Source: Spirochaetia bacterium
GTDB taxonomy: Bacteria > Spirochaetota > Spirochaetia > CADAEX01
Length of the DNA stretch: 64,000 nt
Assembly: GCA_045606105.1 (NCBI GenBank)
Contig: JAZURI010000003.1
Location: forward strand, 96,001-160,000
Reading direction: 5' to 3'
The notes below the pieces were generated by a model that was not told the DNA's origin, did no database searches, and worked only from the letters and a program-made list of their open reading frames with translations. This document shows positions 1-64,000 of the stretch, piece after piece (positions within the stretch are counted from its first letter, which is position 1; each line of letters begins with the position of its first letter). Made by a program: the position numbers and the translations under genes.

Positions 1-1
1 G

Positions 2-697
2 CTCTGCAAGGATTGTATCGACAAGGGATTTTCTTCCGTAATGATTGACGGTTCAAGCAAGTCATTCGAGGAAAACATTGCTCTCACAAAGAAGGTTGTG
101 GATTATGCCCATCAGTTTGATGTAACAGTTGAAGGTGAGCTGGGAGTTCTTGCCGGCGTTGAGGACGAGGTAAGCTCAGAGGAATCCCATTATACAAGAC
201 CTGAAGATGTTGAGGAATTCGTAAAGAGAACAGGTGTTGATTCCCTGGCTATTTCCATCGGTACATCCCACGGTGCCAACAAGTTCCGCCCTGAACAGTG
301 TACAAGAAACGAAGAAGGAATCCTTGTTCCTCCTCCTCTCAGACTGGACATCCTTGAAGAGATTGAGAAGAGAATTCCTGGTTTCCCTATCGTTCTCCAT
401 GGATCATCCTCCGTACCGCAGGATTATGTAAAGACAATCAATTCCTACGGCGGAAAGCTTAAGGATGCCATCGGTATTCCTGAAGAACAGCTTCAGAAGG
501 CTGTAAGATCCACAGTATGCAAGGTAAACATCGACTCAGACGGAAGACTTGCCATGACAGCTGCCATCAGAAAATACATGGTAGAGGATCCTGCCGCATT
601 TGACCCAAGAAAATATCTTATTCCTGCAAGAGAGGCTCTCAAGGAACTTTACAAGCACAAGAACATCAACGTTCTGTTCTCTGCAGGCAAGGCCTGA
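2..697 (+). CDS. fba: Class II fructose-1,6-bisphosphate aldolase, 5'-truncated by window edge
   Basis: FSSVMIDGS, VEGELG, LAISIGTSHG, VLHGSS, KVNIDSD motifs; frame is open back to the window start. Confidence 0.95.
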   Translation, partial: LCKDCIDKGFSSVMIDGSSKSFEENIALTKKVVDYAHQFDVTVEGELGVLAGVEDEVSSEESHYTRPEDVEEFVKRTGVDSLAISIGTSHGANKFRPEQCTRNEEGILVPPPLRLDILEEIEKRIPGFPIVLHGSSSVPQDYVKTINSYGGKLKDAIGIPEEQLQKAVRSTVCKVNIDSDGRLAMTAAIRKYMVEDPAAFDPRKYLIPAREALKELYKHKNINVLFSAGKA

Positions 698-721
698 TTG
701 TCCATAACCCCGAAGACGAAG

Positions 722-759
722 AAAAAAGCCATCCTTTTCGGATGGCTTTTATTTTTTTT
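722..759. terminator. Bidirectional intrinsic terminator
   Basis: AAAAGCCATCC-TTTTC-GGATGGCTTTT hairpin with A and T tracts, between convergent genes. Confidence 0.85.
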
Positions 760-772
760 ATACAGTCTGTAA

Positions 773-1510
773 TCAGAGAACAGCTTTCAGGAACTGCCTG
801 AGTCTCAGACACTGAGGGTTGTCGAATATTTCTGCCGGTGTCCCTTCTTCGGCAATCTTTCCTTCGTGTATGAAAAGTATCCTGTCTGCCACTTCCCGGG
901 CAAATCCCATCTCGTGGGTAACCACCGCCATGGTCATTCCCTGTTCGGCAAGGTTCTTCATTACATTGAGAACTTCCCCTACCATTTCCGGGTCCAGCGC
1001 ACTGGTCGGTTCGTCAAAGAGCATCATGTCAGGCTCCATGGCCAGGGAGCGCACTATGGCAATTCTCTGCTTCTGTCCGCCGGAAAGCATAGACGGATAT
1101 ACATCTGCCTTGTCCAGCAGTCCCACCTGTTCCAGCAGCATAAGCCCCTTCTGTCTGGCCTCTTCCGGTGTCTTCAGCTTGAGTGTGACCGGTGCCAGTG
1201 TTATGTTTTCCATTACGGTAAGGTGCGGGAAAAGATTGAAATGCTGGAAAACCATACCTATTTTCTGCCTGCATTTGTCGATGTCGGTATCAGGTGCGGT
1301 AAGATCTGTCCCCTCAAAGGTTATGGTTCCTGCAGTGGGTGTTTCAAGCATGTTCAGACATCTGAGAAATGTACTCTTTCCGCATCCCGAAGGCCCGATG
1401 ATAACTATTTTTTCCCCTTTTCTGACAGTGGTGGAAATTCCGTTGAGCACATTGAGCTTTCCGAAGCTCTTGCGGAGATCCTTTACAGTTACGATAGTGT
1501 TATCTGTCAC
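773..1510 (-). CDS. Polar amino acid ABC transporter ATPase (GlnQ-like)
   Basis: [27 protein letters not shown]; likely GTG start at 1510. Confidence 0.95.
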
Positions 1511-2165
1511 TTTGAGCCATCCTTTTTTCAAAAATGCTGAATACCTTGGTGAGACCCAGTGTGAGTATCAGGTAGATGACAGCACAGGTAAGGAGAGGGA
1601 TCCACGCATTGTAGGTGGCGTTTCTGATCATGTCTCCCGCCTTTGTCATGTCCATTACCGCAATGAAGCTGGCTACCGATGTTTCCTTGATAAGGACGAT
1701 GAATTCGCTTGTGTAGGTAGGAAGTACCGCCTTTACGGCCTGAGGAAGGATAATCTTGAAAAGAGTCTGCTTCCTGTTAAGCCCCAGGGAACGTCCCGCT
1801 TCTGTCTGACCGATATCCACGCCCTGGATTCCGGCACGGAAGATTTCTGTACAGTAGGCGCCTGAGTTGAGTCCGTATGCCAGGATTGCCACCAGAAGCT
1901 TAGGGAGATGCAGAGGGGCAAACACTACGAAATAGAAAATCATGAGCTGAGTGGCAAGAGGAAGTCCTCTGAGAACCGTGGTATACAGGGTTGCAATGCC
2001 TTTCAGCAGCTTGTTGTCCGAGATTTTCATCAGAGCCATTATGCATCCCAGAACGGTTCCGATGATTATAGCACAAAAAGCAATGAGCAGGGTGATGCCC
2101 AGACCCTGGAGGATCAGGACATAACGTTCCCCTGCAATCATTGTATCATAGAATGACTGAATCAT
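1500..2165 (-). CDS. Polar amino acid ABC transporter permease
   Basis: RGLP motif, EAA-like [10 protein letters not shown], hydrophobic segments. Confidence 0.95.
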
Positions 2166-2941
2166 TTTTTGATGATGATTACCTGTTCGGAAGCATAGTA
2201 AGGAACAGAGAAGTCAACGTTTTTCTTTCTCTCTTCTGTAACTGACATTCCGGCTGCGATAAAGTCGATTGTTCCGGCCTGGAGTGCAGGAATAAGGCTG
2301 TCAAATGCCATGTCCACGATTGTCAGTCTGACATTTGCCTTCTTTGCAATGTATTCACCCATGGAGATGTCGAAACCTACGATATCCTTTCCTTCAACAT
2401 ATTCGAAAGGAGGGAATGCAGCGTTTGTTCCAAGCTTGATTTCTCCGGAGGAAGCGCTGTTTGCAATTGAAGGGATAACGATTTTTCCGTCTGCAGGCAT
2501 GAATGCGTTTACAAGCTTTTCATATCCGCCGTTGGACTGAAGTTCCTTGATTGTGGCATTTACCACATCGAGAACAGCCTTGTCCCCTTTCTTTACGGCA
2601 ATGGCATACTCTTCCTTGTTTGCTGTGAAGTAAGGATCCCTTACAATTGCCAGGTCAGGGTTCTTTGCCACGATTGCTTCTGCAGGAAGCTCGTCGATAA
2701 CAACACAGTCAATTGCTCCTGTCTTGAGGTCGAGAGCTGCATCGATACCGCTCTTGAAAGAAGAAAGCTTAACATCCTTTACGTTTTCCTGAACCCAGAG
2801 GTCTCCTGTGGTTCCGGACTGAACGCCTATCTTAAGACCTGTAAGGTCGTTGATGCCTTTGATTGTAACCTTTGATTTACCGCATCCTGCAAGTGCCAGG
2901 ACTGCAACAAGTAAAATCAATAAAACTGATGATTTTTTCAT
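2162..2941 (-). CDS. Amino acid ABC substrate-binding lipoprotein (family 3, halves permuted)
   Basis: LAGC lipobox; IGVQSGTTG, GTNAAFPPFEY, VTEERKKNVDFS motifs. Confidence 0.9.
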   Translation of the reverse strand: MKKSSVLLILLVAVLALAGCGKSKVTIKGINDLTGLKIGVQSGTTGDLWVQENVKDVKLSSFKSGIDAALDLKTGAIDCVVIDELPAEAIVAKNPDLAIVRDPYFTANKEEYAIAVKKGDKAVLDVVNATIKELQSNGGYEKLVNAFMPADGKIVIPSIANSASSGEIKLGTNAAFPPFEYVEGKDIVGFDISMGEYIAKKANVRLTIVDMAFDSLIPALQAGTIDFIAAGMSVTEERKKNVDFSVPYYASEQVIIIKK

Positions 2942-2984
2942 TTTTATACTCCTGTTATATTTATAGCAGATTATTCATATCTGT

Positions 2985-3950
2985 TCAATATTTATACATT
3001 TTCCAGGATGTGGCGATGAGGTTTTCCACGCTGCTGTGTTCCGCCTTCCAGCCCAGAAGGGTATGTGCAAGCTCCGACTCGGCCACCAGTACCGCAGGAT
3101 CTCCGGCTCTCCTGTCTCCGTATTCGTACGGAATCTGTACTCCGGTAATCTCAATGGCTTTTTCCACCATTTCCTTTACGCTTATTCCCTGTCCTGTTCC
3201 CAGGTTCACTATGATGTTTTTGCCGTTTTTCATGATATAGTCCGCAGCTGCCAGATGTCCTGTGGCCAGGTCTGTCACATGGATATAATCCCTGAGACAG
3301 GTTCCGTCGGGTGTAGGGTAGTCGTTTCCGTAGATTACCAGCTTTTCCCTGATTCCGCAGGCTGCTTCCATGATTATCGGAAGAAGGTTTGCCGGATTCT
3401 TTTCAAGTCCCTTTATTCTTCCTTCCGCATCGTAGCCGGCTGCATTGAAGTAGCGGAGGGCGGCAAAGTTTATTCCCTTGAGCTTTGAGTACCAGGAAAG
3501 GAATCTCTCTATTTCAAGCTTTGTAAAGCCGTAGTAGTTTTCAGGCTCTGTGGGGTGCTTCTCGTTTACGGGAAGGTATACAGGCTCTCCGTATACTGCG
3601 GCGGAGGATGAGAATACTATGTTTCCGATTCCGCATTTAACGGCACAGTTGATGATGTTCAGGGTTCCTGTAATGTTGTTTACCGAATATTTTTCAGGGA
3701 GTACCATGGATTCTCCCGCCGCCTTGAAGGCTGCCAGGTGGATTATCAGGTCAAAGCCCCCGGACATGGCCTTTTCCAGTGCCTCTGTATCCAGGATATC
3801 TCCGTTCACGAACCTTTCATCGGGGAATATGTTGACGGTCTGCCCGGTGGACAGGTTGTCGTAGACTGTAATATCATGACCGTTGTCAAGAAAGTGTCTT
3901 GCAACGTGGGAACCGATATATCCGGCTCCTCCTATGATAAGGACTTTCAT
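2985..3950 (-). CDS. galE: UDP-glucose 4-epimerase
   Basis: GGAGYIGSH, YxxxK, RYFNAAG, DGTCLRDYIHV. Confidence 0.95.
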   Translation of the reverse strand: MKVLIIGGAGYIGSHVARHFLDNGHDITVYDNLSTGQTVNIFPDERFVNGDILDTEALEKAMSGGFDLIIHLAAFKAAGESMVLPEKYSVNNITGTLNIINCAVKCGIGNIVFSSSAAVYGEPVYLPVNEKHPTEPENYYGFTKLEIERFLSWYSKLKGINFAALRYFNAAGYDAEGRIKGLEKNPANLLPIIMEAACGIREKLVIYGNDYPTPDGTCLRDYIHVTDLATGHLAAADYIMKNGKNIIVNLGTGQGISVKEMVEKAIEITGVQIPYEYGDRRAGDPAVLVAESELAHTLLGWKAEHSSVENLIATSWKMYKY

Positions 3951-4023
3951 TTTTTTCTCCTTTTATAAACAATAATGGAAAAAACCTGCTTCTGCAAGGC
4001 TTTTTGTATGTTATAATACCGAT

Positions 4024-4875
4024 ATGAAAAAAATACGCTTATATATATTTTCTTTGTTTTTCCTGATTCAGGGGCTGTTTCTGTTCGGGGAGGAGACTGT
4101 CATAGTTTCCTGGAATATATGTCATCCCGGAGAGAACCGGAGCACCTTCATGAATACTGCAGGATGGCTGGTTGAGGAGTATGATGTGGATATCCTGGCG
4201 GTTCAGGAGATCAATGTGAACAACAAGGGCTTTCTGGCTCAGCTGGAGAAGATGCTGGAGGTATCGACCGGGGAGGAGTGGTCCTCTGTTTCCACTGCCG
4301 TGCATGAAAGGATAAAGAACATGACAATAGGGGACCAGTTCTATAACTGCTTCAGGAATGACCAGAACAATGCCTTTCTTTACAGAACCGGCAGGTTTGA
4401 TGCGGTAAACAAATACAAGGCCTATTCCTTTGATAATTTTGCGGAGTGCCGGTACAAGGTGGACAAGAACAACATGCTGGTGACCCTTTTCAGGGATAAG
4501 GAAACCAAGGCCTCCTTCACCCTGATAAATGTCCATCTTCCGTACAACAACAAGGATAACCGGCTCAGGGACCTTTATACCGCGGCCCGTCTTTTCTATA
4601 ACATACCCGATTCAAAGAACAAGATAATAATGGGAGATTTCAACTACCGGGCCCACGAGATGTCCAAGGGCTTTCCGTATGTGGCAATAAAAAAGGCCAC
4701 CACGGTGAATACCAAGGGACAGTATGCCAACAGCTACGACCATTTTGCCTACAACAGGAAGGTGGCCGACAGCCTGGTCGGTGAGCCTGTGGTGCTGAGG
4801 ATTGCCGATGCCGAGTACAGGAAGCTGGTTTCGGACCATGTTCCCATACTCATGCGGGTCAGTTTTTCAGAATAA
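4024..4875 (+). CDS. Secreted endonuclease/exonuclease/phosphatase family protein
   Basis: Signal peptide; SWN, VQE, GDFN and SDH motifs. Confidence 0.85.
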   Translation: MKKIRLYIFSLFFLIQGLFLFGEETVIVSWNICHPGENRSTFMNTAGWLVEEYDVDILAVQEINVNNKGFLAQLEKMLEVSTGEEWSSVSTAVHERIKNMTIGDQFYNCFRNDQNNAFLYRTGRFDAVNKYKAYSFDNFAECRYKVDKNNMLVTLFRDKETKASFTLINVHLPYNNKDNRLRDLYTAARLFYNIPDSKNKIIMGDFNYRAHEMSKGFPYVAIKKATTVNTKGQYANSYDHFAYNRKVADSLVGEPVVLRIADAEYRKLVSDHVPILMRVSFSE

Positions 4876-6718
4876 ATCTTCTGAGTGATTTCTGCTCCAG
4901 AGCCTTCTGTCTCTCCTTCAGCCTCTCCTCCAGGTTCCGGATTGCCCGGATGTTTTCCGAGATCCTGGATTTCATCAGGTTGTATTTGTCCATTTCTCCG
5001 TTGAAATCTTCCCTGATTTCAGCCAGTCTTTCGTCCACGCGGTTTCTGAGCTTTTCCTTCATGGTATTGATTTCGGCAGTCATTACTTTCCTGAGTCCGT
5101 CAGATATCTGCCTGTCAAGGTCGGTTTCCAGGTCTATGTCCAGATCTTTTTCAGGGTCAAAGGCAAAGGTGATTCCGATTTCGGCGCTTTTTATCTCTGC
5201 CAGTACATCTGAATAAAGGTCGAAGATGAAATCAGGCTCAAATTTTTCCGGTACAAGCATGACCTGACTCAGGCTTACCGCACCTCTGGCCTCTGTCCTT
5301 CCCCCTGTGCCGCAGGTGATTCCTGCCCTGGCTTTTCCGGCTCCCTCCATGGAGATGACATCATCTGCCTCCATCTTTACAGGATAGCTTCCTCCGTCGA
5401 AGCTGATATCCAGCATGTTTTTCTCCGGTCTGCTCCTGAAGTCTCCGGTAAAGCTGATATTTTCCCTGTAGCTGTCCCTTGCCAGAGCCATTTTACCTGT
5501 TACAGGCATGTCAAGGAGATCGGCGTTGTTGCTGATGTTGCATATGGTTCCTTCCACCGCAAATTTTCCGTCGGGAGAGTTTCCGCCCAGTGTCAGTTCC
5601 TTTATGAGGAAGGATGGAAGATCACGGCTGTACGCCACATTTCTTCCTTCAGCCCTGACCACAAGCTTTTTAGGCTCCTTTTTCTTTTCCGGAAGCTTTA
5701 TGGTTTTTCCCGACTGCTGGAATTCCCTTGCTGCCTCAATGCCGTCCAGGAATACCGGATACCATTTTCCCAGAAGCTCCACGCATACCGTATCCAGATA
5801 GCCGGAAATGAATTTTTCCCCATCCTTTATATCGGGTATCTTTATCTCCTTTATCTTGTTTCTGACAAGATCGGAGTCATGCTGTACGGAGCTGCTGAAA
5901 TCATGGGCCAGTTTTTGAATGGATTCAGTATCGCCGGTAAACTGAAGCTGGATTTCCTCAGCCTGATCCCTCAGAGCCTTTACGGAATCCACCATTTTCT
6001 TTACATCCTTTATCAGCTCCACGATTTTTGCCGGGGTGAGACCGTCATCCATGTCGGTTTCGCTGAGCTTTTCTATCCTCTCCTCGAACAGCTCGATTTC
6101 TTTCTTTGTCTCATCGATCCTGTTTTCCCAGTTTTCGACTATTGTCTCCATCCGGTTAAGGATTTCATCCTTCATCTCCGGGGTTTTCAGGGAATCCAGG
6201 GTCTCCTCCATGAAGGTTTCGGGATTGTAGGTTCCCAGTATGGATGCCACATCTGCCTGTGCCTTTTCCGAAAGGGCCTTGAGTACTGCATCCTTCTTTA
6301 CCTCGAATTTTTTCTTTACGGCCCTTTCCAGTATATATTTTTCATTTTCAGGCAGGGCCCCGGAGGTTTTTCTCGGAGTGCCGTAGGTGATTCCGGTCAT
6401 TTCTCCCTTTTCCGTAACAAATTTTCCTTTGAGAAGCTGTCTCATGTCAAAGTCCAGAACCACATTCTCTATTTCAAAGAGGTTCTCCATGGGCCTCTCC
6501 TTGTCGGCAACGGCAATTTCCCTTATGGTGAGGCTGGAGTCGAATATCTTTAGGTTTACATATCCGATATCTGCTTTTGCCTGGAAAATGTTCTGAAGGC
6601 TGACAGTCATTATTTTTCTGACCAGAGGATTCTTTCCCGCATTTACGGTTGTTACCACTGCGGCAATCAATGCTGCGCACAGGGCTATTCTTACTATTCT
6701 TATTCTTCCTTTAGTCAT
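4859..6718 (-). CDS. TIGR03545-family protein
   Basis: N-terminal anchor, PMENLF and GTPRKTSGAL motifs, coiled coils; adjacent to a TIGR03546-like gene. Confidence 0.8.
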   Translation of the reverse strand: MTKGRIRIVRIALCAALIAAVVTTVNAGKNPLVRKIMTVSLQNIFQAKADIGYVNLKIFDSSLTIREIAVADKERPMENLFEIENVVLDFDMRQLLKGKFVTEKGEMTGITYGTPRKTSGALPENEKYILERAVKKKFEVKKDAVLKALSEKAQADVASILGTYNPETFMEETLDSLKTPEMKDEILNRMETIVENWENRIDETKKEIELFEERIEKLSETDMDDGLTPAKIVELIKDVKKMVDSVKALRDQAEEIQLQFTGDTESIQKLAHDFSSSVQHDSDLVRNKIKEIKIPDIKDGEKFISGYLDTVCVELLGKWYPVFLDGIEAAREFQQSGKTIKLPEKKKEPKKLVVRAEGRNVAYSRDLPSFLIKELTLGGNSPDGKFAVEGTICNISNNADLLDMPVTGKMALARDSYRENISFTGDFRSRPEKNMLDISFDGGSYPVKMEADDVISMEGAGKARAGITCGTGGRTEARGAVSLSQVMLVPEKFEPDFIFDLYSDVLAEIKSAEIGITFAFDPEKDLDIDLETDLDRQISDGLRKVMTAEINTMKEKLRNRVDERLAEIREDFNGEMDKYNLMKSRISENIRAIRNLEERLKERQKALEQKSLRRFILKN

Positions 6719-7211
6719 CTTTTTCCACCTTGAACAACGGTATGTTTACCAGGATCCTGTACAGTCTGCTTTTCCTGAACTTCGGCGCAAGGCTGCTTCT
6801 CCAGTTCTTCACGAAAACCAGTCCCAGAACAGTAAACGGGATATAGAGAACGATTCCCCATACCAGGGAGCCCATCACCACGGAGTTGTTGAACCTGGTA
6901 TAGATCACGAAAGGAATTTCCGCCAGGGAGGCAAAGAAGGGAATCAGCCCTTCAGAGGTGAGTACCGCATAGCCCGTGCTGTCAAAGAAGCTGTCCAGCA
7001 GAGGGATGAAAACCGAACCCAGCAGTATGCTGAGAAAAAGGGTGGCTCTGTTTATTCTCAGGAAGAATGTCAGCAGGAAAAGTAATATCCAGAGCAGGTT
7101 TCCTTTCGGGACAAAAGCCAGAAGCATTCCCAGGGCAAAGGCATGGGCCAGCTCCCCCGGAGCATTGTTTGAGTTCAGTGCCTTGAACATTTTCTGAAGG
7201 TTTTTTACCAT
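6711..7211 (-). CDS. TIGR03546-family membrane protein
   Basis: LNSNxxPGELA and TRFNNSVVMGS motifs. Confidence 0.85.
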   Translation of the reverse strand: MVKNLQKMFKALNSNNAPGELAHAFALGMLLAFVPKGNLLWILLFLLTFFLRINRATLFLSILLGSVFIPLLDSFFDSTGYAVLTSEGLIPFFASLAEIPFVIYTRFNNSVVMGSLVWGIVLYIPFTVLGLVFVKNWRSSLAPKFRKSRLYRILVNIPLFKVEKDD

Positions 7212-7289
7212 TTTTACCTCGTCTGTTATAAATATTATATTATAAATATAAATATTGCACTATATTTTTTATAATGTTATTATATTATC

Positions 7290-8408
7290 ATGCCTGTAAC
7301 ATACGCAAAAGTTAATATATCAAATTTTCTTCATAATCTTTCATCTGTCAGGAAGCTTACAGGCCGTAAGATATGTATGGCTGCCAAGGCCGACTGCTAC
7401 GGACACGGTACTGCGGTTCTGGTAAAGGCAGGGGCCGATGCAGGTCTGCTGGATGCTGCCGGAGTGGCCGATATTTCGGAAGCAGTAATAATGCGGGAAC
7501 TGGGAATCCGTATCCCTATCCTGGTATTCAGGGGATGTCTTGAGGAGGAACTGTACAAGCTGGTCGAATATGATATCCAGCCCTTTGTTTCCGATATTGC
7601 CTACATCAGGGCGGTGGAGAAATGTGCCGAAGAGGCGGGAAAGAAGATTCCGGTTCATCTGAAGATAGATTCCGGAATGAGCCGTGCAGGATGCTCCCCG
7701 TCGGAGGCTCTTGAACTGGCACGGTATATAAAAGAGAGCAGCAGCCTTGTGCTGGAGGGAATCTGTTCCCATCTGGCCGTATCGGACAGCTTTACTCCGG
7801 AATGTGTTTCCGATACAAGAAAGCAGATAAGGATATTTGATGAAACCCTGAAAGATATCCGCAGTGAAGGGATAAGCCCTTCGGTGGTTCACTGTGCCGC
7901 ATCGGGAGCAATACTGGCTTATCCCGAAACCTATTATGATATGGTAAGGCCGGGAATACTTCTCTACGGCTATCCGCCCAGCAGGGAATGCTACGGCAGG
8001 CTTGAGCTTAAGCCGGTAATGGATTTCATTTCCCATGTTATCCTGGTAAAAAGGATAAGGAAGGGGGAGAAGGTTTCCTACGGATTTACCTGGCAGGCAA
8101 TGCAGGATACCACGGTGGCGGTAATCGGGGCCGGTTATGCCGACGGCTTCAACAGGCTTCTTTCCAATCAGGGAAGGGTATCCATCAACGGAGTGGCCTA
8201 TCCGGTGGCCGGAAGGGTGTGCATGGACCAGTTCATGGTGAATCTGGGAGATAACCCCGAAAATGTAAAGGCAGGAGATGAGGCAGTGCTTTTCGGCAAC
8301 GGTAAAAATGCCATGGATGCATTTGATGCCGCCGATATATGCAATACCATTTCCTACGAACTGTTGTGTAACATAAACAAGCGTGTAACGCGTATCTATA
8401 TAGAATAA
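7290..8408 (+). CDS. alr: Alanine racemase
   Basis: KADCYGHG PLP-lysine motif, HLKIDSGMSR, GRVCMDQ, TISYE. Confidence 0.95.
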   Translation: MPVTYAKVNISNFLHNLSSVRKLTGRKICMAAKADCYGHGTAVLVKAGADAGLLDAAGVADISEAVIMRELGIRIPILVFRGCLEEELYKLVEYDIQPFVSDIAYIRAVEKCAEEAGKKIPVHLKIDSGMSRAGCSPSEALELARYIKESSSLVLEGICSHLAVSDSFTPECVSDTRKQIRIFDETLKDIRSEGISPSVVHCAASGAILAYPETYYDMVRPGILLYGYPPSRECYGRLELKPVMDFISHVILVKRIRKGEKVSYGFTWQAMQDTTVAVIGAGYADGFNRLLSNQGRVSINGVAYPVAGRVCMDQFMVNLGDNPENVKAGDEAVLFGNGKNAMDAFDAADICNTISYELLCNINKRVTRIYIE

Positions 8409-8419
8409 AAGGAGAATGT

Positions 8420-9847
8420 ATGTACGATATAGCAATCATTGGTGCCGGTGTGACAGGTGCCGCCATTGCGAGAGAGCTCTCAAGGTACAAGCTCAATATC
8501 ATTGTTCTCGAAAAGGGTAATGATGTCTGTGCCGGTACTTCAAAGGCCAATTCTTCTATTGTGCATGCCGGATACGATCCTGAACCGGGAACTCTCATGG
8601 CCCGGCTTAACAGGGACGGCAATGCTATGTTCGATCAGCTTACTGAGGAACTTTCGGTTCCGTTTACTAGATGCGGCTCCTATGTTGTAGCCCTTACAGA
8701 TGAACAGGTAGAAAATGTAAAGATGCTTTATGAAAGGGGAATCAGAAACGGGATTCCGGGTCTTGAGATTGTCAGCTGTGAACAGCTTCTGGAGAAGGAG
8801 CCGGCAGCAACCCCTGAGGCAAAGGCTGCTCTTTATGCCCCTACGGCAGGAGTGGTGGATCCGATGCTTCTTACCATAGCCCTCATGGAGAATGCCGTAA
8901 TGAACGGTGTGGGCTACAGGCTCAACTACAAGGTTGAGAACATAGAGCGTATTGAGGGGGGCTACAGGATAACCGGAACAGGAGAAAACATCGAGGCAGA
9001 ATGCGTGATCAATGCTGCCGGAGTCTATTCCGATGTGATCCACAACATGGTCAGCGAGCCTGATTTTACCATCACACCGAAGATCGGTCAGTATTTCCTT
9101 CTGGACAAGAGCGAAAACGACAAGATCAAATCCTGTCTTTTCCCATGTCCTGACAAGAACGGAAAGGGAATCCTGGTGGCCAGGTCTGTACACGGAAACG
9201 TAATCCTGGGACCTACATCAGACAAGGACAATGACAAGGACAACACAGCCACATCCGAAGAGGCCCTCAACAGGGTACGGACAGGATGTTCAAAGCTGGT
9301 GCCGTCCATCACCACAAGAAACTGTATCAGGAATTTTTCAGGTATGAGAGCCGAACCTTCCAACGATGACTTCATCATCCGGGAGGTAAAGGATGCCCCT
9401 AAGTTCATCGATGCCGCAGGTATCAAGTCTCCGGGACTTACATCTGCACCGGCAATAGCCCTTTATGTGGCTGAAATCGTGGAAAAAGCGGGAATCAGGC
9501 TGGAAAAGAAGGAAAACTTCAATCCGTATGTAAAGAGAAAGCCGTTCATGGAGCTTTCCAAGGAGGAGCAGGCTGCCCTTGTAGCCAAGGATCCGAGATA
9601 CGGAAGAATCATCTGCCGCTGTGAAAAGATTACCGAGGGAGAGATTGTGGAGGAGATCCACAGGATTATTCCTGCCAGGACACTGGATGCAGTCAAGAGA
9701 AGATGTCGTCCGGGAATGGGTAGATGTCAGGGCGGTTTCTGCAGTCCTAAGGTTCATGAGATTCTTGCCCGGGAGCTGGGCTGCGATTGGAAGGATATAG
9801 AGCTTGACAAGAAGGGCTCCTACATTCTTACAGGAAAGACAAAATAG
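8420..9847 (+). CDS. FAD-dependent oxidoreductase with C-terminal BFD-like [2Fe-2S] domain (GlpA/LhgO-like)
   Basis: GAGVTG, SKANSSIVHAG, ICRCE...GRCQGGFC. Confidence 0.9.
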   Translation: MYDIAIIGAGVTGAAIARELSRYKLNIIVLEKGNDVCAGTSKANSSIVHAGYDPEPGTLMARLNRDGNAMFDQLTEELSVPFTRCGSYVVALTDEQVENVKMLYERGIRNGIPGLEIVSCEQLLEKEPAATPEAKAALYAPTAGVVDPMLLTIALMENAVMNGVGYRLNYKVENIERIEGGYRITGTGENIEAECVINAAGVYSDVIHNMVSEPDFTITPKIGQYFLLDKSENDKIKSCLFPCPDKNGKGILVARSVHGNVILGPTSDKDNDKDNTATSEEALNRVRTGCSKLVPSITTRNCIRNFSGMRAEPSNDDFIIREVKDAPKFIDAAGIKSPGLTSAPAIALYVAEIVEKAGIRLEKKENFNPYVKRKPFMELSKEEQAALVAKDPRYGRIICRCEKITEGEIVEEIHRIIPARTLDAVKRRCRPGMGRCQGGFCSPKVHEILARELGCDWKDIELDKKGSYILTGKTK

Positions 9848-9856
9848 GGGGCAGGT

Positions 9857-11125
9857 ATGAAATTTGATCTTGTAGTAGTCGGAGGGGGACCGGCCGGAAT
9901 GGCTGCTGCCCTGGAAGCATACAGAAACGGAATCAGAAGTATAGCAATAGTTGAAAGAGATGTGGAACCGGGAGGAATTCTCCAGCAGTGTATCCATAAC
10001 GGATTCGGTCTCCATATTTTCAAGGAGGAGCTTACAGGTCCCGAATATGCACAGCGCTTCGTGGATATGACCAAAGAGACAGAAATAGAATATTTCCTTG
10101 ATACCATCGTCCTTGATATTTCTGCCGACAAGAAAATTACTGTAATGAACAGCAAGAAAGGTATCTTTGAGCTGGAAGCCAAGGCTGTGATACTGGCCAT
10201 GGGATGCCGCGAAAGAACCAGAAGCGGAATCGGTATTCCGGGAGACAGGCCTTCCGGAGTATTCACCGCAGGAACAGCCCAGCGCTATATCAATATCGAA
10301 GGTCAGATGGTGGGAAAGAAGGTTATTATCCTGGGTTCCGGCGATATCGGAATGATCATGGCCAGAAGAATCGTCCTGGAAGGGGGCGAGGTTATAGCCG
10401 TGGTTGCCAGAAGCTCATTCCCTAAGGGGCTTACCAGAAACGTTGTACAGTGTCTTGACCATTACAACATTCCTATGTGGTACAGCCACAATATCGTAGG
10501 TATATATGGAAAGGAAAGGGTTGAAAAGGTTGTTGTTGCCGAATGTGACAAGAAGACCAAGGAGGTTATTCCGGGAACAGAAAAGGAGTATGAGTGCGAT
10601 ACAGTGCTTCTCTCCGTAGGTCTTATCCCTGAAAACGAGCTTTCCCGTCAGGTAGGAATCAGGATTGACAGAAAGACATCCGGTCCTGTGGTTACCGAAT
10701 CCATGGAAACATCCCTGGAGGGTGTATTTGCCTGCGGAAACGTAGTTCATGTACATGACCTTGTGGACTTTGTTACAGAAGAGAGCATGAAGGCCGGAAA
10801 AAATGCCGCAGACTATATCAAGGGTGAGATTACAAAGAACTCAGAGCCTAACAGGTTCCGTGTTTCCGGTGGCCTCAGCTATGCGGTTCCTCATCTTTTC
10901 CGCCCGGAAAACCTGGATGAGAAATTCGATATCCTCATGAGAACCGACAAGGTATTCGGAAAATGCTTCCTGGTAGTCAAGGATGGAGAAAAGGAACTCG
11001 GCAGATACAGAAAGCCTTTCCTTACACCGGGCGAAATGATAAAGCTTACAGTTCCGTCTGAAATCTTTGCCGGCATGTCAGGTAAGGAAATTGAAATTAC
11101 TGTAGAACCGGAAGGAGACAAATAA
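9857..11125 (+). CDS. Pyridine nucleotide-disulfide oxidoreductase
   Basis: GGGPAG, GGILQQCIHNGFG, GNVVHVHDLVD. Confidence 0.9.
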   Translation: MKFDLVVVGGGPAGMAAALEAYRNGIRSIAIVERDVEPGGILQQCIHNGFGLHIFKEELTGPEYAQRFVDMTKETEIEYFLDTIVLDISADKKITVMNSKKGIFELEAKAVILAMGCRERTRSGIGIPGDRPSGVFTAGTAQRYINIEGQMVGKKVIILGSGDIGMIMARRIVLEGGEVIAVVARSSFPKGLTRNVVQCLDHYNIPMWYSHNIVGIYGKERVEKVVVAECDKKTKEVIPGTEKEYECDTVLLSVGLIPENELSRQVGIRIDRKTSGPVVTESMETSLEGVFACGNVVHVHDLVDFVTEESMKAGKNAADYIKGEITKNSEPNRFRVSGGLSYAVPHLFRPENLDEKFDILMRTDKVFGKCFLVVKDGEKELGRYRKPFLTPGEMIKLTVPSEIFAGMSGKEIEITVEPEGDK

Positions 11126-11126
11126 T

Positions 11127-11486
11127 ATGGAATGTATTGAAAAGAACATAGTCTGTGTATCATGTCCAATGGGCTGCAGAATGAAGGTTACTCTCTGCGG
11201 AGAGGAGCTGAAGGTTGAGGGAAATACCTGTAAAAGGGGAGAGGTCTACGCAAGAAACGAAATGACCGACCCAAGAAGAATGATCTGCTCCACAGTAAGG
11301 ATAAAGGGTGGGGTTCACCCGGTGGTTCCGGTGAAGACAGACAAGCCTGTTCCTGAAAATCTCAAGTTCAGATGCATGGAGATAATCAATTCCATCGAAC
11401 TGGAATCTCCGGTAAAGATGGGTGATGTGGCAGCAGCCAATATACTGGGAACAGATGTAAATATCATAGTAACCCGAAGCATGTAG
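11127..11486 (+). CDS. DUF1667-like Cys-rich protein
   Basis: CVSCPMGC and GNTCKRG; usual third gene of this oxidoreductase trio. Confidence 0.85.
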   Translation: MECIEKNIVCVSCPMGCRMKVTLCGEELKVEGNTCKRGEVYARNEMTDPRRMICSTVRIKGGVHPVVPVKTDKPVPENLKFRCMEIINSIELESPVKMGDVAAANILGTDVNIIVTRSM

Positions 11487-12102
11487 GCAGCTGGGTTATT
11501 TCCTTTATTACAGGGGCGGGAAAACCGTCCCTTTTTTTCATTTTCTCATCTACCAGGACTCCGTGTCCTCCCAAATCGATGAAGGCGGTAACCGTACCGG
11601 GCCTGTCATCAATCAGCAGAACCTCCTCCGGCGGAAGCTTCAGGTCTGAAAGAACTGCCTCGAAGGCTGACCTGTTGGGCTTTCCCACAAGGTTACAGAA
11701 CCTGAGGTCATATATTTTCCTGAAGAATTTCTCTATTTCCAGATGCCTCAGCACATTTTCGGCATGGATGCTCCAGGAGTTTGTAAAGACAGAACATGGA
11801 ACAGAGATATTTTCCATCATTTCAACAAGGGCCCGGTTCTTGGGAAAATAGTTTTCCAGGTCGGTAGGGTGGATATAGCTGAAGAAGGCCTGCTCGTCAT
11901 TGAATCCGTAGCCCCGTCTCAGCCAGTCCAGGGTGGAATCATAGCTTTTGTCACGGGTGGCCCTGAGATGAGCCGCTTCTTCCGGACTTACCTTAAGGAA
12001 ATCTGCGGTAAAACGGATCAGTCTCCTGATCATTTCCTCCTCAATCCCCGAAGATGCAGGATAGAGTGTATGGTCCACGTCAAACAGGATATGCTTTATC
12101 AT
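11464..12102 (-). CDS. HAD-family hydrolase (pyrimidine 5'-nucleotidase-like)
   Basis: FDVDHTLY motif I, KP and IDD motifs; start at MIKHIL overlapping the tatD stop. Confidence 0.85.
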   Translation of the reverse strand: MIKHILFDVDHTLYPASSGIEEEMIRRLIRFTADFLKVSPEEAAHLRATRDKSYDSTLDWLRRGYGFNDEQAFFSYIHPTDLENYFPKNRALVEMMENISVPCSVFTNSWSIHAENVLRHLEIEKFFRKIYDLRFCNLVGKPNRSAFEAVLSDLKLPPEEVLLIDDRPGTVTAFIDLGGHGVLVDEKMKKRDGFPAPVIKEITQLPTCFGLL

Positions 12103-12929
12103 ATCTGCATCAGCTTCCTGAAATTGTTTCTGACTGTATCGGTCATCTCCTGAGGGGTACATCCTCTCAGCTCTGCCAGATAATCGTATGTATAACCCAC
12201 AAATCCGGACCAGTTGGGATATTTTCTCACCTTCTGAGGAGTCAGGAACGGGGCATCGGTTTCTGCAAGTATGGAATCTGAAGGTATCCTTGCGGCGGCA
12301 TCAGCTATCTGCTCTGATTTCTTATAGGTTACATTGCCGGAAAAGGATATGCAGTATCCCAGGTCGATAAATTTTTTTGCATATTCGTAATTACTTGAGA
12401 AGCAATGGATTATGCCTCCTCGTGAAAGCCTGAAGGAGGAGAGTATGTCATAGACCTCCTTATCTGCATCCCTGTTATGGATAACAACGGGAAGGTTGAA
12501 GCGGTCTGCAATCTCCATCTGGGAAGCAAAAAGCCTTTTCTGTTTTTCGGCTCCTCCGTAGAGATAGAAGTTGTCCAGTCCGATTTCACCTACAGCCAGG
12601 AGTTTAGGATTCTCCCGGTTTTCCTCTATCTGTTTTTCAAGCAGGGAGAGGGCATCGTTCATTTCATTGTCCGGAAGCTCTGATTTTCCTACCGAAAGAC
12701 CGTCTGTAAGAAACAGCTGAGGGAACCGGCTGCACATTTCCAGCCTTTTATAGAAGGTGGCGGTATTGGTGCCGATATCCATGGCCATTTCCAGACCGTT
12801 TTCAATGCACCCTTTTATCAGGATTTCCCAGTCCAGGTCCTTGGTTTCAAGCATTATAAGGTGGGTATGGGTATCCACGATACCGGGATAAAGATGAATC
12901 TTTTCCAAAACTTCTTCTGTGATGCTCAT
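12099..12929 (-). CDS. tatD: TatD-family DNase
   Basis: DTHTH, GEIGLD, IHNRDA, HCFS, ETDAP. Confidence 0.92.
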   Translation of the reverse strand: MSITEEVLEKIHLYPGIVDTHTHLIMLETKDLDWEILIKGCIENGLEMAMDIGTNTATFYKRLEMCSRFPQLFLTDGLSVGKSELPDNEMNDALSLLEKQIEENRENPKLLAVGEIGLDNFYLYGGAEKQKRLFASQMEIADRFNLPVVIHNRDADKEVYDILSSFRLSRGGIIHCFSSNYEYAKKFIDLGYCISFSGNVTYKKSEQIADAAARIPSDSILAETDAPFLTPQKVRKYPNWSGFVGYTYDYLAELRGCTPQEMTDTVRNNFRKLMQI

Positions 12930-13027
12930 GTAAGCAAGGTATTCTTTTTATTTGATTTTGTAAACCGAAAAAATAATATTTTCATCTTGACCCAGAGACC
13001 TATGAAAAGTATTATAAAAGAGTATTT

Positions 13028-13113
13028 GCCGAAGTGGTGGAACTGGTAGACACAGAGGACTTAAAATCCTCCGGCCTTTAAAAGCCTTGCGGATTCGATT
13101 TCCGCCTTCGGCA
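13028..13113 (+). tRNA. tRNA-Leu(TAA)
   Basis: Acceptor GCCGAAG/CTTCGGC, anticodon arm GAGGA-CTTAAAA-TCCTC, long variable arm. Confidence 0.93.
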
Positions 13114-13198
13114 AATTATATTTTTAAAAAAAATATCAGTTTATATTGACATTTTTTTTGAATACTGTTAAATTCAAATCGTTGTAAAACAGAGCCTA

Positions 13199-13271
13199 GG
13201 GCTGCTAGCTCAGCAGGTAGAGCAACGCCCTTTTAAGGCGTGGGTCAATGGTTCGAATCCATTGCAGCTCA
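13199..13271 (+). tRNA. tRNA-Lys(TTT)
   Basis: GGGCTGC/GCAGCTC acceptor, ACGCC-CTTTTAA-GGCGT, GGTTCGAATCC. Confidence 0.95.
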
Positions 13272-13276
13272 ATCAT

Positions 13277-13348
13277 GTCTCCTTCGTCTAGGGGTTAGGA
13301 CAACGGGTTTTCATCCCGTCAACACTGGTTCGATTCCAGTAGGAGATG
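13277..13348 (+). tRNA. tRNA-Glu(TTC)
   Basis: GTCTCCT/AGGAGAT acceptor, ACGGG-TTTTCAT-CCCGT, GGTTCGATTCC. Confidence 0.93.
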
Positions 13349-13358
13349 TTTAGAATAT

Positions 13359-13392
13359 AAACCTTGTATTTTCGGATACAAGGTTTTTTTTT
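13359..13392 (+). terminator. Intrinsic terminator after tRNA cluster
   Basis: AAACCTTGTAT-TTTCGG-ATACAAGGTTT followed by a T run. Confidence 0.85.
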
Positions 13393-13464
13393 GCCTTTCG
13401 TAAAATTTCTCAAATCCCCCTTTTTGTTCTATTAAATATCTCTTAAAAATGATATAAACAAAAT

Positions 13465-14466
13465 ATGAATAAGAAACTGATTCCGGGACTGCTCCTCTGC
13501 CTGGGTGTGGCACTCCCTTCATATTTTCTCGGAAAGCTGGTTCCTGTGGTAGGTGGACCGGTTTTTGCAATTATCCTGGGTATGATAGTAACATGCCGGA
13601 TCAAGGACAAAAGCGGTGTAAGCAAGGGAATTGCCTTTACCTCCAAGAAAATCCTCCAGTATGCGGTTATTCTTCTCGGTTTCGGAATGAATATTTCCGA
13701 TATCCTGCAGAAAGGGATTCAGTCTCTGCCGGTAATACTGAGCACCATCACCGTTGCATTGACAGTGGCATATCTTTTTACCCGTATCCTGGGAATCGAC
13801 AGGACAACAGGTACCCTTATCGGAGTGGGCTCCTCCATCTGCGGCGGTTCTGCCATAGCTGCAGCCAGTGCGGTAATAAATGCCGATGACAACAAGGTGG
13901 CAGCCTCAATTTCCGTTATCTTTCTTTTCAATGTGGCCGCAGCCCTTATTTTCCCTCTTCTGGGACAGTTTCTGGGGCTTACCAACGAGGGCTTTGCCCT
14001 GTTTGCGGGAACTGCGGTAAACGATACCTCCTCCGTTACGGCGGCGGCCAGCACCTGGGATGCCCTTCATCCGGGAGCCGACACACTGTCGGAGGCTGCT
14101 ATAGTAAAGCTGACCAGAACCCTTGCCATTATTCCTATTTCCCTGGCTCTGGCCTTTATGCAGATGAAGAAGAAAAAGGGGGAAGGGGGAAGCTTCAGCA
14201 TGGCCAAGGTTTTCCCTTTTTTCATTACCTGGTTTCTTGCAGCATCGCTGATAACTACTTTTTTTGATATTCCGGCAGAAATCCTGGGATGTCTCAAGTT
14301 CTTAAGTAAATTTTTCATCATTATGGCTATGGGTGCCATCGGACTCAACACAGATTTTGCCAAGCTGGTGAGTCACGGAAGAAAGCCTGTGCTTCTGGGC
14401 TTTGTATGCTGGATCAGTATCTGTGTATCCAGCCTTGCAGTGCAGTATGTATGCGGTATGTGGTAA
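13465..14466 (+). CDS. YeiH/UPF0324 family membrane protein (putative sulfate exporter)
   Basis: GSSICGGSAIAA, GTAVNDTSSV, VKLTR. Confidence 0.9.
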   Translation: MNKKLIPGLLLCLGVALPSYFLGKLVPVVGGPVFAIILGMIVTCRIKDKSGVSKGIAFTSKKILQYAVILLGFGMNISDILQKGIQSLPVILSTITVALTVAYLFTRILGIDRTTGTLIGVGSSICGGSAIAAASAVINADDNKVAASISVIFLFNVAAALIFPLLGQFLGLTNEGFALFAGTAVNDTSSVTAAASTWDALHPGADTLSEAAIVKLTRTLAIIPISLALAFMQMKKKKGEGGSFSMAKVFPFFITWFLAASLITTFFDIPAEILGCLKFLSKFFIIMAMGAIGLNTDFAKLVSHGRKPVLLGFVCWISICVSSLAVQYVCGMW

Positions 14467-14563
14467 GATAAAAGCATCCCGTTTTTTTGCCGTACTTGCA
14501 TAATTTTTTATAAAGGTTTATAGTTTTTAACAACTAGGTGGGGTACAGCTTAGGAGTTTTTCT

Positions 14564-16648
14564 ATGGAACACAACATTACCGAGGTAATGACCAGTCTTA
14601 TATTTCAGATTGGTATCATTATTTTTGCGGTCAAATTTTTAGGTAAGCTTGCTGAAAAATTCAGTATTCCTTCTGTAATCGGCGAACTTCTTGCCGGTGT
14701 CATTATAGGACCATTCGTTCTGGGAAGCATTCCGGTTCCCGGATTTCCCGAAGGACTTTTTCCGGTTTACTCATCATCACTGGCAGTAACGCCGGAGCTT
14801 TACGGTTTTGCCATGGTGGCATCAATCATACTTCTTTTCAACTCGGGAATAGAAACCGATCTGGGACTTTTCCTCAGATATTCCGTTGCCGGAGGTGTGG
14901 TAGGTATTTTCGGAGTACTTTTCTCCTTCTTCTTCGGTGCCGGAACATGTATGATCATTCTTGATACTAACCTTATGGATCCGAGATGCCTTTTCTTCGG
15001 TATCATGTCTACAGCCACTTCTGTAGGTATTACGGCCCGTATCCTTTCGGACAAGAAGAAAATGGACTCTCCCGAGGGTGTCACAACCCTTGCGGCCGCA
15101 GTATTCGACGATGTTCTGGGTATTGTTCTCCTGGCTGTGGTAATGGGTGTGGTAGCAGTCGTAAACGGCAAGAGCAATACAGCAATAGATGCTGCTTCAA
15201 TATACAGTATTGCAGGAAGAGCCTTCGGAATCTGGCTCGGTTTTTCTGCCGTTGCCCTTCTGTTCTCGAAGCAGATAGCCCGTTTCCTCAAATTATTCCG
15301 TAATTCATACGATTTTTCAATCTGTGCCCTGGGTATAGCCCTCCTGTTTGCCGGACTTTTCGAAAAGCAGGGACTGGCCATGATCATCGGTGCCTATATT
15401 ACAGGACTTTCCCTTTCCAGTACTGACATTGCCCCTATCATCAGGGAAAAGCTTGAGGGACTTTCCGAGTTCTTCGTTCCCCTTTTCTTCTGTGTAATGG
15501 GTATGATGGTAAATGTTTCCAAGCTGATGGACAAGGAAATCCTTATCTTCGGTGCAATCTATACTCTGACCTGTATCGTGTCAAAGATGGTGGGATGCGG
15601 TCTGCCGGCCCTTTTTCTGGGCTTCAACCTGAGAGGAGCTCTCCGTATCGGATGCGGAATGGTTCCCCGCGGAGAGGTGGCCCTTATCATCGCCGGTATC
15701 GGTATAACATCGGGTATTCTTGATGAACAGCTTTTCGGTGTAGTAATCATGATGACCCTTATCACCACGATTTTTGCCCCTCCGGCCCTTAATGCAGTAA
15801 TCAAATCCCCGAAAAAGGGAACCAACAAGGATGTTAAGGCAGAAGCTACCGTCTCCTCCATTTGGGAGTTCAAGACAGAGGAAATTGCCGATCTTGTTGC
15901 ATATCTGTATCTCAAGGACCTGAGAAAAGAGGGATTTTTCGTATTTACCGTCAACAGCGACGAGGGTATTTCCCAGGCCAGGATCAACAAGACAGTCATT
16001 ACCATCATACAGCAGGGAAGAACCATTACTGCCAAGACCACAGCTCTCAACATGGGCTTTGTAAAGACCTCCATGTACGAGGTTCTGCTCCGTTTCAACG
16101 ATTCTGATAACCTGAAGAACGGCTCTGCATTTGTTCAGGTCAAGAAGGATATGGTTGAATGTACCAAGGAGGGAGGCTCTGATCTTTCCATACTCAAGCA
16201 CAAGATTTCCGAAAAGACAATCATTACCGGAATCAAATCAGAAACTCAGGAGGATATCCTGAAGGAACTGGTTATGGTAATGTGCAACACAGGTATGGTT
16301 CAGGACTGGAAGCTGCTTCTTAACGATATCATTCTCAGGGAAAAGCTTTTCGGAACCGGAATGGAAAACGGAATTGCATTTCCTCATGCCAGGACAGCCG
16401 GAGTCAAATCTCTCTGTATTGCAATCGGTGTAAAGAAAACCGGTGTGGATTTCGGAGCCATGGACGGAAAGCCTTCCAGGGTCTTTGTAATGATTGCTTC
16501 CCCTAAGGATACCTCTGCACCTCATATCCAGGTGCTTGCCTCCTTCAGTACCATTCTCAGGAAAAAGGAGACAGTGGACAGGATTCTCAATGCGGAAACA
16601 CCGGCCGAGGTTGCCGATATCTTCAATGAGTGCATAAACGGCAGATAG
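14564..16648 (+). CDS. Cation:proton antiporter (CPA2/NapA-like) fused to C-terminal PTS EIIA domain
   Basis: ATSVGITA, AAVFDD and GMVPRGEV; C-terminal GIAFPHAR and AMDGKP. Confidence 0.9.
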   Translation: MEHNITEVMTSLIFQIGIIIFAVKFLGKLAEKFSIPSVIGELLAGVIIGPFVLGSIPVPGFPEGLFPVYSSSLAVTPELYGFAMVASIILLFNSGIETDLGLFLRYSVAGGVVGIFGVLFSFFFGAGTCMIILDTNLMDPRCLFFGIMSTATSVGITARILSDKKKMDSPEGVTTLAAAVFDDVLGIVLLAVVMGVVAVVNGKSNTAIDAASIYSIAGRAFGIWLGFSAVALLFSKQIARFLKLFRNSYDFSICALGIALLFAGLFEKQGLAMIIGAYITGLSLSSTDIAPIIREKLEGLSEFFVPLFFCVMGMMVNVSKLMDKEILIFGAIYTLTCIVSKMVGCGLPALFLGFNLRGALRIGCGMVPRGEVALIIAGIGITSGILDEQLFGVVIMMTLITTIFAPPALNAVIKSPKKGTNKDVKAEATVSSIWEFKTEEIADLVAYLYLKDLRKEGFFVFTVNSDEGISQARINKTVITIIQQGRTITAKTTALNMGFVKTSMYEVLLRFNDSDNLKNGSAFVQVKKDMVECTKEGGSDLSILKHKISEKTIITGIKSETQEDILKELVMVMCNTGMVQDWKLLLNDIILREKLFGTGMENGIAFPHARTAGVKSLCIAIGVKKTGVDFGAMDGKPSRVFVMIASPKDTSAPHIQVLASFSTILRKKETVDRILNAETPAEVADIFNECINGR

Positions 16649-16649
16649 G

Positions 16650-17978
16650 ATGGAAAAGCCTTCAGCCCTTCTTATTGCACCTCCTGTTTATGACTTTGCC
16701 CTTTTTGACCTTTTTCTCAAGCCCTATGCCCTTCTTAAAATAGGGGCCTACCTTGAGGAAAACGGCTATGATGTTCATCTTATAAACTGTCTCGATTACA
16801 GGGACGAGGAATCGCTCCGTACCATGCGAAGCCCGGCCCGCCGGGAAAACGGCACCGGAAAATTCTTCCGTCAGAGGGCCGAAACTCCGGATATCATTGC
16901 AGGGTACGGAAAATATCTGTTCAGATACGGAATCTCGGAGGAAAGCTTTGAAGCCAAGCTCCGGGCCTTTGGAAAAAAGCCTGATATAGTTCTGGTATCA
17001 TCCGGAATGACCTACTGGTATCCCGGGGTCAGGGAGGCTGTGGAGAAGGTCAGGAAAATATGGCCCGATGCAAAGGTTGCTGTAGGAGGAATCTATGCCA
17101 CACTCATGCCTGAGCATTGTGAACGGGTTGTTGCTCCCGATTTTGTCATCAGGGGAGATGCCCAGGGGGAAAAGGGGCTGAATTATGTTTTCGGGAAGCT
17201 GGGACTTCCTTTGTGTACCGGCTCATGGCGCGATACCATGATGCTCCATCCCGTACTTAAGGATGCTGCCGTGATAAGGATAAACAGAGGCTGTCCCTAT
17301 TCCTGCCATTACTGTGCATCGGCCTGTATCAGCTCCTTTGAGCCGGGCAGCGGAGAAAAGGCTTTTCAGGAGCTTCTTAGGATTCACGGAAAATACGGTA
17401 CCCTCAATTTTGCATTCTATGATGATGCCCTTCTTATAAATAAGGAAAATATCTTTGTTCCGTTTCTGGAAATGGTGGAAAAGTCGGGTCTGAAATTCAA
17501 TTTCTATCTTCCCAACGCTCTTCATCTGGATCGGCTGGACTTTGAGACCGCTTCGCTCATGTACCGGTGCGGCTTCAGGGAAATCAGGGTAGGCTTTGAA
17601 AGCTCCGATGTGAAGTTCCATGAAACAAATGACAACAAGCTGAATCTGGGAACCTTCGGGGAGAAGGTGGATATGCTTTTCAGAAGCGGCTTTACCAAGG
17701 AGAACCTGGGAATATATGTTCTGGCAGGGCTTCCGGGACAGCATGCGGAAGAGGTGGAGGCCTCAATAAGATATCTGGCCGGATTCGGACTCCGGGGAAA
17801 CATAGCCGAGTTCTCCACCGTACCGGGGACAGAGGTCTGGAAGGAATGTGTGGAGAAAAGTATCTTCCCACTGGAAACCGAGCCGGTTTGTCACAACAAC
17901 TCCATTTTTCCGATGCAGTGGGAAGGCTTTACCATGGAGGACATGGCAAGATTAAAGAGGCTTTCTAAAACTCTCTGA
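16650..17978 (+). CDS. B12-binding radical SAM protein
   Basis: RGCPYSCHYC, GGIYAT, GFES. Confidence 0.88.
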   Translation: MEKPSALLIAPPVYDFALFDLFLKPYALLKIGAYLEENGYDVHLINCLDYRDEESLRTMRSPARRENGTGKFFRQRAETPDIIAGYGKYLFRYGISEESFEAKLRAFGKKPDIVLVSSGMTYWYPGVREAVEKVRKIWPDAKVAVGGIYATLMPEHCERVVAPDFVIRGDAQGEKGLNYVFGKLGLPLCTGSWRDTMMLHPVLKDAAVIRINRGCPYSCHYCASACISSFEPGSGEKAFQELLRIHGKYGTLNFAFYDDALLINKENIFVPFLEMVEKSGLKFNFYLPNALHLDRLDFETASLMYRCGFREIRVGFESSDVKFHETNDNKLNLGTFGEKVDMLFRSGFTKENLGIYVLAGLPGQHAEEVEASIRYLAGFGLRGNIAEFSTVPGTEVWKECVEKSIFPLETEPVCHNNSIFPMQWEGFTMEDMARLKRLSKTL

Positions 17979-19647
17979 TCATATCGGTAATGAATTTCAT
18001 GCTGCTGCGGAAAAATTCCTTGGTTTCCACATCAATGCCTGCCTGTTTTGCAACCCCCTTTATATCCATGATTCCGGTACAACCGAGCAGCTTTCTGTAA
18101 AGCTCCGGAAAGTTTTTCCTGTCTTCAAGGTATTTCCTGTAGAGTCCGATGGAGAAAAGCTGTCCGAAGGCATAAGGAAAGTTGTAGAAGCCCAGATCGG
18201 CACTGTAGTAATGACATTTTACCGCCCACATATACGGATGCAGCTGCTCCGGATCCAGGGCATCACCGTAGGTCTTTTTCTGGGCCTTCAGCATGATTTC
18301 TGAAAATTCATCTGCAGAAAGGGCTCCGTCCCTCTTTATTCTTTCGAAAATTTCCTTTTCAAAATAGAATCTGGAAAGGATATCCACAATAACCTGGGTT
18401 ACCTCCTGAAGGAAAAGCTCTGTAATATAGGTCTTTTCAAAGCCCTCTGCCTTTTCAAGAGCAGTGTTGAAAATCAGTGTTTCGGCAAATATGGAGGCTG
18501 TTTCCGCCAAAGTCATGGGATAAGCCCTGGCAAAGGCAGACCTTTTCTTAAGAAGCTCGAAGTGATATGCATGTCCCAGTTCGTGGGCAATGGTTGAGAC
18601 ACCTGACATGGTAGGATTGAAATTGCACATTACCCTGGATTCACCGGCAACCGGGAAGGAGGTACAGTAGGCGCCCCCTATCTTGTTTGCTCTCGGGTCC
18701 TCATCAATCCATCCGTTATCAAAGGCTTTTTCGGCAAATTTACCCATATCCGGGGCAAAGGATGAAAAGGTTTCTGTTATGAATTCCCTGGCATCGGCAT
18801 AGCTCCATTTCCGGGCCTCAAAGCCCTCCTTTGTCAGAGGGGCAAAAATATCGTAGAAGGCCGGCTTTTCAACTCCAAGAAGAGCTCCCTTTTTTCTGAG
18901 ATATTCCCTGAAATGAGGAAGAGATTCCTCCATCACGCTTATCATAGCCCCCAGTGTCTTTGCCGACATGCGGTTCTGAAACAGTGCCTTGTCCAGAGGT
19001 GATTTCCACTTTCTTTTGCCATCCAGGATGATTGCAGTCTTTTTAACACCGTTAAGGGAATAGGCAAGGGGAATTTCCATCTGCTTCCAGGCTTCAAGCT
19101 CCTTTTCCCAGGCCTTCTGTCTTACATTTCTCTCCTTGTCAAAAGCCAGGTTTCTGAGCTCGTTTACTGTTTTCCTGCTGCCGTCATCCCATTCTGATGA
19201 AAGGGCAGATGAAACGGAAGCCTGAAGTCTTGACCAAGCCTCTCCCGAAGCACTCTGCATTTCTGCTGCCAGTCTTTCTTCTTTATCCGAAAGCTGATGC
19301 TTCGCTTCAATGATTGCTTCCTTTATAAAGAGCTTTTTTTCGGGATCGGGAGATCTGTATTTTGATTCAGCCAGCTTTTTTCTGAGATTGGTTTCGATAT
19401 CGGACAGAAGTACATGGCTGTTTTCAAGCTCATCCAGTCTCTTCATGGCAGCCGGATTATTGGTTTCCACTGAAAACAGGGCATAAGCGTGGGAGTAGAG
19501 GGTTTCGTATATATCTGAAGCTTTTCCCAGGAGAGACAGAGCTTTTTCAAAATCAATTTCATTGCCTGCAAGGATGTTTTTCAGCTCCCTGCAGCATTTT
19601 CTGAAAGCACCGAGGCTTGTTTTATTTAGAATATCAAGTTTCCACAT
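17965..19647 (-). CDS. pepF: M3 family oligoendopeptidase F
   Basis: HELGHAYH, LAETAS, FYNFPYAFG; start at MWKLD. Confidence 0.92.
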   Translation of the reverse strand: MWKLDILNKTSLGAFRKCCRELKNILAGNEIDFEKALSLLGKASDIYETLYSHAYALFSVETNNPAAMKRLDELENSHVLLSDIETNLRKKLAESKYRSPDPEKKLFIKEAIIEAKHQLSDKEERLAAEMQSASGEAWSRLQASVSSALSSEWDDGSRKTVNELRNLAFDKERNVRQKAWEKELEAWKQMEIPLAYSLNGVKKTAIILDGKRKWKSPLDKALFQNRMSAKTLGAMISVMEESLPHFREYLRKKGALLGVEKPAFYDIFAPLTKEGFEARKWSYADAREFITETFSSFAPDMGKFAEKAFDNGWIDEDPRANKIGGAYCTSFPVAGESRVMCNFNPTMSGVSTIAHELGHAYHFELLKKRSAFARAYPMTLAETASIFAETLIFNTALEKAEGFEKTYITELFLQEVTQVIVDILSRFYFEKEIFERIKRDGALSADEFSEIMLKAQKKTYGDALDPEQLHPYMWAVKCHYYSADLGFYNFPYAFGQLFSIGLYRKYLEDRKNFPELYRKLLGCTGIMDIKGVAKQAGIDVETKEFFRSSMKFITDMIREF

Positions 19648-19710
19648 ATATAAAATTTCACACAAACAGTTGATAAAGTCAACTTTTTTAAAAAAATTTA
19701 AATTAAGTAC

Positions 19711-19746
19711 TTGACATTTTATCAATAATAGTAATAATTACTATTA
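19711..19746 (+). promoter_or_regulatory. Promoter overlapped by a perfect 10-1-10 inverted repeat (PerR/Fur box candidate)
   Basis: TTGACA at 19711; TAATAGTAAT-A-ATTACTATTA at 19726-19746, directly upstream of a Fur-family gene. Confidence 0.75.
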
Positions 19747-19756
19747 AGGATTGTGT

Positions 19757-20137
19757 ATGAGAAGATATTCAAGACAAAGGGAAATAATTCTGAATGCAGT
19801 ACGGGAAAATCTGGTTCATCCGGATGCTGAGGAGATTTACTCCATTGTCAGGGCAAAGGATCCTTCAATCAGTCTTGGAACTGTATACAGAAACCTTAAC
19901 CTGCTTTCCGAAATGGGAGAAATCAGGAAAATACAGATGGCCGGAGGGGCAGACAGATATGACGGAAACATATCGGGACACCACCACAGCATCTGTAGTA
20001 AATGCGGAAAAATCATGGATTATGACTATGATTTCGGAGGACTTGGAAACGAAGTCCTGACACAGACCGGTATTGAATGCCGGAATATTACAGTAACATT
20101 GGAAGGAATCTGCCGGGATTGCCTTTCGGAAAAATAG
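19757..20137 (+). CDS. perR: Fur-family transcriptional repressor, PerR-like
   Basis: HPDAEEIY, SLGTVYRNL, HHHSICSKCG, GICRDC; upstream of rubrerythrin. Confidence 0.85.
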   Translation: MRRYSRQREIILNAVRENLVHPDAEEIYSIVRAKDPSISLGTVYRNLNLLSEMGEIRKIQMAGGADRYDGNISGHHHSICSKCGKIMDYDYDFGGLGNEVLTQTGIECRNITVTLEGICRDCLSEK

Positions 20138-20146
20138 GAGAAAAAA

Positions 20147-20689
20147 ATGGCAAAATTTGTATGTAATGTATGTGGTTATGTTTATGAGGGAGATGCTGCA
20201 CCTGAATTCTGTCCGCAGTGTAAGGCACCTGCATCTAAGTTTTCTGAGCAGAAGGGAGAAATGACCTGGGCTGCAGAGCATGTTGTAGGCGTTGCACAGG
20301 GTGTCAGAGAAGACATCATCGAAGACCTCAGAGCAAACTTCAACGGAGAATGCATGGAAGTAGGTATGTACCTTGCAATGGCTCGTGTTGCACACAGGGA
20401 AGGATATCCTGAAATCGGACTTTACTGGGAAAAGGCAGCTTATGAAGAGGCAGAGCATGCATCAAAATTTGCAGAACTTCTCGGAGAAGTGGTAACCACA
20501 TCAACAAAGAAGAACCTTGAGATGAGAGTGGAAGCTGAAAACGGAGCTACAGCCGGTAAATTTGATCTTGCAAAAAGAGCAAAGGAACTGGGACTTGATG
20601 CAATCCATGACACAGTTCATGAGATGGCAAGAGACGAAGCAAGACACGGAAAGGCTTTCGAAGGACTTCTCAAGAGATACTTCGGTTAA
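20147..20689 (+). CDS. Reverse rubrerythrin / NADH peroxidase
   Basis: N-terminal rubredoxin-like CNVC...CPQC followed by diiron EEAEH and DEARH motifs. Confidence 0.93.
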
Positions 20690-20739
20690 TATAACGATCA
20701 GGCATCAGGCCTGAAGGCTTTTTAGCCGCTTAGCTTAGG

Positions 20740-20772
20740 AAACCCACGGGAGTCACGCACCCGTGGGTTTTT
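20740..20772. terminator. Intrinsic terminator between rubrerythrin and azlD
   Basis: AAACCCACGGG-N9-CCCGTGGGTTT followed by T's. Confidence 0.75.
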
Positions 20773-20797
20773 GTTTTATCCGCAGTCTCCGACAGAT

Positions 20798-21127
20798 TTA
20801 CAGCACTCCGCAGGCATGGAGAATCAGCTCCACCGCCAGAACGGCACCGCAGGCAGAGGCTGCCACTGTCAGCAGGTTCTTTTCTTTCCAGGCCAGTAAT
20901 ACAGCTACTCCAAAGCCGGCAAAGGCAGAAATCATGCTGTCTGTGGCATAGAAAATAGCAGGAATGGTCATTACTCCAAGGACTGCATAAGGAATATAAT
21001 ACAGGAAGGAGCGGATAAAACGGTTGGTGATCTTTTTCTTGATCAGTATAAGCGGTAATACACGTACCAGATAGGTAACTCCGGCACTGGTCAGCAGGCA
21101 GGCAAGAAACCATAAACGATCATTCAT
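20798..21127 (-). CDS. azlD: AzlD-family protein
   Basis: TYLVRVLP and FLYYIPYAVL; follows azlC. Confidence 0.88.
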   Translation of the reverse strand: MNDRLWFLACLLTSAGVTYLVRVLPLILIKKKITNRFIRSFLYYIPYAVLGVMTIPAIFYATDSMISAFAGFGVAVLLAWKEKNLLTVAASACGAVLAVELILHACGVL

Positions 21128-21836
21128 GGCTGTCCTCCTTTACCGGCACAGGGGCCGCCAGGGCAAACAGCACGCTGGCAGTCACGGCGCAGATGATTAC
21201 CACAAATCCGCCGGGAACCTGCTTCAGGGCAGGGATATAATAGAACGCACAGCTCATGGCCACTGCTGCCAGGATACACAGCGCCGTGGAGGCATTCTTT
21301 TTGGCAGGAGGAATGATGATGGCGATAAACATGCCGTAGATGGCAACACCCAGGGCAGAGATAACAATAGCAGGCAGAATATTGCCTGCCACGGCTCCCA
21401 GCAGGGTACCGGTTGCCCAGCCCAGCCAGGGCGTCAGAATCAGGCCGTAGAAATAATTTCTTCCTACGCTGCCCGGCTTGGCGGAAGCTACGGCGAAAAC
21501 CTCATCCGTATTTACAAAAGCTATGAGAAAACGGTTGGCAAAACGGACAGACTTTCCCAGTTTCTGAGACAGTGATACAGACATAAGCGCATAACGCATG
21601 TTGATGACAAACATACTGATTGCCAGCTCGAGCAGGGTACCGCTCCCGGCAAAAACAGGTACGGCAGCCAGCTGCCCGGCAGATGTCACATTGGTCATGG
21701 AAATCATCAGGGCTTCCAGAATGGAAAGCCCGCTGCCGACGGCAAAAATACCGAACGCAAAGGAAACAGACAGGTAACCCAGACAGATGGGGATACCGTC
21801 CCGGATACCGACGCGGAAGCTGTTAAGTTCATTCAT
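21120..21836 (-). CDS. azlC: AzlC-family branched-chain amino acid exporter
   Basis: PICLGY, SAGQLA, INMRY, NTDEVFA; start uncertain (21836 or 21857). Confidence 0.9.
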   Translation of the reverse strand: MNELNSFRVGIRDGIPICLGYLSVSFAFGIFAVGSGLSILEALMISMTNVTSAGQLAAVPVFAGSGTLLELAISMFVINMRYALMSVSLSQKLGKSVRFANRFLIAFVNTDEVFAVASAKPGSVGRNYFYGLILTPWLGWATGTLLGAVAGNILPAIVISALGVAIYGMFIAIIIPPAKKNASTALCILAAVAMSCAFYYIPALKQVPGGFVVIICAVTASVLFALAAPVPVKEDSHE

Positions 21837-21915
21837 ATATTCATCTTGCAGTCGCATAAAATTACCGTCTCGTATTATAGCACAAATTCCGGCGATTTCC
21901 ACCCTGTAACGCGAG

Positions 21916-21935
21916 GGTTTTTACAATAGGGTGGG
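21916..21935. repeat. 20-bp direct repeat, left copy (GGTTTTTACAATAGGGTGGG)
   Basis: Identical to 29172-29191. Confidence 0.9.
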
Positions 21936-21954
21936 AACATGCATAGTTTTTATT

Positions 21955-22008
21955 TTATCCCCTTTAATCAATTATACCCTTTACAACGGGGTATAGCAGG
22001 GGTATAAT
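21955..22008 (+). promoter_or_regulatory. Promoter of the AAA gene with repeated half-sites
   Basis: TTTACA(21980)-17 bp-TATAAT(22003); TTAT(A/C)CCC twice facing GGGGTATA twice. Confidence 0.65.
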
Positions 22009-22026
22009 AAGTATAGGAGATGTGAT

Positions 22027-23850
22027 ATGGATACTGAAATTTTGCAAAATCAAATTGTCGAACTCGAAGCGCAGATCGAAGCCCTACCCAAAGGCTCTGT
22101 CGCTAAAAAGAGTGTGAACGGCAAAACGTATTATTATCACAGATATAATGAAAACCGCAAAAGAACTGAAAAATATATTGATTTTGATTCCATAGATGCT
22201 CTGCGTGAGCAAATTGAAAAGCGCAAGGCATTGGAGTCAAAGCTGAAGGAGCTGAAGAAGAAAGCGGGCGTTCCACTAAAGAAGCTGCAGAAGAAAGAAA
22301 CACTCTCTTTTCACACCTCCATCCTCACAGGCGAAAAGCTGAAGAAATTCGTTGCCGATGTAAAGGATTACAAAAAGAGAGAGTGCTTCGAACAGCTTCA
22401 GAATTTCGTGTACGGCGATATCAGGGATAGAGTTTTCATTCTCTACGGTCTGCGCCGAACCGGCAAAACGACGATGATCCGTCAGATGATTGCCGATATG
22501 AGCGAATCCGACCTTGCAAAAGCAGCATTCATTCAAATTGCACACAAGGATAAACTTGCCGACGTCAACAAGGACATGAAGCTCTTGGAACAGGGGGGCT
22601 TCAAATATATCTTCATCGACGAGGTCACTTTCATGGAGGACTTCATCGAGGGCGCGGCTCTCTTCTCCGACGTGTTCGCCACCTGCGGTATGAAGATCGT
22701 CCTTTCAGGAACAGATTCCCTCGGCTTTATGTTATCAAAAAGTGAGCAGCTTTACGACAGATGCATCCTTCTGCATACGACCGTTATCCCCTACCGGGAG
22801 TTTGAAAAGGTACTGGGCATCAAGGGTATCGACGAATATATCCGCTACGGCGGCACCATGAGCCTTGGCGGTATAAATTACAACGAGGGCTTTGCTTTTA
22901 CCGATACAAATACGGTCAATTCCTACGTGGACAGTGCAATCGCAAAAAATATTCAGCACTCACTCCGTTATTATCAGGACGGCGGTCACTTCCGCCATCT
23001 CGCGGAGCTTTACGAGAGAAACGAGCTGACCAACGCCATCAATCGTGTAGTTGAGGACATCAACCACCGCTTCACAAAAGAGGTCATTACACGTGAATTT
23101 GAATCCGGAGATCTGGCACGTTCCGCAAGAAATCTACGCAGAGATCGCTTTGCACCCAACACCATTCTTGATGATATCGATACCGAAACATTCACCGAAC
23201 AACTGAAAAACCTTCTCGAAATTCTCGATGAAGCCGATCAGACAGTCAAGGTGGCTGACGTACACGCCGCAGAGATCAAAGAATATCTTGTTCTGCTCGA
23301 TTTGATATACGAGGTCGACTCCCGAAGCTTCCCGAACGTGAACGATATCGGAAAGATCACCGTGGTATCACAGCCCGGAATGCGTTACGCGCAGGCACAG
23401 GCACTTGTAAAGAGCCTGCTCCTCGACAATAAATTTAAGGATCTGAACTTGGATGAGCGCACGCAGGTAATCGAAAGAATCCTCAGCGAGATCAGGGGCA
23501 GAATGATGGAGGATATCATTCTTCTTGAAACCAAGCTCGCACAGCCGAGCAAAGAGGTGTTCAAGCTCCAATTCACCGTAGGTGAGTTCGATATGGTGGT
23601 GTTCGATCCCGAGACCGCATCCTGCGAGATATACGAAATTAAATACAGCACGCAGGTCGTGGAACAACAGTATCAGCACCTCGTGGATGAACAAAAATGC
23701 GCCCAAACTGAACACCGTTTCGGTACAATCAAGGGGAAATACGTACTTTACCGTGGAGCAACGCAGGATGTGAACGGAATACACTACGTGAACGTTGAGG
23801 AATATTTAAATAACGTGTGCAAACTTAGTTTTGATGGTTGTATAAATTAA
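22027..23850 (+). CDS. AAA-family ATPase with C-terminal PD-(D/E)XK-like nuclease domain
   Basis: GLRRTGKT Walker A, IFIDE Walker B, EFDMVV...YEIK. Confidence 0.8.
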   Translation: MDTEILQNQIVELEAQIEALPKGSVAKKSVNGKTYYYHRYNENRKRTEKYIDFDSIDALREQIEKRKALESKLKELKKKAGVPLKKLQKKETLSFHTSILTGEKLKKFVADVKDYKKRECFEQLQNFVYGDIRDRVFILYGLRRTGKTTMIRQMIADMSESDLAKAAFIQIAHKDKLADVNKDMKLLEQGGFKYIFIDEVTFMEDFIEGAALFSDVFATCGMKIVLSGTDSLGFMLSKSEQLYDRCILLHTTVIPYREFEKVLGIKGIDEYIRYGGTMSLGGINYNEGFAFTDTNTVNSYVDSAIAKNIQHSLRYYQDGGHFRHLAELYERNELTNAINRVVEDINHRFTKEVITREFESGDLARSARNLRRDRFAPNTILDDIDTETFTEQLKNLLEILDEADQTVKVADVHAAEIKEYLVLLDLIYEVDSRSFPNVNDIGKITVVSQPGMRYAQAQALVKSLLLDNKFKDLNLDERTQVIERILSEIRGRMMEDIILLETKLAQPSKEVFKLQFTVGEFDMVVFDPETASCEIYEIKYSTQVVEQQYQHLVDEQKCAQTEHRFGTIKGKYVLYRGATQDVNGIHYVNVEEYLNNVCKLSFDGCIN

Positions 23851-23872
23851 CCGCAAATCACAATAATAAAGG

Positions 23873-25885
23873 ATGGATAAAACAATGAAAAAGCTTAATG
23901 AAATTCTTATAGATCTTTTGAAAACAGATGATCGCTACTTTACAGCAGAAGGCGAACTTCTTAAAAATGCCGTTTACGAAGACGCTATGAAAATGGATTC
24001 CTCGTTGATTAAATTACTTCTCTCTGATGATACGTGTAAAAGCCGTTTCTTTACGGAAGTTGACGGCGTTTTAGTCTTTGATAAAGTCGGCTTCGGTTGG
24101 GTTATCAACAATCGTCAATTTTTACCGGATTCTTATACTCGATATAAGAATAAGATTGGGCTTACAGATGGCTCTGGCGAGTTCATTTCTACATCCAATG
24201 AAGTTGTACTCGCATTCCCATACAAAGATTGTGTTTTAGAGGGCGGTCAAACAAAAGAAGACCAAAAGAGAAGTGAGATTTTTTATAATGAAACACTTGC
24301 ACCAGACGAAGTAGATAGGCTTCTTTATCCAAAAGTATTTACAGGGGCAAAACGCTATACGAAAGACGGCGTGGAAGATAATATTACTTTCAACGAAAAT
24401 GATAATTTAATCATTAAAGGCAATAATCTGCTTGCGATTGCTTCGCTCTTAAAAAAATACGAAGGAAAAATAAAATGTATTTATATCGATATTCCATACA
24501 ATACGGGTAGTGATAGTTTTGGTTATAATGATAATTTTAATCACTCTACGTGGCTTACATTTATAAAAAATCGTTTAAGTATAGCAAAACAATTATTGAG
24601 AAATGATGGGTGCATTTTTATTCAATGTGACGATAACGAGCAGGCCTATCTAAAAGTGTTATGCGATGAAGTTTTGGGTAGAGAAAATTTTGTTAATTGT
24701 ATTGCTGTAAAAATGAGTGAAGCTACTGGCGTGAAAATGACACACGCTTCCAAAAAGTTGCCAAAACTAAAAGAATATATACTTCTATACAAAAAGAACA
24801 CACTAAGACTTGAAGACATTCGGATTCCAAAAGAAAAATGGGATTCTGAATATAAATTGGTTATAGATGGTATATCAAAGAAAGATTTACAAGAAGTAAA
24901 AAGCATTATATCTAAAGAATCAGTATCCGATGATGATATATTAACCATTGACAATATTTTAAAGAATGCAAAATTTATTTCTGTAAGTAATTTTTTTGTT
25001 AATTTTTCTTCTATGGATGCAGAATCAAAGGAAAAACTTCTATATGAAAATGCTTGGCGAATAGTCAGAGATGTTGCAACAACAGGTAGTGCCAAAAGTC
25101 TTGCTGATGAAAAAAAACTTACTTGTCAAGGCGAAGCTTTTGCGATTAAAACGCCACAGAAAAAATGTTATCTTATAAAAAAAGAGTATAGTGATACATC
25201 AAGTCAACCACGTATAAAACTTCTATTTGCGGATGAATATTTGACATGCAACCCTTGTGATTTTTGGCAAGATATTAAAACGACAGGAATCGAAAACGAA
25301 GGAGGTGTATTATTAACAAATGGTAAAAAGCCTGAAAAATTAATTAGCAGAATAATACAAATGAGTACAACTGCTGGTGATTTGGTATTAGATTTCTTTG
25401 GTGGAAGTGGAACTACAGCTGCAGTAGCAATGAAAATGCAAAGACAGTTTATCGTGTGTGAACAAATACATTCCCACATTGATTTAGAACTCGTTAGGTT
25501 AAACAATGTTTTAATGGGAGACGATACCGGTGTTTCAAAGGAGGTTAATTGGCAAGGTGGTGGCTCTTTCGTTTACTGCGAACTTGCAAAATTGAATCAA
25601 ACATTCGTTGAAGCAATACAGTCGGCAGAAGACGATGAACAACTTGCAAGCGTTTGGTCTGAAATGCGTGAAAGCGGATTTATAAGCAGTTACGTAAAAC
25701 CGAGCGATATAAACCCCGAAATTGAAGAATTTAACGCTCTTTCATTTGAAGATAAAAAGCGTTTGTTTATTGCTGTTTTGGATAAAAATATGCTTTACGT
25801 CAACTATTGCGATATTGATGATGAAAGTTATTCTATTTCCGAAGAAGACAAGGCGTTTACGCATAGTTTCTATAAGGAGTCGTAA
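23873..25885 (+). CDS. mod: Type III R-M methyltransferase subunit Mod
   Basis: IKGNNL, YIDIPYNTG (DPPY variant), KPE, DFFGGSGTT; followed by res. Confidence 0.93.
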   Translation: MDKTMKKLNEILIDLLKTDDRYFTAEGELLKNAVYEDAMKMDSSLIKLLLSDDTCKSRFFTEVDGVLVFDKVGFGWVINNRQFLPDSYTRYKNKIGLTDGSGEFISTSNEVVLAFPYKDCVLEGGQTKEDQKRSEIFYNETLAPDEVDRLLYPKVFTGAKRYTKDGVEDNITFNENDNLIIKGNNLLAIASLLKKYEGKIKCIYIDIPYNTGSDSFGYNDNFNHSTWLTFIKNRLSIAKQLLRNDGCIFIQCDDNEQAYLKVLCDEVLGRENFVNCIAVKMSEATGVKMTHASKKLPKLKEYILLYKKNTLRLEDIRIPKEKWDSEYKLVIDGISKKDLQEVKSIISKESVSDDDILTIDNILKNAKFISVSNFFVNFSSMDAESKEKLLYENAWRIVRDVATTGSAKSLADEKKLTCQGEAFAIKTPQKKCYLIKKEYSDTSSQPRIKLLFADEYLTCNPCDFWQDIKTTGIENEGGVLLTNGKKPEKLISRIIQMSTTAGDLVLDFFGGSGTTAAVAMKMQRQFIVCEQIHSHIDLELVRLNNVLMGDDTGVSKEVNWQGGGSFVYCELAKLNQTFVEAIQSAEDDEQLASVWSEMRESGFISSYVKPSDINPEIEEFNALSFEDKKRLFIAVLDKNMLYVNYCDIDDESYSISEEDKAFTHSFYKES

Positions 25886-25887
25886 GT

Positions 25888-28476
25888 ATGCCTTTCCTTT
25901 TTGAAACAATAGATATATTAAAAAATTACGGGGATTCATACAAAGAACTTCCAACGTATATAAAAGAAAATCTAAATCCTGCATTTGAGTTGCGCCCATA
26001 TCAAGAATCGGCGTTTTGTAATTATATTACATACTTTGAAAGTCCAAAGTTAAAGCAAAGGCCTACGCAAACGCTATTCCATATGGCAACGGGTAGCGGT
26101 AAAACGCTTATAATGGCAGGGCTTATGCTCTACCTTTACAAGCAAGGGTATCGCAATTTCCTTTTCTTTGTAAATTTAAGCAATATCGTACGTAAAACGA
26201 AAGAAAACTTCCTTGCGCAAACATCGTCTAAATATCTTTTTGCTGAAAATTTGATTATCGACGGCGAACGCATTAAGGTAAAAGAAGTTAGCAACTTTCA
26301 AAATACGGACGAAAACGCTATAAATATCTGCTTCACTACTATTCAAGGCTTGCACTCGGATATGTGTGGAGTAAAAGAAAATAGCATTTCTTTTGATGAT
26401 TTTAAGGATAAAAAAGTCGTGCTTATTTCCGATGAAGCACACCATTTAAGCGCAAGCACGAAAAAGCAAGAAAAAGGAGAACAAGAAAATAGCAAGCATT
26501 GGGAATATACAGTTGGTCGTATTTTCGGTGCTAATGTCGATAACGTTCTTTTAGAGTTTACTGCAACTTGCGACGTTAAAAACGCTGAAATTTTAGCAAA
26601 GTATGAAAACAAAATCATTTTTGATTACCCGTTAGCCAAATTTAGAGAAGATTTATATTCAAAAGAAATTAAAACTTTACGCACTGACAGTCCTGTCTTT
26701 GAAAGATCTTTGCAAGCTGTTCTTTTGAGCCAATATCGCTTGAAAGTATTCCAAGACCACAGGCTGAATGTAAAACCCGTTATCCTCTTAAAATCACACC
26801 GCATAAAAGAAAATGCGGATAATATGGCAGATTTTATCAAGAATATTTCTATGCTTACGGGTGCAAAAATACAAGAAGTTTTTGATATGATACGTGGGCA
26901 AGCCCCTGTTATGCAGGAAGCATACGATTATTTTATAAATAATGGCATTACATTTGAACAATTAGCACAAGAGATTAAAGACGATTTTTCAGCTTCGCAT
27001 TGTATTTCCGCTAACGACGATAAAGAAGTCGAAAAAAATCAGTTGCTTTTGAACTCTCTTGAAGATAAAATCAATCCGTACCGTGCAGTATTTGCCGTTG
27101 ACAAATTAAACGAAGGCTGGGACGTCCTTAATCTTTTTGATATTGTTCGTCTTTATGAAACGCGAGATGGAAAGAACGGAAAGCCCGGTGCAGGTACTAT
27201 TTCCGAGGCACAGCTTATTGGTAGAGGTGCAAGATATTGTCCTTTTAAGATTGATGATGAACAACCAAAATATCAGCGTAAATACGATAACGACGTTGAT
27301 AATCAGTTGCGAATTTGCGAAACACTCTATTATCATTGTTGGAACGAACCGAGATATATTAGTGAATTACACACTGCACTGCGAGAAGTCGGTCTTGACC
27401 TTGAAGGTATCGTTACTAAAAGATATAAATTAAAAGATTCTTTCAAAGCCGATGATTTATATCGCACGGGTTACATTTTTACAAACGAAAGGGTATTAAA
27501 AAGTCGTAATGACGTACACGAGCTTTTGCCTTCTGTAAGGGATAAAGTTTATGAGGTAGCGGTCGCAGTTGGAAAAGCCGGTGAAGATGTGGTTTTAGAA
27601 GAAGTTTCTTCCGACGTAAGCGTAAAAACTTATCAATATCTTACAACGTTTAAGGAAATTGCTTCTATAAATTATTCTACCGTAAATCGAGCGTTAAGAC
27701 AGTTTGACGTGTTTAGATTTAACACCTTAAAATCATACTTCCCGAACGTAAAATCAACTTACGATTTTGTAACGGATAGCAATTATTTAGGTGATATTAA
27801 AATCAAGATTACGTCAAAGCACAAAATACCGCCTATGAGCGTTATTTATAAGGCTTGTGTAAATGTTCTTTCTAAAATAGCGGACAAAATCTCTGCAATC
27901 GAAGAAGTGTACGAAGGCACAACAGAGTTCAAAGCTCACCGTATCAGCGAATTTATTCGAGATAAGAGTGTCAACTATACTCCTGTTTTAGGCGGTAAAG
28001 GTATGTCTCAAAACGATTCATCCGTTGGAGTCAATCGTCTCGACCTTTCGGGCGAAGATTGGTTTGCCTTCAACGATAACTTTGGAACTTCAGAAGAAAA
28101 AGCATTTGTATCGTATTTCAAGGGGTATGTCGATAAATTACGCGCCAAATATGACAAGGTCTATTTGGTACGTAATGAAAGACAGGTTCATCTCTATTCT
28201 TTTGAGGGCGGAGAGCGGTTTGAGCCGGACTATATCTTGTACTTGTGTAAAAATCACCCAGATTCGATGGAGCAATTAATTGTATTTGTTGAACCGAAAG
28301 GAACGCATCTTTTGGAAAATGACAAATGGAAAGAAGCTTTCTTGCTCGAGTTAAAAGGAAAGGCTGTTCCTGTTGTAACTTTTGCGGACGATAACGAATA
28401 CAAGATTTGGGGCTTCCATTTCTTTAATACAGAACAAAGAAGCGTAGAATTCGCAGCAGACATGGCAACACTGTAA
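25888..28476 (+). CDS. res: Type III R-M restriction subunit Res
   Basis: LRPYQ, MATGSGKT, DEAH, EGWD, GRGAR; nuclease PDY...EPK. Confidence 0.93.
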   Translation: MPFLFETIDILKNYGDSYKELPTYIKENLNPAFELRPYQESAFCNYITYFESPKLKQRPTQTLFHMATGSGKTLIMAGLMLYLYKQGYRNFLFFVNLSNIVRKTKENFLAQTSSKYLFAENLIIDGERIKVKEVSNFQNTDENAINICFTTIQGLHSDMCGVKENSISFDDFKDKKVVLISDEAHHLSASTKKQEKGEQENSKHWEYTVGRIFGANVDNVLLEFTATCDVKNAEILAKYENKIIFDYPLAKFREDLYSKEIKTLRTDSPVFERSLQAVLLSQYRLKVFQDHRLNVKPVILLKSHRIKENADNMADFIKNISMLTGAKIQEVFDMIRGQAPVMQEAYDYFINNGITFEQLAQEIKDDFSASHCISANDDKEVEKNQLLLNSLEDKINPYRAVFAVDKLNEGWDVLNLFDIVRLYETRDGKNGKPGAGTISEAQLIGRGARYCPFKIDDEQPKYQRKYDNDVDNQLRICETLYYHCWNEPRYISELHTALREVGLDLEGIVTKRYKLKDSFKADDLYRTGYIFTNERVLKSRNDVHELLPSVRDKVYEVAVAVGKAGEDVVLEEVSSDVSVKTYQYLTTFKEIASINYSTVNRALRQFDVFRFNTLKSYFPNVKSTYDFVTDSNYLGDIKIKITSKHKIPPMSVIYKACVNVLSKIADKISAIEEVYEGTTEFKAHRISEFIRDKSVNYTPVLGGKGMSQNDSSVGVNRLDLSGEDWFAFNDNFGTSEEKAFVSYFKGYVDKLRAKYDKVYLVRNERQVHLYSFEGGERFEPDYILYLCKNHPDSMEQLIVFVEPKGTHLLENDKWKEAFLLELKGKAVPVVTFADDNEYKIWGFHFFNTEQRSVEFAADMATL

Positions 28477-28486
28477 GGAGGATTTT

Positions 28487-28731
28487 ATGGGCAAAGGGTG
28501 GTATGCAAGCTGATGGCACATCCAACAACATTGATGGATATGCCGAGAGAAAGTTTGAAGCATTAAAGGAGTACGGAGAAAGATCCTGATGTGCGATATA
28601 TGAAGCTGAAATTAGTTGAAAAATATCCCATCGGACAGTATCCGCTTAAAGAACTCAAAGAAAACGGTCTTACAAGCGTTCAGGGAAGGAGTAAAGCAAC
28701 CGTACATCTGATGAAGTATTTGGAGAAATAA
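28487..28731 (+). pseudogene. Broken/chimeric gene remnant
   Basis: Strong RBS and ATG followed by a stop after 8 codons; other frames give short protein-like pieces ending ...YPLKELKENGLTSVQGRSKATVHLMKYLEK*. Confidence 0.55.
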
Positions 28732-28755
28732 ACAGTTTAAGGAAAATATACGGGG

Positions 28756-29124
28756 TCATTTCCCGCTTACATATTCCACGGCAAAGATCACGGCAACGCC
28801 GGCCAGCAGGCTCAGCAGGATGTAGAGCAGGGCTGTTACCGGATGTCCGGATTTTAACAGGTCTGCCGATTCCAGGGCAAAGGTGGAGAATGTGGTGAAG
28901 CCTCCGCAAAGGCCTACCTTCAGGAACAGCAGCATCTGAGGATTTATCGAATGGTTTCTTGACAGGTATGCCGCTATTATACCGATTGCGATACAGCCGG
29001 CAATATTGATTGAGAATGTCTTGATAGGAAAAATGAAGGATTCGCTTAAAGGAATCAGGCCTATGAGGTACCTGAGCACCGCTCCTGCAAAACCTCCTGC
29101 TCCCACTGCCAGTATTTCTGTCAT
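28756..29124 (-). CDS. crcB: Fluoride efflux channel CrcB/FluC
   Basis: GGFAGAVLRY and GLCGGFTTFSTF. Confidence 0.95.
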   Translation of the reverse strand: MTEILAVGAGGFAGAVLRYLIGLIPLSESFIFPIKTFSINIAGCIAIGIIAAYLSRNHSINPQMLLFLKVGLCGGFTTFSTFALESADLLKSGHPVTALLYILLSLLAGVAVIFAVEYVSGK

Positions 29125-29171
29125 CTCCTCTGTCCCCCCCCCGGTTACCTGCAGAATATATCATCCGGACC

Positions 29172-29191
29172 GGTTTTTACAATAGGGTGGG
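29172..29191. repeat. 20-bp direct repeat, right copy
   Basis: Identical to 21916-21935. Confidence 0.9.
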
Positions 29192-29256
29192 GAAAGCCCT
29201 TTTTGACATTCCTTCCTGTAAGATATATACTGATCTGCGATTGACAGGTACAGTTC

Positions 29257-29649
29257 ATGAACTTTATTGATTCTTTCAAGAGACTTGAAAAACTCTGCAG
29301 CGAGCTTTATGGCAATAAGCATGGCATTTCTTTCTACATAGATGAAATGAAAGGTATTGCAGACGGGGAGGAGCGTGTTTCCGGCTGGAATGCGGACCTT
29401 AAGAAGCTGAAGCACTGCCGCTGGGTCAGAAACAAGATTGTTCATGAACCGGGCTGTACCGAGGAAAACATGTGTGAACCCGGCGATTCAAAGTGGCTGC
29501 TTGCTTTTCATTCCCGTATTCTTGCACAGAATGATCCCCTGTCGATGTACCGGAAGGGAAAAAAGCAGAACAGTGGCAATGTGGTGTTGTATCTGATTCT
29601 CTGCTTTATGGGTATTGCAGCATTGTTGGTTTATACCTGTTTGTTTTAG
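29257..29649 (+). CDS. Hypothetical protein (DUF6548-like) with RNKIVH motif and C-terminal TM helix
   Basis: ORF preceded by TTGACA-17-TATACT (29203-29231); family recognised from memory. Confidence 0.65.
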   Translation: MNFIDSFKRLEKLCSELYGNKHGISFYIDEMKGIADGEERVSGWNADLKKLKHCRWVRNKIVHEPGCTEENMCEPGDSKWLLAFHSRILAQNDPLSMYRKGKKQNSGNVVLYLILCFMGIAALLVYTCLF

Positions 29650-29652
29650 AAT

Positions 29653-30348
29653 ATGAAATTATCCTTGCTTAAAAACTACTTTACCAAGTTTGAAATCGCC
29701 CTGTGGGTCTCTTCCGTCTCTCTCATTGTCATCTCCTTTCTGCTGTGCCGGAGCGGGGAATACATCAATCTCATTTCATCTCTGGTAGGTGTTTCCTCTC
29801 TCATGCTGTGTGCCAAGGGAAATCCTCTGGGGATGCTCATGATGATTTTTTTCAGCATTCTCTACGGTATCATTTCCTATTCCTTTGCCTATTACGGCGA
29901 GGTGATTACCTATCTGGGAATGTCTGCTCCCATGTCTGTCATTGCATACATTTCCTGGATCCGCAATTCTTATCGGGGACAGAGGTCGGAGGTTGCTGTC
30001 CGTAAGCTCAGGAAAAGGGATATCCTGATTATTGCCCTGGCTGCAGTTGTCATAACTGTTCTTTTCTATCATCTGCTGAAGCATTTCAACAATGCCAATC
30101 TGATTCCCAGCACCTTTTCGGTTACCACCAGCTTCATTGCCGCCTGTCTTACCTTTTTCCGGAGTCCCTGGTTCGCTATGGCCTATGCCCTTAACGACTG
30201 TGTCCTGATTCTTCTGTGGGTAATGGCTGCCTTTGTTGATATTTCATATCTTTCGGTTATCGTCTGCTTTGTTGTTTTCCTGGTAAACGACACCTATTCC
30301 TTCATCAACTGGCGCCGTATGGAAAAGAGACAGCAGAATCAGCTCTGA
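29653..30348 (+). CDS. pnuC: PnuC-family nicotinamide riboside/vitamin transporter
   Basis: AKGNPLG, YYGEVITYL, NDxVLIxLW, C-terminal FINW. Confidence 0.85.
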   Translation: MKLSLLKNYFTKFEIALWVSSVSLIVISFLLCRSGEYINLISSLVGVSSLMLCAKGNPLGMLMMIFFSILYGIISYSFAYYGEVITYLGMSAPMSVIAYISWIRNSYRGQRSEVAVRKLRKRDILIIALAAVVITVLFYHLLKHFNNANLIPSTFSVTTSFIAACLTFFRSPWFAMAYALNDCVLILLWVMAAFVDISYLSVIVCFVVFLVNDTYSFINWRRMEKRQQNQL

Positions 30349-30932
30349 AAGAACATATTCTTTATAAAGATTTCCAGTCCTATTATTATAAGTATGATTC
30401 CACCTACGATTCCTGCCTTGCCGGTAAGTCCGGTTGCTGCTTTCCTGCCGATTGAAATTCCCCAACGGCATATTATGTAGGTTACGGCTCCAATGATTGT
30501 ACAGGCAGACAAGGCCTTGATGAAATTGTAATCAGAAATGGTAAAACCCACCGAAAGGGCATCTATGGAGGTGGCAAATCCCTGAACCAGAAGCATCCTG
30601 ATTCCAAAGGGCGGTGCAGCTTCATTCTCCTCATTCTTCCTGAATGTATCAAGTATCATCTTTGTGCCGATATATCCCAGAAGCAGAAGGGCAATCCAGG
30701 GGATGGCTCCGGCAAAAAGCTTGAATCTGCAGGCGGCGGTGCAGACACAGATCCATCCGATAAGGGGCATTGCAGTCTGGAACAATGCAAAGGTTCCTGC
30801 CGTTACAGCCATTCTTTTCCTTGGCATGTCCGGTTCCCTGAGCCCGTTTGCTACAGAAACGGAAAAGGCATCCATGGCCAGTCCCACACCGAGAAAGATA
30901 CTGTTGAAGAAAAATTGGATTCCGAAGGACAT
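30339..30932 (-). CDS. mntP: Manganese efflux pump MntP
   Basis: GLAMDAFSVS and ATSIDALSVG. Confidence 0.9.
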   Translation of the reverse strand: MSFGIQFFFNSIFLGVGLAMDAFSVSVANGLREPDMPRKRMAVTAGTFALFQTAMPLIGWICVCTAACRFKLFAGAIPWIALLLLGYIGTKMILDTFRKNEENEAAPPFGIRMLLVQGFATSIDALSVGFTISDYNFIKALSACTIIGAVTYIICRWGISIGRKAATGLTGKAGIVGGIILIIIGLEIFIKNMFFQS

Positions 30933-31058
30933 CTTATGCTCCGGTCTGGATTATTTCACACACTGATTTATAAGTCAACATCACCCTTTATTTATAAAAA
31001 ATGATAATTTTGTTTACAAATGGAGAATTTGACCTTAAATTAAAATAAAGGGGTAAGT

Positions 31059-31871
31059 ATGAAAAAGTTTTATGTTGTCTGCTTCATTGTTCTTGTTTTT
31101 CTTCTTGCCGGCTGTGCGGGAAGCCGTGAGGTCAAGGACATGAGCTTTACAGCCTCCGTAGGGGGCGAATCGGTGGATGGAACCTATTCCGGCACCGTAA
31201 AAAAGAATATTCCTAAAGGAAACGGAATCTTTGTGGCCAGAAACAGCCATGGGGACAAATTTACCTATGAGGGGGAATGGAAAAACGGCCTTTTTGACGG
31301 AGAGGGCAAGCTCTTTTCCGATGATCCGGGCTACAATATCCAGGAAGGAAACTTCAGCAAAGGGGAGTTCAATCCTACTCCGTACCAGTTTTTCAAGGCA
31401 TTGGGAACCAGAAAGGGAAATCAGTACGAAATAACACCTGCTGCAGAAAAATATCTTGAAAAGTATCCTGATGTTTTTCTCGAAAACTCAGCCCGTTCTT
31501 CAGATATCAGTGAAAAATTCAACTATAAGGCCTTCAGGTCAAATCCTAAGAAATTCGGTGATTCCCTTATCCGTGTCAGCTCCGTAAGGGTCAATCAGCT
31601 TGTTTCCGTTCCGCTGTGGGGAAAGGATCATACCTTCTGTATTGCAAGCGACATGGACGGTGAAAACAAATTTTTCATAAGTATGTTCGGAAAGACAGAG
31701 CCGCTGTCAGAAGGGGCCGTTATTTCTTTTACAGCACTTCCTATGGCATTTTTCACCTATGAAAGCACCACCGGAAAGAAGGTTGAGGCAGTTGCCTGTG
31801 CCGGTGTTTCAATAGAGCCTGAAAATATTGCGGTACAGAATCTTCTCTGGGATTTCTATGCCGAATTTTAG
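31059..31871 (+). CDS. Hypothetical lipoprotein with MORN-like repeats
   Basis: LAGC lipobox; YEGEWKNGLFDGEG. Confidence 0.7.
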   Translation: MKKFYVVCFIVLVFLLAGCAGSREVKDMSFTASVGGESVDGTYSGTVKKNIPKGNGIFVARNSHGDKFTYEGEWKNGLFDGEGKLFSDDPGYNIQEGNFSKGEFNPTPYQFFKALGTRKGNQYEITPAAEKYLEKYPDVFLENSARSSDISEKFNYKAFRSNPKKFGDSLIRVSSVRVNQLVSVPLWGKDHTFCIASDMDGENKFFISMFGKTEPLSEGAVISFTALPMAFFTYESTTGKKVEAVACAGVSIEPENIAVQNLLWDFYAEF

Positions 31872-32794
31872 GCAAAACCGAAGGCAAATGAAATAATCAG
31901 CGGTATCGTAATTATGGAGAGCAGTGTGGTAAATGACATTATCAACACTGCCAGCTCCGAATTTTTCCTGAAAAGGGATGCAAACATCACCGTGTTGGCT
32001 GCAGCCGGTGCAGATGCCGAGATTACCAGCGATATCAGCATTGTTTCCCTCAGGCCCAGGAAACACAGGATAAACAGCGACAGAATCGGTGATAATACAA
32101 GCCTGAGGATCACAACAAGCATAACCTGTCTGCTTCCGAAAACCGCAAGGGAATTGATTCTTGAAAGATAGAAGCCGATGATTACCATAGGGAGCGGTGT
32201 GTTCATGGCAGCCAGTCCCTTTATCGGTATATGAAGTATCTGCGGCAGGGAAAAAGGGGTAAGGAAGAAAAACATTCCGACCAGAATTCCCAGGATTCCC
32301 GGATTGAGGGCCAGTCTCTTCAGCTTTATATCCCCCAGATTTCCTCCCATGATTATAAGTCCGTAGGTCCAGGTAAAAAGGGTAAAGACCCCGATAAAGA
32401 TGGCACAGTAGAAGACACCATCGCTGCCCAGTATCATATTCTGGATAGGAAGTGACATATATCCGCAGTTTGAAAAAACGGAGGCATATCTCATTACCGA
32501 TCTGGCTGATGTATCCTTCTCCCTGATAAAGATATGGGCAAGCGTGATGTTCAATAAATGAACAAGTGCGGCGGCACCGGCAGAAATAACCAGACCCTTC
32601 AGCATGGTGCTGTCAAAAGGGCGGTGGAAGGAATCTACTATTACACAGGGAGTTACTACATAAAGGACGAAACGGGAAAGCTCTCCTATGCTCTTTTCTG
32701 AAAAAAAGCCTCTTTTGGAACAAAGAAAACCTACTGCTATCAGGATAAAAAGGACAGCGGTCTGGAGAGATATGGTTGAAAAGGTTTCAAGCAT
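31868..32794 (-). CDS. AEC (auxin efflux carrier) family transporter
   Basis: FSNCGYMSLP, LALNP, APAAA. Confidence 0.88.
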   Translation of the reverse strand: MLETFSTISLQTAVLFILIAVGFLCSKRGFFSEKSIGELSRFVLYVVTPCVIVDSFHRPFDSTMLKGLVISAGAAALVHLLNITLAHIFIREKDTSARSVMRYASVFSNCGYMSLPIQNMILGSDGVFYCAIFIGVFTLFTWTYGLIIMGGNLGDIKLKRLALNPGILGILVGMFFFLTPFSLPQILHIPIKGLAAMNTPLPMVIIGFYLSRINSLAVFGSRQVMLVVILRLVLSPILSLFILCFLGLRETMLISLVISASAPAAANTVMFASLFRKNSELAVLIMSFTTLLSIITIPLIISFAFGFA

Positions 32795-32900
32795 TCTTTT
32801 ATTTTATTTTACTGTCGGTACATAGTCAAGGGAAAATAGTATTGACAAACAGTTATCAAAAAATATTAAATTTAACTGCCTGTTTGTGAGGGCAGGCCAT

Positions 32901-34220
32901 ATGCATCGAAAAATTTTTGCCATCGTCGGAAATCCTGTAGGGAAAAGCATTTATCCATTTATTTTCAGAAAACTTTTCGAACTTGACAAATCGGAAAATA
33001 TATATACACGCATAGCTGCATCCGATGCGGAGGAGGCTCTCTCCACTGCCAGGCTGATATCCCTGTCCGGGCTCAACATAGAGACTCCGTACCGTCATGA
33101 TGCCTTTGACCTGTCCGGCATTACCAGCAGGCATACCGAAAATGTCGGTGCCGTAAACGGAATCCTGTTCGACGGAAACGAAAAAACAGGATTCAATACC
33201 GAATATAAGGCAATAGAAGAGAGTCTGTCCGCCAACTGCAGAAATGGACGGAAAGGTAAGGTGGTCATTCTGGGTGACGGACCTGACGGAAGGGCAGCAG
33301 CCTGCGGCTTCGGTTCACAGGGATGGCAGGTTATAATCCTGGGTAAGGTTCTTGCCAATACAGTGGAAGCTGCCCTGAACCTTGGAGCTGAACCGGGAGA
33401 ATTCGGCAGCCTTAAGAAGCATCTCCGGGGAGCCGACCTGGTGATACTGGCCGGTCCTGAGTGTACGGTGGGGACAGAGGTTCTGGAACTGCTTTCCGGT
33501 TTCAGGGTACTTCTCCTTAACTGCGGCGAGGCCCTCATGAGCCGCTGCATGAATATGGAGCTGGATTTTATCCATCCAAAGGAGCTGGGGGTGCTGAGGA
33601 TTCTGGTTGCTTACCGGAAATTCTTCAACAGAGGTTATCCCGGCAGGTTTTCAGATTATGTTGAAGCCATGGAGTCTGCATATGTTCCGGGAAACATCAT
33701 ATCATTCCACGGCTTTGCCTCCACCGGCAAGAACAGGATCGGCAGGGCTGTTGCCGGAAAGCTGGGTATCCCTTTCATAAGGCTGGATGATGAGATAGAG
33801 AAGGAAACCGGCCGGGAAATAATTGATATCATCGAGGAGGAGGGGACAGAGGTTTTTGTCTCCTGTGAAAGAAAAATCCTTGAAAGAATCATTGAAAGGG
33901 GAGAACGTGTTGTTCTGTCCTGCGGAAGCGATACCCTTTTCTCTTCGGAAAACAGGGAACTGCTGAAGCGTTATTCCTGTCCTGTATGGCTGGTGGCAAA
34001 TTCGGAGCTTATACTCAAGAAAAGATTTTTTCTCTCATACAAGCCTGTGGAGGGGGAAAGCATGATAGATGCGGTAAACAGGCTTTATGAAACCAGACGG
34101 ATAAATTATGCCGGTTTGTCGGAGCTCATTGTCAGGAGCGATATTGCGGATACCGAAAAAACGGCAGAAAAAATTGTAAACGAGCTGTCGGCAATGACCG
34201 AAAAATATTCATCACGATAA
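32901..34220 (+). CDS. Shikimate dehydrogenase-shikimate kinase fusion with degenerate active-site motifs
   Basis: AroE-like GNPV, GAVN and GFNT; AroK-like GxxxxGK and DDEIEKETG. Confidence 0.75.
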   Translation: MHRKIFAIVGNPVGKSIYPFIFRKLFELDKSENIYTRIAASDAEEALSTARLISLSGLNIETPYRHDAFDLSGITSRHTENVGAVNGILFDGNEKTGFNTEYKAIEESLSANCRNGRKGKVVILGDGPDGRAAACGFGSQGWQVIILGKVLANTVEAALNLGAEPGEFGSLKKHLRGADLVILAGPECTVGTEVLELLSGFRVLLLNCGEALMSRCMNMELDFIHPKELGVLRILVAYRKFFNRGYPGRFSDYVEAMESAYVPGNIISFHGFASTGKNRIGRAVAGKLGIPFIRLDDEIEKETGREIIDIIEEEGTEVFVSCERKILERIIERGERVVLSCGSDTLFSSENRELLKRYSCPVWLVANSELILKKRFFLSYKPVEGESMIDAVNRLYETRRINYAGLSELIVRSDIADTEKTAEKIVNELSAMTEKYSSR

Positions 34221-34421
34221 TCTCTTACCGTCCAGCAGTCCGAAAAGCTGCCCTCTCCCGCAGTAACGGTTACAGTAGCCCTTTGTTCCCGATACAACGG
34301 AAATGATCAGAGGGACAAAGAAGCATACAAGGCCGGCCCATGCAAAAAGTATATTGAAGAATCCCAGAGTCAGGTAAATCAGCGATACAATCCACAGATA
34401 ATCATACCAATGCTTTTTCAT
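34212..34421 (-). pseudogene. Truncated membrane 4Fe-4S binding protein
   Basis: MKKHWYDYLW...YCNRYCGRG, then a stop at 69 aa inside the 3' end of the opposing gene. Confidence 0.65.
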
Positions 34422-34624
34422 ACTGCTGTCTCCTTCAGGGTAATGACACCGGCAGGACATTCCAGGGCACAACGGCCGCATCCTATACATTTTTCATGAT
34501 CTACCTGAGCCATGATCCCTCTGAAAACCTGAATTGCCCCCTTGGGACAGACTTTCATGCAGCATCCGCAGGCAACACACTCTTTCTGATTTACATAAGC
34601 TTTTCTTTTTTTTCTCTCTGCCAT
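34418..34624 (-). CDS. 2x[4Fe-4S] ferredoxin
   Basis: CVACGCC...CP and CIGCGRC...CP. Confidence 0.9.
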   Translation of the reverse strand: MAERKKRKAYVNQKECVACGCCMKVCPKGAIQVFRGIMAQVDHEKCIGCGRCALECPAGVITLKETAV

Positions 34625-34680
34625 ATAAGAACAATAACAGGTTTCCGATTTTTTTCAGTGATATTGTTACAAAGCTTCAA

Positions 34681-35304
34681 TCATTGAAAATGGATGAATA
34701 TAAGAACTGAAATAAAGTTGAAAAGGAAGTGAGCTACCGTATTTACTATAATACTGCCGTATTTCCTGAAAAAATATCCTAAAAGCAGTCCCATGATGAA
34801 AATCAGGATAACATTGAAGATACCCTGGTATATGTGTCCGGAGGCAAAGACCAGGGCGCTTGCTGTCATGGCGGGGACAGAGGATATAATCTTTTCAAAG
34901 GACCTGAACATATATGCCCTGAAGAAAAGCTCCTCTGCCAGGCCGGCAACTATGAACATGGGAATCAGCAGGAGTTCCGTATCTCCGGAAACTTTCATAA
35001 AGTCTCCTCCTGTATCGGGAAGAATAAACCGGCCGGCAATACCGGTCAGGTACAATGTTCCCAAGATTAAGGCAGTTCTTTGAATATCCCTGACCTCAAG
35101 AGCTCTGAAACCCATTTCCTTGAGAGTATATTTCTTTATTTTAAAAATAAATATGAAAAGAAGAAGCAGCTGTATCGATGCCACTGCAGTTGCTTTTACT
35201 GCGTATGAGGCATTGATTTCAAGAACCGAACCCGATTTCATGAACGGGTTATAAAGAATGAGAAAAATAATGAGGGGTTCTGCTGCCGGTAATATTTTTT
35301 TCAT
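34681..35304 (-). CDS. CPBP (Abi/CAAX) intramembrane metalloprotease
   Basis: EELFFR, FASGH, HFLFN. Confidence 0.88.
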   Translation of the reverse strand: MKKILPAAEPLIIFLILYNPFMKSGSVLEINASYAVKATAVASIQLLLLFIFIFKIKKYTLKEMGFRALEVRDIQRTALILGTLYLTGIAGRFILPDTGGDFMKVSGDTELLLIPMFIVAGLAEELFFRAYMFRSFEKIISSVPAMTASALVFASGHIYQGIFNVILIFIMGLLLGYFFRKYGSIIVNTVAHFLFNFISVLIFIHFQ

Positions 35305-36842
35305 TAAATATCGTATTTCTTATGGGACAACCTGAGCTTGTCGGCACCATCCAGCTTAGGAAGGACATTTTCACTTTTATCCTTGAACTTTTCCATTCTG
35401 CGGAGAATCTTATCAAGCATCTTGATGGCAGTGACGATATATTTTCCCTTATTGAGCATTACACAGGAGGCCCGCTGGGAAAGGGCTGCATCGGTTATTT
35501 CTGCCCTGGTTGGAACTCCGTCCTTGGCCAATGTCTCCAGAACCTGGGTTGCCCAGATCAGAGGAATATTGGCCGCTTCCGCAATCCTGATTATCTCCTC
35601 CTGGATGGTGGCATAGTTTTTCCAGCCTGTCTCAATGGCAAGATCTCCCCGTGCCAGCATGATTCCGGCCGGATATATCTTCATTGCGGAAAGGATGATG
35701 TCAGGAAGGTTTTCAAAAGCTTTTTCAGTCTCTATTTTTACAATTATTCCTGTACTCAGACCCATTTCCTTCAGGTCTGAAATCATTTTGTCCAGTTCCC
35801 CGGCACTGTTTACGAAAGAGAGGTTGATGGCATCTATGTTCCAGCTGTCGCTGTGTCTGATGATGGTTTTTATATCCTGTCTGTCCTTGGCTGTGAAACC
35901 TGACATTTCCATGGAGGTGTCGGGAAAGTTTATTCCCTTGTCCGGCTTGAGCTTGCTTCCTCCGGTCTTGGAGTTTGTTATCCTGATGGTTGCCCTGTCG
36001 CAGGAAACCTCTTCTGTTATCCCTTCTATCTTGCCGTCATCGAAAAAGACCCTTTCTCCCGGCTTCAGGAATCTGAAGATTCTTTTATGGGTACATGAAA
36101 TGGTTGCCGGCTGAAATCCTTCGGCTGTTTCTGCTGCATTTCTTCCCGGTTCACTGTTTTTGGAAAGAACAAGAATATCTCCTGTCTTAAGGAGGATGAA
36201 TTCTCCTTCCACTGAGCCTGTCCTGATTTTAGGGCCTGCGATATCCATGATGACAGAGCATTCACGGCCTGTTTTCTCAGAGGCTTTTCTGATGTTTTTT
36301 ATAATCCTGTCCCAGATACGGCTGTTGTCATGGGCACAGTTTATTCTGGCACAGTTCATTCCTGCATCCAGCATCTCTTCTATTAAGGTGTTGTCTTCGG
36401 CTGCAGCTGCAGGCATTGTAACCATGATCCTGGTTTTTCTCTTTTCCGGTTTTTTCCTGAAAAGATCCCTTGTCCTTTCTTCTATAAGCTTTGCGCTTTT
36501 CCGCGGTGAAAGGAGACTTCCGTCGGGATGGACTGTTTCACGGCCTGTTATTGTATCGGCAATTTCCTTTACCGAAAGCAGGGTATGCATTACATGGGAA
36601 TTGACATTGGAAAGGTCTGAAAAACCGAGCTTCAGCATCTTTCTCTGGAGCTTGTCGATATCAAAGCTTCTGAATGCCAGATAATCGAGAAGGTTAAGGG
36701 CGCTGACCCTGAATTTCGGATTTACGGCCTTTACCTCTTTCCTGTATTTTCTTTCGGTCTTGTAAGCCTTTGTTATTACTTCGTTGAGCTTGTCTGCTAT
36801 AAAAAGGACCTTCTGTTCCAGAGGTTTTCTTTCGGTACTCAT
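35304..36842 (-). CDS. pyk: Pyruvate kinase (N-terminally extended form)
   Basis: ARINCAH, GPKIRTG, KIET, ARGDL, WATQVLE, PTRAE. Confidence 0.9.
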   Translation of the reverse strand: MSTERKPLEQKVLFIADKLNEVITKAYKTERKYRKEVKAVNPKFRVSALNLLDYLAFRSFDIDKLQRKMLKLGFSDLSNVNSHVMHTLLSVKEIADTITGRETVHPDGSLLSPRKSAKLIEERTRDLFRKKPEKRKTRIMVTMPAAAAEDNTLIEEMLDAGMNCARINCAHDNSRIWDRIIKNIRKASEKTGRECSVIMDIAGPKIRTGSVEGEFILLKTGDILVLSKNSEPGRNAAETAEGFQPATISCTHKRIFRFLKPGERVFFDDGKIEGITEEVSCDRATIRITNSKTGGSKLKPDKGINFPDTSMEMSGFTAKDRQDIKTIIRHSDSWNIDAINLSFVNSAGELDKMISDLKEMGLSTGIIVKIETEKAFENLPDIILSAMKIYPAGIMLARGDLAIETGWKNYATIQEEIIRIAEAANIPLIWATQVLETLAKDGVPTRAEITDAALSQRASCVMLNKGKYIVTAIKMLDKILRRMEKFKDKSENVLPKLDGADKLRLSHKKYDI

Positions 36843-36846
36843 GTCT

Positions 36847-38079
36847 TTATGTGAATTTCCTTATGTTTATCTCTTTTCTGAGAGATGCCTGATGGGTAAT
36901 CACTGCATTTATGAAGCCCATTACAATAATATCAATCATCACGCTGAAGCTGATGAGCAGGAACATTACAGGCTGTATAGCAAGCCATCCGTTTTCGATT
37001 CCGTGACCGTAGGCGGAACAGAGCATGGTTACGGATACTGCGGTTCCGACTCCAGGAACAGCACCGAGGATGAAGGAAATAAGGAATGTGTTCAGCATGA
37101 GAAAAAAGAAGCTCTCATAGGTGATTTCAATTCCTGTATAGGATCTGATGATGATAATGATGGCAGCACCTGAAACCATGGCTGTACCGCTTCTGCTGAA
37201 TACAGTCAGGAACCCGATGATAGGGGCACTGGCCTTTCTTTTTGCACCTATGTTTTCAAAGGAGCTTTTTACCAGTGTGTTGGCAGCAAAGTAGATATCG
37301 CCGGAAAAGAATGCAGCCATTGCAGGGGCAAGCATGGCGTAGACAGCCTTGAACGGATTTTCAGTTCTTCTGCAGCAGATGAGAAGCCCCAGCGGAATCA
37401 GTATGAAAATCACCACTGCCGAAGCAGCCGCCACAGTTATGAAAAGATAACTGTAAAGTCCCATCTGGGAGTTGTTCATGACATAGGCGGTCATGGATGC
37501 CGAAAGGAAAACTATACCCAGAGGCATGAACTCTATGATGAGGCTGTTTATATCGTACATTATCCTGGACATGGAATCAAAGATCTGGCTTATAGGTCTG
37601 GTATAGAGGTTTGCATAATTCATGCTGAGACCCATGAGTACGGCCAGAACCAGCACCGGCAGCAGATAGTTGCCCGATGAAGTGAATATCTCAAAGAAAT
37701 TATCGGGAAATATCATGGCTATATGGGATGCCAGCGAAGGGAGCACATATCTTGTATCGGTTTCTGCAATAAGGGGGATTCTTCCCTGGAAAACAAGAAG
37801 TGCGGCAGCTCCGCCCAGAAGAGTCAGGATCAGCGATGAGGCAACGGTGAAGGATACAGTCTTGATAAAGATTCCCAGAAGCCGTTTTTCAGTCATCAGC
37901 TTTGAAACCGAAAAGGCTACGGAAAAGAGAATCATCGGGAAAAATGTATATTTTCCTATGCACAGGATTATCCTGTGTCCGGTATCAAAAACAACCGGAT
38001 CGGAGAAGAAATCCTTCATGGTTATCCCCAGGACAGCTCCCACTACAGCTCCCAGAAGATATTTTATCCATATTTTCAT
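36847..38079 (-). CDS. Dicarboxylate/amino acid:cation symporter family protein
   Basis: Multi-TM protein with IFPDNFF and SRSGTAMV, divergent spirochaete type. Confidence 0.75.
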   Translation of the reverse strand: MKIWIKYLLGAVVGAVLGITMKDFFSDPVVFDTGHRIILCIGKYTFFPMILFSVAFSVSKLMTEKRLLGIFIKTVSFTVASSLILTLLGGAAALLVFQGRIPLIAETDTRYVLPSLASHIAMIFPDNFFEIFTSSGNYLLPVLVLAVLMGLSMNYANLYTRPISQIFDSMSRIMYDINSLIIEFMPLGIVFLSASMTAYVMNNSQMGLYSYLFITVAAASAVVIFILIPLGLLICCRRTENPFKAVYAMLAPAMAAFFSGDIYFAANTLVKSSFENIGAKRKASAPIIGFLTVFSRSGTAMVSGAAIIIIIRSYTGIEITYESFFFLMLNTFLISFILGAVPGVGTAVSVTMLCSAYGHGIENGWLAIQPVMFLLISFSVMIDIIVMGFINAVITHQASLRKEINIRKFT

Positions 38080-38194
38080 ATAAAAAATGATAACTTATAT
38101 TAATTGCATAGTCAATAATAAGGTTTTTTCGAGTCTTGAAACTTTCGTGTAATTTTGTTTTAATAAAAAAAATTTTCCACTTCAGGAGATTAAA

Positions 38195-39490
38195 ATGATT
38201 GTATGCAAGTTTGGCGGAAGCTCTGTAGCAGATGCCGTACAGATTTCCAAGACACAGAATATCGTGAAGGGCAATCCTGACAGAAAGATTGTTGTTGTAT
38301 CGGCTCCCGGCAAAAGGGATAAGGAAGATGACAAGATTACGGATCTGCTTTATAAATGTCACAATCTTGCAAGCAATGACAAGCCTATAGATTCCGCATG
38401 GGAAAAGATCAGGAACCGCTATCTCCAGATTGCGGCAGTTCTCGATATCACATGGGATCTGAAGGAGGAGCTTGATTATATTGAAAACAAGCTTGCCGGA
38501 AAATGCAGCTCAGACTATGCAGCAAGCCGCGGGGAATATCTTAATGCCAAGCTTATCTCACTTTATTTCGGATTTGAGTTCCTGGACAGTGCAGAGGTGA
38601 TAAGACTGGGGGACAGAGGTGAGATTCTTCCTGAGACCTACGACCTTATAAGGGAGGCTGTGGATCCTGACAAATATTATGTGGTACCTGGCTTCTACGG
38701 ACTGGGACCTGACGGAGAGATAAAGACCTTCTCCAGAGGCGGCTCCGACATTACCGGAAGTATCTATTCAAAGGCCCTTGAAGCGGATATATATGAAAAC
38801 TGGACCGATGTTTCGGGTATCTATACCACAGACCCTAGAGTTGCAGAGGCCGCAAGACCTATCGACGACATTACATACAGGGAAATGAGGGAGATGGCAT
38901 ATCTCGGAGCAAACGTGTTCCATGAAGAGGCCATTGCACCGGCCCGCCAGGCAGACATTTCCATCAATATCAAGAATACAAACGCACCCGGGGACAGAGG
39001 AACCTTCATCAATTCCGTCAGGGATGCATCAAAGCAGGCGGTAGCAGGAATTGCCGGCAAGAGACATTTCCGCCGTATTACTGTTGAAAAATATAAGCTT
39101 GAGGACATGCACGAGCTTCATTTTGAGCTCAAGAAGGCACTTGGTGCTCTCGGTCTTATCATTGCATTCGAGCTTAAGGGAATTGATACCCTCAATTTCT
39201 ATGTTCAGGATGAAAAGATGATTGACTGGGATTCCTTCGGTGAAAAGCTCAAGGCTGATCTCGATGTGGAGAAGGTGGTATATTCCGAGGACCTGGCTGT
39301 AATCGGAATAATCGGCGAAGGACTTGCCGTTTCATTCTCACATGTGCTTGAGATTCTCAATGCTGTCGGAAAAGAGGGCATCAACATAGAAAACATCAAC
39401 TGCGGTGGTTCACCTATTTCTGCCGTTCTTGTTATCCGTGACGAGGACTATGTAAAGGCAATGAATGTCATTGCTTCCGTTATTGCCTGA
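38195..39490 (+). CDS. lysC: Aspartate kinase
   Basis: KFGGSSV, VVSAPG, FSRGGSDITG, WTDVSG, ACT domains. Confidence 0.93.
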   Translation: MIVCKFGGSSVADAVQISKTQNIVKGNPDRKIVVVSAPGKRDKEDDKITDLLYKCHNLASNDKPIDSAWEKIRNRYLQIAAVLDITWDLKEELDYIENKLAGKCSSDYAASRGEYLNAKLISLYFGFEFLDSAEVIRLGDRGEILPETYDLIREAVDPDKYYVVPGFYGLGPDGEIKTFSRGGSDITGSIYSKALEADIYENWTDVSGIYTTDPRVAEAARPIDDITYREMREMAYLGANVFHEEAIAPARQADISINIKNTNAPGDRGTFINSVRDASKQAVAGIAGKRHFRRITVEKYKLEDMHELHFELKKALGALGLIIAFELKGIDTLNFYVQDEKMIDWDSFGEKLKADLDVEKVVYSEDLAVIGIIGEGLAVSFSHVLEILNAVGKEGINIENINCGGSPISAVLVIRDEDYVKAMNVIASVIA

Positions 39491-39497
39491 ACCTGAT

Positions 39498-40742
39498 ATG
39501 AAAAAAACAGCTGCAGCCATACTGTTTCTGCTCATGCTTGCGGTTTTTCCCACATGGGGGGACGGTATCATGCCGCCTGAGCCGGTGCTCAACTGCAGGG
39601 CTGCTGTCCTTATGGACTATGATACGGGGACAGTGCTTTTCAGCAAGAACCCCTCGGCTGAAATTCCCCCGGCCTCAATGACAAAACTCATGACCTCCTT
39701 TCTCCTTTTCGAAAAAATAGAGAGGGGAGAGCTTTCACTTGATGATATCTATACCGTTTCCGAAAAGGCCGATTTCAAGAATGCACCACCCAGGTCGTCA
39801 CTGCTTTTTCTGGAACGGGGACAGAGGTTGACAATAAAGGAGCTGGTTACAGGGCTTCTTGTGGTTTCCGGCAATGATGCGGCCACGGCAGTGGCAGAGC
39901 TGGTTGCAGGGGGACGGGAGGAGTGTGTCGCCCTGATGAACAAACGGGCCGCGGAGCTTGGGTTTCCTTCCTTTCATTTTGAGGATGTATCCGGGTACGA
40001 CAGCCGCAACAAGGTCAATCCCCTTGATTTCTGCCGTTTCTGCAGGCTCTACATAAAAACCTGCTACGATTATTTTGCCGACATAGTGGGAATCGAAACA
40101 TTGGGATATCCCGAAAGAAAGCATCTGGCAGGGACCAAGCCTACCTACGGAAAAATTGTCCAGAACAATTCCAACGAGCTGATAGGGCGGTACGACGGAG
40201 TCGATGGCATTAAAACAGGTTATATAGATGAATCCGGCTATAATGTGGCCCTGACAGCCCGGAGGGACGGAATGAGGCTTGTGGCCGTGATAATGGGAAT
40301 CGATGCCTCCAAACCTTCGGAGGGAAAGCTTCTCAGGGGAATAGACGGATCTGCCCTGATTACCTATGGCTTCAGCACTTTCAGAACCTTCAGACCGGCT
40401 ATGGGTGAAAAGCTTGAGATTCCGGTTTATCACTGCAGCAGCAAAAAAGCGGAAATAGTTCCGGTAATAGATACACCTGTCACTGTCCCTTACAGCCGTC
40501 TCGGAGAGCTGGTTTTCAATGTGAGCATGAAACAGGATATGAAGGGGGAAATGGCTGCGGGGACAGAGGTTGGCCGCTATACCCTGACTCTCGGGGACAG
40601 AGGTTTGGCAGAAGGTCCCATGGTTCTCAGTGAAGGGACAGAAAAATGTTCACCTTTGCAGAATATCCCCGAATTCTTCCGCTTCCTGTTTAAAAAGTCA
40701 GTTGCAGAAAGGAAAATATCTGCTATAATATCACAGTTATGA
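39498..40742 (+). CDS. dacA: D-alanyl-D-alanine carboxypeptidase (S11)
   Basis: SMTK, SGN and KTG motifs; signal peptide. Confidence 0.92.
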   Translation: MKKTAAAILFLLMLAVFPTWGDGIMPPEPVLNCRAAVLMDYDTGTVLFSKNPSAEIPPASMTKLMTSFLLFEKIERGELSLDDIYTVSEKADFKNAPPRSSLLFLERGQRLTIKELVTGLLVVSGNDAATAVAELVAGGREECVALMNKRAAELGFPSFHFEDVSGYDSRNKVNPLDFCRFCRLYIKTCYDYFADIVGIETLGYPERKHLAGTKPTYGKIVQNNSNELIGRYDGVDGIKTGYIDESGYNVALTARRDGMRLVAVIMGIDASKPSEGKLLRGIDGSALITYGFSTFRTFRPAMGEKLEIPVYHCSSKKAEIVPVIDTPVTVPYSRLGELVFNVSMKQDMKGEMAAGTEVGRYTLTLGDRGLAEGPMVLSEGTEKCSPLQNIPEFFRFLFKKSVAERKISAIISQL

Positions 40743-40993
40743 CACGGGAAGATTTTATTTTTACGATAGGTTTTGACGGAGACGGTCCTGTAGTTGACAA
40801 GCTGAATGCAAAAAAATTCGGAAAACTGGGGACAGAGGATTTATTCAGGGAAGGTTTTTACAAGTCGGCAGTATGCTCTGCGGTCTTTTCAGGCAGTGAA
40901 GCGCAGGAAAAGCTGATTCTTGATCTCTACAATGAAAAATCGGACAGAAAGGTAGGTTCCTTTGCCGAACTGAAGGCTGTTTTCGGAGTCTGA
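40739..40993 (+). CDS. Hypothetical protein
   Basis: 84-aa ORF overlapping the dacA stop (ATGA). Confidence 0.7.
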   Translation: MTREDFIFTIGFDGDGPVVDKLNAKKFGKLGTEDLFREGFYKSAVCSAVFSGSEAQEKLILDLYNEKSDRKVGSFAELKAVFGV

Positions 40994-41068
40994 ACTTTCT
41001 TTATTGACTAGAGACTTATTTAGTGATAATTATTATAAGATAATTAATTTTTTCTTAAAGGAAACAAC

Positions 41069-41443
41069 ATGAACAGTATTCTTATGGACATGCCTGTACT
41101 TCAGGGCGCAGGAAACGGACTTACAACTTTGTTCACCTTTGGTGGTGTAATCCTCATTTTCTACTTCTTTATTATTCGTCCTCAGAACAAGAAGAATAAA
41201 GAGACACAGAAGATGCTGGCCGGACTCAAAAAATTTGACAAGGTTGTAACAATCGGCGGTATCAGAGGGGTTGTACAGACAGTCAAGGAGCAGAGTGTTA
41301 TTGTCAAGGTTGACGATAATGCAAAGATTGAGTTCACAAAGGGTGCAATTGCACAGGTTCTTGAAAGTCACGAGGCAAAACTTGACGGTGACGGAAAAGA
41401 GATCGAAAGCGACAAAGAAAAAAATAAAAAAGAAGATAAATAA
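41069..41443 (+). CDS. yajC: Preprotein translocase subunit YajC
   Basis: FYFFIIRPQ and VVTIGGIRG. Confidence 0.95.
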   Translation: MNSILMDMPVLQGAGNGLTTLFTFGGVILIFYFFIIRPQNKKNKETQKMLAGLKKFDKVVTIGGIRGVVQTVKEQSVIVKVDDNAKIEFTKGAIAQVLESHEAKLDGDGKEIESDKEKNKKEDK

Positions 41444-41463
41444 AACACCGGAGAAATGATTTT

Positions 41464-43191
41464 ATGAGTAAAAGAGCCAGATTTTTCATAGTACTTCTGG
41501 TTGTAGGTATTGCTTCTGTTTTTCTCTATCCTACCTTCAAGTGGTATTTCGGAACAAGTGAAGACAGCAAGGCAATTGCAACAGGCTCAAGAGAGCAGAT
41601 CAGAACCTATTCACAGGCCAAGGCAGCAGAGGATTTGGAATATCTCGAATCCCTGGTAAAGCAGAACCCGGGCCAGACAATTCCTGAAAAGTACAATTTC
41701 CTCAGGGATATGGCTGCAGCAAACTACAAGCTGATCAAGAAAGATGCACCGTCATCCTGGTCGGTAGAAAGTGTTCTGAGCAGTTTCAAGAACAAGAAAC
41801 ACCTTTTTAACAGTATTGAAGGTTATTACAGAGACAATGTAATGGCACTCAAGGAACAGAGCAAGAATATCCTCCAGCTGGGTCTCGACCTTTCCGGCGG
41901 TATGAATGTACTGCTTGAAGCTGACATGAACAGCCTCGGTGAAAAGCTGGGCAGAATTCCAAGTGCAGAGGACAAGAAGGGGGCCATTGACAGAGCCATC
42001 GAAATCCTCAATAACAGAATTGACAGATTCGGTATCACAGAGCCTCAGATCAGAAGACAGGGCGAAACAGGCATTACAATTGAAATTCCGGGTGCAGCCG
42101 ATCCTGAAAGGGTAAATGCATTCCTCATGGGAAAAGGCAAGCTCAATTTCCATATCGTTGATGATGATGCCACAATGGCACTCAGGGATTATATCGACAG
42201 GAATCCGGGAAAAGCTCTTGATGCAGAGGGTCAGCCTGTGGACAAGTCACTTCTTCCTGCAGGAACAGTATGCAGACGCTTTGTACAGAAGGACAGATAC
42301 GGTATTGACTATACAGCAAACTATATAGCTATCAGGGAAGAGGTTGGACTTGACGGTTCACATATCGTTGATGCACAGGTTGGAAACGATCCTGTAACCG
42401 GCCGTCCTGTTATCAACTTCACACTTGACAAGGAAGGTTCTGATATCTTCTTCAAGCTTACAGCTGCCAATGTAAACAAGACCCTTTCCATCGTTCTTGA
42501 TGACAATGTAAAGGCCGGTGCCACAATTCAGGAAGCTATTTCCGGAGGACAGGTCAGAATGTCAGGACTTGACAAGCAGGAAGCACAGGATATCGCTCTC
42601 GTTCTCAGAACAGCAGCCCTTCCTGTAACACTTGAAATTTCCAACCAGCAGGCTGTAGGTGCTTCCCTCGGTGAAGACTCCATTCGTCAGGGTGTAAGAG
42701 CCATGCTCCTCGGACTTCTTCTTGTAATTATCTTCATGGCTATCTATTATAAGGGTGCAGGTCTTATTGCAGACTGTATGTTGCTTCTCAACCTTTTCCT
42801 CATGGTAGGTATCCTTTCAGCATTCAACCTTACACTTACCCTTACAAGTATTGCAGGTCTTATCCTTAATATCGGTATGTCAGTGGATGCAAATGTCGTA
42901 ATCTTCGAAAGAATCAAGGAAGAGTACAGACTCGGTAAGACAGCGGCAGCAGCAGTCAAGTCAGGTTTCAAGAAATCATTCTGGGCAATCATGGACTCAA
43001 ACATTACAACCTTCATAGTTGCAATCTTCATGTCTCAGCTGGGAACAGGTCCTATCCAGGGCTTCGCCTATACACTGGCTGTAGGTATCGTAACATCCAT
43101 GTTCTCTGCAATCTTCGTTTCAAGATTGGTTTTTGACTTCTGCATTGATGTGGGCAAAATGAAAAAATTAAGCATCGGATGGGGGAAATAA
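41464..43191 (+). CDS. secD: Protein translocase subunit SecD
   Basis: LGLDLSGG, VGASLG, GMSVDANVVIFERIKEE. Confidence 0.97.
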   Translation: MSKRARFFIVLLVVGIASVFLYPTFKWYFGTSEDSKAIATGSREQIRTYSQAKAAEDLEYLESLVKQNPGQTIPEKYNFLRDMAAANYKLIKKDAPSSWSVESVLSSFKNKKHLFNSIEGYYRDNVMALKEQSKNILQLGLDLSGGMNVLLEADMNSLGEKLGRIPSAEDKKGAIDRAIEILNNRIDRFGITEPQIRRQGETGITIEIPGAADPERVNAFLMGKGKLNFHIVDDDATMALRDYIDRNPGKALDAEGQPVDKSLLPAGTVCRRFVQKDRYGIDYTANYIAIREEVGLDGSHIVDAQVGNDPVTGRPVINFTLDKEGSDIFFKLTAANVNKTLSIVLDDNVKAGATIQEAISGGQVRMSGLDKQEAQDIALVLRTAALPVTLEISNQQAVGASLGEDSIRQGVRAMLLGLLLVIIFMAIYYKGAGLIADCMLLLNLFLMVGILSAFNLTLTLTSIAGLILNIGMSVDANVVIFERIKEEYRLGKTAAAAVKSGFKKSFWAIMDSNITTFIVAIFMSQLGTGPIQGFAYTLAVGIVTSMFSAIFVSRLVFDFCIDVGKMKKLSIGWGK

Positions 43192-43194
43192 GAG

Positions 43195-44154
43195 ATGAAA
43201 AACAAGATTTACGAATTCATAAAACTCAGATATATTGCTCCTGTAACTTCCGTTGTTATCATAGTTATCCTTTTTGCAATCACAGGCGTAAAGGGTGGTT
43301 TTAACCTGGGAATCGACTTCCTGTCAGGTCTCAACATGCGTGTTCAGATTGCTCCGTCTGCAGTAAAGACTGATATTTCAGATATGAGAAATGTTCTTTC
43401 AGCAGCAGGTGCCGCTCAGATTCAGGTAATCGGAGATGCGGCTGATCAGGAATTCAGCATCAGGGTAAGAGAAACCGGAGAGCAGACCGGTGCTGCGGTA
43501 TCCGGCAAGGTTACAGACCTTCTTGAGAAGAAATTCGGTGCTGCAAACGTTACAGTAAAACAGTCAGAGTTTTCAGGTCCTAGATTTTCACAGGCTTTGA
43601 GTCTTCAGTCTGTTTCACTTATCTGTTTCTCACTGGCACTCATGCTTGTATACATCTGGATCAGATTCAGGCTTGCATATGGTATATCCTCAATCCTGGC
43701 CCTGACACACGATGCCCTGATTATGGTTGGTGTAATCGGTGCACTTCAGCTTGAAGTTGATGTAACAACAATTGCGGCCGTGCTTACAATTATCGGTTAT
43801 TCCCTCAATGCTACAATCGTTATCTTTGACAGAGTAAAGGAGAATGTTATACTGCTCAAGGGAAATCCGCTCAAGCATATCCTTAACACAAGTATTTCAC
43901 AGTCACTTTCAAGAGGTGTCATCACATCCCTGACCACATTGATTGCAGTACTTGCCATTTATCTGTTCGGTGTGGGAGTTATCAAAAACTTCGCATTCAA
44001 CCTGATAATCGGTATCTGTGTGGGAACCTATTCCTCATTCTTCATCGCCCCTTCTATCCTCTATATCTGGATGGCTAAGGTTCAGAAGATCAAGTTCGAG
44101 GGAGATGCCGCTCCTGTACAGGCTCAGCCTGAGACAGCAGCAGAAACAAAGTAA
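43195..44154 (+). CDS. secF: Protein translocase subunit SecF
   Basis: LGIDFLSG, GYSLNATIVIFDR, GTYSS. Confidence 0.96.
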   Translation: MKNKIYEFIKLRYIAPVTSVVIIVILFAITGVKGGFNLGIDFLSGLNMRVQIAPSAVKTDISDMRNVLSAAGAAQIQVIGDAADQEFSIRVRETGEQTGAAVSGKVTDLLEKKFGAANVTVKQSEFSGPRFSQALSLQSVSLICFSLALMLVYIWIRFRLAYGISSILALTHDALIMVGVIGALQLEVDVTTIAAVLTIIGYSLNATIVIFDRVKENVILLKGNPLKHILNTSISQSLSRGVITSLTTLIAVLAIYLFGVGVIKNFAFNLIIGICVGTYSSFFIAPSILYIWMAKVQKIKFEGDAAPVQAQPETAAETK

Positions 44155-44177
44155 TCTGATAATTAAGGATTATCCGG

Positions 44178-44207
44178 TCCCGCGGTTCAAGCCGCGGGAT
44201 TTTTTTT
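44178..44207 (+). terminator. Intrinsic terminator after secF
   Basis: TCCCGCGG-TTCAAG-CCGCGGGA followed by T8. Confidence 0.85.
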
Positions 44208-44247
44208 ACTTGACAAAAATGTTGCTATAAATATAATTATCACAAAC

Positions 44248-44321
44248 GGGCCTATAGCTCAGTTGGTTAGAGCCCTCGACTCATAATCGAGTGGTCCCTG
44301 GTTCAAGTCCATGTGGGCCCA
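44248..44321 (+). tRNA. tRNA with CAT anticodon, probably tRNA-Ile2 (lysidine)
   Basis: GGGCCTA/TGGGCCC acceptor, CTCGA-CTCATAA-TCGAG; promoter TTGACA(44210)...TATAAT(44232). Confidence 0.88.
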
Positions 44322-44322
44322 G

Positions 44323-44354
44323 AAATCTCCTGTCTTGCAGGAGATTTTTTTTTT
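44323..44354 (+). terminator. Intrinsic terminator after tRNA
   Basis: AAATCTCCTG-TCTTG-CAGGAGATTT followed by a T run. Confidence 0.85.
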
Positions 44355-44364
44355 GCTCTTTTGC

Positions 44365-44425
44365 GGTGAGTTGCGTGGGGACAGAGGATATTGCTTGGTG
44401 ATTGCTTGGGGGACAGAGATATTTG
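44365..44425 (+). repeat. Imperfect ~32-bp tandem repeat, each unit carrying GGGGACAGAG
   Basis: GGTGAGTTGCGTGGGGACAGAGGATATTGCTT followed by GGTGATTGCTTGGGGGACAGAGATATTTG. Confidence 0.8.
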
Positions 44426-44472
44426 AAGCAGAACTTCATTAATTTTGTTTAACATTGTTAAAGGAGAAAACA

Positions 44473-44946
44473 ATGGGAAGAAGAAACAGAATCACCGTTG
44501 ATGGCGGAACCTACCATATTATTAACAAAATTAATGAAGAAAAGATGCTTCTTGAATCGTCATTGATCAAGACTTTGTTCATGAAAATAATCAAAGAGGC
44601 AAAATTTCGTAAAAAATTTAGGTTTAGTCTCAAAAATATTACAATTATGGACAATCATATTCATATGATTATAAAAATGGAACAAGGAGAAAGCTTATCC
44701 AGGTTGATGCAGTGGATTTTTTCTGTCTTTGCCCTTCGTTATAATCGAAGATTTAACAGAAAAGGTCATCTTTGGATTGATAGATTCAAAAGTAAGCTTA
44801 TAGAAACTTTATCTGCATATAGGGCAATATTTGAATATATCTGTAATAATCCGGTTAAGGCAGGTATTGTAAAAAGTGCTGAGGATTATATTTTTGGGTT
44901 CTGGCAATTGAGAGGCAACAGCGAATTTCAGGCACTTTTTACTTGA
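44473..44946 (+). mobile_element. REP-associated tyrosine transposase (RAYT, HUH/Y1 family)
   Basis: TYHI, MDNHIH (HUH), GHLW...RFKS, YICNNPVKAG (catalytic Tyr); RBS AAGGAG before ATG 44473; AT-rich. Confidence 0.9.
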
Positions 44947-44977
44947 AAATCTGACATGGATTAATTAAATTAAAGTT

Positions 44978-45769
44978 ATGAACCGATTGGAGCTTCTTGA
45001 TAAGGTTTATAATGAATATCATCGGGAGGAGTACATATATCCTGATCCTCTGTCCCCGGTATTATCCTATAAAAACGCCGATGACAGGGAAGTTGCAGCT
45101 ATTATTGCATCTTCTCTTGCTTTAGGACGGGTTGATCTTATCCTTAAAGCGGTAAATTCTGTGCTTTTACCACTCGGCTCTCATCCGGCTTCTGAACTTG
45201 ATTCTCTCTCGGTGTCGGATTTGAGAGAAATTTATCATGATTTCGTTTATAGATTTTTTAAAACCGATGAAATAACCGGTTTTTTATATGCAATTAAGGT
45301 GATACGCGGGGACAGAGGAAGCCTCCAAGCCCTTTTTACCACAAATTACACCCAAGGAAAGGGCATTACAAGCGGTATTACAGCTCTCAGCAATGAAATT
45401 GCCAGGATTTCAGAGGGTAAATCGGCTATGTTGCTCCCATCTCCTGAAAAAGGCAGTGCCTGTAAAAGGGTTAATCTTTTTCTTAGATGGATGGTCCGGC
45501 ATGATAACATTGATCCGGGAGGATGGTCTGATATAAATACCTGTGATTTGTTGGTTCCGGTTGATACCCATATGTATGATATTGCAAAACGTCTCAGGTT
45601 TACATCCAGAAAGACTGCAGATTTCAAAACAGCAGTTGAAATTACTGCCGGTTTTGCAGAAATTGTTCCTGAAGACCCTGTAAAATATGATTTTTCACTT
45701 ACAAGATTGGGAATACATCCTGATCTTGATAAGGAAATATTTAAAAATCTTGATTTTAAAGGAGAATAG
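44978..45769 (+). CDS. TIGR02757/DUF2400 family protein (HhH-GPD-like)
   Basis: [29 protein letters not shown]. Confidence 0.88.
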
Positions 45770-45770
45770 C

Positions 45771-45926
45771 ATGAAGTATATCTGTAATCTTTGCGGCTAT
45801 ATTTACGATCCTGCAACAGGAGATCCTGACAGTGGAGTCAAAGCTGGAACAAAATGGGAAAATGTTCCTGCCGATTGGTGCTGTCCTGTTTGCGCAGCAT
45901 CAAAAGACCAGTTCAGCCCGGCATAA
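45771..45926 (+). CDS. Rubredoxin
   Basis: [12 protein letters not shown]...WCCPVC; RBS GGAG. Confidence 0.95.
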
Positions 45927-45938
45927 GCTGCTTTAACC

Positions 45939-45973
45939 GGGGACAGAGGTTTATCTGATAAACCTCTGTCCCC
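45939..45973. repeat. Perfect 35-bp palindrome built from two motif copies (REP-like)
   Basis: GGGGACAGAGGTTTATC-T-GATAAACCTCTGTCCCC. Confidence 0.95.
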
Positions 45974-45998
45974 ATGCCTTTCTTTCCCCTTATCTTTG

Positions 45999-46027
45999 TT
46001 GACATTCCCATTCCTTTACTCTATTAT
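45999..46027 (+). promoter_or_regulatory. Sigma70-type promoter of the gap operon
   Basis: TTGACA-17 bp-TATTAT. Confidence 0.75.
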
Positions 46028-46033
46028 ATATAA

Positions 46034-47071
<1,038 letters not shown>

Positions 47072-47090
47072 TAAAGCTAAGGGTAGGATA

Positions 47091-48272
47091 ATGGTACTCA
47101 ATACAATCAGGGATGCAGATCTGACAGGTAAACGTGTTCTCATCCGTGTCGACTTCAATGTGCCTCTCAAGGATGGTATAGTCAAGGATGATACAAGAAT
47201 CCGTGCGGCTGTTCCTACTATTGAATATATTCTTTCTCAGAAGGGAACTTCTGTTGTGGTCATGAGTCATTTCGGTCGTCCTAAGGGACAGAAGAATCCG
47301 GAATTTTCCATGGCTCCTATCGGAAAGAGATTCCAGGAGATCATCGGGCGTCCCGTAAAGGTTGCTTCAGATGTCATCGGTGATGCCGTAGCAGCAGAGG
47401 CTTCTGCTCTCAGAGAGGGAGAAATCCTTCTTCTTGAAAATGTCCGCTTCTATCCTGAAGAGGAAAAGAACGGTACAGAATTTGCCAAGGCACTTGCATC
47501 TCTCGGAGATGTTTATGTGAACGATGCTTTCGGTACTGCCCACAGAGCCCATGCCTCCACAGAGGGTGTTGCCCATTTCCTCCCTGCATATGCCGGATTC
47601 CTCATCGAGAAAGAGGTAAAGTTCATGGCTCCTCTTCTTGAGAATCCGGCTCATCCTTTTGTCGCCATCATCGGCGGTGCAAAGGTTTCCTCCAAGATCG
47701 GAGTTCTTCAGTCGCTTCTCAGAACCTGCGATACAATGGTTATCGGCGGGGGTATGGCCTATACATTCCTCAAGGTACAGGGATACAGTGTAGGTAAGTC
47801 TCTCGTGGAAGCTGACTATATCGATACAGCAAAGGCTTTCCTTGAAGCTGCAGCTGCCAAGAATGTAAAGGTAATCCTCCCGGTTGACCATGTGGTTGCC
47901 GCTTCATTTGCAGAGGATGCCGCACCTGAGCTTATCAGCTCTCCTGACATTCCTGAAGACAGGATGGGAATGGATGTGGGACCTGAAACCATTGCCCTTA
48001 TCAAGGAGGCTCTGGCTTCAGCAGCAACTGTTGTATGGAACGGACCTCTCGGTGTATTCGAGTTTGACAGCTTCGCAAAGGGAACTCTTGAAATTGCCAG
48101 ATCTGTTGCTGAATGCAGCGGCATTACTGTTGTAGGAGGGGGAGATTCTGTAGCGGCTGTAAACAAGTTCGGCCTTGCAGACAGACTCAGCCATGTTTCT
48201 ACCGGCGGCGGTGCTTCATTGGAATTCCTTCAGGGACTTCCGCTTCCGGGAATTGTTGCTTTGGAAAAATAG
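47091..48272 (+). CDS. pgk: Phosphoglycerate kinase
   Basis: [25 protein letters not shown]. Confidence 0.98.
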
Positions 48273-48280
48273 GGGGATTT

Positions 48281-49036
48281 ATGTCCAGAATCAGATATAT
48301 CGCAGGTAACTGGAAAATGAACAAGCTTTCAGGCGAAGCAGTTACACTTGCAAAGGAAATAGCAGAAGGTGCAAAGGATCTCGGATGCAGAATCATGATC
48401 GCACCTCCTTTTACAGCTCTCTCTGAAGTGAGCAAGGTTGTCAGGGGAACAAATGTTCTTCTCGGTGCCCAGAATATGTCAAATGCCGTTTCAGGTGCAT
48501 ACACCGGAGAGGTTTCACCGGACATGCTTATCGATCTCGGTGTTTCCGTTGTTATTCTCGGTCATTCCGAAAGACGCACCCTTTACGGAGAAACAGATGC
48601 TTTCATCAATTCAAAGGTGAAGCTTGCCCTTGAAAAGGGTCTTGATGTGATTCTCTGCGTAGGTGAGACTCTTGCTGAAAGAGAAGCAGGAAAAGCTGCG
48701 GAAATTGTATCTTTTCAGGTTGAAAACGGTTTGAAAGATATAAGTGTTGATTTTATTGAAAAAATTACGGTTGCCTATGAGCCTGTATGGGCTATCGGTA
48801 CCGGAAAGACAGCAACTGCCGAAGATGCAGAGGCTGTTCATAAGGTTATCAGGGAAAAGCTTGCTGAAATGTACAGTTCAGAGGCTGCAGAAAAGGTACT
48901 TATCCAGTACGGCGGTTCCATGAAGCCTGAAAATGCTGCCGGTCTTCTTGCAATGCCTGACATTGACGGCGGACTTATCGGCGGTGCAGCCTTGAAAAGC
49001 GAAAGCTTTTTGGCTATACTGAAATGTGCTGAATAA
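48281..49036 (+). CDS. tpiA: Triosephosphate isomerase
   Basis: AGNWKMN, GHSERR, AYEPVWAIGTG; true start at 48281. Confidence 0.97.
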   Translation: MSRIRYIAGNWKMNKLSGEAVTLAKEIAEGAKDLGCRIMIAPPFTALSEVSKVVRGTNVLLGAQNMSNAVSGAYTGEVSPDMLIDLGVSVVILGHSERRTLYGETDAFINSKVKLALEKGLDVILCVGETLAEREAGKAAEIVSFQVENGLKDISVDFIEKITVAYEPVWAIGTGKTATAEDAEAVHKVIREKLAEMYSSEAAEKVLIQYGGSMKPENAAGLLAMPDIDGGLIGGAALKSESFLAILKCAE

Positions 49037-49050
49037 TTAAAGAGGTAAAT

Positions 49051-49377
49051 ATGGGAATTTTAAGTATTATTTTGCTTGTTTTGTTTGTTATTGCATCACT
49101 TCTGCTTATTCTTCTTGTTCTTGTGCAGGATGATCAGGGTGACGGTATCGGAGGGATCTTCGGAGGCGCAAGCTCAACTCCTTTCGGTTCAAAATCAGGA
49201 AATGTCCTCACAAAGTTTACATCTATTCTGGCGGCATTCTTCCTTATCCTTTCTCTCGGTCTGGCATGGGTCAACAGAAGTACTGAACAGGACGACCTTC
49301 TCGGTTCTGTAAAAAGCGCTGAAGCAGCTGAAGCAGCTGAATGGTGGAATGAATCTGCCGAACAGGGAAATAAATAA
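49051..49377 (+). CDS. secG: Preprotein translocase subunit SecG
   Basis: Two TM helices around VQ...GIGGIFGG; follows tpiA. Confidence 0.93.
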   Translation: MGILSIILLVLFVIASLLLILLVLVQDDQGDGIGGIFGGASSTPFGSKSGNVLTKFTSILAAFFLILSLGLAWVNRSTEQDDLLGSVKSAEAAEAAEWWNESAEQGNK

Positions 49378-49392
49378 TCCGGGGTTTCTGTC

Positions 49393-50409
49393 ATGAAAAA
49401 GTTTCTTCTTGCGGTTTTCCTTACATTAGTGTGCCTCGGTGACGGTTTTGCTCAGGAATCCCTTGATTCAAAGGTTGCCATAGTAAATCTCACCAAGCCT
49501 GAAATCATATCCAGAAAACAGCTGGATCAGACTGTCAAGCTTCTGCAGGCTACCGGAATCAACAAAAGCGAACAGGAAATTCTTGAAGTCATGATTGACG
49601 ATGTTCTTCTTAAACAGGGAACAGAAAAAGAAGGAATTAATATTTCAGAGGCTGAGATTATTTCAGCTCTCAGAAAGGAAGTAGGAGCTTCAGGCCAGGC
49701 TGCAACCGATGACCAGCTCAAGCAGTTCGTTGAACAGCGGATGCAGGTAAGCTGGAACGTTTATGCCGACAGAAGCAAGACTACTCTGGGAATCCAGAGA
49801 TATATCAGGAAGGTAAAGGGAAGCAAGCTTTCCAATATCCCTGCACCGTCTCAGCCTGAAATCCAGCGTTTCTACGACAGCAACTCAAAGCAGTTCTTCG
49901 TTCCTAAGACAGTTACACTGGACCATATCTATGTGGACACCAGATCCCTTACTGCCGACGAAAAGGCAAAGGCACTGGAGCGTATAAATGAATACAGCAC
50001 CAAGATAAAGAAGGATTCAAAGGAATTTGACAAATATGTTGAATTCTCCGATGATTCCGCTTCCAAGTACAACAACGGAAGATTCGGTACTCTCCGTATC
50101 GACGATGTCAACAGGAAGAAATTCATGGGCGAAGATTTCTTTACTGCAGTTTTTGCAATGAACAAGGGCGATATCAGCTCTGTCATCACATCCAATGTAG
50201 GATATCACATTGTAAGGGTTGCAGATGTTTCCGAACCAAGACTTCTCGGTATCCATGAAAAGATTTCCGAAAATCAGAAGCTTACCGTAAGCGATACAAT
50301 CAAGCAGTATCTCACAGCCCAGAAGCAGGACATGATTTTCAAGGAATGTGTAAAAGAGGTCACAGAAGATCTCAGAAAAAAAGCTGACATCAAATATTTT
50401 CTGAAATAA
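49393..50409 (+). CDS. SurA/PrsA-like peptidyl-prolyl isomerase
   Basis: Signal peptide, parvulin SDD...GRFG and GYHIVRV. Confidence 0.85.
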   Translation: MKKFLLAVFLTLVCLGDGFAQESLDSKVAIVNLTKPEIISRKQLDQTVKLLQATGINKSEQEILEVMIDDVLLKQGTEKEGINISEAEIISALRKEVGASGQAATDDQLKQFVEQRMQVSWNVYADRSKTTLGIQRYIRKVKGSKLSNIPAPSQPEIQRFYDSNSKQFFVPKTVTLDHIYVDTRSLTADEKAKALERINEYSTKIKKDSKEFDKYVEFSDDSASKYNNGRFGTLRIDDVNRKKFMGEDFFTAVFAMNKGDISSVITSNVGYHIVRVADVSEPRLLGIHEKISENQKLTVSDTIKQYLTAQKQDMIFKECVKEVTEDLRKKADIKYFLK

Positions 50410-50412
50410 GCT

Positions 50413-50832
50413 ATGGGTGCAATGCATAAGGCAAGGGTTCTTGCATTTCAGATAATTTTCAGCTGGGATTTTGAGAGGCGGGCTGTACCCGAAAATCTTT
50501 TTGACTCGGTAAGGAATCTTTCCAACGAGGAGTTTGATATTGCTTCCGAAACATATGTCAAGCTTACTGTCTGCGGTACTATTGAAAATATCGATAAAAT
50601 AGACAGCATGATCAGGGAGCATCTCCGTAACTGGAAATTCGACCGTATTGCCAAGGTAGATCTGGCTATTCTCCGTCTCAGCGTATACGGGCTTCTTTTC
50701 CAGAAAGATACGGATGGGAAGATTATTATCAATGAGGCCGTGAAGATTGCCCAGGAATACGGAAATGATGATTCCTATAAATTTATAAACGGTCTTCTGG
50801 ATTCTATTTACAAGAAAAATGATAAGACTTAA
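50413..50832 (+). CDS. nusB: Transcription antitermination factor NusB
   Basis: DLAILRL, INEAVKIA, FINGLLD. Confidence 0.95.
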   Translation: MGAMHKARVLAFQIIFSWDFERRAVPENLFDSVRNLSNEEFDIASETYVKLTVCGTIENIDKIDSMIREHLRNWKFDRIAKVDLAILRLSVYGLLFQKDTDGKIIINEAVKIAQEYGNDDSYKFINGLLDSIYKKNDKT

Positions 50833-51565
50833 ATCAAAGAAAGATATTTCCGGTATCAGGGATGCCGGTGCCATTCTTGCAGAAACACTGGACAAGATAA
50901 AAAAAGAGCTTCAGGCTGGAATGAAGACCTCTGACATTGATGATATTGCCAGGGAGTATATCATTTCCAGAAAGGCCAGACCGGCTTGTCTCGGTTATAT
51001 GGGCTATCCTGCCAGTATCTGTGTTTCGGTTAACGAAGAGGTAATCCACGGTATTCCCGGTAAAAGGGTAATCAGGGAAGGTGATATTGTAAGCTGCGAT
51101 CTCTGTGTGGATCTCAAAGGTTATATTGCTGACAGTACCGTTACCATTCCTGTTGGAAAAATCTCTCCTCAGGCCGAAAAGCTTCTTAAGGTTACCGAAG
51201 AGTCCCTTTATCTGGGTATCGAGAAGGCAGTGGCCGGAAATCGTGTCATGGATATTTCCAGATCGGTTTTCATTCATGCCAAGAAACATGATTTAGGTGT
51301 TGTTCGTGATTACTGCGGTCACGGAGTAGGCTTTGATATGCATGAGGAGCCTGCTGTTCCCAACTACATTTTCAGAGGGGCAAATCCTCATCTCAGGGAA
51401 GGAATGGTTATTGCCATCGAGCCTATGATTACATTGGGATGTGACGATATTGATGTTCTTGATGATGACTGGACCGTAGTTACAGCTGACGGTTCCCTTG
51501 CAGCTCATTTTGAACATACCGTAGCCATCCACGACGGTTATGCCGAAATACTTACAAAACTATGA
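50819..51565 (+). CDS. map: Methionine aminopeptidase type I
   Basis: SVNEEVIHGIP, GHGVG...HEEP, AIEPM, HFEHT. Confidence 0.97.
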   Translation: MIRLKSKKDISGIRDAGAILAETLDKIKKELQAGMKTSDIDDIAREYIISRKARPACLGYMGYPASICVSVNEEVIHGIPGKRVIREGDIVSCDLCVDLKGYIADSTVTIPVGKISPQAEKLLKVTEESLYLGIEKAVAGNRVMDISRSVFIHAKKHDLGVVRDYCGHGVGFDMHEEPAVPNYIFRGANPHLREGMVIAIEPMITLGCDDIDVLDDDWTVVTADGSLAAHFEHTVAIHDGYAEILTKL

Positions 51566-52167
51566 AAGAATTCCTCGATTACTATGTTGTCAGAAACAAT
51601 GCCATAAAGCTTGCTCACAGGATGTTCAGTGAGGGCTTTGTTCCCGATATCATCTATGTACCTCTCAGAGGAGGTGCCTATCTGGGAAATGTCATCAGCG
51701 AATACTACAAGATAGCTCTCAGGAATACAGACCATAAGCCGGTCCGTTATGCTGCTCTGGTGGCAGGCTCCTATTCCGGAGTAAAGAACCACGGCGATGT
51801 TGTTATACAGGGCTGGACCTATCCGCCCGAAAAAGTGAATCCTGACGAAAAGATTCTTTTTGTGGATGATATCTTTGATTCCGGAAGGACCATCAATTTC
51901 ATTATAAAGCATCTTATTTCTCTGGGGCTGAAACGGGAAAATATCGTCATTGCTGTCCATGACTACAAGATTCAGGAATATAAGAACGAAATGCCTGAAA
52001 TTCTTCCCGACTATTACTGCAGAAAGCATGTCATCAAGAGGGAAGAGGACGAAATCTGGATCAATTATCAGAGCCACGAGCTTGTGGGGCTTTCAAAGGA
52101 TGAGCTTGAAAACCATTTCTATAATGAAGATCCTACTCTCCGGGAAGCTCTTTCGATTCTGGAATAA
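51562..52167 (+). CDS. Phosphoribosyltransferase
   Basis: LRGG and FVDDIFDSGRT PRPP-binding loop. Confidence 0.88.
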   Translation: MKEFLDYYVVRNNAIKLAHRMFSEGFVPDIIYVPLRGGAYLGNVISEYYKIALRNTDHKPVRYAALVAGSYSGVKNHGDVVIQGWTYPPEKVNPDEKILFVDDIFDSGRTINFIIKHLISLGLKRENIVIAVHDYKIQEYKNEMPEILPDYYCRKHVIKREEDEIWINYQSHELVGLSKDELENHFYNEDPTLREALSILE

Positions 52168-53507
52168 ACCATTTTTTTCATCGTGATTATGAAGCACACA
52201 TACAGGGCCAGGAAGGTTATGGTCCAGGATATGCTGTATACTGCATAAATTGTCTCCAGCTTATGGAATGCCGGTATCTGAAACACGGTAAAAACCCAGA
52301 GAATCCTGAAGGCACAGGCTCCCAGCAGCGATGTTACGGTAGGGATTATGGAGTGGCCCATTCCCCTCAGTGTACCTGATATGATTTCCATCATTCCACA
52401 CAGGAAATAAGGAAGACAGAGATATTTCAATCTCATCATTGCAGATGATATTACATCCGGATCTGTGGAATAGAGTCCTGCTATCTCGTTTCCGAAGAAT
52501 ACCACCGCCCCTCCCACCGAGGCACCTGTCACTATTACACAGGCCAGAGCCGTAAGCTGTACCCTGATTATCCTTCTGAAGTTTCCGGCTCCCATGTTCT
52601 GGCCCGTAAAGGAGATGGTGGCCTGATAGAAGGCGTTCATGGCAAAATAGACAATATATTCGATATTCATGGCAGCTGCGTTTCCTGCCACCACTATTGC
52701 TCCGAAAAGATTGATTGAGGAGAGGATAACCACATTGGAGAGGGAAAATACCATGCCCTGGATTCCGGCCGGTATTCCTGTTCTCATTATCATGTAAAGC
52801 TGGGCTCTGTGGAATCTGATTCTGCTGATAACCAGGTTTACGGCTCCTTTGTCCCTGATCATGCAGCTGACTATGAGACAGCTGGCTACAGCCTGGGAAA
52901 TGACTGTGGCCAGGGCAACTCCTGCCACATCCCACCTGAACTTTATTACGAAAAGCAGGTTGAAAAGAACATTGATGATTCCGGCAATGATAAGGAACAT
53001 GAGAGGTCTTCTGGTATCGCCTACAGCTCTCAGCACAGCGCTTCCGAAATTATATACGATGGTGGCTATTATTCCGAGGAAATAGATACGGAGATAGAGG
53101 GTTGCAAGATCGAGAATCTCTTCCGGAGTGCTCATCCATATGAGAAAAATCCTGGCAAACAGCGTACCGAAAACGGTAAGTATGATACCGCCCGCAATAC
53201 TGAGGGCCATGGTGGTATGTATTGTCCTGCTGAGCTCTTCACTCTTTCTTGCGCCGTAATATCTTGCAGTGACTATATTTGCACCGATGGAGAGACCTAC
53301 GAACAGATTGACCATCAGGTTTATGAGGGAGGAATTGGCACCTACGGCTGCCAGGGAATTGCTTCCTGCAAAGCGTCCTACCACTATGATGTCGGTGGCA
53401 GTGAAGAGTAACTGAAGGATGGATGAACACATCAACGGTAAAGCAAACAGGATTATTTTCTTTAAAATCGGACCATTGCACATGTCGATTTCATAACTTT
53501 TTCCCAT
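52119..53507 (-). CDS. MATE family efflux transporter
   Basis: DIIVVGRF, RAVGDTRRP, LRGMG; multi-TM. Confidence 0.92.
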   Translation of the reverse strand: MGKSYEIDMCNGPILKKIILFALPLMCSSILQLLFTATDIIVVGRFAGSNSLAAVGANSSLINLMVNLFVGLSIGANIVTARYYGARKSEELSRTIHTTMALSIAGGIILTVFGTLFARIFLIWMSTPEEILDLATLYLRIYFLGIIATIVYNFGSAVLRAVGDTRRPLMFLIIAGIINVLFNLLFVIKFRWDVAGVALATVISQAVASCLIVSCMIRDKGAVNLVISRIRFHRAQLYMIMRTGIPAGIQGMVFSLSNVVILSSINLFGAIVVAGNAAAMNIEYIVYFAMNAFYQATISFTGQNMGAGNFRRIIRVQLTALACVIVTGASVGGAVVFFGNEIAGLYSTDPDVISSAMMRLKYLCLPYFLCGMMEIISGTLRGMGHSIIPTVTSLLGACAFRILWVFTVFQIPAFHKLETIYAVYSISWTITFLALYVCFIITMKKMVYSRIERASRRVGSSL

Positions 53508-53579
53508 AAGAAAATTTTCCAACTAACTTTCTGATTTGTCAATAGTTGTATAATAAAGTATTTGATGATATTTTAAGGT

Positions 53580-54341
53580 ATGGAAAAATATGCTGTTGTC
53601 GGCAGCGGCTCTTGTGGTAATTCATACATTTTCAAAACGGCGGAGTCAGGCTTTGTTGTGGATAACGGCTATTCCTTTTCAGAATTTTCCCGCCGTATAA
53701 AGTCCATGGATTTTGATATCAGAGATATAAGATACATTTTTCTTACCCATAATCACAAGGATCATATATCAGGTATGGAAATTCTTTCCAGAAAGCTGCA
53801 GATTCCGGTTTTCGTAGCTGAAAATCTTGATCTTTCAAGCAGTCTTAAGGAGGGCTTTTTCAGGACTGTAGAGGTCACTCCGGGCAATACCTACAGGGTG
53901 GACGATTTTACATTTACCGTTTTTTCCACTACTCATGATGCACCCTGTTCCGTGGGATACAGCTTTGCCACATCGGAATCCAGATATACTATAATTACAG
54001 ATACGGGAAAAACCTCCGAGCTCATGAGAAGCCTTGCGGATCAGTCAGATGTGCTTTTCCTGGAGGCAAACTATTGTCCCGAGATGCTGAAAAAAGGTCC
54101 CTATCCCTATTTCCTGAAAAAAAGGATTTTTTCGGATCACGGCCATCTTTCAAACCATGATGCGGTCGATTTTATCAAAAAACTTGATTCAGGTAAAAAA
54201 AGAAGTATATACTTATGTCATATATCAGATAAGAATAATTCTCCCGAAAGGGTAAAGGAAGTCTTTGACTCTGAATTTTCGGGAGATCTGGATTATCATA
54301 TTTGTAAACGAGGTATTCCCGTTTTGGGAAAAAGGAGTTGA
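53580..54341 (+). CDS. MBL-fold metallo-hydrolase (YycJ-like)
   Basis: GSGSCGN, THNHKDH, THDA, GHLSN. Confidence 0.9.
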   Translation: MEKYAVVGSGSCGNSYIFKTAESGFVVDNGYSFSEFSRRIKSMDFDIRDIRYIFLTHNHKDHISGMEILSRKLQIPVFVAENLDLSSSLKEGFFRTVEVTPGNTYRVDDFTFTVFSTTHDAPCSVGYSFATSESRYTIITDTGKTSELMRSLADQSDVLFLEANYCPEMLKKGPYPYFLKKRIFSDHGHLSNHDAVDFIKKLDSGKKRSIYLCHISDKNNSPERVKEVFDSEFSGDLDYHICKRGIPVLGKRS

Positions 54342-54901
54342 TCATGGATAAAAGAATTCTTGTTCTTCTTGCAGAGGGCTGCGAGGAAATGGAGGTTGTG
54401 ATTCCTTCCGATCTGGCTGTAAGGGCAGGTCTTGATGTTGTAATGGCAGGAATAGAAGGAATCGATATAACAGGTTCCCACGGGATTTCCCTTATTGCAG
54501 ATTGCGAGATCGTTGATATTGCAGATGAAATCTTTGATGCCGTAATCATTCCGGGAGGAATGCCGGGTGCCGAGAACATTGCAAACAATGAGGTTGCCAT
54601 GGAGGTAATCCAGAGGCATGCAGACAAGGAGAAGCTTATCTGTGCCATCTGTGCCGCGCCCGGTGTAGTTCTGGGAGATACCAGAATTCTTGATGACCGT
54701 ATGGTTACCTGCTATCCAGGCTTTGAAAAGCATTTCAACCGTACTGTAACCTATATCGAGGATAAGGTTGCTGTCAGCGGAAATGTCATTACTGCAAAGG
54801 GCCCGGGAGCAGCTTTCCTGTTCGGCCGTGAAATTCTCAAGGCTCTTCTGGGAGAGGTTGTGGCAGACAAGGTTCTGCAGGGAACTTTCTATTCATGCTG
54901 A
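54338..54901 (+). CDS. DJ-1/PfpI (YajL-like) protein
   Basis: GCEEME, PGGMPG, AICAAP. Confidence 0.92.
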   Translation: MIMDKRILVLLAEGCEEMEVVIPSDLAVRAGLDVVMAGIEGIDITGSHGISLIADCEIVDIADEIFDAVIIPGGMPGAENIANNEVAMEVIQRHADKEKLICAICAAPGVVLGDTRILDDRMVTCYPGFEKHFNRTVTYIEDKVAVSGNVITAKGPGAAFLFGREILKALLGEVVADKVLQGTFYSC

Positions 54902-56334
54902 GTATAAACGGCAAAAGCTTTTATCTTGTTGGGATAAAGGGTACAGGGCTTTCTGCCTTTGCCGAGCTTCTGCTTAAATCGGGAGCCAAGGTTACGGGAA
55001 GCGACACAGCGGAGAAATTCTATACCGACGAGGTGCTCCGTTCCCAGGGGATAAGCTTCAGGGAGGGTTTTTCTTCCGAAAATATCCCTGCCGGTATCGA
55101 TTATGTAATTTATTCCTCTGCCTATAATCCGGCTGAGAATCCTGACCTTGCGGAAGCGGTCAGGAGAGGTATTCCCATTATGGAGTACACAAAGGCACTG
55201 GGGGCTTTTTCTGAGGCTTACGATGCCGGGGGAATTGCCGGTGTCCATGGCAAGACTACAACAACTGCAATTACTGGAACACTGCTGAAGGCCCTTGATG
55301 CACCGGCTGCAGTTCTGGCCGGTTCTGCGGTATCCAACTTCGACGGCCGTTCCACCTTTGTGAACGGAAACCGTTTTTTTGTGGCTGAAACCTGCGAATA
55401 CAAGCGCCATTTCATGTCATTCCGGCCGTCCAGGATAATAGTTACAAGCATCGAGCCGGATCACCTGGATTTCTTTCCCACATATGCCGATATTTTCAGC
55501 GCATTTGTGGATTATGCCTTGCTGCTGCCGGAAAACGGGGAGCTGATTTACTGTGCCGATGACAGCGGATGCCGTGAGCTGGCTGCCGTTATCAGGGAAA
55601 AAAGAGCCGATATAGTACAGATTCCTTACGGATTCACTGCAGAAGGGGATTACAGGATTACATCTTCCGGAATCAGGGAAAGCCGTAACTGCTTTACATT
55701 GGCAGGCTTTGATACGGAATTTGCCCTGAGGATACCGGGAGAGCATATTGTTCTTGATTCTGCCGCCGCATTGGCCATGACAGTTTCCATCCTTAAGAAA
55801 TGGAAAGGGGAGCCGGGGACAGAGGAACTGGAAAAAATAAGGAACGGCTTTGAGGAGTTCAGAGGAAGCAAGAGACGCAGCGAAATTCTCGGTACTGCCG
55901 GAGGAATCCTGTTCATGGACGATTATGCCCATCATCCCACAGCCATAAGACTGACACTTGAGGGAATCAGGAGCTTTTATCCGGGAAGGAAGCTGGTGGT
56001 GGATTTCATGTCCCATACCTATTCCAGGACCGAAGGACTTCTTGAGGAATTTGCCTCTTCTTTCGGGGCTGCGGATGAGGTTATCCTGAACAATATATAT
56101 GCTTCGGCCCGTGAAAGGAATACGGATTCCGATCTGGACAGCCGTTTTTACCGGGCCCTGTGCCGGAATCACAATAATGTAAAGTATTTTCCGAAGCCTG
56201 CCGACGGCTTTGATTATCTTAAAACACATTTACAAAGGGACCACATATTCATTACTATGGGTGCTGGAGATAACTGGACTGTGGGAAAAATGCTGTATGA
56301 CTATTTTTCCTGCAAAAAAGAGGCTTTAACATGA
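54895..56334 (+). CDS. murC: UDP-N-acetylmuramate--L-alanine ligase
   Basis: GIKGTGLS, GVHGKTTTT, DDYAHHP, HTYSRT, MGAG. Confidence 0.95.
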   Translation: MLSINGKSFYLVGIKGTGLSAFAELLLKSGAKVTGSDTAEKFYTDEVLRSQGISFREGFSSENIPAGIDYVIYSSAYNPAENPDLAEAVRRGIPIMEYTKALGAFSEAYDAGGIAGVHGKTTTTAITGTLLKALDAPAAVLAGSAVSNFDGRSTFVNGNRFFVAETCEYKRHFMSFRPSRIIVTSIEPDHLDFFPTYADIFSAFVDYALLLPENGELIYCADDSGCRELAAVIREKRADIVQIPYGFTAEGDYRITSSGIRESRNCFTLAGFDTEFALRIPGEHIVLDSAAALAMTVSILKKWKGEPGTEELEKIRNGFEEFRGSKRRSEILGTAGGILFMDDYAHHPTAIRLTLEGIRSFYPGRKLVVDFMSHTYSRTEGLLEEFASSFGAADEVILNNIYASARERNTDSDLDSRFYRALCRNHNNVKYFPKPADGFDYLKTHLQRDHIFITMGAGDNWTVGKMLYDYFSCKKEALT

Positions 56335-57197
56335 AAAGTATGACTGGGTACAGCTTCGGTGAATTTCAGGATGAAACCATCAAGCTGGCTGCTGAACTTA
56401 AATCCTATAACAACCGTTTTCTTGACATAAACGTAAATGCTCCCTCATCGCTTCAGGGTTGTGAGAATGCCATAAGAAAATTTCTTGGAGAAAGGATTGC
56501 CCGCGGAAAGATTGAATTTTATCTCAAGATAAAGGAGCTTAAATCCGATGTTGCCATTCAGGTTGATGAAAATGCAGTAAGAGGTTATGTGGATGCAATC
56601 AACAGGGTGCGTGAGATTGCCGGAATCAAGGAAGAGATAAAGATTTCCAACATAATCAGGGAGGAGGGTGTTCTGTGCAGGAACAGCGAACCGGATCCCG
56701 AAATCTATGACAAATATGTTCTTCCGCTCCTTAACAAGGTTTTTGCAGGCTATGAGGCCACATGTATTGCCGAGGGGGAAAATACGAAGAAGGATATTCT
56801 CCGTCATCTTGCGGTGATTGAAGAAAACGTAAGCCGGGTAGAGGCCTGTGCCGGGCGTTTTGAGGAGCTTATAAAGAAAAATATTCAGGAGCGGTTCTAT
56901 CAGCTTCTGGGAGACAATGCGGACGAAGGTAGGGTTTATGCCGAAACTGCCGTCATGCTGGTAAAATATACAATCAACGAGGAGCTGGTGAGGCTCAGAT
57001 CCCATCTTCAGGCCTTCCATGAAGCAGTGGAGTCGGATGAGCCGGTGGGAAAGAAGCTGGATTTCATCTGTCAGGAGCTGAACCGGGAAATAAATACCAT
57101 CGGTTCCAAGAGCATGATGGTGGAAATCGACCAGTCTGTTATCAATCTCAAGGATGCCCTTGAAAATATTCGTGAACAAGTGAGGAATGTTGTCTGA
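56331..57197 (+). CDS. YicC/YloC family endoribonuclease
   Basis: SMTGY, KSYNNRFLD, QELNREINTIGSK. Confidence 0.93.
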   Translation: MKSMTGYSFGEFQDETIKLAAELKSYNNRFLDINVNAPSSLQGCENAIRKFLGERIARGKIEFYLKIKELKSDVAIQVDENAVRGYVDAINRVREIAGIKEEIKISNIIREEGVLCRNSEPDPEIYDKYVLPLLNKVFAGYEATCIAEGENTKKDILRHLAVIEENVSRVEACAGRFEELIKKNIQERFYQLLGDNADEGRVYAETAVMLVKYTINEELVRLRSHLQAFHEAVESDEPVGKKLDFICQELNREINTIGSKSMMVEIDQSVINLKDALENIREQVRNVV

Positions 57198-57718
57198 TGA
57201 TAATTGCAATTTCAGGAAAAAGCGGATGCGGTAATACTACCGTAAGTACAATGCTTGCAGAAAAGCTTAATCTTACCTTGGTGAATTATACATTCAGGAA
57301 TCTGGCACAGGATACGGGAAAGGATTTCAAGGAAATCTGTCAGGCTGCAAAGAGCGATCCCTCCTACGACCGTTATATAGATAATCATCAGGTGGAGCTT
57401 GCCGAGAAGGGAAACTGTGTTCTTGGTTCAAGGCTTGCAATCTGGATGGTAAAGAAGGCTGATCTCAAGGTTTTTCTTACAGCCTCCACCGAGACAAGGG
57501 TAGGGAGAATCCACAACAGGGAGGGTGGTGATATCAATGATGTCCGTGAGGCCACAATCCGCAGGGATGCTTCCGATTCAGCCCGTTATATGGAGCTTTA
57601 TTCCATTGACAACAGCAAATATGATTTTGCCGATCTGGTGGTGGATACCGAAAAGTACAGACCGGAACAGATAGTTGAACTGATAATCGAAGAGCTTAAA
57701 AAAAGAAATATCAGCTGA
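57197..57718 (+). CDS. cmk: Archaeal-type cytidylate kinase
   Basis: ISGKSGCGNTT, SRLAIW, RY..LYSID. Confidence 0.82.
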   Translation: MIIAISGKSGCGNTTVSTMLAEKLNLTLVNYTFRNLAQDTGKDFKEICQAAKSDPSYDRYIDNHQVELAEKGNCVLGSRLAIWMVKKADLKVFLTASTETRVGRIHNREGGDINDVREATIRRDASDSARYMELYSIDNSKYDFADLVVDTEKYRPEQIVELIIEELKKRNIS

Positions 57719-58706
57719 AAGGGGAGATTACCCTTATTCCCGGAAACATTCCGGTTATGACATTTTCGTCTTTTTTCTCGAAAATAAGCTTTACATTGGC
57801 TCCTGCATCAATGGTCACATAGCAGGAGAGACCCTCGTTTCTTGCTTTTGAAACAGCTTTGATTACAGCCAGAGTTTCAGGTTCCCAGTATATGAGAGGC
57901 GGATTTGAGGAAAGCATGCATGCATGCATGGAAAGGGCATTGTTTTCAGAGGTTTTTCCAAGCAGCTCAAAATTCTTTTCATTCAGGGCCTTCAGAATAA
58001 GCTCCATATCTCTTTCAACCTGGGAAGGCCATCTTTCGTAAAGGATTGATGTGCCGGCTGTATGTTCCATTCCCTTTCCGGAGCTCATGCATTTTTTTTC
58101 CGACGAAACAGTAACCAGTCCCAGCCTCAGCTCAGGCCATTCATAAGGGAGCTTTTCCGAGAAGGCATCCATTCCGTCAATCCTCTGTCCCCGATGGTTA
58201 TAAACAAATCCTGTAAAAATACTTCTTGAAGCACTGCGGCTCCCTATTCCGGCCAGCATTGAAAGCTCCCTGCTTCCCAGACCGTATCCGTAAAAGCTGT
58301 CCAGCGCCAATGTCAGTGCGGCAAAGCCTGAGGCTGAGGAGGCTGCTCCGGCTGCAGTAGGTATATTGTTTTCAGTAGCAATTTCCAGGGCAGGTCCTTT
58401 GTCCGGTTTCATGAGAGCGGCAAATCTGTTTATTTTTTCTGCAAAAGGGGAATCTGCCGGAAGCCGGGATCCGTTGAATATGATTATGTTTTCCTTGCCT
58501 GGTGCAGCCTTGACCGATGTTAATGTTCCGCAGTTTCCCATGGATACAGAAAGGCTGTCGGTGAGGGGCAGATTCAGCTCCTTGTCCCTTTTTCCCCAAT
58601 ATTTGCAGAGTGCTATGTTGGCAGGGGCAAAGGCTTCCGATTGGTTCTGTATATCAGCTTTCTTTCCATTGATTATTTTTTCGGCATATTCCTTTCTTGT
58701 CAGCAT
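57711..58706 (-). CDS. mvaD: Diphosphomevalonate decarboxylase
   Basis: NIALCKYWGK, PTAAGAASSAS, DAGANVK; start at MLTRK. Confidence 0.93.
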   Translation of the reverse strand: MLTRKEYAEKIINGKKADIQNQSEAFAPANIALCKYWGKRDKELNLPLTDSLSVSMGNCGTLTSVKAAPGKENIIIFNGSRLPADSPFAEKINRFAALMKPDKGPALEIATENNIPTAAGAASSASGFAALTLALDSFYGYGLGSRELSMLAGIGSRSASRSIFTGFVYNHRGQRIDGMDAFSEKLPYEWPELRLGLVTVSSEKKCMSSGKGMEHTAGTSILYERWPSQVERDMELILKALNEKNFELLGKTSENNALSMHACMLSSNPPLIYWEPETLAVIKAVSKARNEGLSCYVTIDAGANVKLIFEKKDENVITGMFPGIRVISPFS

Positions 58707-59611
58707 GTACAGATTCCCTCCTTTGTTATCCTGACCGGAATGTTCAGGAAACCCTCCGGCTTTTTTTCGGGTATTCCCAGCGACAGGACACAATCTCCCA
58801 GACCTGAGCCTGAAATCTTTGCTCCGAGTACATTTCTCTCTTTTCTGAGAGCTTCCGTCATGGTTCTGAGCGTATCATCGCAGACTCCCAGTTCCTCCAT
58901 AAGGGCATTATATTCATCAAAAAGCTTTCCTGTAAGGAAAAAATCCCCTTTTTCCAGGGCAATGGCTGTCTTTTCCGAAACAGAACCCATTTTCCTGTAC
59001 AGCATTTCATATTTTTCCGGATCAGCTTCCGCTTTTTTGTTTACCAGGGCAATGACCTCAGGGGTTTTCATTTTATATCCTGAATAATAGAGATCTATTT
59101 CAGGAAACCAGGCGCAGGGCAATGGAGAAGGTTTTCCGTCCATTTTTATGATACCTCCGAAAACAGAGGCTGCCAGATCGCTTCCGCTTCCTGTTTTCTG
59201 TACACATCGGACCACATCAAGGGCCTGTCTGAAAAGCTCGGAATCAGATAATTCTTTTTCGTATAATAAGTTAAGAGCCTTGCAGATGCTGACTGTAACA
59301 GCGGCTGATGAGCCGAGGCCTGTTTTATGGGAAAACTGGGATTCCGTAGAAATTTTTATTCCGTACTGTGGATTGAAGTTTCTTACAGCTTCGGTGATAA
59401 ATGTGAAATCGGTGCTTCTGACAGGACTGTCCAGATCTGCTTCATAGTTTCCCAAGGCAGATTCTATAATCAGCTTTCTCTTGTTCAGGAGCTCTCCCTT
59501 CAGAAAAATCCTTTTGTCAACGGCACAGGCACAGGCTGAATATCCGTGAAGCACCGCATGCTCCCCGGTCAGCATGAGAGAGCCGGGAGCTGAAACCCTT
59601 ACAACAGACAT
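58700..59611 (-). CDS. GHMP kinase, probable phosphomevalonate kinase
   Basis: APGSLMLTGEHAV, GLGSSAA, GSGSDLA, KISGSGLGDC; position in operon. Confidence 0.8.
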   Translation of the reverse strand: MSVVRVSAPGSLMLTGEHAVLHGYSACACAVDKRIFLKGELLNKRKLIIESALGNYEADLDSPVRSTDFTFITEAVRNFNPQYGIKISTESQFSHKTGLGSSAAVTVSICKALNLLYEKELSDSELFRQALDVVRCVQKTGSGSDLAASVFGGIIKMDGKPSPLPCAWFPEIDLYYSGYKMKTPEVIALVNKKAEADPEKYEMLYRKMGSVSEKTAIALEKGDFFLTGKLFDEYNALMEELGVCDDTLRTMTEALRKERNVLGAKISGSGLGDCVLSLGIPEKKPEGFLNIPVRITKEGICTC

Positions 59612-60522
59612 TCCACCCCTCCGTCGTGAATCCTCACATTGAAAATTGTGTATCCGGCCCTGTCACAGAGCTCTTTAAGCTGCAAACCTCTGTCCCCCAT
59701 ACCGAAAACCAGCCCGATTCCGGCACCGGTTCCTCTTATTGCTCCGGCTCCGCTTATCTTGAATGCACCACCCAGGGCTTCCACCTTTCTTGAGAATTCG
59801 GCAACGGGAGCCGGTACTACCCCGATTTTCTCCAGGAGCCGTTCATTTTCCGTTATGCTTTTCAGGAGCAGGGCTTCGTCGTTTTCCTGCAGGGCTGTCT
59901 CTATGTTTTTTTCTGCTTCGGTAAATTTCTGAAGAAGCTCAGGTGTAAACAGCTTTTTTGTATGGCTGACTGCCTCACCGGTGGTACAGGAGGGTCTGCC
60001 GGTAAAGATTATCGAAAATTCTGGTCCGTTCCCAAGGGTAATGGCAGGTCCGGGAAGTATTTTCCCCTTTTCCAGCTTTACCGTTCCCCCTGAAATGACG
60101 GCAGCAGGATCAAGTCCGCTGGAAGTGCCGTGTACCAGGTTTTCGCAGTCCCGGATGACTTCAACCATTTCATTTTTAGGTATTCTGATACCGTGAAGAA
60201 TACAAAGACCGGCAAATACCGATGTTATGGCAGCGGCCGAGGAGCCCATTCCCGAGCCGGTGGGGACAGAGGATGATATTTCCATATCAGCCCCTTTTGT
60301 CAGTCCGAATCTTTCTTCAAACTTCCTGACGGCATAATAAAGGGGATCGGTATTTTCATTTTCTTTTGATTTTATAGAAATATTTTTTCCGTTATTTTCT
60401 CTTATATGATTTTCCACATAGAGAGTACATGCCGCAGCCAGGGCAGGTGCACCCATGACAACAGCGTGTTCACCTGATATTATAACTTTTCCGGGAACCT
60501 TTATTCTGTACTCTGCTGGCAT
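59599..60522 (-). CDS. mvk: Mevalonate kinase
   Basis: PGKVIISGEHAV, PTGSGMGSSAA, HGTSSGLD, KISGAG. Confidence 0.85.
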   Translation of the reverse strand: MPAEYRIKVPGKVIISGEHAVVMGAPALAAACTLYVENHIRENNGKNISIKSKENENTDPLYYAVRKFEERFGLTKGADMEISSSVPTGSGMGSSAAAITSVFAGLCILHGIRIPKNEMVEVIRDCENLVHGTSSGLDPAAVISGGTVKLEKGKILPGPAITLGNGPEFSIIFTGRPSCTTGEAVSHTKKLFTPELLQKFTEAEKNIETALQENDEALLLKSITENERLLEKIGVVPAPVAEFSRKVEALGGAFKISGAGAIRGTGAGIGLVFGMGDRGLQLKELCDRAGYTIFNVRIHDGGVECLL

Positions 60523-61691
60523 TTTTCATACATCCTGCAATGATTCTTAATTCCGGAAAATCTGAAAAGTCCGGTGGTTACGGCAGGGTTTACACAGTTG
60601 CCTGAATCTTCGGCAAGAATATCCGAGAAACTGTAGAATTCAAGATATGTGTCAAAATCTATTTCCTTCCTGTTCTTCAGCATGTTTTCATGGAAAGCGG
60701 TACGGAGTCTCTCTCTGTAGCCAGGTACAAATCTTCCGGTAAAGAATTCTCCGGCACACCCCGATCCGTAGCTGAAAAGGGCAATGCTCCTGTCGGTAAG
60801 ATCCTCTGTTTCATGATCAAGAAGGGAGCAGAGGGCAAAATATACCGATGCCGAATAGCAGTTGCCGATCTGTCGGCTGTAGGCAAGAGTAGGGGCAAGC
60901 TGATTTTCCAGCTCTTCCTTGGATTTGAGGCTTCCTGCCTCCTTTGCAAGCTTTCCGTGGGCCTTTATTCCCATTGATGAGAATGGAAGGTGGTAGCAGA
61001 ACCTGAATATTTCATCAAAGGTGATACCTGTATTCCGGACAAGCTCCTTCCAGGATTCCTTTGCAGTCTTGACATAGTTAATCATGGAAAACTTTCCGTC
61101 AAGGATAGGATTGGAGCAATAGTTAGGTCTCCAGAAATCCCATGTGCTGGCACAGTAACATCCGCTTTTTTCATCGATTATCATGAGCTTTGGATCAGCC
61201 TTTACAATCATGGCAACAGCACCGCAGCCCTGAGTTGCTTCACCCGGTGAATCAAGCTCGTATCTGGCAATATCGGCAGAAATTACAAGGACACTTTTTT
61301 CAGGGTTCCTGGCAGCAATGGCACAGGCGGCCTGAAGTGCTGCGGTGGAGGCATAGCATGCCTGCTTAAGCTCGGCAACACGACAGTTCGGAGAAAGTCC
61401 CAGCAGATCATGGACAAATACAGCCGCCGATTTTGACTGGTCGGTACCGCTTTCGGTTGCAAACAGCAGAGTTCCGATATCTGACGGATCTGTTCTTTCC
61501 AGAAGGGCCGAAGCTGCATTGGCTGCCATGGTAATGATATCTTCATCAGGTGCCGGAATTCCGATTTTCTCTATTCCGATTCCATCTTTGAATTTGTTGT
61601 AGTCCGTATTCCTTTCATCTGCAAGTGTGTGTAAATCCAGGTAGAAAGGAGATGTATAAAAAGCTATATCATCAATGCCTGTCTTAATCAT
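60501..61691 (-). CDS. mvaS: Hydroxymethylglutaryl-CoA synthase
   Basis: ATESGTDQSK, KQACY, HLPF, GNCYSAS, FSYGSG. Confidence 0.95.
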   Translation of the reverse strand: MIKTGIDDIAFYTSPFYLDLHTLADERNTDYNKFKDGIGIEKIGIPAPDEDIITMAANAASALLERTDPSDIGTLLFATESGTDQSKSAAVFVHDLLGLSPNCRVAELKQACYASTAALQAACAIAARNPEKSVLVISADIARYELDSPGEATQGCGAVAMIVKADPKLMIIDEKSGCYCASTWDFWRPNYCSNPILDGKFSMINYVKTAKESWKELVRNTGITFDEIFRFCYHLPFSSMGIKAHGKLAKEAGSLKSKEELENQLAPTLAYSRQIGNCYSASVYFALCSLLDHETEDLTDRSIALFSYGSGCAGEFFTGRFVPGYRERLRTAFHENMLKNRKEIDFDTYLEFYSFSDILAEDSGNCVNPAVTTGLFRFSGIKNHCRMYEKCQQSTE

Positions 61692-62709
61692 TTTTTATCC
61701 TTAAATCACTGTTTCCGATAATCCCGCCTACATTTTTCTTTCCGAGCAGAAACATGGTAAGCTTGAATTCTGTATGTATTTTTTCAATAAGCCTCACGAC
61801 TTCATCCGGAGATGAAAGGGCTGCTTTCAGGAACGGCAGGGCTGCTGCCCCCATTCCGGCACCCAGTGTCATTGCTTTCACAATGTCGGTTCCCGATCTT
61901 ATTCCTCCTCCGGCTATAAGGAACAGATCCTTTCTGTATTTTCCGGCCTGAATCAGGGATTCCGCTGTTGTCAGACCCCAGTCCTGGAATTTCAGTCCCG
62001 ATGAAGCCTCCTCTCCGCTGCAGAGATACTCTATCCTGCTCCAGGAGGTACCGCCCCTGCCGGCCACATCAATATATCTTATTCCGCAATTTATTAAAAG
62101 GGCATAATCATCGGATGAAAGACCGCAGCCGGTTTCCTTGATCATGAGAGGAACGGGAAGCTCCCATCTTATCTCCCTGATTTTTTCACACAGTCCGGCA
62201 AAGTTTCTGTTTCCGTTTTTCTGAATCATCTCCTGAAGGGGATTCAGATGGAGAAAAAGGGCATCTGCATCCATTATTTCTGCAGCTTCCCGGCACTCCT
62301 TCAGTCCGAAGCCGTAATTGAGCTGAACTGCTCCCAGATTTCCTATAAGGGGAACTGTAGGTGCATATTCCCTGAGTCTGAAGCTTTCCTCCGCATTTTT
62401 GTCGGAGAACATTATTCTCTGGGAACCGACAGCCATGGCAACACCGCATTTCTCCGCAGCTGTGGCAAGATTCCTGTTTATCCTGATGATTTCAGGGTCA
62501 GAGCCACCTGTCATGGAGGAAATCATGAACGGAAACGAAAGCTTTTTTCCGAGAAACATGACAGATGTATCAATATCATCAAAATCGGTTTCCGGAAGGG
62601 CCCTGTGAATCAGCCTGATTTCGTCAAGTCCGGAGCATTTCCTGTCGGCATCACTGTCGGAAAGACATTTTTCTATATGTGCCAGCTTTCTTCTGAGTAT
62701 TTCGCTCAT
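61684..62709 (-). CDS. fni: Type 2 isopentenyl-diphosphate delta-isomerase
   Basis: SSMTGG, GSQR, HLNPLQE, KETGCG, GRGGTSW. Confidence 0.95.
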   Translation of the reverse strand: MSEILRRKLAHIEKCLSDSDADRKCSGLDEIRLIHRALPETDFDDIDTSVMFLGKKLSFPFMISSMTGGSDPEIIRINRNLATAAEKCGVAMAVGSQRIMFSDKNAEESFRLREYAPTVPLIGNLGAVQLNYGFGLKECREAAEIMDADALFLHLNPLQEMIQKNGNRNFAGLCEKIREIRWELPVPLMIKETGCGLSSDDYALLINCGIRYIDVAGRGGTSWSRIEYLCSGEEASSGLKFQDWGLTTAESLIQAGKYRKDLFLIAGGGIRSGTDIVKAMTLGAGMGAAALPFLKAALSSPDEVVRLIEKIHTEFKLTMFLLGKKNVGGIIGNSDLRIKND

Positions 62710-63740
62710 CTGGTTTTATTTCCCCTTTCAATTCTGATATGGGCCTTCATGAGCTCTCCGGGATTGGCTTCTGCAGCCATAAGTGAAAGCTCTCCGCACA
62801 GTACTGCCGCACCGCATATTGCAGCCAGCCTCATGCTGTCGGCTCCCGGTTCATCACCGGAGCTGCATCCCAGATCTGTAAGATTCTTTTCGGCATAAGG
62901 GGCATTTTTTCCGTTTCCTACCGTTCCCAGTATGAGATTAGGCATGGTGCACGAGAAATAAAGTGCTCCGTTCCTGACCTCTGCATAGGTAATTCCCTGA
63001 GAGCCCTCTACTATGTTTGCCGCATCCTGTCCCGTTGCCAGATAAAAAGCCAGAAGCATGTTGGCATAATGGGCATTGGCGCTGCAAAGGCTTCCTGCCA
63101 GTATGGAGCCCAGAAGATTTTTTCTGTTGTTGAGGGAAACAATCTTTTCCGGTGTGGTATTGAGATATTCCCTGCATATTTCTTCCGGTACGGTTATTTC
63201 GGCAATTACATTCTTTCCTCTGCCGAGAATGCTGTTTACAGCCGATACTTTTTTATCGCAGCAGAAGTTTCCCGAAATAGAGCAGTAGGTAAGGGTGGTG
63301 AATTTTTCAAGGATCCATCCGAAAACCCTGTCTGCCGCATTGGTAACCATATTGTGTCCGGATGCATCTCCGGTAAAGAATTCAAGTCTGAGATATATGA
63401 GATTGGCTGCCAGCCTGTAGTTTATATCCTTCAATCTGGCAAATCTGGAGCTTTTGGATACTATTTTCTGTATTTCCTCTGCAGAATCCTTAATTTCTCC
63501 GGCACATCTCAGTGCTTCTGTCCCGTCAGGTGCCTCGAGGATGATGCTTCTGGTCATTCTGCTGTCTGTTACGGTAATTCCTATTCCTCCGGAAAGCCGG
63601 CTGATCCTGGCTCCCCTGGAGACCGAAAACCAGAGAGGTGTTTCAAGGGTTGCCAAAGGAACACTTATTTCCTCACTGAGAGCCCCTGTTATTTTTATCG
63701 GTCCTACATTCCTCATGGGAATCTGGGCAAATGTTTGCAA
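62706..63740 (-). CDS. Hydroxymethylglutaryl-CoA reductase (NADPH/class I-like bacterial type)
   Basis: PLATLE, TGDASGHNMVT, SGNFCCDKK, TGQDAAN, GELSL; TTG start with GGAG RBS. Confidence 0.92.
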   Translation of the reverse strand: MQTFAQIPMRNVGPIKITGALSEEISVPLATLETPLWFSVSRGARISRLSGGIGITVTDSRMTRSIILEAPDGTEALRCAGEIKDSAEEIQKIVSKSSRFARLKDINYRLAANLIYLRLEFFTGDASGHNMVTNAADRVFGWILEKFTTLTYCSISGNFCCDKKVSAVNSILGRGKNVIAEITVPEEICREYLNTTPEKIVSLNNRKNLLGSILAGSLCSANAHYANMLLAFYLATGQDAANIVEGSQGITYAEVRNGALYFSCTMPNLILGTVGNGKNAPYAEKNLTDLGCSSGDEPGADSMRLAAICGAAVLCGELSLMAAEANPGELMKAHIRIERGNKTR

Positions 63741-63750
63741 TATATTCTCC

Positions 63751-63999
63751 TTAAGTCAGATCCTGTCTGCCGTTTTCCCTGATCAATCCGAGAACATCCC
63801 TCAGTTTCTGGGATGAACCTTTTTTACATACCAGAGCTTTTCCGTTCTTTATTACAACAATTATATCATCAACATCGCACAAGGCAACAGGAATATCTGA
63901 AAAAACAGTACTGTTTTCAGAATTTACCCTGAAAATATCATCTTCCTTCCGCCCCTTCAGGAGGGTCTCGAACTGGTCCCAGCTTCCTATGTCGTTCCA
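63751..63999 (-). CDS. Mannose-1-phosphate guanylyltransferase, C-terminal part (truncated by window edge)
   Basis: My translation: WNDIGSWDQF...DIPVALCDVDDIIVV...KKGSSQKL; not in the ORF track. Confidence 0.8.
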   Translation of the reverse strand, partial: WNDIGSWDQFETLLKGRKEDDIFRVNSENSTVFSDIPVALCDVDDIIVVIKNGKALVCKKGSSQKLRDVLGLIRENGRQDLT

Positions 64000-64000
64000 G

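Follow-up and report, generated by a model that had tools for sequence, protein, structure and literature searches.

The 11-mer GGGGACAGAGG, which recurs in the 64,000-nucleotide stretch of spirochaete DNA analysed here (hereafter the window), forms the ends of a RAYT unit, and a halo of exact, non-hairpin solo copies, mostly in housekeeping genes, extends for tens of kb around each RAYT. The variant of the word covaries with RAYT paralogs, and enrichment within the genus is limited to genomes with this RAYT clade. Judging from sequence comparison, we lean towards the view that Y-GGGGACAGAG[G/C]-W is an inverted-repeat core, likely the single-stranded DNA recognition sequence of a TIRYT-type RAYT (the HUH/Y1 transposase of a 'TIRtron'), with a RAYT-dependent local halo. 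The type of element is known; what seems undescribed is the occurrence of solo recognition words as a local halo in the genes around it.

Abundance and distribution of the word

The window holds 21 exact copies of the word between 17825 and 60272 (16 on the + strand, 5 on the - strand), whereas dinucleotide shuffles of the window gave 0.06 on average and never more than 2. Every window copy (21 of 21) is followed by A or T, as are 32 of 32 copies in the genome (G000), and a pyrimidine precedes 17 of the 21; on the window figures our recount agrees with a preliminary description of this DNA. The enrichment is confirmed as genuine, and it survives a codon-aware check of the kind proposed there: when synonymous codons were shuffled within the 97 ORFs of C3:84-196 kb (C3 being the contig that contains the window), with proteins kept, the mean was 4.6 copies, including four fixed intergenic copies untouched by shuffling, vs 29 observed. 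The other G000 contigs, which have the same codon usage, contain three copies in 1234 kb.

The earlier picture of a motif spread through the genome as a 'genome-marking' system did not hold, as the word is confined to the neighbourhood of the RAYT gene: C3:84818-195431, or 7.6% of the genome, contains 29 of the 32 copies (P = 1e-29), ~56 kb at most from that gene. Copies number 1.25 per kb up to 2 kb from the RAYT, 0.3-0.67 per kb between 2 and 20 kb and 0.05 per kb between 20 and 50 kb. A smooth decay over distance does not fit an outlying group of five copies: these lie in aroA and another aroE/K gene, at a distance of 53-56 kb from the RAYT, and are separated from the main cluster by ~37 kb with only one copy. 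Genome-wide, the 32 exact copies compare with 30 one-mismatch copies, which are unclustered; three of the latter lie within the halo (window 44409, C3:163678 and C3:193839).

This distribution bears on an alternative also raised in the preliminary description, namely that the word serves DNA uptake or recombination as a signal like DUS, USS or Chi. It is indeed a short exact word that arose by substitution and lies within genes in several frames, and a ComEC-family gene occurs in G000, but also in 10 of 14 control genomes. A trans-acting uptake or repair machine would be expected to act genome-wide, whereas the word is regional, and within one genome its two variants segregate with different RAYT paralogs (see below). 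We regard such a signal as highly improbable, and rejected it on the regional distribution.

Placement in genes

According to gene calls, 17 window copies are intragenic (14 sense, 3 antisense) and four intergenic (40828, 44377, 45939, 45963); 25 of the 29 copies on C3 lie inside genes. As reported previously, the intragenic copies use several frames as well as the antisense strand: sense copies occupy all three frames (GDRG, RGQR, GTE), with a tally of 6/3/5 or 5/3/6 depending on the choice among two overlapping frames at 29127, and the antisense copies read SSVP (two) and PLSP (one).

From the left, the word is read as GTE in a B12-binding radical SAM gene (16650-17978; copy at 17825-17835, +), lies near the 5' end of an unannotated ORF (28670-29164, -; copy at 29127-29137, -), and is read as RGQR in a PnuC-like transporter gene (29975-29985, +); the first two are common to the related genome G005, with a different G-run length at the second, and the third is missing there. 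An AroE/AroK fusion gene (32886-34220) has two GTE copies (33470-33480 and 33842-33852, both +), and a CAAX-protease-like gene (34681-35304, -) an antisense SSVP copy (34873-34883, +). Aspartokinase carries two GDRG copies, both common to G005 (38609-38619 and 38990-39000, both +), and the S11 D-Ala-D-Ala carboxypeptidase gene carries three: RGQR at 39817-39827 (+), also common to G005, GTE at 40559-40569 (+) and GDRG at 40593-40603 (+). A further copy (40828-40838, +) lies between the carboxypeptidase gene and yajC. Beyond the RAYT region, a Mur-ligase gene (54895-56334) has a GTE copy missing in G005 (55815-55825, +), a diphosphomevalonate-decarboxylase-like gene (57711-58793, -) an RGQR copy (58182-58192, -), and a GHMP-kinase gene (59599-60522, -) both a GDRG copy that is the C variant in G005 (59687-59697, -) and an antisense SSVP copy common to G005 (60262-60272, +).

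Relative to the coding strand, 23 exact copies are sense and 5 antisense, while background near-matches divide 23:6 and 308:100; the orientation of the word merely mirrors that of the coding strand. A motif of chromosome architecture that points to the replication terminus from both sides (KOPS, Ter-site or matS type) might be suspected from the strand bias in G000, which flips around the RAYT (17 of 18 copies on + to the left, 7 of 11 on - to the right), and from a flip in gene orientation near window 57.7 kb. Yet the cluster coincides with no switch in GC skew, which is positive throughout C3:35-230 kb, background near-matches follow the coding strand as the word does, orientation around the RAYTs of two other genomes (G001, G059) is mixed, and a single genome can have several separate halos. 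Such a motif is barely credible here, and was rejected given the absence of a skew switch, the mixed orientation and the multiple halos.

Predicted fold energies were the same for solo copies and control sites (-6.6 vs -6.6 kcal/mol, p = 0.35), and this comparison of DNA folds found no hairpin at solo copies. The solo copies thus lack the hairpin used by characterised Y1 transposases, an observation that counts against the reading we favour.

The RAYT gene and its unit

The RAYT/TnpA-Y1 gene (44455-44946, +; 163 aa) has the HUH motif NHIH and the tyrosine motif YICNNP. Its identity, as first described, stands: it matches Pfam Y1_Tnp (4e-15) and scores above the cut-off of the NCBIfam model for REP-associated tyrosine transposases (NF047646; 85.7 bits, cut-off 80), and the sole PDB match of the protein is E. 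coli TnpA-REP (4ER8), with which the HUH and Y---NP motifs align. The gene is present once in G000, and pN of 0.16 and pS of 0.75 against its G005 counterpart indicate that the protein is under purifying selection.

Upstream lies tRNA-Met (CAT; 44248-44321, +; ARAGORN) and, after it, a terminator with hairpin and T-run (about 44326-44354), directly past which the RAYT unit starts; all the RAYT units compared here lie directly 3' of a terminator T-run. The unit is ~630 bp long and contains the RAYT alone, and the relative G003 has an empty site, in which tRNA and terminator are followed directly by DUF2400. The left-end copy of the word (44377-44387, +) lies 68 nt upstream of the TTG start of the RAYT ORF, and a one-mismatch copy in direct orientation, GGGGACAGAGA, is at 44409-44419 (+). 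The nearest downstream copy is inverted (45047-45057, -), 100 nt past the RAYT stop and antisense (PLSP) within the DUF2400 ORF; it differs from G003 by three substitutions at the same codons, and the word is missing here in G005. DUF2400 also holds a GDRG copy common to G005 (45308-45318, +). After the rubredoxin gene, two copies form a perfect inverted pair (45939-45973) with a 17-bp stem and 1-nt loop, which has the lowest DNA fold energy among the 32 genome sites (-19.8 kcal/mol) and indel variation in run X6, and which looks like a REPIN or a terminator. Three of the four intergenic copies had been said to flank the RAYT; this is right for 44377, which directly adjoins it, but not for 45939 and 45963, ~1 kb downstream and past two genes.

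Co-occurrence and variants among relatives

Among nine genomes of the genus, the three with this RAYT have 32, 33 and 14 copies, and the six without it have 0-2. Across 401 genomes of the class, a RAYT homolog occurs in 9 of the 10 with at least 10 copies vs 69 of the 391 others, although these genomes are kin and statistical tests therefore overstate independence. The remaining high-copy genome, G068, has 18 copies and no RAYT homolog at E <= 1e-25.

The word flanks RAYT copies in four genomes. It lies within 100 nt upstream of the RAYTs of G000 and G022, and G001 has two RAYT units, identical over ~630 bp, with CCTCTGTCCCC, ~22 nt and then GGGGACAGAGG at the left end and CCTCTGTCCCC at the right. 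In G001, 19 G-variant and 2 C-variant copies lie on contigs whose RAYTs have G-type ends, and 0 G and 16 C on those with C-type ends (Fisher 1e-8); where the ends of a RAYT are mixed, so is its halo (7 G and 10 C). By our own count, 43 of the 86 G and C copies in G001 have a RAYT within 10 kb; the others, about half, and the majority of those in G022 have no detected RAYT within that distance, which, like G068, counts against the reading we favour. In G059, 24 of 51 copies are on the two contigs bearing its RAYT-like genes. The preliminary description is partly supported overall, and its link between RAYT and motif strongly supported, given the flanking words, the tracking of the clade by enrichment and that of the paralogs by the variants.

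Origin and conservation of the solo copies

Word sites align with their orthologs without gaps and with 1-6 mismatches. In the aspartokinase gene, G003, G002 and G006 have GGGGAGCACGG-like sequences in the columns of the copy at 38609, and relatives have GAAGAATCGGG and similar, again ungapped, at 38990; the carboxypeptidase copies at 40559 and 40593 likewise differ by substitution from the same three genomes. These alignments indicate that the intragenic copies arose by base substitution where the sequence was already partly similar, altering amino acids, and not by insertion. Orthologous positions in G001, G002, G003 and G006 are without the word. In G005, the exact word stands at 9 of the 15 sites that can be aligned, despite pS of 0.56-0.75 (chance 7e-8); synonymous sites are saturated between these two genomes, and the exact preservation of most alignable solo copies across such lineages points to constraint on DNA, as do the low number of one-mismatch copies and the result of the synonymous shuffle.

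It is possible, though unlikely, that the halos are imported DNA. In that case an unsampled relative would carry the word genome-wide (REP-like or uptake-like), the RAYT would have reached G000, G005 and G001 through homologous recombination, bringing tens of kb of donor flank with it, and the cluster would delimit this donor DNA rather than reflect local action. Recombination with diverged DNA is common, since G000 and G005 form a kb-scale mosaic in which 1-kb identity along C3 ranges from 0.68 to 0.99, with 0.94-0.99 at 96-100 kb adjoining 0.70-0.78 at 100-104 kb. The RAYT is also patchy in the genus (three of nine genomes), and the DNA surrounding sites, up to 200 bp away, shows more divergence than covered positions picked at random (0.734 vs 0.817, p = 3e-5). 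However, motif-free control stretches are equally diverged (e.g. C2 at 72-82%), change-points in identity are not aligned with sites (p = 0.33), and ortholog differences concentrate in the 11-mer, the immediate flanks aligning normally. No donor was found, the maxima being 51 copies among the 401 class genomes and 33 among the eight other genus genomes. Import would also merely move the origin of the intragenic copies to the donor, and the variant-matched halos at five G001 RAYT loci, two with identical units, would require several separate imports.

Conservation like that of functional sites, together with the lack of hairpins that sets the solo copies apart from known Y1-transposase substrates, might instead suggest that another host factor, such as a regional nucleoid or regulatory protein, binds the word, with the RAYT using or mimicking it and the solo copies serving a RAYT-independent host function. 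There is precedent in parS sites, short protein-binding words that lie in genes near the gene of their binder. We think this improbable: RAYT-less genus members have 0-2 copies, with four relatives lacking the word at orthologous positions, the variant at position 11 follows the local RAYT paralog, and no candidate binder gene travels with the RAYT in its unit.

A possible RAYT-dependent mechanism

Under the recognition-sequence reading that we favour, the RAYT would bind words on single-stranded DNA, and perhaps nick and rejoin them. A RAYT-dependent force would create or retain words solely where the DNA is close or linked to the RAYT gene. Either of two forms of it would be consistent with the data: the protein may act cis-preferentially near its own gene, or selection may act only on sites that stay genetically linked to a patchy RAYT in a strongly recombining population.

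Comparison with known systems

Like IS200/IS605 elements, the ~630-bp RAYT unit of G001 exists as two identical copies, the units follow a T-run and have subterminal repeats. In contrast, there is no tnpB here, the window RAYT scores 32.6 against the NCBIfam IS200 model (cut-off 55), and its Y---NP motif is of class 2 (RAYT), vs Y---Q for IS200 in the portions of the literature available to us. To our knowledge, IS copies leave no exact solo end-cores in neighbouring genes.

Neisseria DUS and Pasteurellaceae USS are likewise short exact words of point-substitution origin in genes, in all frames, with few one-mismatch variants and a constraint at the DNA rather than the protein level. Uptake sequences, however, are distributed evenly throughout a genome, number hundreds to thousands and are recognised by the uptake machinery, whereas here 29 of the 32 copies surround one gene.

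The REP/REPIN-RAYT systems share with G000 and G005 a single-copy, vertically kept Y1 transposase gene under purifying selection, and also an over-represented flanking word and a cognate word for each RAYT paralog. In the available text of the REP literature (Bertels and Rainey, 2011; Bertels et al., 2017, PMC5581495), REPs are described as extragenic palindromic hairpins with a GT[AG]G foot, found genome-wide in tens to hundreds of copies and spread by transposition as doublets. Here, the solo copies are non-palindromic, without GTAG, mostly intragenic and local, and they replace existing bases and were not inserted.

The closest likeness is to TIRYT/TIRtron elements, in which a RAYT-like HUH/Y1 gene lies between inverted repeats with the consensus GGGGWSAS (Di Nocera, 2013, PMC3733652; Quentin et al., 2018, PMC6006769, both in the portions available). 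GGGGACAG fits this consensus, and the GGGG(A/T)CAG-type inverted repeats that the preliminary description linked to some RAYT subgroups are confirmed by these papers; a RAYT with inverted repeats is a described kind of element, and not the 'undescribed system' suggested there. The same portions describe repeat families that are only moderately abundant, as here, and some dimeric repeats (cf. the pair at 45939-45973). The window protein is without a C-terminal HTH domain, and although most TIRYTs are assigned to subclass 2.1 (Quentin et al., 2018, PMC6006769, available portion), its YICNNP looks like subclass 2.4 (YIxNNP) instead. Further, the TIRYT/TIRtron repeats described there are flanking or extragenic families (PMC3733652, PMC6006769), whereas those here are mostly solo 11-13-mers in housekeeping ORFs, made by substitution, lying within tens of kb of a RAYT and matching the variant of the local paralog.

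Distribution of the word

The window contains 21 copies of the 11-mer GGGGACAGAGG (the word), 16 on the plus and five on the minus strand, while dinucleotide-preserving shuffles of the window gave a mean of 0.06 copies and a maximum of 2, in line with the over-representation first noticed in the preliminary description. The next base is A or T in 21/21 of these copies and the preceding base a pyrimidine in 17/21; around the copies, conservation is seen at positions -1 (Y), +12 (W) and weakly +13 (T), and none beyond. ORF calls and family matches place 17 window copies within genes (14 sense, three antisense) and four between them, and on the whole contig (C3) 25 of 29 copies lie within ORFs. 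Among the sense copies every frame is used (giving GDRG, RGQR or GTE), and their hosts are ordinary housekeeping genes, encoding a radical-SAM enzyme, PnuC, an AroE/AroK fusion, aspartokinase, an S11 carboxypeptidase, DUF2400, a Mur ligase and two mevalonate-pathway GHMP-type enzymes. The contig has two AroE/AroK (shikimate dehydrogenase plus kinase) fusions, at C3:86456-87703 and window 32886-34220, which are 22% identical and both carry the word.

When synonymous codons were shuffled within the 97 ORFs of a 112-kb region, with every protein kept, a mean of 4.6 copies resulted (four of these being intergenic and out of the shuffle's reach) as against 29 observed. The enrichment is therefore a property of the DNA, and it persists under the codon-aware model that had been proposed as a check. 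The word is also very sharp, as exact copies are accompanied by few near variants: the genome holds 30 one-mismatch copies across 33 possible variants, scattered and at background level, versus 32 exact ones.

These 32 copies are distributed very unevenly over the genome (1.465 Mb, 11 contigs). Twenty-nine fall within C3:84818-195431, that is, 110.6 kb of 1465 kb, and the remaining three lie one each on C7, C9 and C11. Measured from the single Y1-transposase gene (C3:140455-140946), word density is 1.25 per kb at 0-2 kb, 0.67 at 2-5 kb, 0.30 at 5-10 kb, 0.40 at 10-20 kb, 0.05 at 20-50 kb, 0.30 at 50-60 kb and 0 at 60-140 kb on the same contig; the other contigs have three copies in 1234 kb. 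The 50-60 kb bin consists of five clustered copies in aroA and the second aroE/K gene and, on the opposite side, of one single copy. The proposal that the word marks the genome at large is not upheld by this regional distribution. Nor does the word resemble an uptake signal of the DUS/USS kind, the other possibility raised earlier, which would be spread evenly genome-wide at high copy number; ComEC is present in this genome, and is uninformative here because 10 of 14 control genomes have it as well.

A chromosome-terminus reading (KOPS or Ter sites) was prompted by a switch from plus to minus strand near 56-58 kb and a flip in gene orientation. It was dropped, as there is no GC-skew switch and the strand bias is that of background near-matches. 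Relative to the coding strand, exact copies divide 23:5 and background near-matches 23:6 and 308:100, so that no replication or transcription polarity is needed. In the genome under study 24 of 29 sites point toward the transposase gene, and such polarity does not hold in two other word-bearing genomes (G001 and G059, below).

Two defence loci were encountered. A Type III restriction-modification pair at window 23873-28476 (Mod, with N6_N4_Mtase and TypeIII_RM_meth; Res, with ResIII) lies in a low-GC island (0.35 vs about 0.46) inside the halo of solo copies and has no word copy; the G005 contigs used for comparison do not extend over it. Outside the window, C5:17484-18930 holds a CRISPR array in which an identical repeat recurs 24 times at 61-nt spacing; we take this repeat to end like those of Cas12a (type V-A).

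The RAYT gene and the ends of its unit

The gene at the centre of the halo (window 44455-44946) encodes a 163-aa protein whose only Pfam domain is Y1_Tnp. It scores 85.7 bits against the NCBIfam model for REP-associated tyrosine transposases (RAYTs; NF047646, cut-off 80) and 32.6 against the IS200 model, under the cut-off of 55. Its translation has NHIH and YICNNP, which in the alignment with E. coli TnpA-REP 4ER8 fall opposite HMH and YIYINP; 4ER8 is the sole sequence relative among solved structures. The class 2 TnpA-Y1 signature is given as Y---NP in the relevant passages of Quentin (2018, PMC6006769), and the protein combines an HUH motif with a catalytic tyrosine in Y---NP, as in the RAYT/TnpA-REP class.

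The RAYT gene directly follows tRNA-Met and its terminator. In the genus relative G003 the site is empty, with tRNA-Met, terminator and DUF2400 and nothing between, and the genome under study therefore has an insert of ~630 bp that carries the RAYT gene alone. Upstream of the RAYT start (TTG at 44455) lie an exact word copy at 68 nt and a one-mismatch copy at 36 nt, both direct; downstream, 100 nt past the gene and within the DUF2400 ORF, is an inverted copy, which is three substitutions and one amino acid away from the G003 sequence. The repeat core, GGGGACAG, fits GGGGWSAS.

Single RAYT copies occupy the same locus (secF, tRNA-Met, RAYT, DUF2400) in the genome under study and in its relative G005, with pN of 0.16 and pS of 0.75 between them. 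Another relative, G001, has five copies, two of them identical and IS-like. These two units, on G001 contigs C4 and C6, are identical over ~630 bp, have an inverted word pair at the left end and an inverted word copy at the right end, and are each inserted directly after a terminator T-run. Because identical units are bounded by the word, the word is the element end, and the units, judged by their sequence, behave like insertion sequences.

All six RAYT units examined (in G001 at C4:11.5 kb and C6:25.9 kb and on C2, C12 and C50, and the one in the window) start right after a terminator, a Rho-independent-type hairpin with a T-run that lies at window 44326-44354 in the latter, which suggests that the units prefer terminators as targets. 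Beside the RAYT, between DUF2400 and GAPDH, window 45771-45973 holds a rubredoxin gene (Pfam 1e-23) and a hairpin pair of words; since the corresponding place in G003 (locus L060) is a 72-nt spacer only, gene and hairpin are a second insertion. Strains in two public sequencing runs, both near-identical to the genome under study, vary by indels at intergenic word copies: in X1, 12 nt (GAGTTGCGTGGG) are inserted at window 44367, just before the upstream copy, and X6 has small insertions within the hairpin pair at 45936-45958.

Association of the word with RAYTs across genomes

Within the genus, the word has 32 copies in the genome under study, 33 in G001, 14 in G005 (counted in a partial genome, as that assembly is 74% complete) and 0-2 in the other six. 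Close RAYT homologues (55-74% identity) are found, besides the genome under study, in exactly G001 and G005, the word-enriched genomes only. Across a class sample of 401 genomes, in which the maximum was 51 word copies, RAYT homologues (E <= 1e-25) occur in nine of the 10 genomes that reach 10 copies or more vs 69 of 391 others, a contrast whose p-values overstate the evidence because the genomes are related. The exception, G068, has at least 10 copies and no homologue at E <= 1e-25. In G022 and G059, which belong to another family, RAYT homologues of ~35-42% identity are flanked and surrounded by the word; of the 51 copies in G059, 17 are on a 31-kb stretch around one RAYT and seven on the contig of another. 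G022 also has four word copies at 18-21-nt spacing in a short tandem array (C22:23816-23883) and three within 200 bp on C6.

The strongest single test of the RAYT link is the partition of two word variants within G001. On its contigs C2 and C50 the RAYT paralogues have GGGGACAGAGC at their flanks, a variant with C rather than G at position 11 that occurs in 53 copies in this genome vs 0 for a reversed control. Contigs with G-type RAYTs (C4, C6) have 19 G and two C copies; on the C-type contigs (C2, C50) all 16 copies are of the C variant and none is of the G variant (Fisher 1e-8). Each neighbourhood in one cell therefore has its own RAYT copy's word. The RAYT on C12 has mixed ends and mixed surroundings (seven G, 10 C). 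The genome under study, which lacks a C-type RAYT, has five copies of GGGGACAGAGC (C3:163678, 208933 and 218667; C5:43840; C11:58104) vs 0 for the reversed control, and G005 likewise has five.

Thus the preliminary description was right to connect word and RAYT: the word bounds RAYT units, its variants follow the paralogues, and enrichment follows RAYT presence, with all three RAYT-bearing genus genomes enriched and the six others at 0-2 copies. That part of its interpretation stands, unlike the uptake signal and marking of the whole genome.

Searches beyond these genomes yielded few relatives. A RAYT search of genome contigs gave 17 loci, L101 (below) among them. A metagenome search with the DUF2400 neighbour as query recovered relatives of <=48% identity only, too distant to serve a strain comparison, and 80 metagenome DUF2400 loci held one core copy in 722 kb. 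Searches of plasmids and phages gave plasmid matches of <=35% identity only and no phage match.

Origin and conservation of the solo copies

Solo copies are born by substitution rather than insertion. Alignments to three to five genus genomes were ungapped at 6/6 sites, which lie in aspartokinase, in the carboxypeptidase gene and in the spacer that follows it; the relatives have partly similar sequence there (e.g. GGGGAGCACGG, GAAGAATCGGG), and therefore the word replaced existing codons and changed amino acids. Likewise, at the G001 sites alignable to the genome under study, the orthologue lacks the word in 12/12, with seven alignments ungapped across the 11-mer and five with small gaps, and the orthologues have one to five mismatches to the word, more where gapped. 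Copies are largely intragenic in relatives too (39/49 on four G001 contigs and 15/15 on G022 contig C2, counting ORFs of at least 120 aa). No structural excess that might reveal a hairpin partner for solo sites was found in a fold test of 71-nt windows (-6.6 kcal/mol at word sites vs -6.6 at 424 control sites with two-mismatch near-matches, p = 0.35), and the inverted pair at 45939-45973 was the only strong fold.

One could also regard the halos as DNA imported from a donor carrying the word. This explanation is weakened on three counts: no donor was found among the searched genomes, a pattern scan of the 401 class genomes giving none above 51 copies; the changes are concentrated within the word itself; and one genome has several variant-matched halos.

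G005, with its RAYT at the same locus, shows how the words fare over time. Synonymous divergence of halo genes is saturated between the two genomes (pS 0.56-0.75), and yet nine of 15 alignable sites keep the exact 11-mer, one has the C variant, four lack the word, and for one the alignment gave a neighbouring copy (84843) and was scored as not shared. At 78% identity the chance survival of an 11-mer is 6.5%, giving P(>=9/15) = 7e-8. In both lineages the word is constrained at the DNA level, and some sites have turned over. Identity within 200 bp of the sites is lower than at random covered positions (0.734 vs 0.817, p = 3e-5), the simplest reading being that the word is accommodated where proteins are under weak constraint.

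Of 24 public runs listed, 19 (nine studies, animal gut or faeces) have at least half of the sampled words. Four runs from four studies, all in the form of contigs, were compared with the window; their long pieces diverge from it by ~0.5-2.6%, and two pieces from run X16 by up to about 6-7%. None of the 40 base differences listed (736 more lay beyond these) falls inside a word copy, and among the joints listed in the four runs none is at a motif site.

The region C3:76-175 kb compared with G005, whose contigs are very short there, is a kb-scale mosaic with 1-kb identities of 0.68-0.99 (e.g. 0.94-0.99 at C3:96-100 kb beside 0.70-0.78 at 100-104 kb), which suggests frequent recombination with diverged lineages. 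We had taken the halo to be more diverged than the rest of the genome, from two controls at 86-96% vs 77-80% in the halo, and withdraw this claim, since four more controls gave 72-93%, including motif-free C2 at 72-82%; the genome pair is mosaic throughout. Motif sites are not recombination breakpoints either, with left/right identity jumps of 0.054 at 15 sites vs 0.048 at random (p = 0.33).

Possible mechanisms and significance

Any mechanism has to account for a word that is an element end and is paralogue-specific, local, exact, substitution-born and conserved. The RAYT would recognize Y-GGGGACAGAGS-W on single-stranded DNA, and the locality of the halo calls for a force acting only near, or linked to, the RAYT gene. 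The protein might act cis-preferentially, as do several transposases and, among HUH proteins, protein A of phiX174; such a preference would require coupling to a bias that creates or restores exact words. Alternatively, selection may act through linkage: if words pay off only with the matching RAYT present, then with a patchy RAYT (3/9 genus genomes) and intense recombination (the 68-99% identity mosaic) only words co-segregating with the RAYT would be kept. We are not aware of any mechanism, among those demonstrated, that lets a Y1 enzyme increase the number of its sites other than by inserting DNA. That a TIRYT-type (RAYT-like, with terminal inverted repeats) Y1/HUH transposase writes or actively maintains its own 11-13-nt word in the genes around its locus, through distance-limited, paralogue-specific conversion of near-cognate to exact sequence, is conceivable and, we think, rather improbable. 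If true, writing would amount to local, sequence-specific editing of single-stranded DNA by a domesticated transposase, with the halo marking its cis range.

RAYTs and TIRYTs are reported from about a quarter of bacterial species, and the present case offers an uncommonly clear way into the question of their role in the cell. The word is very short, exact and free of hairpins, and occurs naturally in two specificity variants (G or C at position 11), each tied to its own paralogue in one genome. The spatial pattern implies that the protein exerts its effect, or its sites come under selection, only in the RAYT's neighbourhood. This raises the questions of whether the target of TIRYTs is a linear word and not a hairpin, whether they prefer to act in cis, and whether they change the sequence of adjacent genes. 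Finally, core enzymes such as aspartokinase, Mur ligase and the mevalonate-pathway kinases can be driven to amino-acid changes by a constraint at the level of DNA, which matters when selection in their genes is interpreted.

Comparison with known systems

The solo copies differ from canonical REPs and REPINs. First, they lie mostly in ORFs (17/21 in the window, 25/29 on C3), while REPs are extragenic; intragenic REPs are mentioned, as in-frame insertions, in part of Quentin (2018, PMC6006769). Second, they lack the palindromic hairpin and GT[AG]G foot, only the 45939/45963 pair folding strongly. Third, they are local and substitution-born, while REPs are genome-wide and spread by insertion; in the passages concerned, Bertels (2017, PMC5581495) has RAYTs disseminating flanking REPINs throughout the genome, and groups 1 and 4 showing low 16-mer counts only. 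A local, intragenic, substitution-born and paralogue-matched halo appears to be undescribed in the main-text passages of the TIRYT and TIRtron works, whose supplementary repeat lists may hold such copies.

Passages of Di Nocera (2013, PMC3733652) and Quentin (2018, PMC6006769) describe TIRtrons/TIRYTs as RAYT-like genes lying between inverted repeats whose core is GGGGWSAS, in families 'moderately abundant' in some genomes, and the preliminary description was thus right to link GGGG(A/T)CAG-type inverted repeats to some RAYT subgroups. Inverted repeats flank the G001 C4/C6 units, the word copies beside the window's RAYT are direct upstream and inverted downstream, and the core fits, so that the RAYT with its ends is a member of this known kind. 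A locus in a Spirochaetes MAG record (L101:8090-11020) has a RAYT 43% identical to ours between tandem arrays of another word, GGGGACGGTG(gtgtt), direct upstream and inverted downstream, with 14 of 16 copies in 20 kb lying within 2 kb of the gene; these arrays have the classic extragenic TIRtron/REPtron look, and their word shares the GGGGAC start and differs in its tail. Most TIRYTs are assigned by Quentin (2018, PMC6006769) to subclass 2.1, with a median of 238 aa, a C-terminal HTH-like domain and the Y motif YIELNP or Y[IV]HLNP. The RAYT described here departs from that subclass in its 163 aa, its lack of the C-terminal HTH domain and its YICNNP. By this key motif it looks like a member of subclass 2.4 instead, whose Y motif is YIxNNP (Quentin, 2018, PMC6006769, Table 1).

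Follow-up and report, generated by a model that had tools for sequence, protein, structure and literature searches.

The repeat systems closest to the one analysed here are those built around RAYT and TIRYT genes. As described in parts of Di Nocera et al. 2013 (PMC3733652), a TIRYT or TIRtron consists of a Y1 tyrosine transposase gene with inverted repeats that share GGGGWSAS and are not GTAG hairpins, and the repeats form moderately abundant families in some genomes. REPs, in the sections of PMC5581495, PMC6006769 and PMC8266576 that describe them, are palindromes of 20-40 nt with a GT[AG]G foot, extragenic, distributed genome-wide and present in hundreds, and the RAYT gene of such REPtrons is usually single-copy and vertically kept. 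In the relevant part of PMC8266576 the means of REP dissemination is called unknown and the mechanism by which RAYT-associated repeats multiply 'remains to be elucidated'.

The window (the whole 64-kb stretch of DNA that was analysed) comes from a Spirochaetia genome, G000, which was compared with relatives designated G001, G002, G005 and so on. It carries a cluster of short repeats centred on a gene at 44473..44946 (+), which inverted copies flank. The gene starts with an ATG after AGGAG (the mechanically called ORF begins at 44455) and encodes a RAYT/TIRYT-type Y1 HUH protein of 157 aa. This protein matches Pfam Y1_Tnp (E=4e-15), PDB 4er8 TnpArep (E=1.3e-5) and the NCBIfam model of REP-associated tyrosine transposases, NF047646, where its 85.7 bits (85.5 bits in the genome scan) exceed the curated equivalog cutoff of 80. 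Its HUH motif is NHIH and its catalytic Tyr lies in YICNNPVKAG, a Y-x-x-x-NP context; these residues (H, H, Y, N and P) do not vary among 12 homologs. As far as the table in PMC6006769 can be read, this signature (NHIH, YICNNP) resembles that of subclass 2.4. Identity as an IS200 transposase was rejected (32.6 bits against a model cutoff of 55). The system shares with IS200/IS605 the Y1 HUH transposase and, in G001, a word-bounded unit of ~640 bp present in two identical copies, but it has no subterminal hairpins and, in G000, no tnpB beside the gene.

The ~650-bp segment that bears the gene sits between a tRNA-Met with its terminator hairpin (44248..44321, +) and the start of a DUF2400/TIGR02757-type gene (the DUF2400 gene), and is missing at the syntenic site in G003, G006 and G007. 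As expected of a RAYT, the gene is flanked by a repeat found elsewhere in the genome. The left repeat, GGGGACAGAGGAT, is an intergenic copy at 44377..44387 (+), 96 nt 5' of the ATG, where G005 has GGGGACAGAGC. A second upstream copy at 44409..44418 (+) is the 10-mer GGGGACAGAG followed by A. The inverted copy at 45047..45057 (-), 101 nt past the stop, is antisense in the DUF2400 gene (PDPLSP) and acts as the right inverted repeat; orthologs read PDPLAP, with 2 mismatches in G002 and 3 in G005. A Y1 gene is thus accompanied by GGGGACAGAGGAT as inverted repeats with GGGGWSAS, GGGGACAG being the stretch that fits this consensus, and the RAYT/TIRYT 'TIRtrons' are its closest known kin. However, the parts of PMC3733652 concerned describe no neighbourhood-confined cloud, no genic copies made by substitution and no variant-specific clouds. 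Nor did a search of the literature, mostly of titles and abstracts, on TIRYT/TIRtron, RAYT/REPIN and tyrosine or Y1 transposases in Spirochaetes and coding regions turn up such clouds.

The repeat is a 12-letter word, GGGGACAGAGG(W), the base after GGGGACAGAGG being A or T in all 32 copies of the genome. The window holds 21 exact copies of GGGGACAGAGG (16 on + and 5 on -), where 0.06 are expected and the largest number in 100 dinucleotide shuffles was 2. Twenty-nine of the 32 lie within 110 kb of a single contig (C3:84.8-195.4 kb, a region that makes up 8% of the genome), and the median distance from copy to RAYT gene in the cluster is ~11 kb; seven other frequent 11-mers reached a maximum of 5-7 per 120 kb. 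According to a gene map of ORFs of at least 100 aa, 24 copies are sense, 3 antisense and 5 intergenic; with ORFs of at least 70 aa, 26 of the 29 copies on contig C3 fall inside ORFs. Compared with REP/REPIN systems as presented in parts of PMC5581495, PMC6006769 and PMC8266576, the locus has the same enzyme family (NF047646), a cognate repeat flanking the gene, and enzyme and repeat that co-vary, but the repeat is here a linear word of 12 nt with ~30 copies, local and mostly in ORFs. The word lacks the GTAG foot and does not form the palindromic hairpin with 5' GT[AG]G that characterises REPs. Membership of REP/REPIN was rejected, as the copies are not extragenic and genome-wide. The sole hairpin-forming copies are an inverted pair (45939/45963) at 45939..45973, directly past a small rubredoxin-like ORF, with a perfect 16-bp stem and a 3-nt loop (-19.3 kcal/mol); the folding energy of motif copies is that of 2-mismatch controls (-5.17 vs -5.27 kcal/mol).

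Uptake sequences (DUS/USS), Chi and KOPS are likewise exact short words with a strand bias that originate in genes by substitution, although they occur throughout the genome and are linked to host machinery, whereas the present word has a local range and is linked to a mobile-type gene. The original prediction had drawn the analogy with DUS/USS, in which biased uptake and recombination enrich the word, and had proposed to compare perfect with singly mismatched copies. A short exact word made in genes by substitution agrees with this idea. Its distribution nevertheless refutes it: density is not even, only three of the 32 copies lying outside the 110-kb region, and enrichment goes with a RAYT-type gene nearby rather than with the species, its presence in the genus being patchy. 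Genome-wide, the 32 exact copies face 30 one-mismatch variants, which are at background (4 in the cluster region, ~2.5 expected by size), and 424 copies with two mismatches. This ratio is close to the combinatorial one and lacks the excess of single mismatches expected of an uptake sequence. We attach almost no probability to DUS/USS-like enrichment.

Genic copies occur in a variety of functions. A radical SAM/B12-binding gene has a sense copy at 17825..17835 (+) in the GTE frame (PGTEV) and the ORF 28670-29164 (-) has another at 29127..29137 (-), both the same in G005. The sense copy of an NMN transporter gene (29975..29985, +) differs there at 5 positions, a count that includes a 2-nt gap in the alignment. 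A shikimate dehydrogenase/kinase gene contains two sense copies (33470..33480 and 33842..33852, both +) and an Rce1-like gene an antisense one (34873..34883, +, SSVP). Aspartate kinase reads LGDRGE at 38609..38619 (+), where congeners have IGEHGE, and APGDRGT at 38990..39000 (+), where they have AP[ED]E[SAP]GT; both copies are the same in G005. The D-Ala-D-Ala carboxypeptidase gene (Peptidase_S11) carries copies at 39817..39827 (+, ERGQRL, same in G005), at 40559..40569 (+, AAGTEVG, with AGTEVG in the G005-like protein P0002) and at 40593..40603 (+, LGDRGL), the last corresponding to LDGSPL in congeners and to LGDEKI in P0002, where it is therefore not conserved. The 84-aa ORF 40739-40993 has LGTED at 40828..40838 (+), and its congeners LGTAE. 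Past the RAYT gene, the DUF2400 gene bears a further copy in sense (45308..45318, +, RGDRGS, same in G005), as does a diphosphomevalonate decarboxylase gene (58182..58192, -). For the copy of a Mur ligase gene (55815..55825, +, EPGTEE), 6 of the 11 positions are different in G005, and the flanks are well conserved. A GHMP (mevalonate) kinase gene has a sense copy at 59687..59697 (-), which is GGGGACAGAGC in G005, and an antisense copy at 60262..60272 (+, SSSVPTG, same in G005), where G002 has SSSLPIG with 2 mismatches.

These copies were made in place. The original prediction had proposed replacement without indels, unlike REP/MITE-style insertion, from five examples (17825, 38990, 39817, 45047 and 60262) whose genes and peptides are as it gave them, and from near-matches that are indeed present at 1304-1313 (-) and 39626 (+). 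Ortholog alignments bear it out. All 13 alignable genic sites are ungapped in G002 and so are 15 of 16 in the comparison of the independent lineage G001 with G000, the sixteenth lying inside a longer segment without counterpart in G000; no length is thus added at 28 of 29 aligned sites. Codon alignments that include up to 8 congeners place no gap at any of 6 sites. Intragenic REP/RPE insertions, in the passages of PMC3733652 and PMC6006769 that report them, similarly place a repeat in frame in tolerant loops of unrelated genes but add 20-80 residues. Two other elements of the prediction hold in part. Copies do overwrite protein sequence in place, although most fall in variable stretches between conserved residues (PEESG or PDEAG becoming PGDRG, for example) rather than on conserved motifs. 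Conversion of near-cognate sites would fit only 2 of the 13 orthologous sites in G002, which are within 2 mismatches, while the others are further away (overall 2-10 of 11 bases differ, mean 6.15). Motif sites are more diverged than control windows, whose mean is 4.20 (P=0.0003), and the corresponding values for G001 sites are 5.93 and 3.95. Motif copies alter amino acids at variable positions of the proteins. The genes that bear them are less well conserved than others, with a median amino-acid identity to G002, read approximately from a table, of ~58% against ~68%.

The association of the word with the gene extends to other genomes. The family HMM matches three of nine genus genomes, G000, G001 and G005, which contain 32, 33 and 14 copies of GGGGACAGAGG and one, five and one RAYT genes, respectively (the five of G001 include the two identical units); the six other genus genomes have 0-2 copies. 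Of 12 other relatives that have a homolog, 11 contain at least 10 copies of a sister word, GGGGACGGAGG; of 26 that have none, 24 contain at most 3. In a set of 80 Spirochaetota loci, the 10 kb on either side of the gene contain the core 495 times and a reversed control 4 times, and of the 71 copies that lie no more than 300 nt upstream, 67 point in the same direction as the gene. In G001, where paralogs are flanked either by GGGGACAGAGG (...GAGG) or by GGGGACAGAGC (...GAGC), each cloud holds its own variant only: the contig of the ...GAGG-flanked paralog has 9 GAGG and 0 GAGC copies, and the ...GAGC-flanked paralog 0 and 12 (Fisher p=3e-6).

This variant specificity within one genome speaks against the reading in which the word would be a parS-, matS-, ram- or KOPS-like site of a host protein that organises the chromosome, with the transposase gene merely landing beside such sites. 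parS near parAB and the ram sites of B. subtilis do form tens of exact sites, many in genes, near the gene of the binding protein; they are palindromes in duplex DNA, recognised at the origin by dimeric proteins. The present array resembles them in its clustered exact sites inside genes, mostly + to the left of ~C3:152 kb and mostly - to its right, but shows no sign of a centromere-like role. GC skew does not change sign where the orientation switches, congeners without RAYT contain 0-2 copies, none of them at orthologous sites, and the clouds of G001 are at non-orthologous places that follow its RAYT copies. We consider a host protein very improbable as the explanation. It is equally improbable that a recombinant block was imported from a word-rich donor, or that the transposase entered a pre-existing cluster. 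Density does fall with distance around the inserted gene, as an import would also produce, but there is no regional dip in amino-acid identity to G002 over C3:94-172 kb, none of 41 genomes searched exceeds 48 copies, and relatives without RAYT have no clusters.

The word is very probably the cognate of the 44473-44946 enzyme, its copies having built up locally by base replacement in an enzyme-dependent manner, mostly in cis. As the core of the repeats that flank the gene, GGGGACAGAGG(W) would be the target of a RAYT/TIRYT-type single-strand HUH (Y1) enzyme. The gene would have arrived between the tRNA-Met and the DUF2400 gene, after which copies would have accumulated over the surrounding tens of kilobases by base replacement in change-tolerant protein segments of ordinary genes, and would then have been kept. 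The process would hinge on the local enzyme. Three observations count against strictly cis action: a five-copy sub-cluster 52-56 kb from the RAYT gene in G000; the 48 copies of G022, on at least 20 contigs, with one Y1 gene; and the 10 copies of G009, in which no Y1 gene was found.

Comparison with relatives indicates that the cloud forms once the gene is in place. RAYT-less G002, with 1 copy genome-wide, lacks the copies at all 13 orthologous sites aligned in its 118-kb syntenic contig. In G001, a flank that was recently joined to a RAYT gene is free of copies over 10 kb; since it is still empty, the process appears slow. Copies are also maintained: 10 of 16 G000 sites are identical in the sister species G005, and in an unbiased subset 5 of 8 are, compared with 15.7% of control 11-mers (P=0.0035).

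How a copy is made admits two main answers. Chi, KOPS, parS and uptake sequences arise inside genes by stepwise substitution, and it is nearly an even call that the copies here were also made by ordinary point substitutions, fixed one by one. The enzyme, which we suppose to bind the word, would bind or process both partial and complete sites in the vicinity of its gene, and selection or an element-level drive would then act on binding strength. In line with such stepwise change, 24 of 27 genic copies are on the sense strand, a bias similar to the 76% of near-cognate words, and one-mismatch neighbours at the 80 loci number 354, the other variant being removed, against 103 for the reversed control (~3.4x). 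On the other hand, we know of no function that would make ~30 local sites worth the amino-acid changes that they impose.

Alternatively, short patches may be converted. By cutting and joining single strands nearby, directly or via repair, the RAYT would swap ~12 bases at loosely similar sites for its cognate word and re-homogenise copies from a master copy, so that they evolve in concert; we entertain this as a tentative possibility. Nick-directed gene conversion, put forward in the original prediction, is a live option because a gene for a single-strand HUH nuclease lies at the cluster centre, and the HUH and Tyr catalytic residues are intact. Exact copies are ~35x above the prediction from one-mismatch neighbours, and G000 lacks a halo of such neighbours, which also speaks against stepwise fixation. 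So do the lineage-specific sites, where 5-6 of 11 bases differ from the sister species inside conserved flanks (~2.25 for average 11-mers, by arithmetic on the distribution), and three orthologous sites at which the same base changed together in one lineage, which looks like homogenisation. The divergence of motif sites relative to controls and the variant-specific clouds beside paralogs in one cell also agree with patch conversion. Against it, no known HUH reaction swaps a patch without flanking homology or change of length, the newly joined flank of G001 is empty, and the wider family does show a one-mismatch excess; moreover, fast-evolving segments host the sites, so that high mismatch counts may reflect local divergence.

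That copies replaced ordinary gene sequence letter for letter, almost only near a RAYT-type gene, points to a poorly understood route by which bacterial repeats spread. Here the repeat is pared down to a 12-base linear word whose copies can be dated and aligned to orthologs, and alignment reveals that they arise in situ, close to the gene for the enzyme and in a manner specific to each enzyme variant. With many independent loci in Spirochaetota, this is a tractable natural system for distinguishing local HUH-driven conversion from a domesticated transposase that has gained an array of binding sites nearby. Whichever proves right, the answer matters for genome evolution and for HUH enzymology; the copies change amino acids of housekeeping enzymes at a cost. 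It is doubtful, though conceivable, that the RAYT-type HUH enzyme is a natural cis-restricted sequence writer, which turns ~12-base patches nearby, in essential genes too, into its recognition word without indels and keeps them homogenised. If true, repeats would have a way of proliferating other than transposition, which might explain the spread of REP-like sequences.

The word GGGGACAGAGG occurs 21 times in the window (16 copies on the plus strand and 5 on the minus strand) against 0.06 expected from shuffles, and a 22nd copy, at 44409, matches over the first 10 bases only. The base following it is A or T in all 32 copies of the genome and the second following base is T in 20 of them; past this second base the flanks of the 32 copies carry no information, and a search at the copies for hidden hairpins or longer shared flanks found none. 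The five examples of the original prediction proved accurate in both position and peptide. Copies are read in all three frames (GDRG, GTE, GQR) and occasionally antisense (SSVP, PLSP), indicating a DNA-level feature rather than a protein repeat. Exact copies lie on the sense strand in 24 of 27 cases, which is not clearly above near-match words (p = 0.08), and a transcription or RNA-level cause of this bias was rejected because the sense fraction is already 69-79% for words with one to three mismatches across the genome. A small rubredoxin-like ORF (CxxC...CxxC, identified by eye) at 45771-45929 (+), absent from the syntenic spacer of the congeners G002 and G003, is directly followed by a motif hairpin that may be its terminator.

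The window corresponds to C3:96001-160000 of the source genome (G000; 1.46 Mb, 11 contigs), which carries 29 of its 32 exact copies between positions 84818 and 195421 of contig C3, with one each on C7, C9 and C11. Variants with one mismatch number 30 genome-wide, only 4 of them in C3:80-200 kb, as the size of that region predicts; those with two mismatches number 424, including 30 in the region. Seven other frequent 11-mers reach a maximum of 5-7 per 120 kb. The original prediction had likened the motif to DNA uptake sequences (DUS/USS); local clustering together with background-level one-mismatch variants rules out such a genome-wide signal. Copies are mostly in plus orientation to the left of about C3:152 kb and in minus orientation to its right. 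This switch raised the possibility of a replication terminus with KOPS-like words, which was discarded since beyond 160 kb the GC skew remains positive and since the word lacks a genome-wide distribution.

Pfam profiles applied to 62 ORFs of the window identify ordinary housekeeping genes and a single Y1_Tnp gene (44473-44946, +), located at the centre of the motif cluster. It has a likely ATG at 44473 after AGGAG and encodes 157 aa. The product passes the NCBIfam model for REP-associated tyrosine transposases (RAYT; 85.7 bits, curated cutoff 80), fails the IS200 model (32.6 bits, cutoff 55) and matches the solved E. coli TnpArep structure; the HUH histidines and the catalytic tyrosine are unchanged in 12 homologs. 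The sequence GGGGACAGAGGAT lies 96 nt upstream of the gene, and the same 13-mer is found inverted 101 nt downstream, within the adjoining DUF2400 gene. In three congeners (G003, G006 and G007) tRNA-Met adjoins DUF2400 without the RAYT segment of about 650 bp, which is present in a fourth, G005.

Other features of the window include a type III restriction-modification pair at 23873-28473 (Mod with N6_N4_Mtase and TypeIII_RM_meth, Res with ResIII) within a 35% GC island, directly preceded by an AAA_14 ATPase gene (22027-23847); no link was found between this island and the origin of the word. A complete-looking mevalonate block at 57711-63740 (-) comprises HMG-CoA reductase, an FMN-dependent dehydrogenase resembling isopentenyl-diphosphate isomerase, HMG-CoA synthase, two GHMP kinases and diphosphomevalonate decarboxylase. 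The genome has two shikimate dehydrogenase/kinase fusion genes, one at C3:82-88 kb and the other at window positions 32886-34220. Outside the window, the genome contains 24 copies of a repeat of about 36 nt whose end resembles that of a Cas12a-type CRISPR direct repeat.

Among nine genomes of the genus, a family HMM detects the RAYT gene in three (G000, G005 and, in five copies, G001), in agreement with a protein query. The word occurs 32, 14 and 33 times in these genomes, respectively, and 0-2 times in the six others. Other homologs of the class have a sister word, GGGGACGGAGG, in their flanks. It reaches at least 10 copies in 11 of 12 further relatives with a homolog and at most 3 in 24 of 26 without; the two of these 26 that exceed this number are G009, with 10 copies, and G024, with 8, where the reversed control gives 13. 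The copies of G001 are concentrated around its RAYT genes on contigs C4, C6 and C12, and the matching regions of G000 have none. Two of its RAYT units, each bounded by the word, show no difference over about 640 bp. The unit at C6:25.3-25.9 kb lies exactly at a synteny breakpoint whose left flank corresponds to G000 C3:35-38 kb and whose right flank corresponds to C11:38-49 kb, with motif copies in the left flank only; this gene order suggests a RAYT-associated rearrangement. Two G001 RAYT genes also contain one motif copy within the coding sequence (LLGTEES), reminiscent of the in-gene REPs of subclass 2.4 in PMC6006769, but without added length.

Two G001 paralogs are flanked by GGGGACAGAGC, ending in GAGC, rather than by the GAGG word (GGGGACAGAGGW). 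They share 66% identity with each other and 50-58% with the rest, and GGGGACAGAGC has 53 copies in G001 compared with 2 and 1 in the RAYT-less G003 and G002. The surrounding clouds follow the flanks of the local gene: contigs with GAGG flanks contain 9 GAGG and 0 GAGC copies (C4) or 10 and 2 (C6), those with GAGC flanks 0 and 12 (C2) or 0 and 4 (C50), and C12, with mixed flanks, 7 and 10 (C4 versus C2, Fisher p = 3e-6). The local gene thus sets the identity of its cloud, which excludes a host-wide factor.

This association extends beyond the genus. A profile built from 12 aligned homologs was scanned against species-representative genomes, giving 587 relatives, of which the best 80 were taken; nearly all of these are titled Spirochaetota MAGs. 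Within 10 kb of the 80 genes, the core GGGGAC[AG]GAG occurs 495 times and its reversed control 4 times. The core is densest over the 300 nt upstream of the gene, at 3.07 per kb, and 67 of the 71 copies there have the gene's orientation; in the remaining sequence up to 10 kb its density is 0.25-0.86 per kb. Of the copies farther out than the immediate flanks, 215 lie in the sense direction of a gene, 112 are antisense and 82 fall between genes. They tend to face the RAYT gene (upstream 101+/79-, downstream 95+/134-, p = 0.004), a tendency also seen on C3 of G000 (17/1 versus 4/7) and which gene orientation fails to explain. Three observations speak against a strictly cis action: G022, with a single Y1 gene, has 48 copies on at least 20 contigs, G009 has copies without the gene, and a sub-cluster of five copies, located in the shikimate operon of G000, lies 52-56 kb from the RAYT gene. 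A tblastn search for a remnant RAYT near this sub-cluster (84-88 kb) gave no match at E below 0.8. The shikimate operon of G001 (C36) carries 3 GAGG and 5 GAGC copies at positions different from the five of G000.

That copies replace gene sequence without insertion, as originally predicted, is borne out by codon alignments against as many as eight congeners, in which no gap coincides with any of six sites; the accompanying amino-acid replacements include IGEHGE to LGDRGE, AP[ED]E[SAP]GT to APGDRGT and LDGSPL to LGDRGL. All 13 alignable genic sites on a 118-kb syntenic contig of G002 are likewise ungapped, as are 15 of 16 independent G001 sites. At the 13 sites, G002 departs from the word at 2-10 positions (mean 6.15, against 4.20 for control 11-mers of the same genes; P = 0.0003), and the G001 sites give a mean of 5.93 versus 3.95. 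Over the cluster there is no regional dip in amino-acid identity to G002, motif-bearing genes being among the less conserved. Import of the region as a block was rejected on this absence of a dip, on the lack of clusters in RAYT-less relatives and on the maximum of 48 copies in any of 41 genomes. In G022, tandem coding repeats multiply motif copies (C22:23816-23883 and C6:19299-19512; PPGTEA four times, KKRGQRKKP two to three times), a second, duplication-based route to extra copies.

Sites of G000 located in G005 are identical in 10 of 16 cases; two carry the ...GAGC form and the others show 2, 3, 5 and 6 differences. On contigs picked regardless of the word, 5 of 8 sites are identical between these genomes, compared with 15.7% of control 11-mers (P = 0.0035). 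Three sites specific to G005 differ at 5-6 positions in G000, and at 55815 6 of 11 bases differ while the sequence just upstream is almost unchanged. Closer locus pairs, at 85% identity, agree exactly at 12 of 14 sites, and a trio shares three orthologous sites that read GGGG... in a single genome and AGGG... in the other two. We tentatively favor stepwise substitutions, whose fixation would result from action of the enzyme on the sites; enzyme-driven conversion of short patches with homogenisation is a somewhat less probable origin. A scan of metagenome contigs for closer relatives gave a best amino-acid identity of 77% and none nearer, one locus from it (L075) proving 66-74% identical at the DNA level; a protein search gave one intermediate cluster at 71%. 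The stretch is contained in 20 of the 24 metagenome runs listed. Among contigs of four runs, none of 40 strain differences examined, from 771, falls in a motif copy. There is a 4-base deletion within the G-run at 29133 in one divergent contig, and loop insertions occur at 45952-45958 in another.

No description of gene-centred clouds built by substitution was found in the literature searched, most of it at the level of titles and abstracts. REPs proper are extragenic GTAG hairpins and reported intragenic REPs are insertions (PMC6006769, PMC3733652), the mechanism of REP dissemination is stated to be unknown (PMC8266576), and RAYT group features are as given in PMC5581495. 'TIRtron' repeats share GGGGWSAS according to Di Nocera et al. 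2013 (PMC3733652), and by that description the G000 gene with its inverted repeats is a unit of the same type. The link of the motif to the RAYT/TIRYT gene, a mainly cis action and an in-place origin of the copies are well supported.
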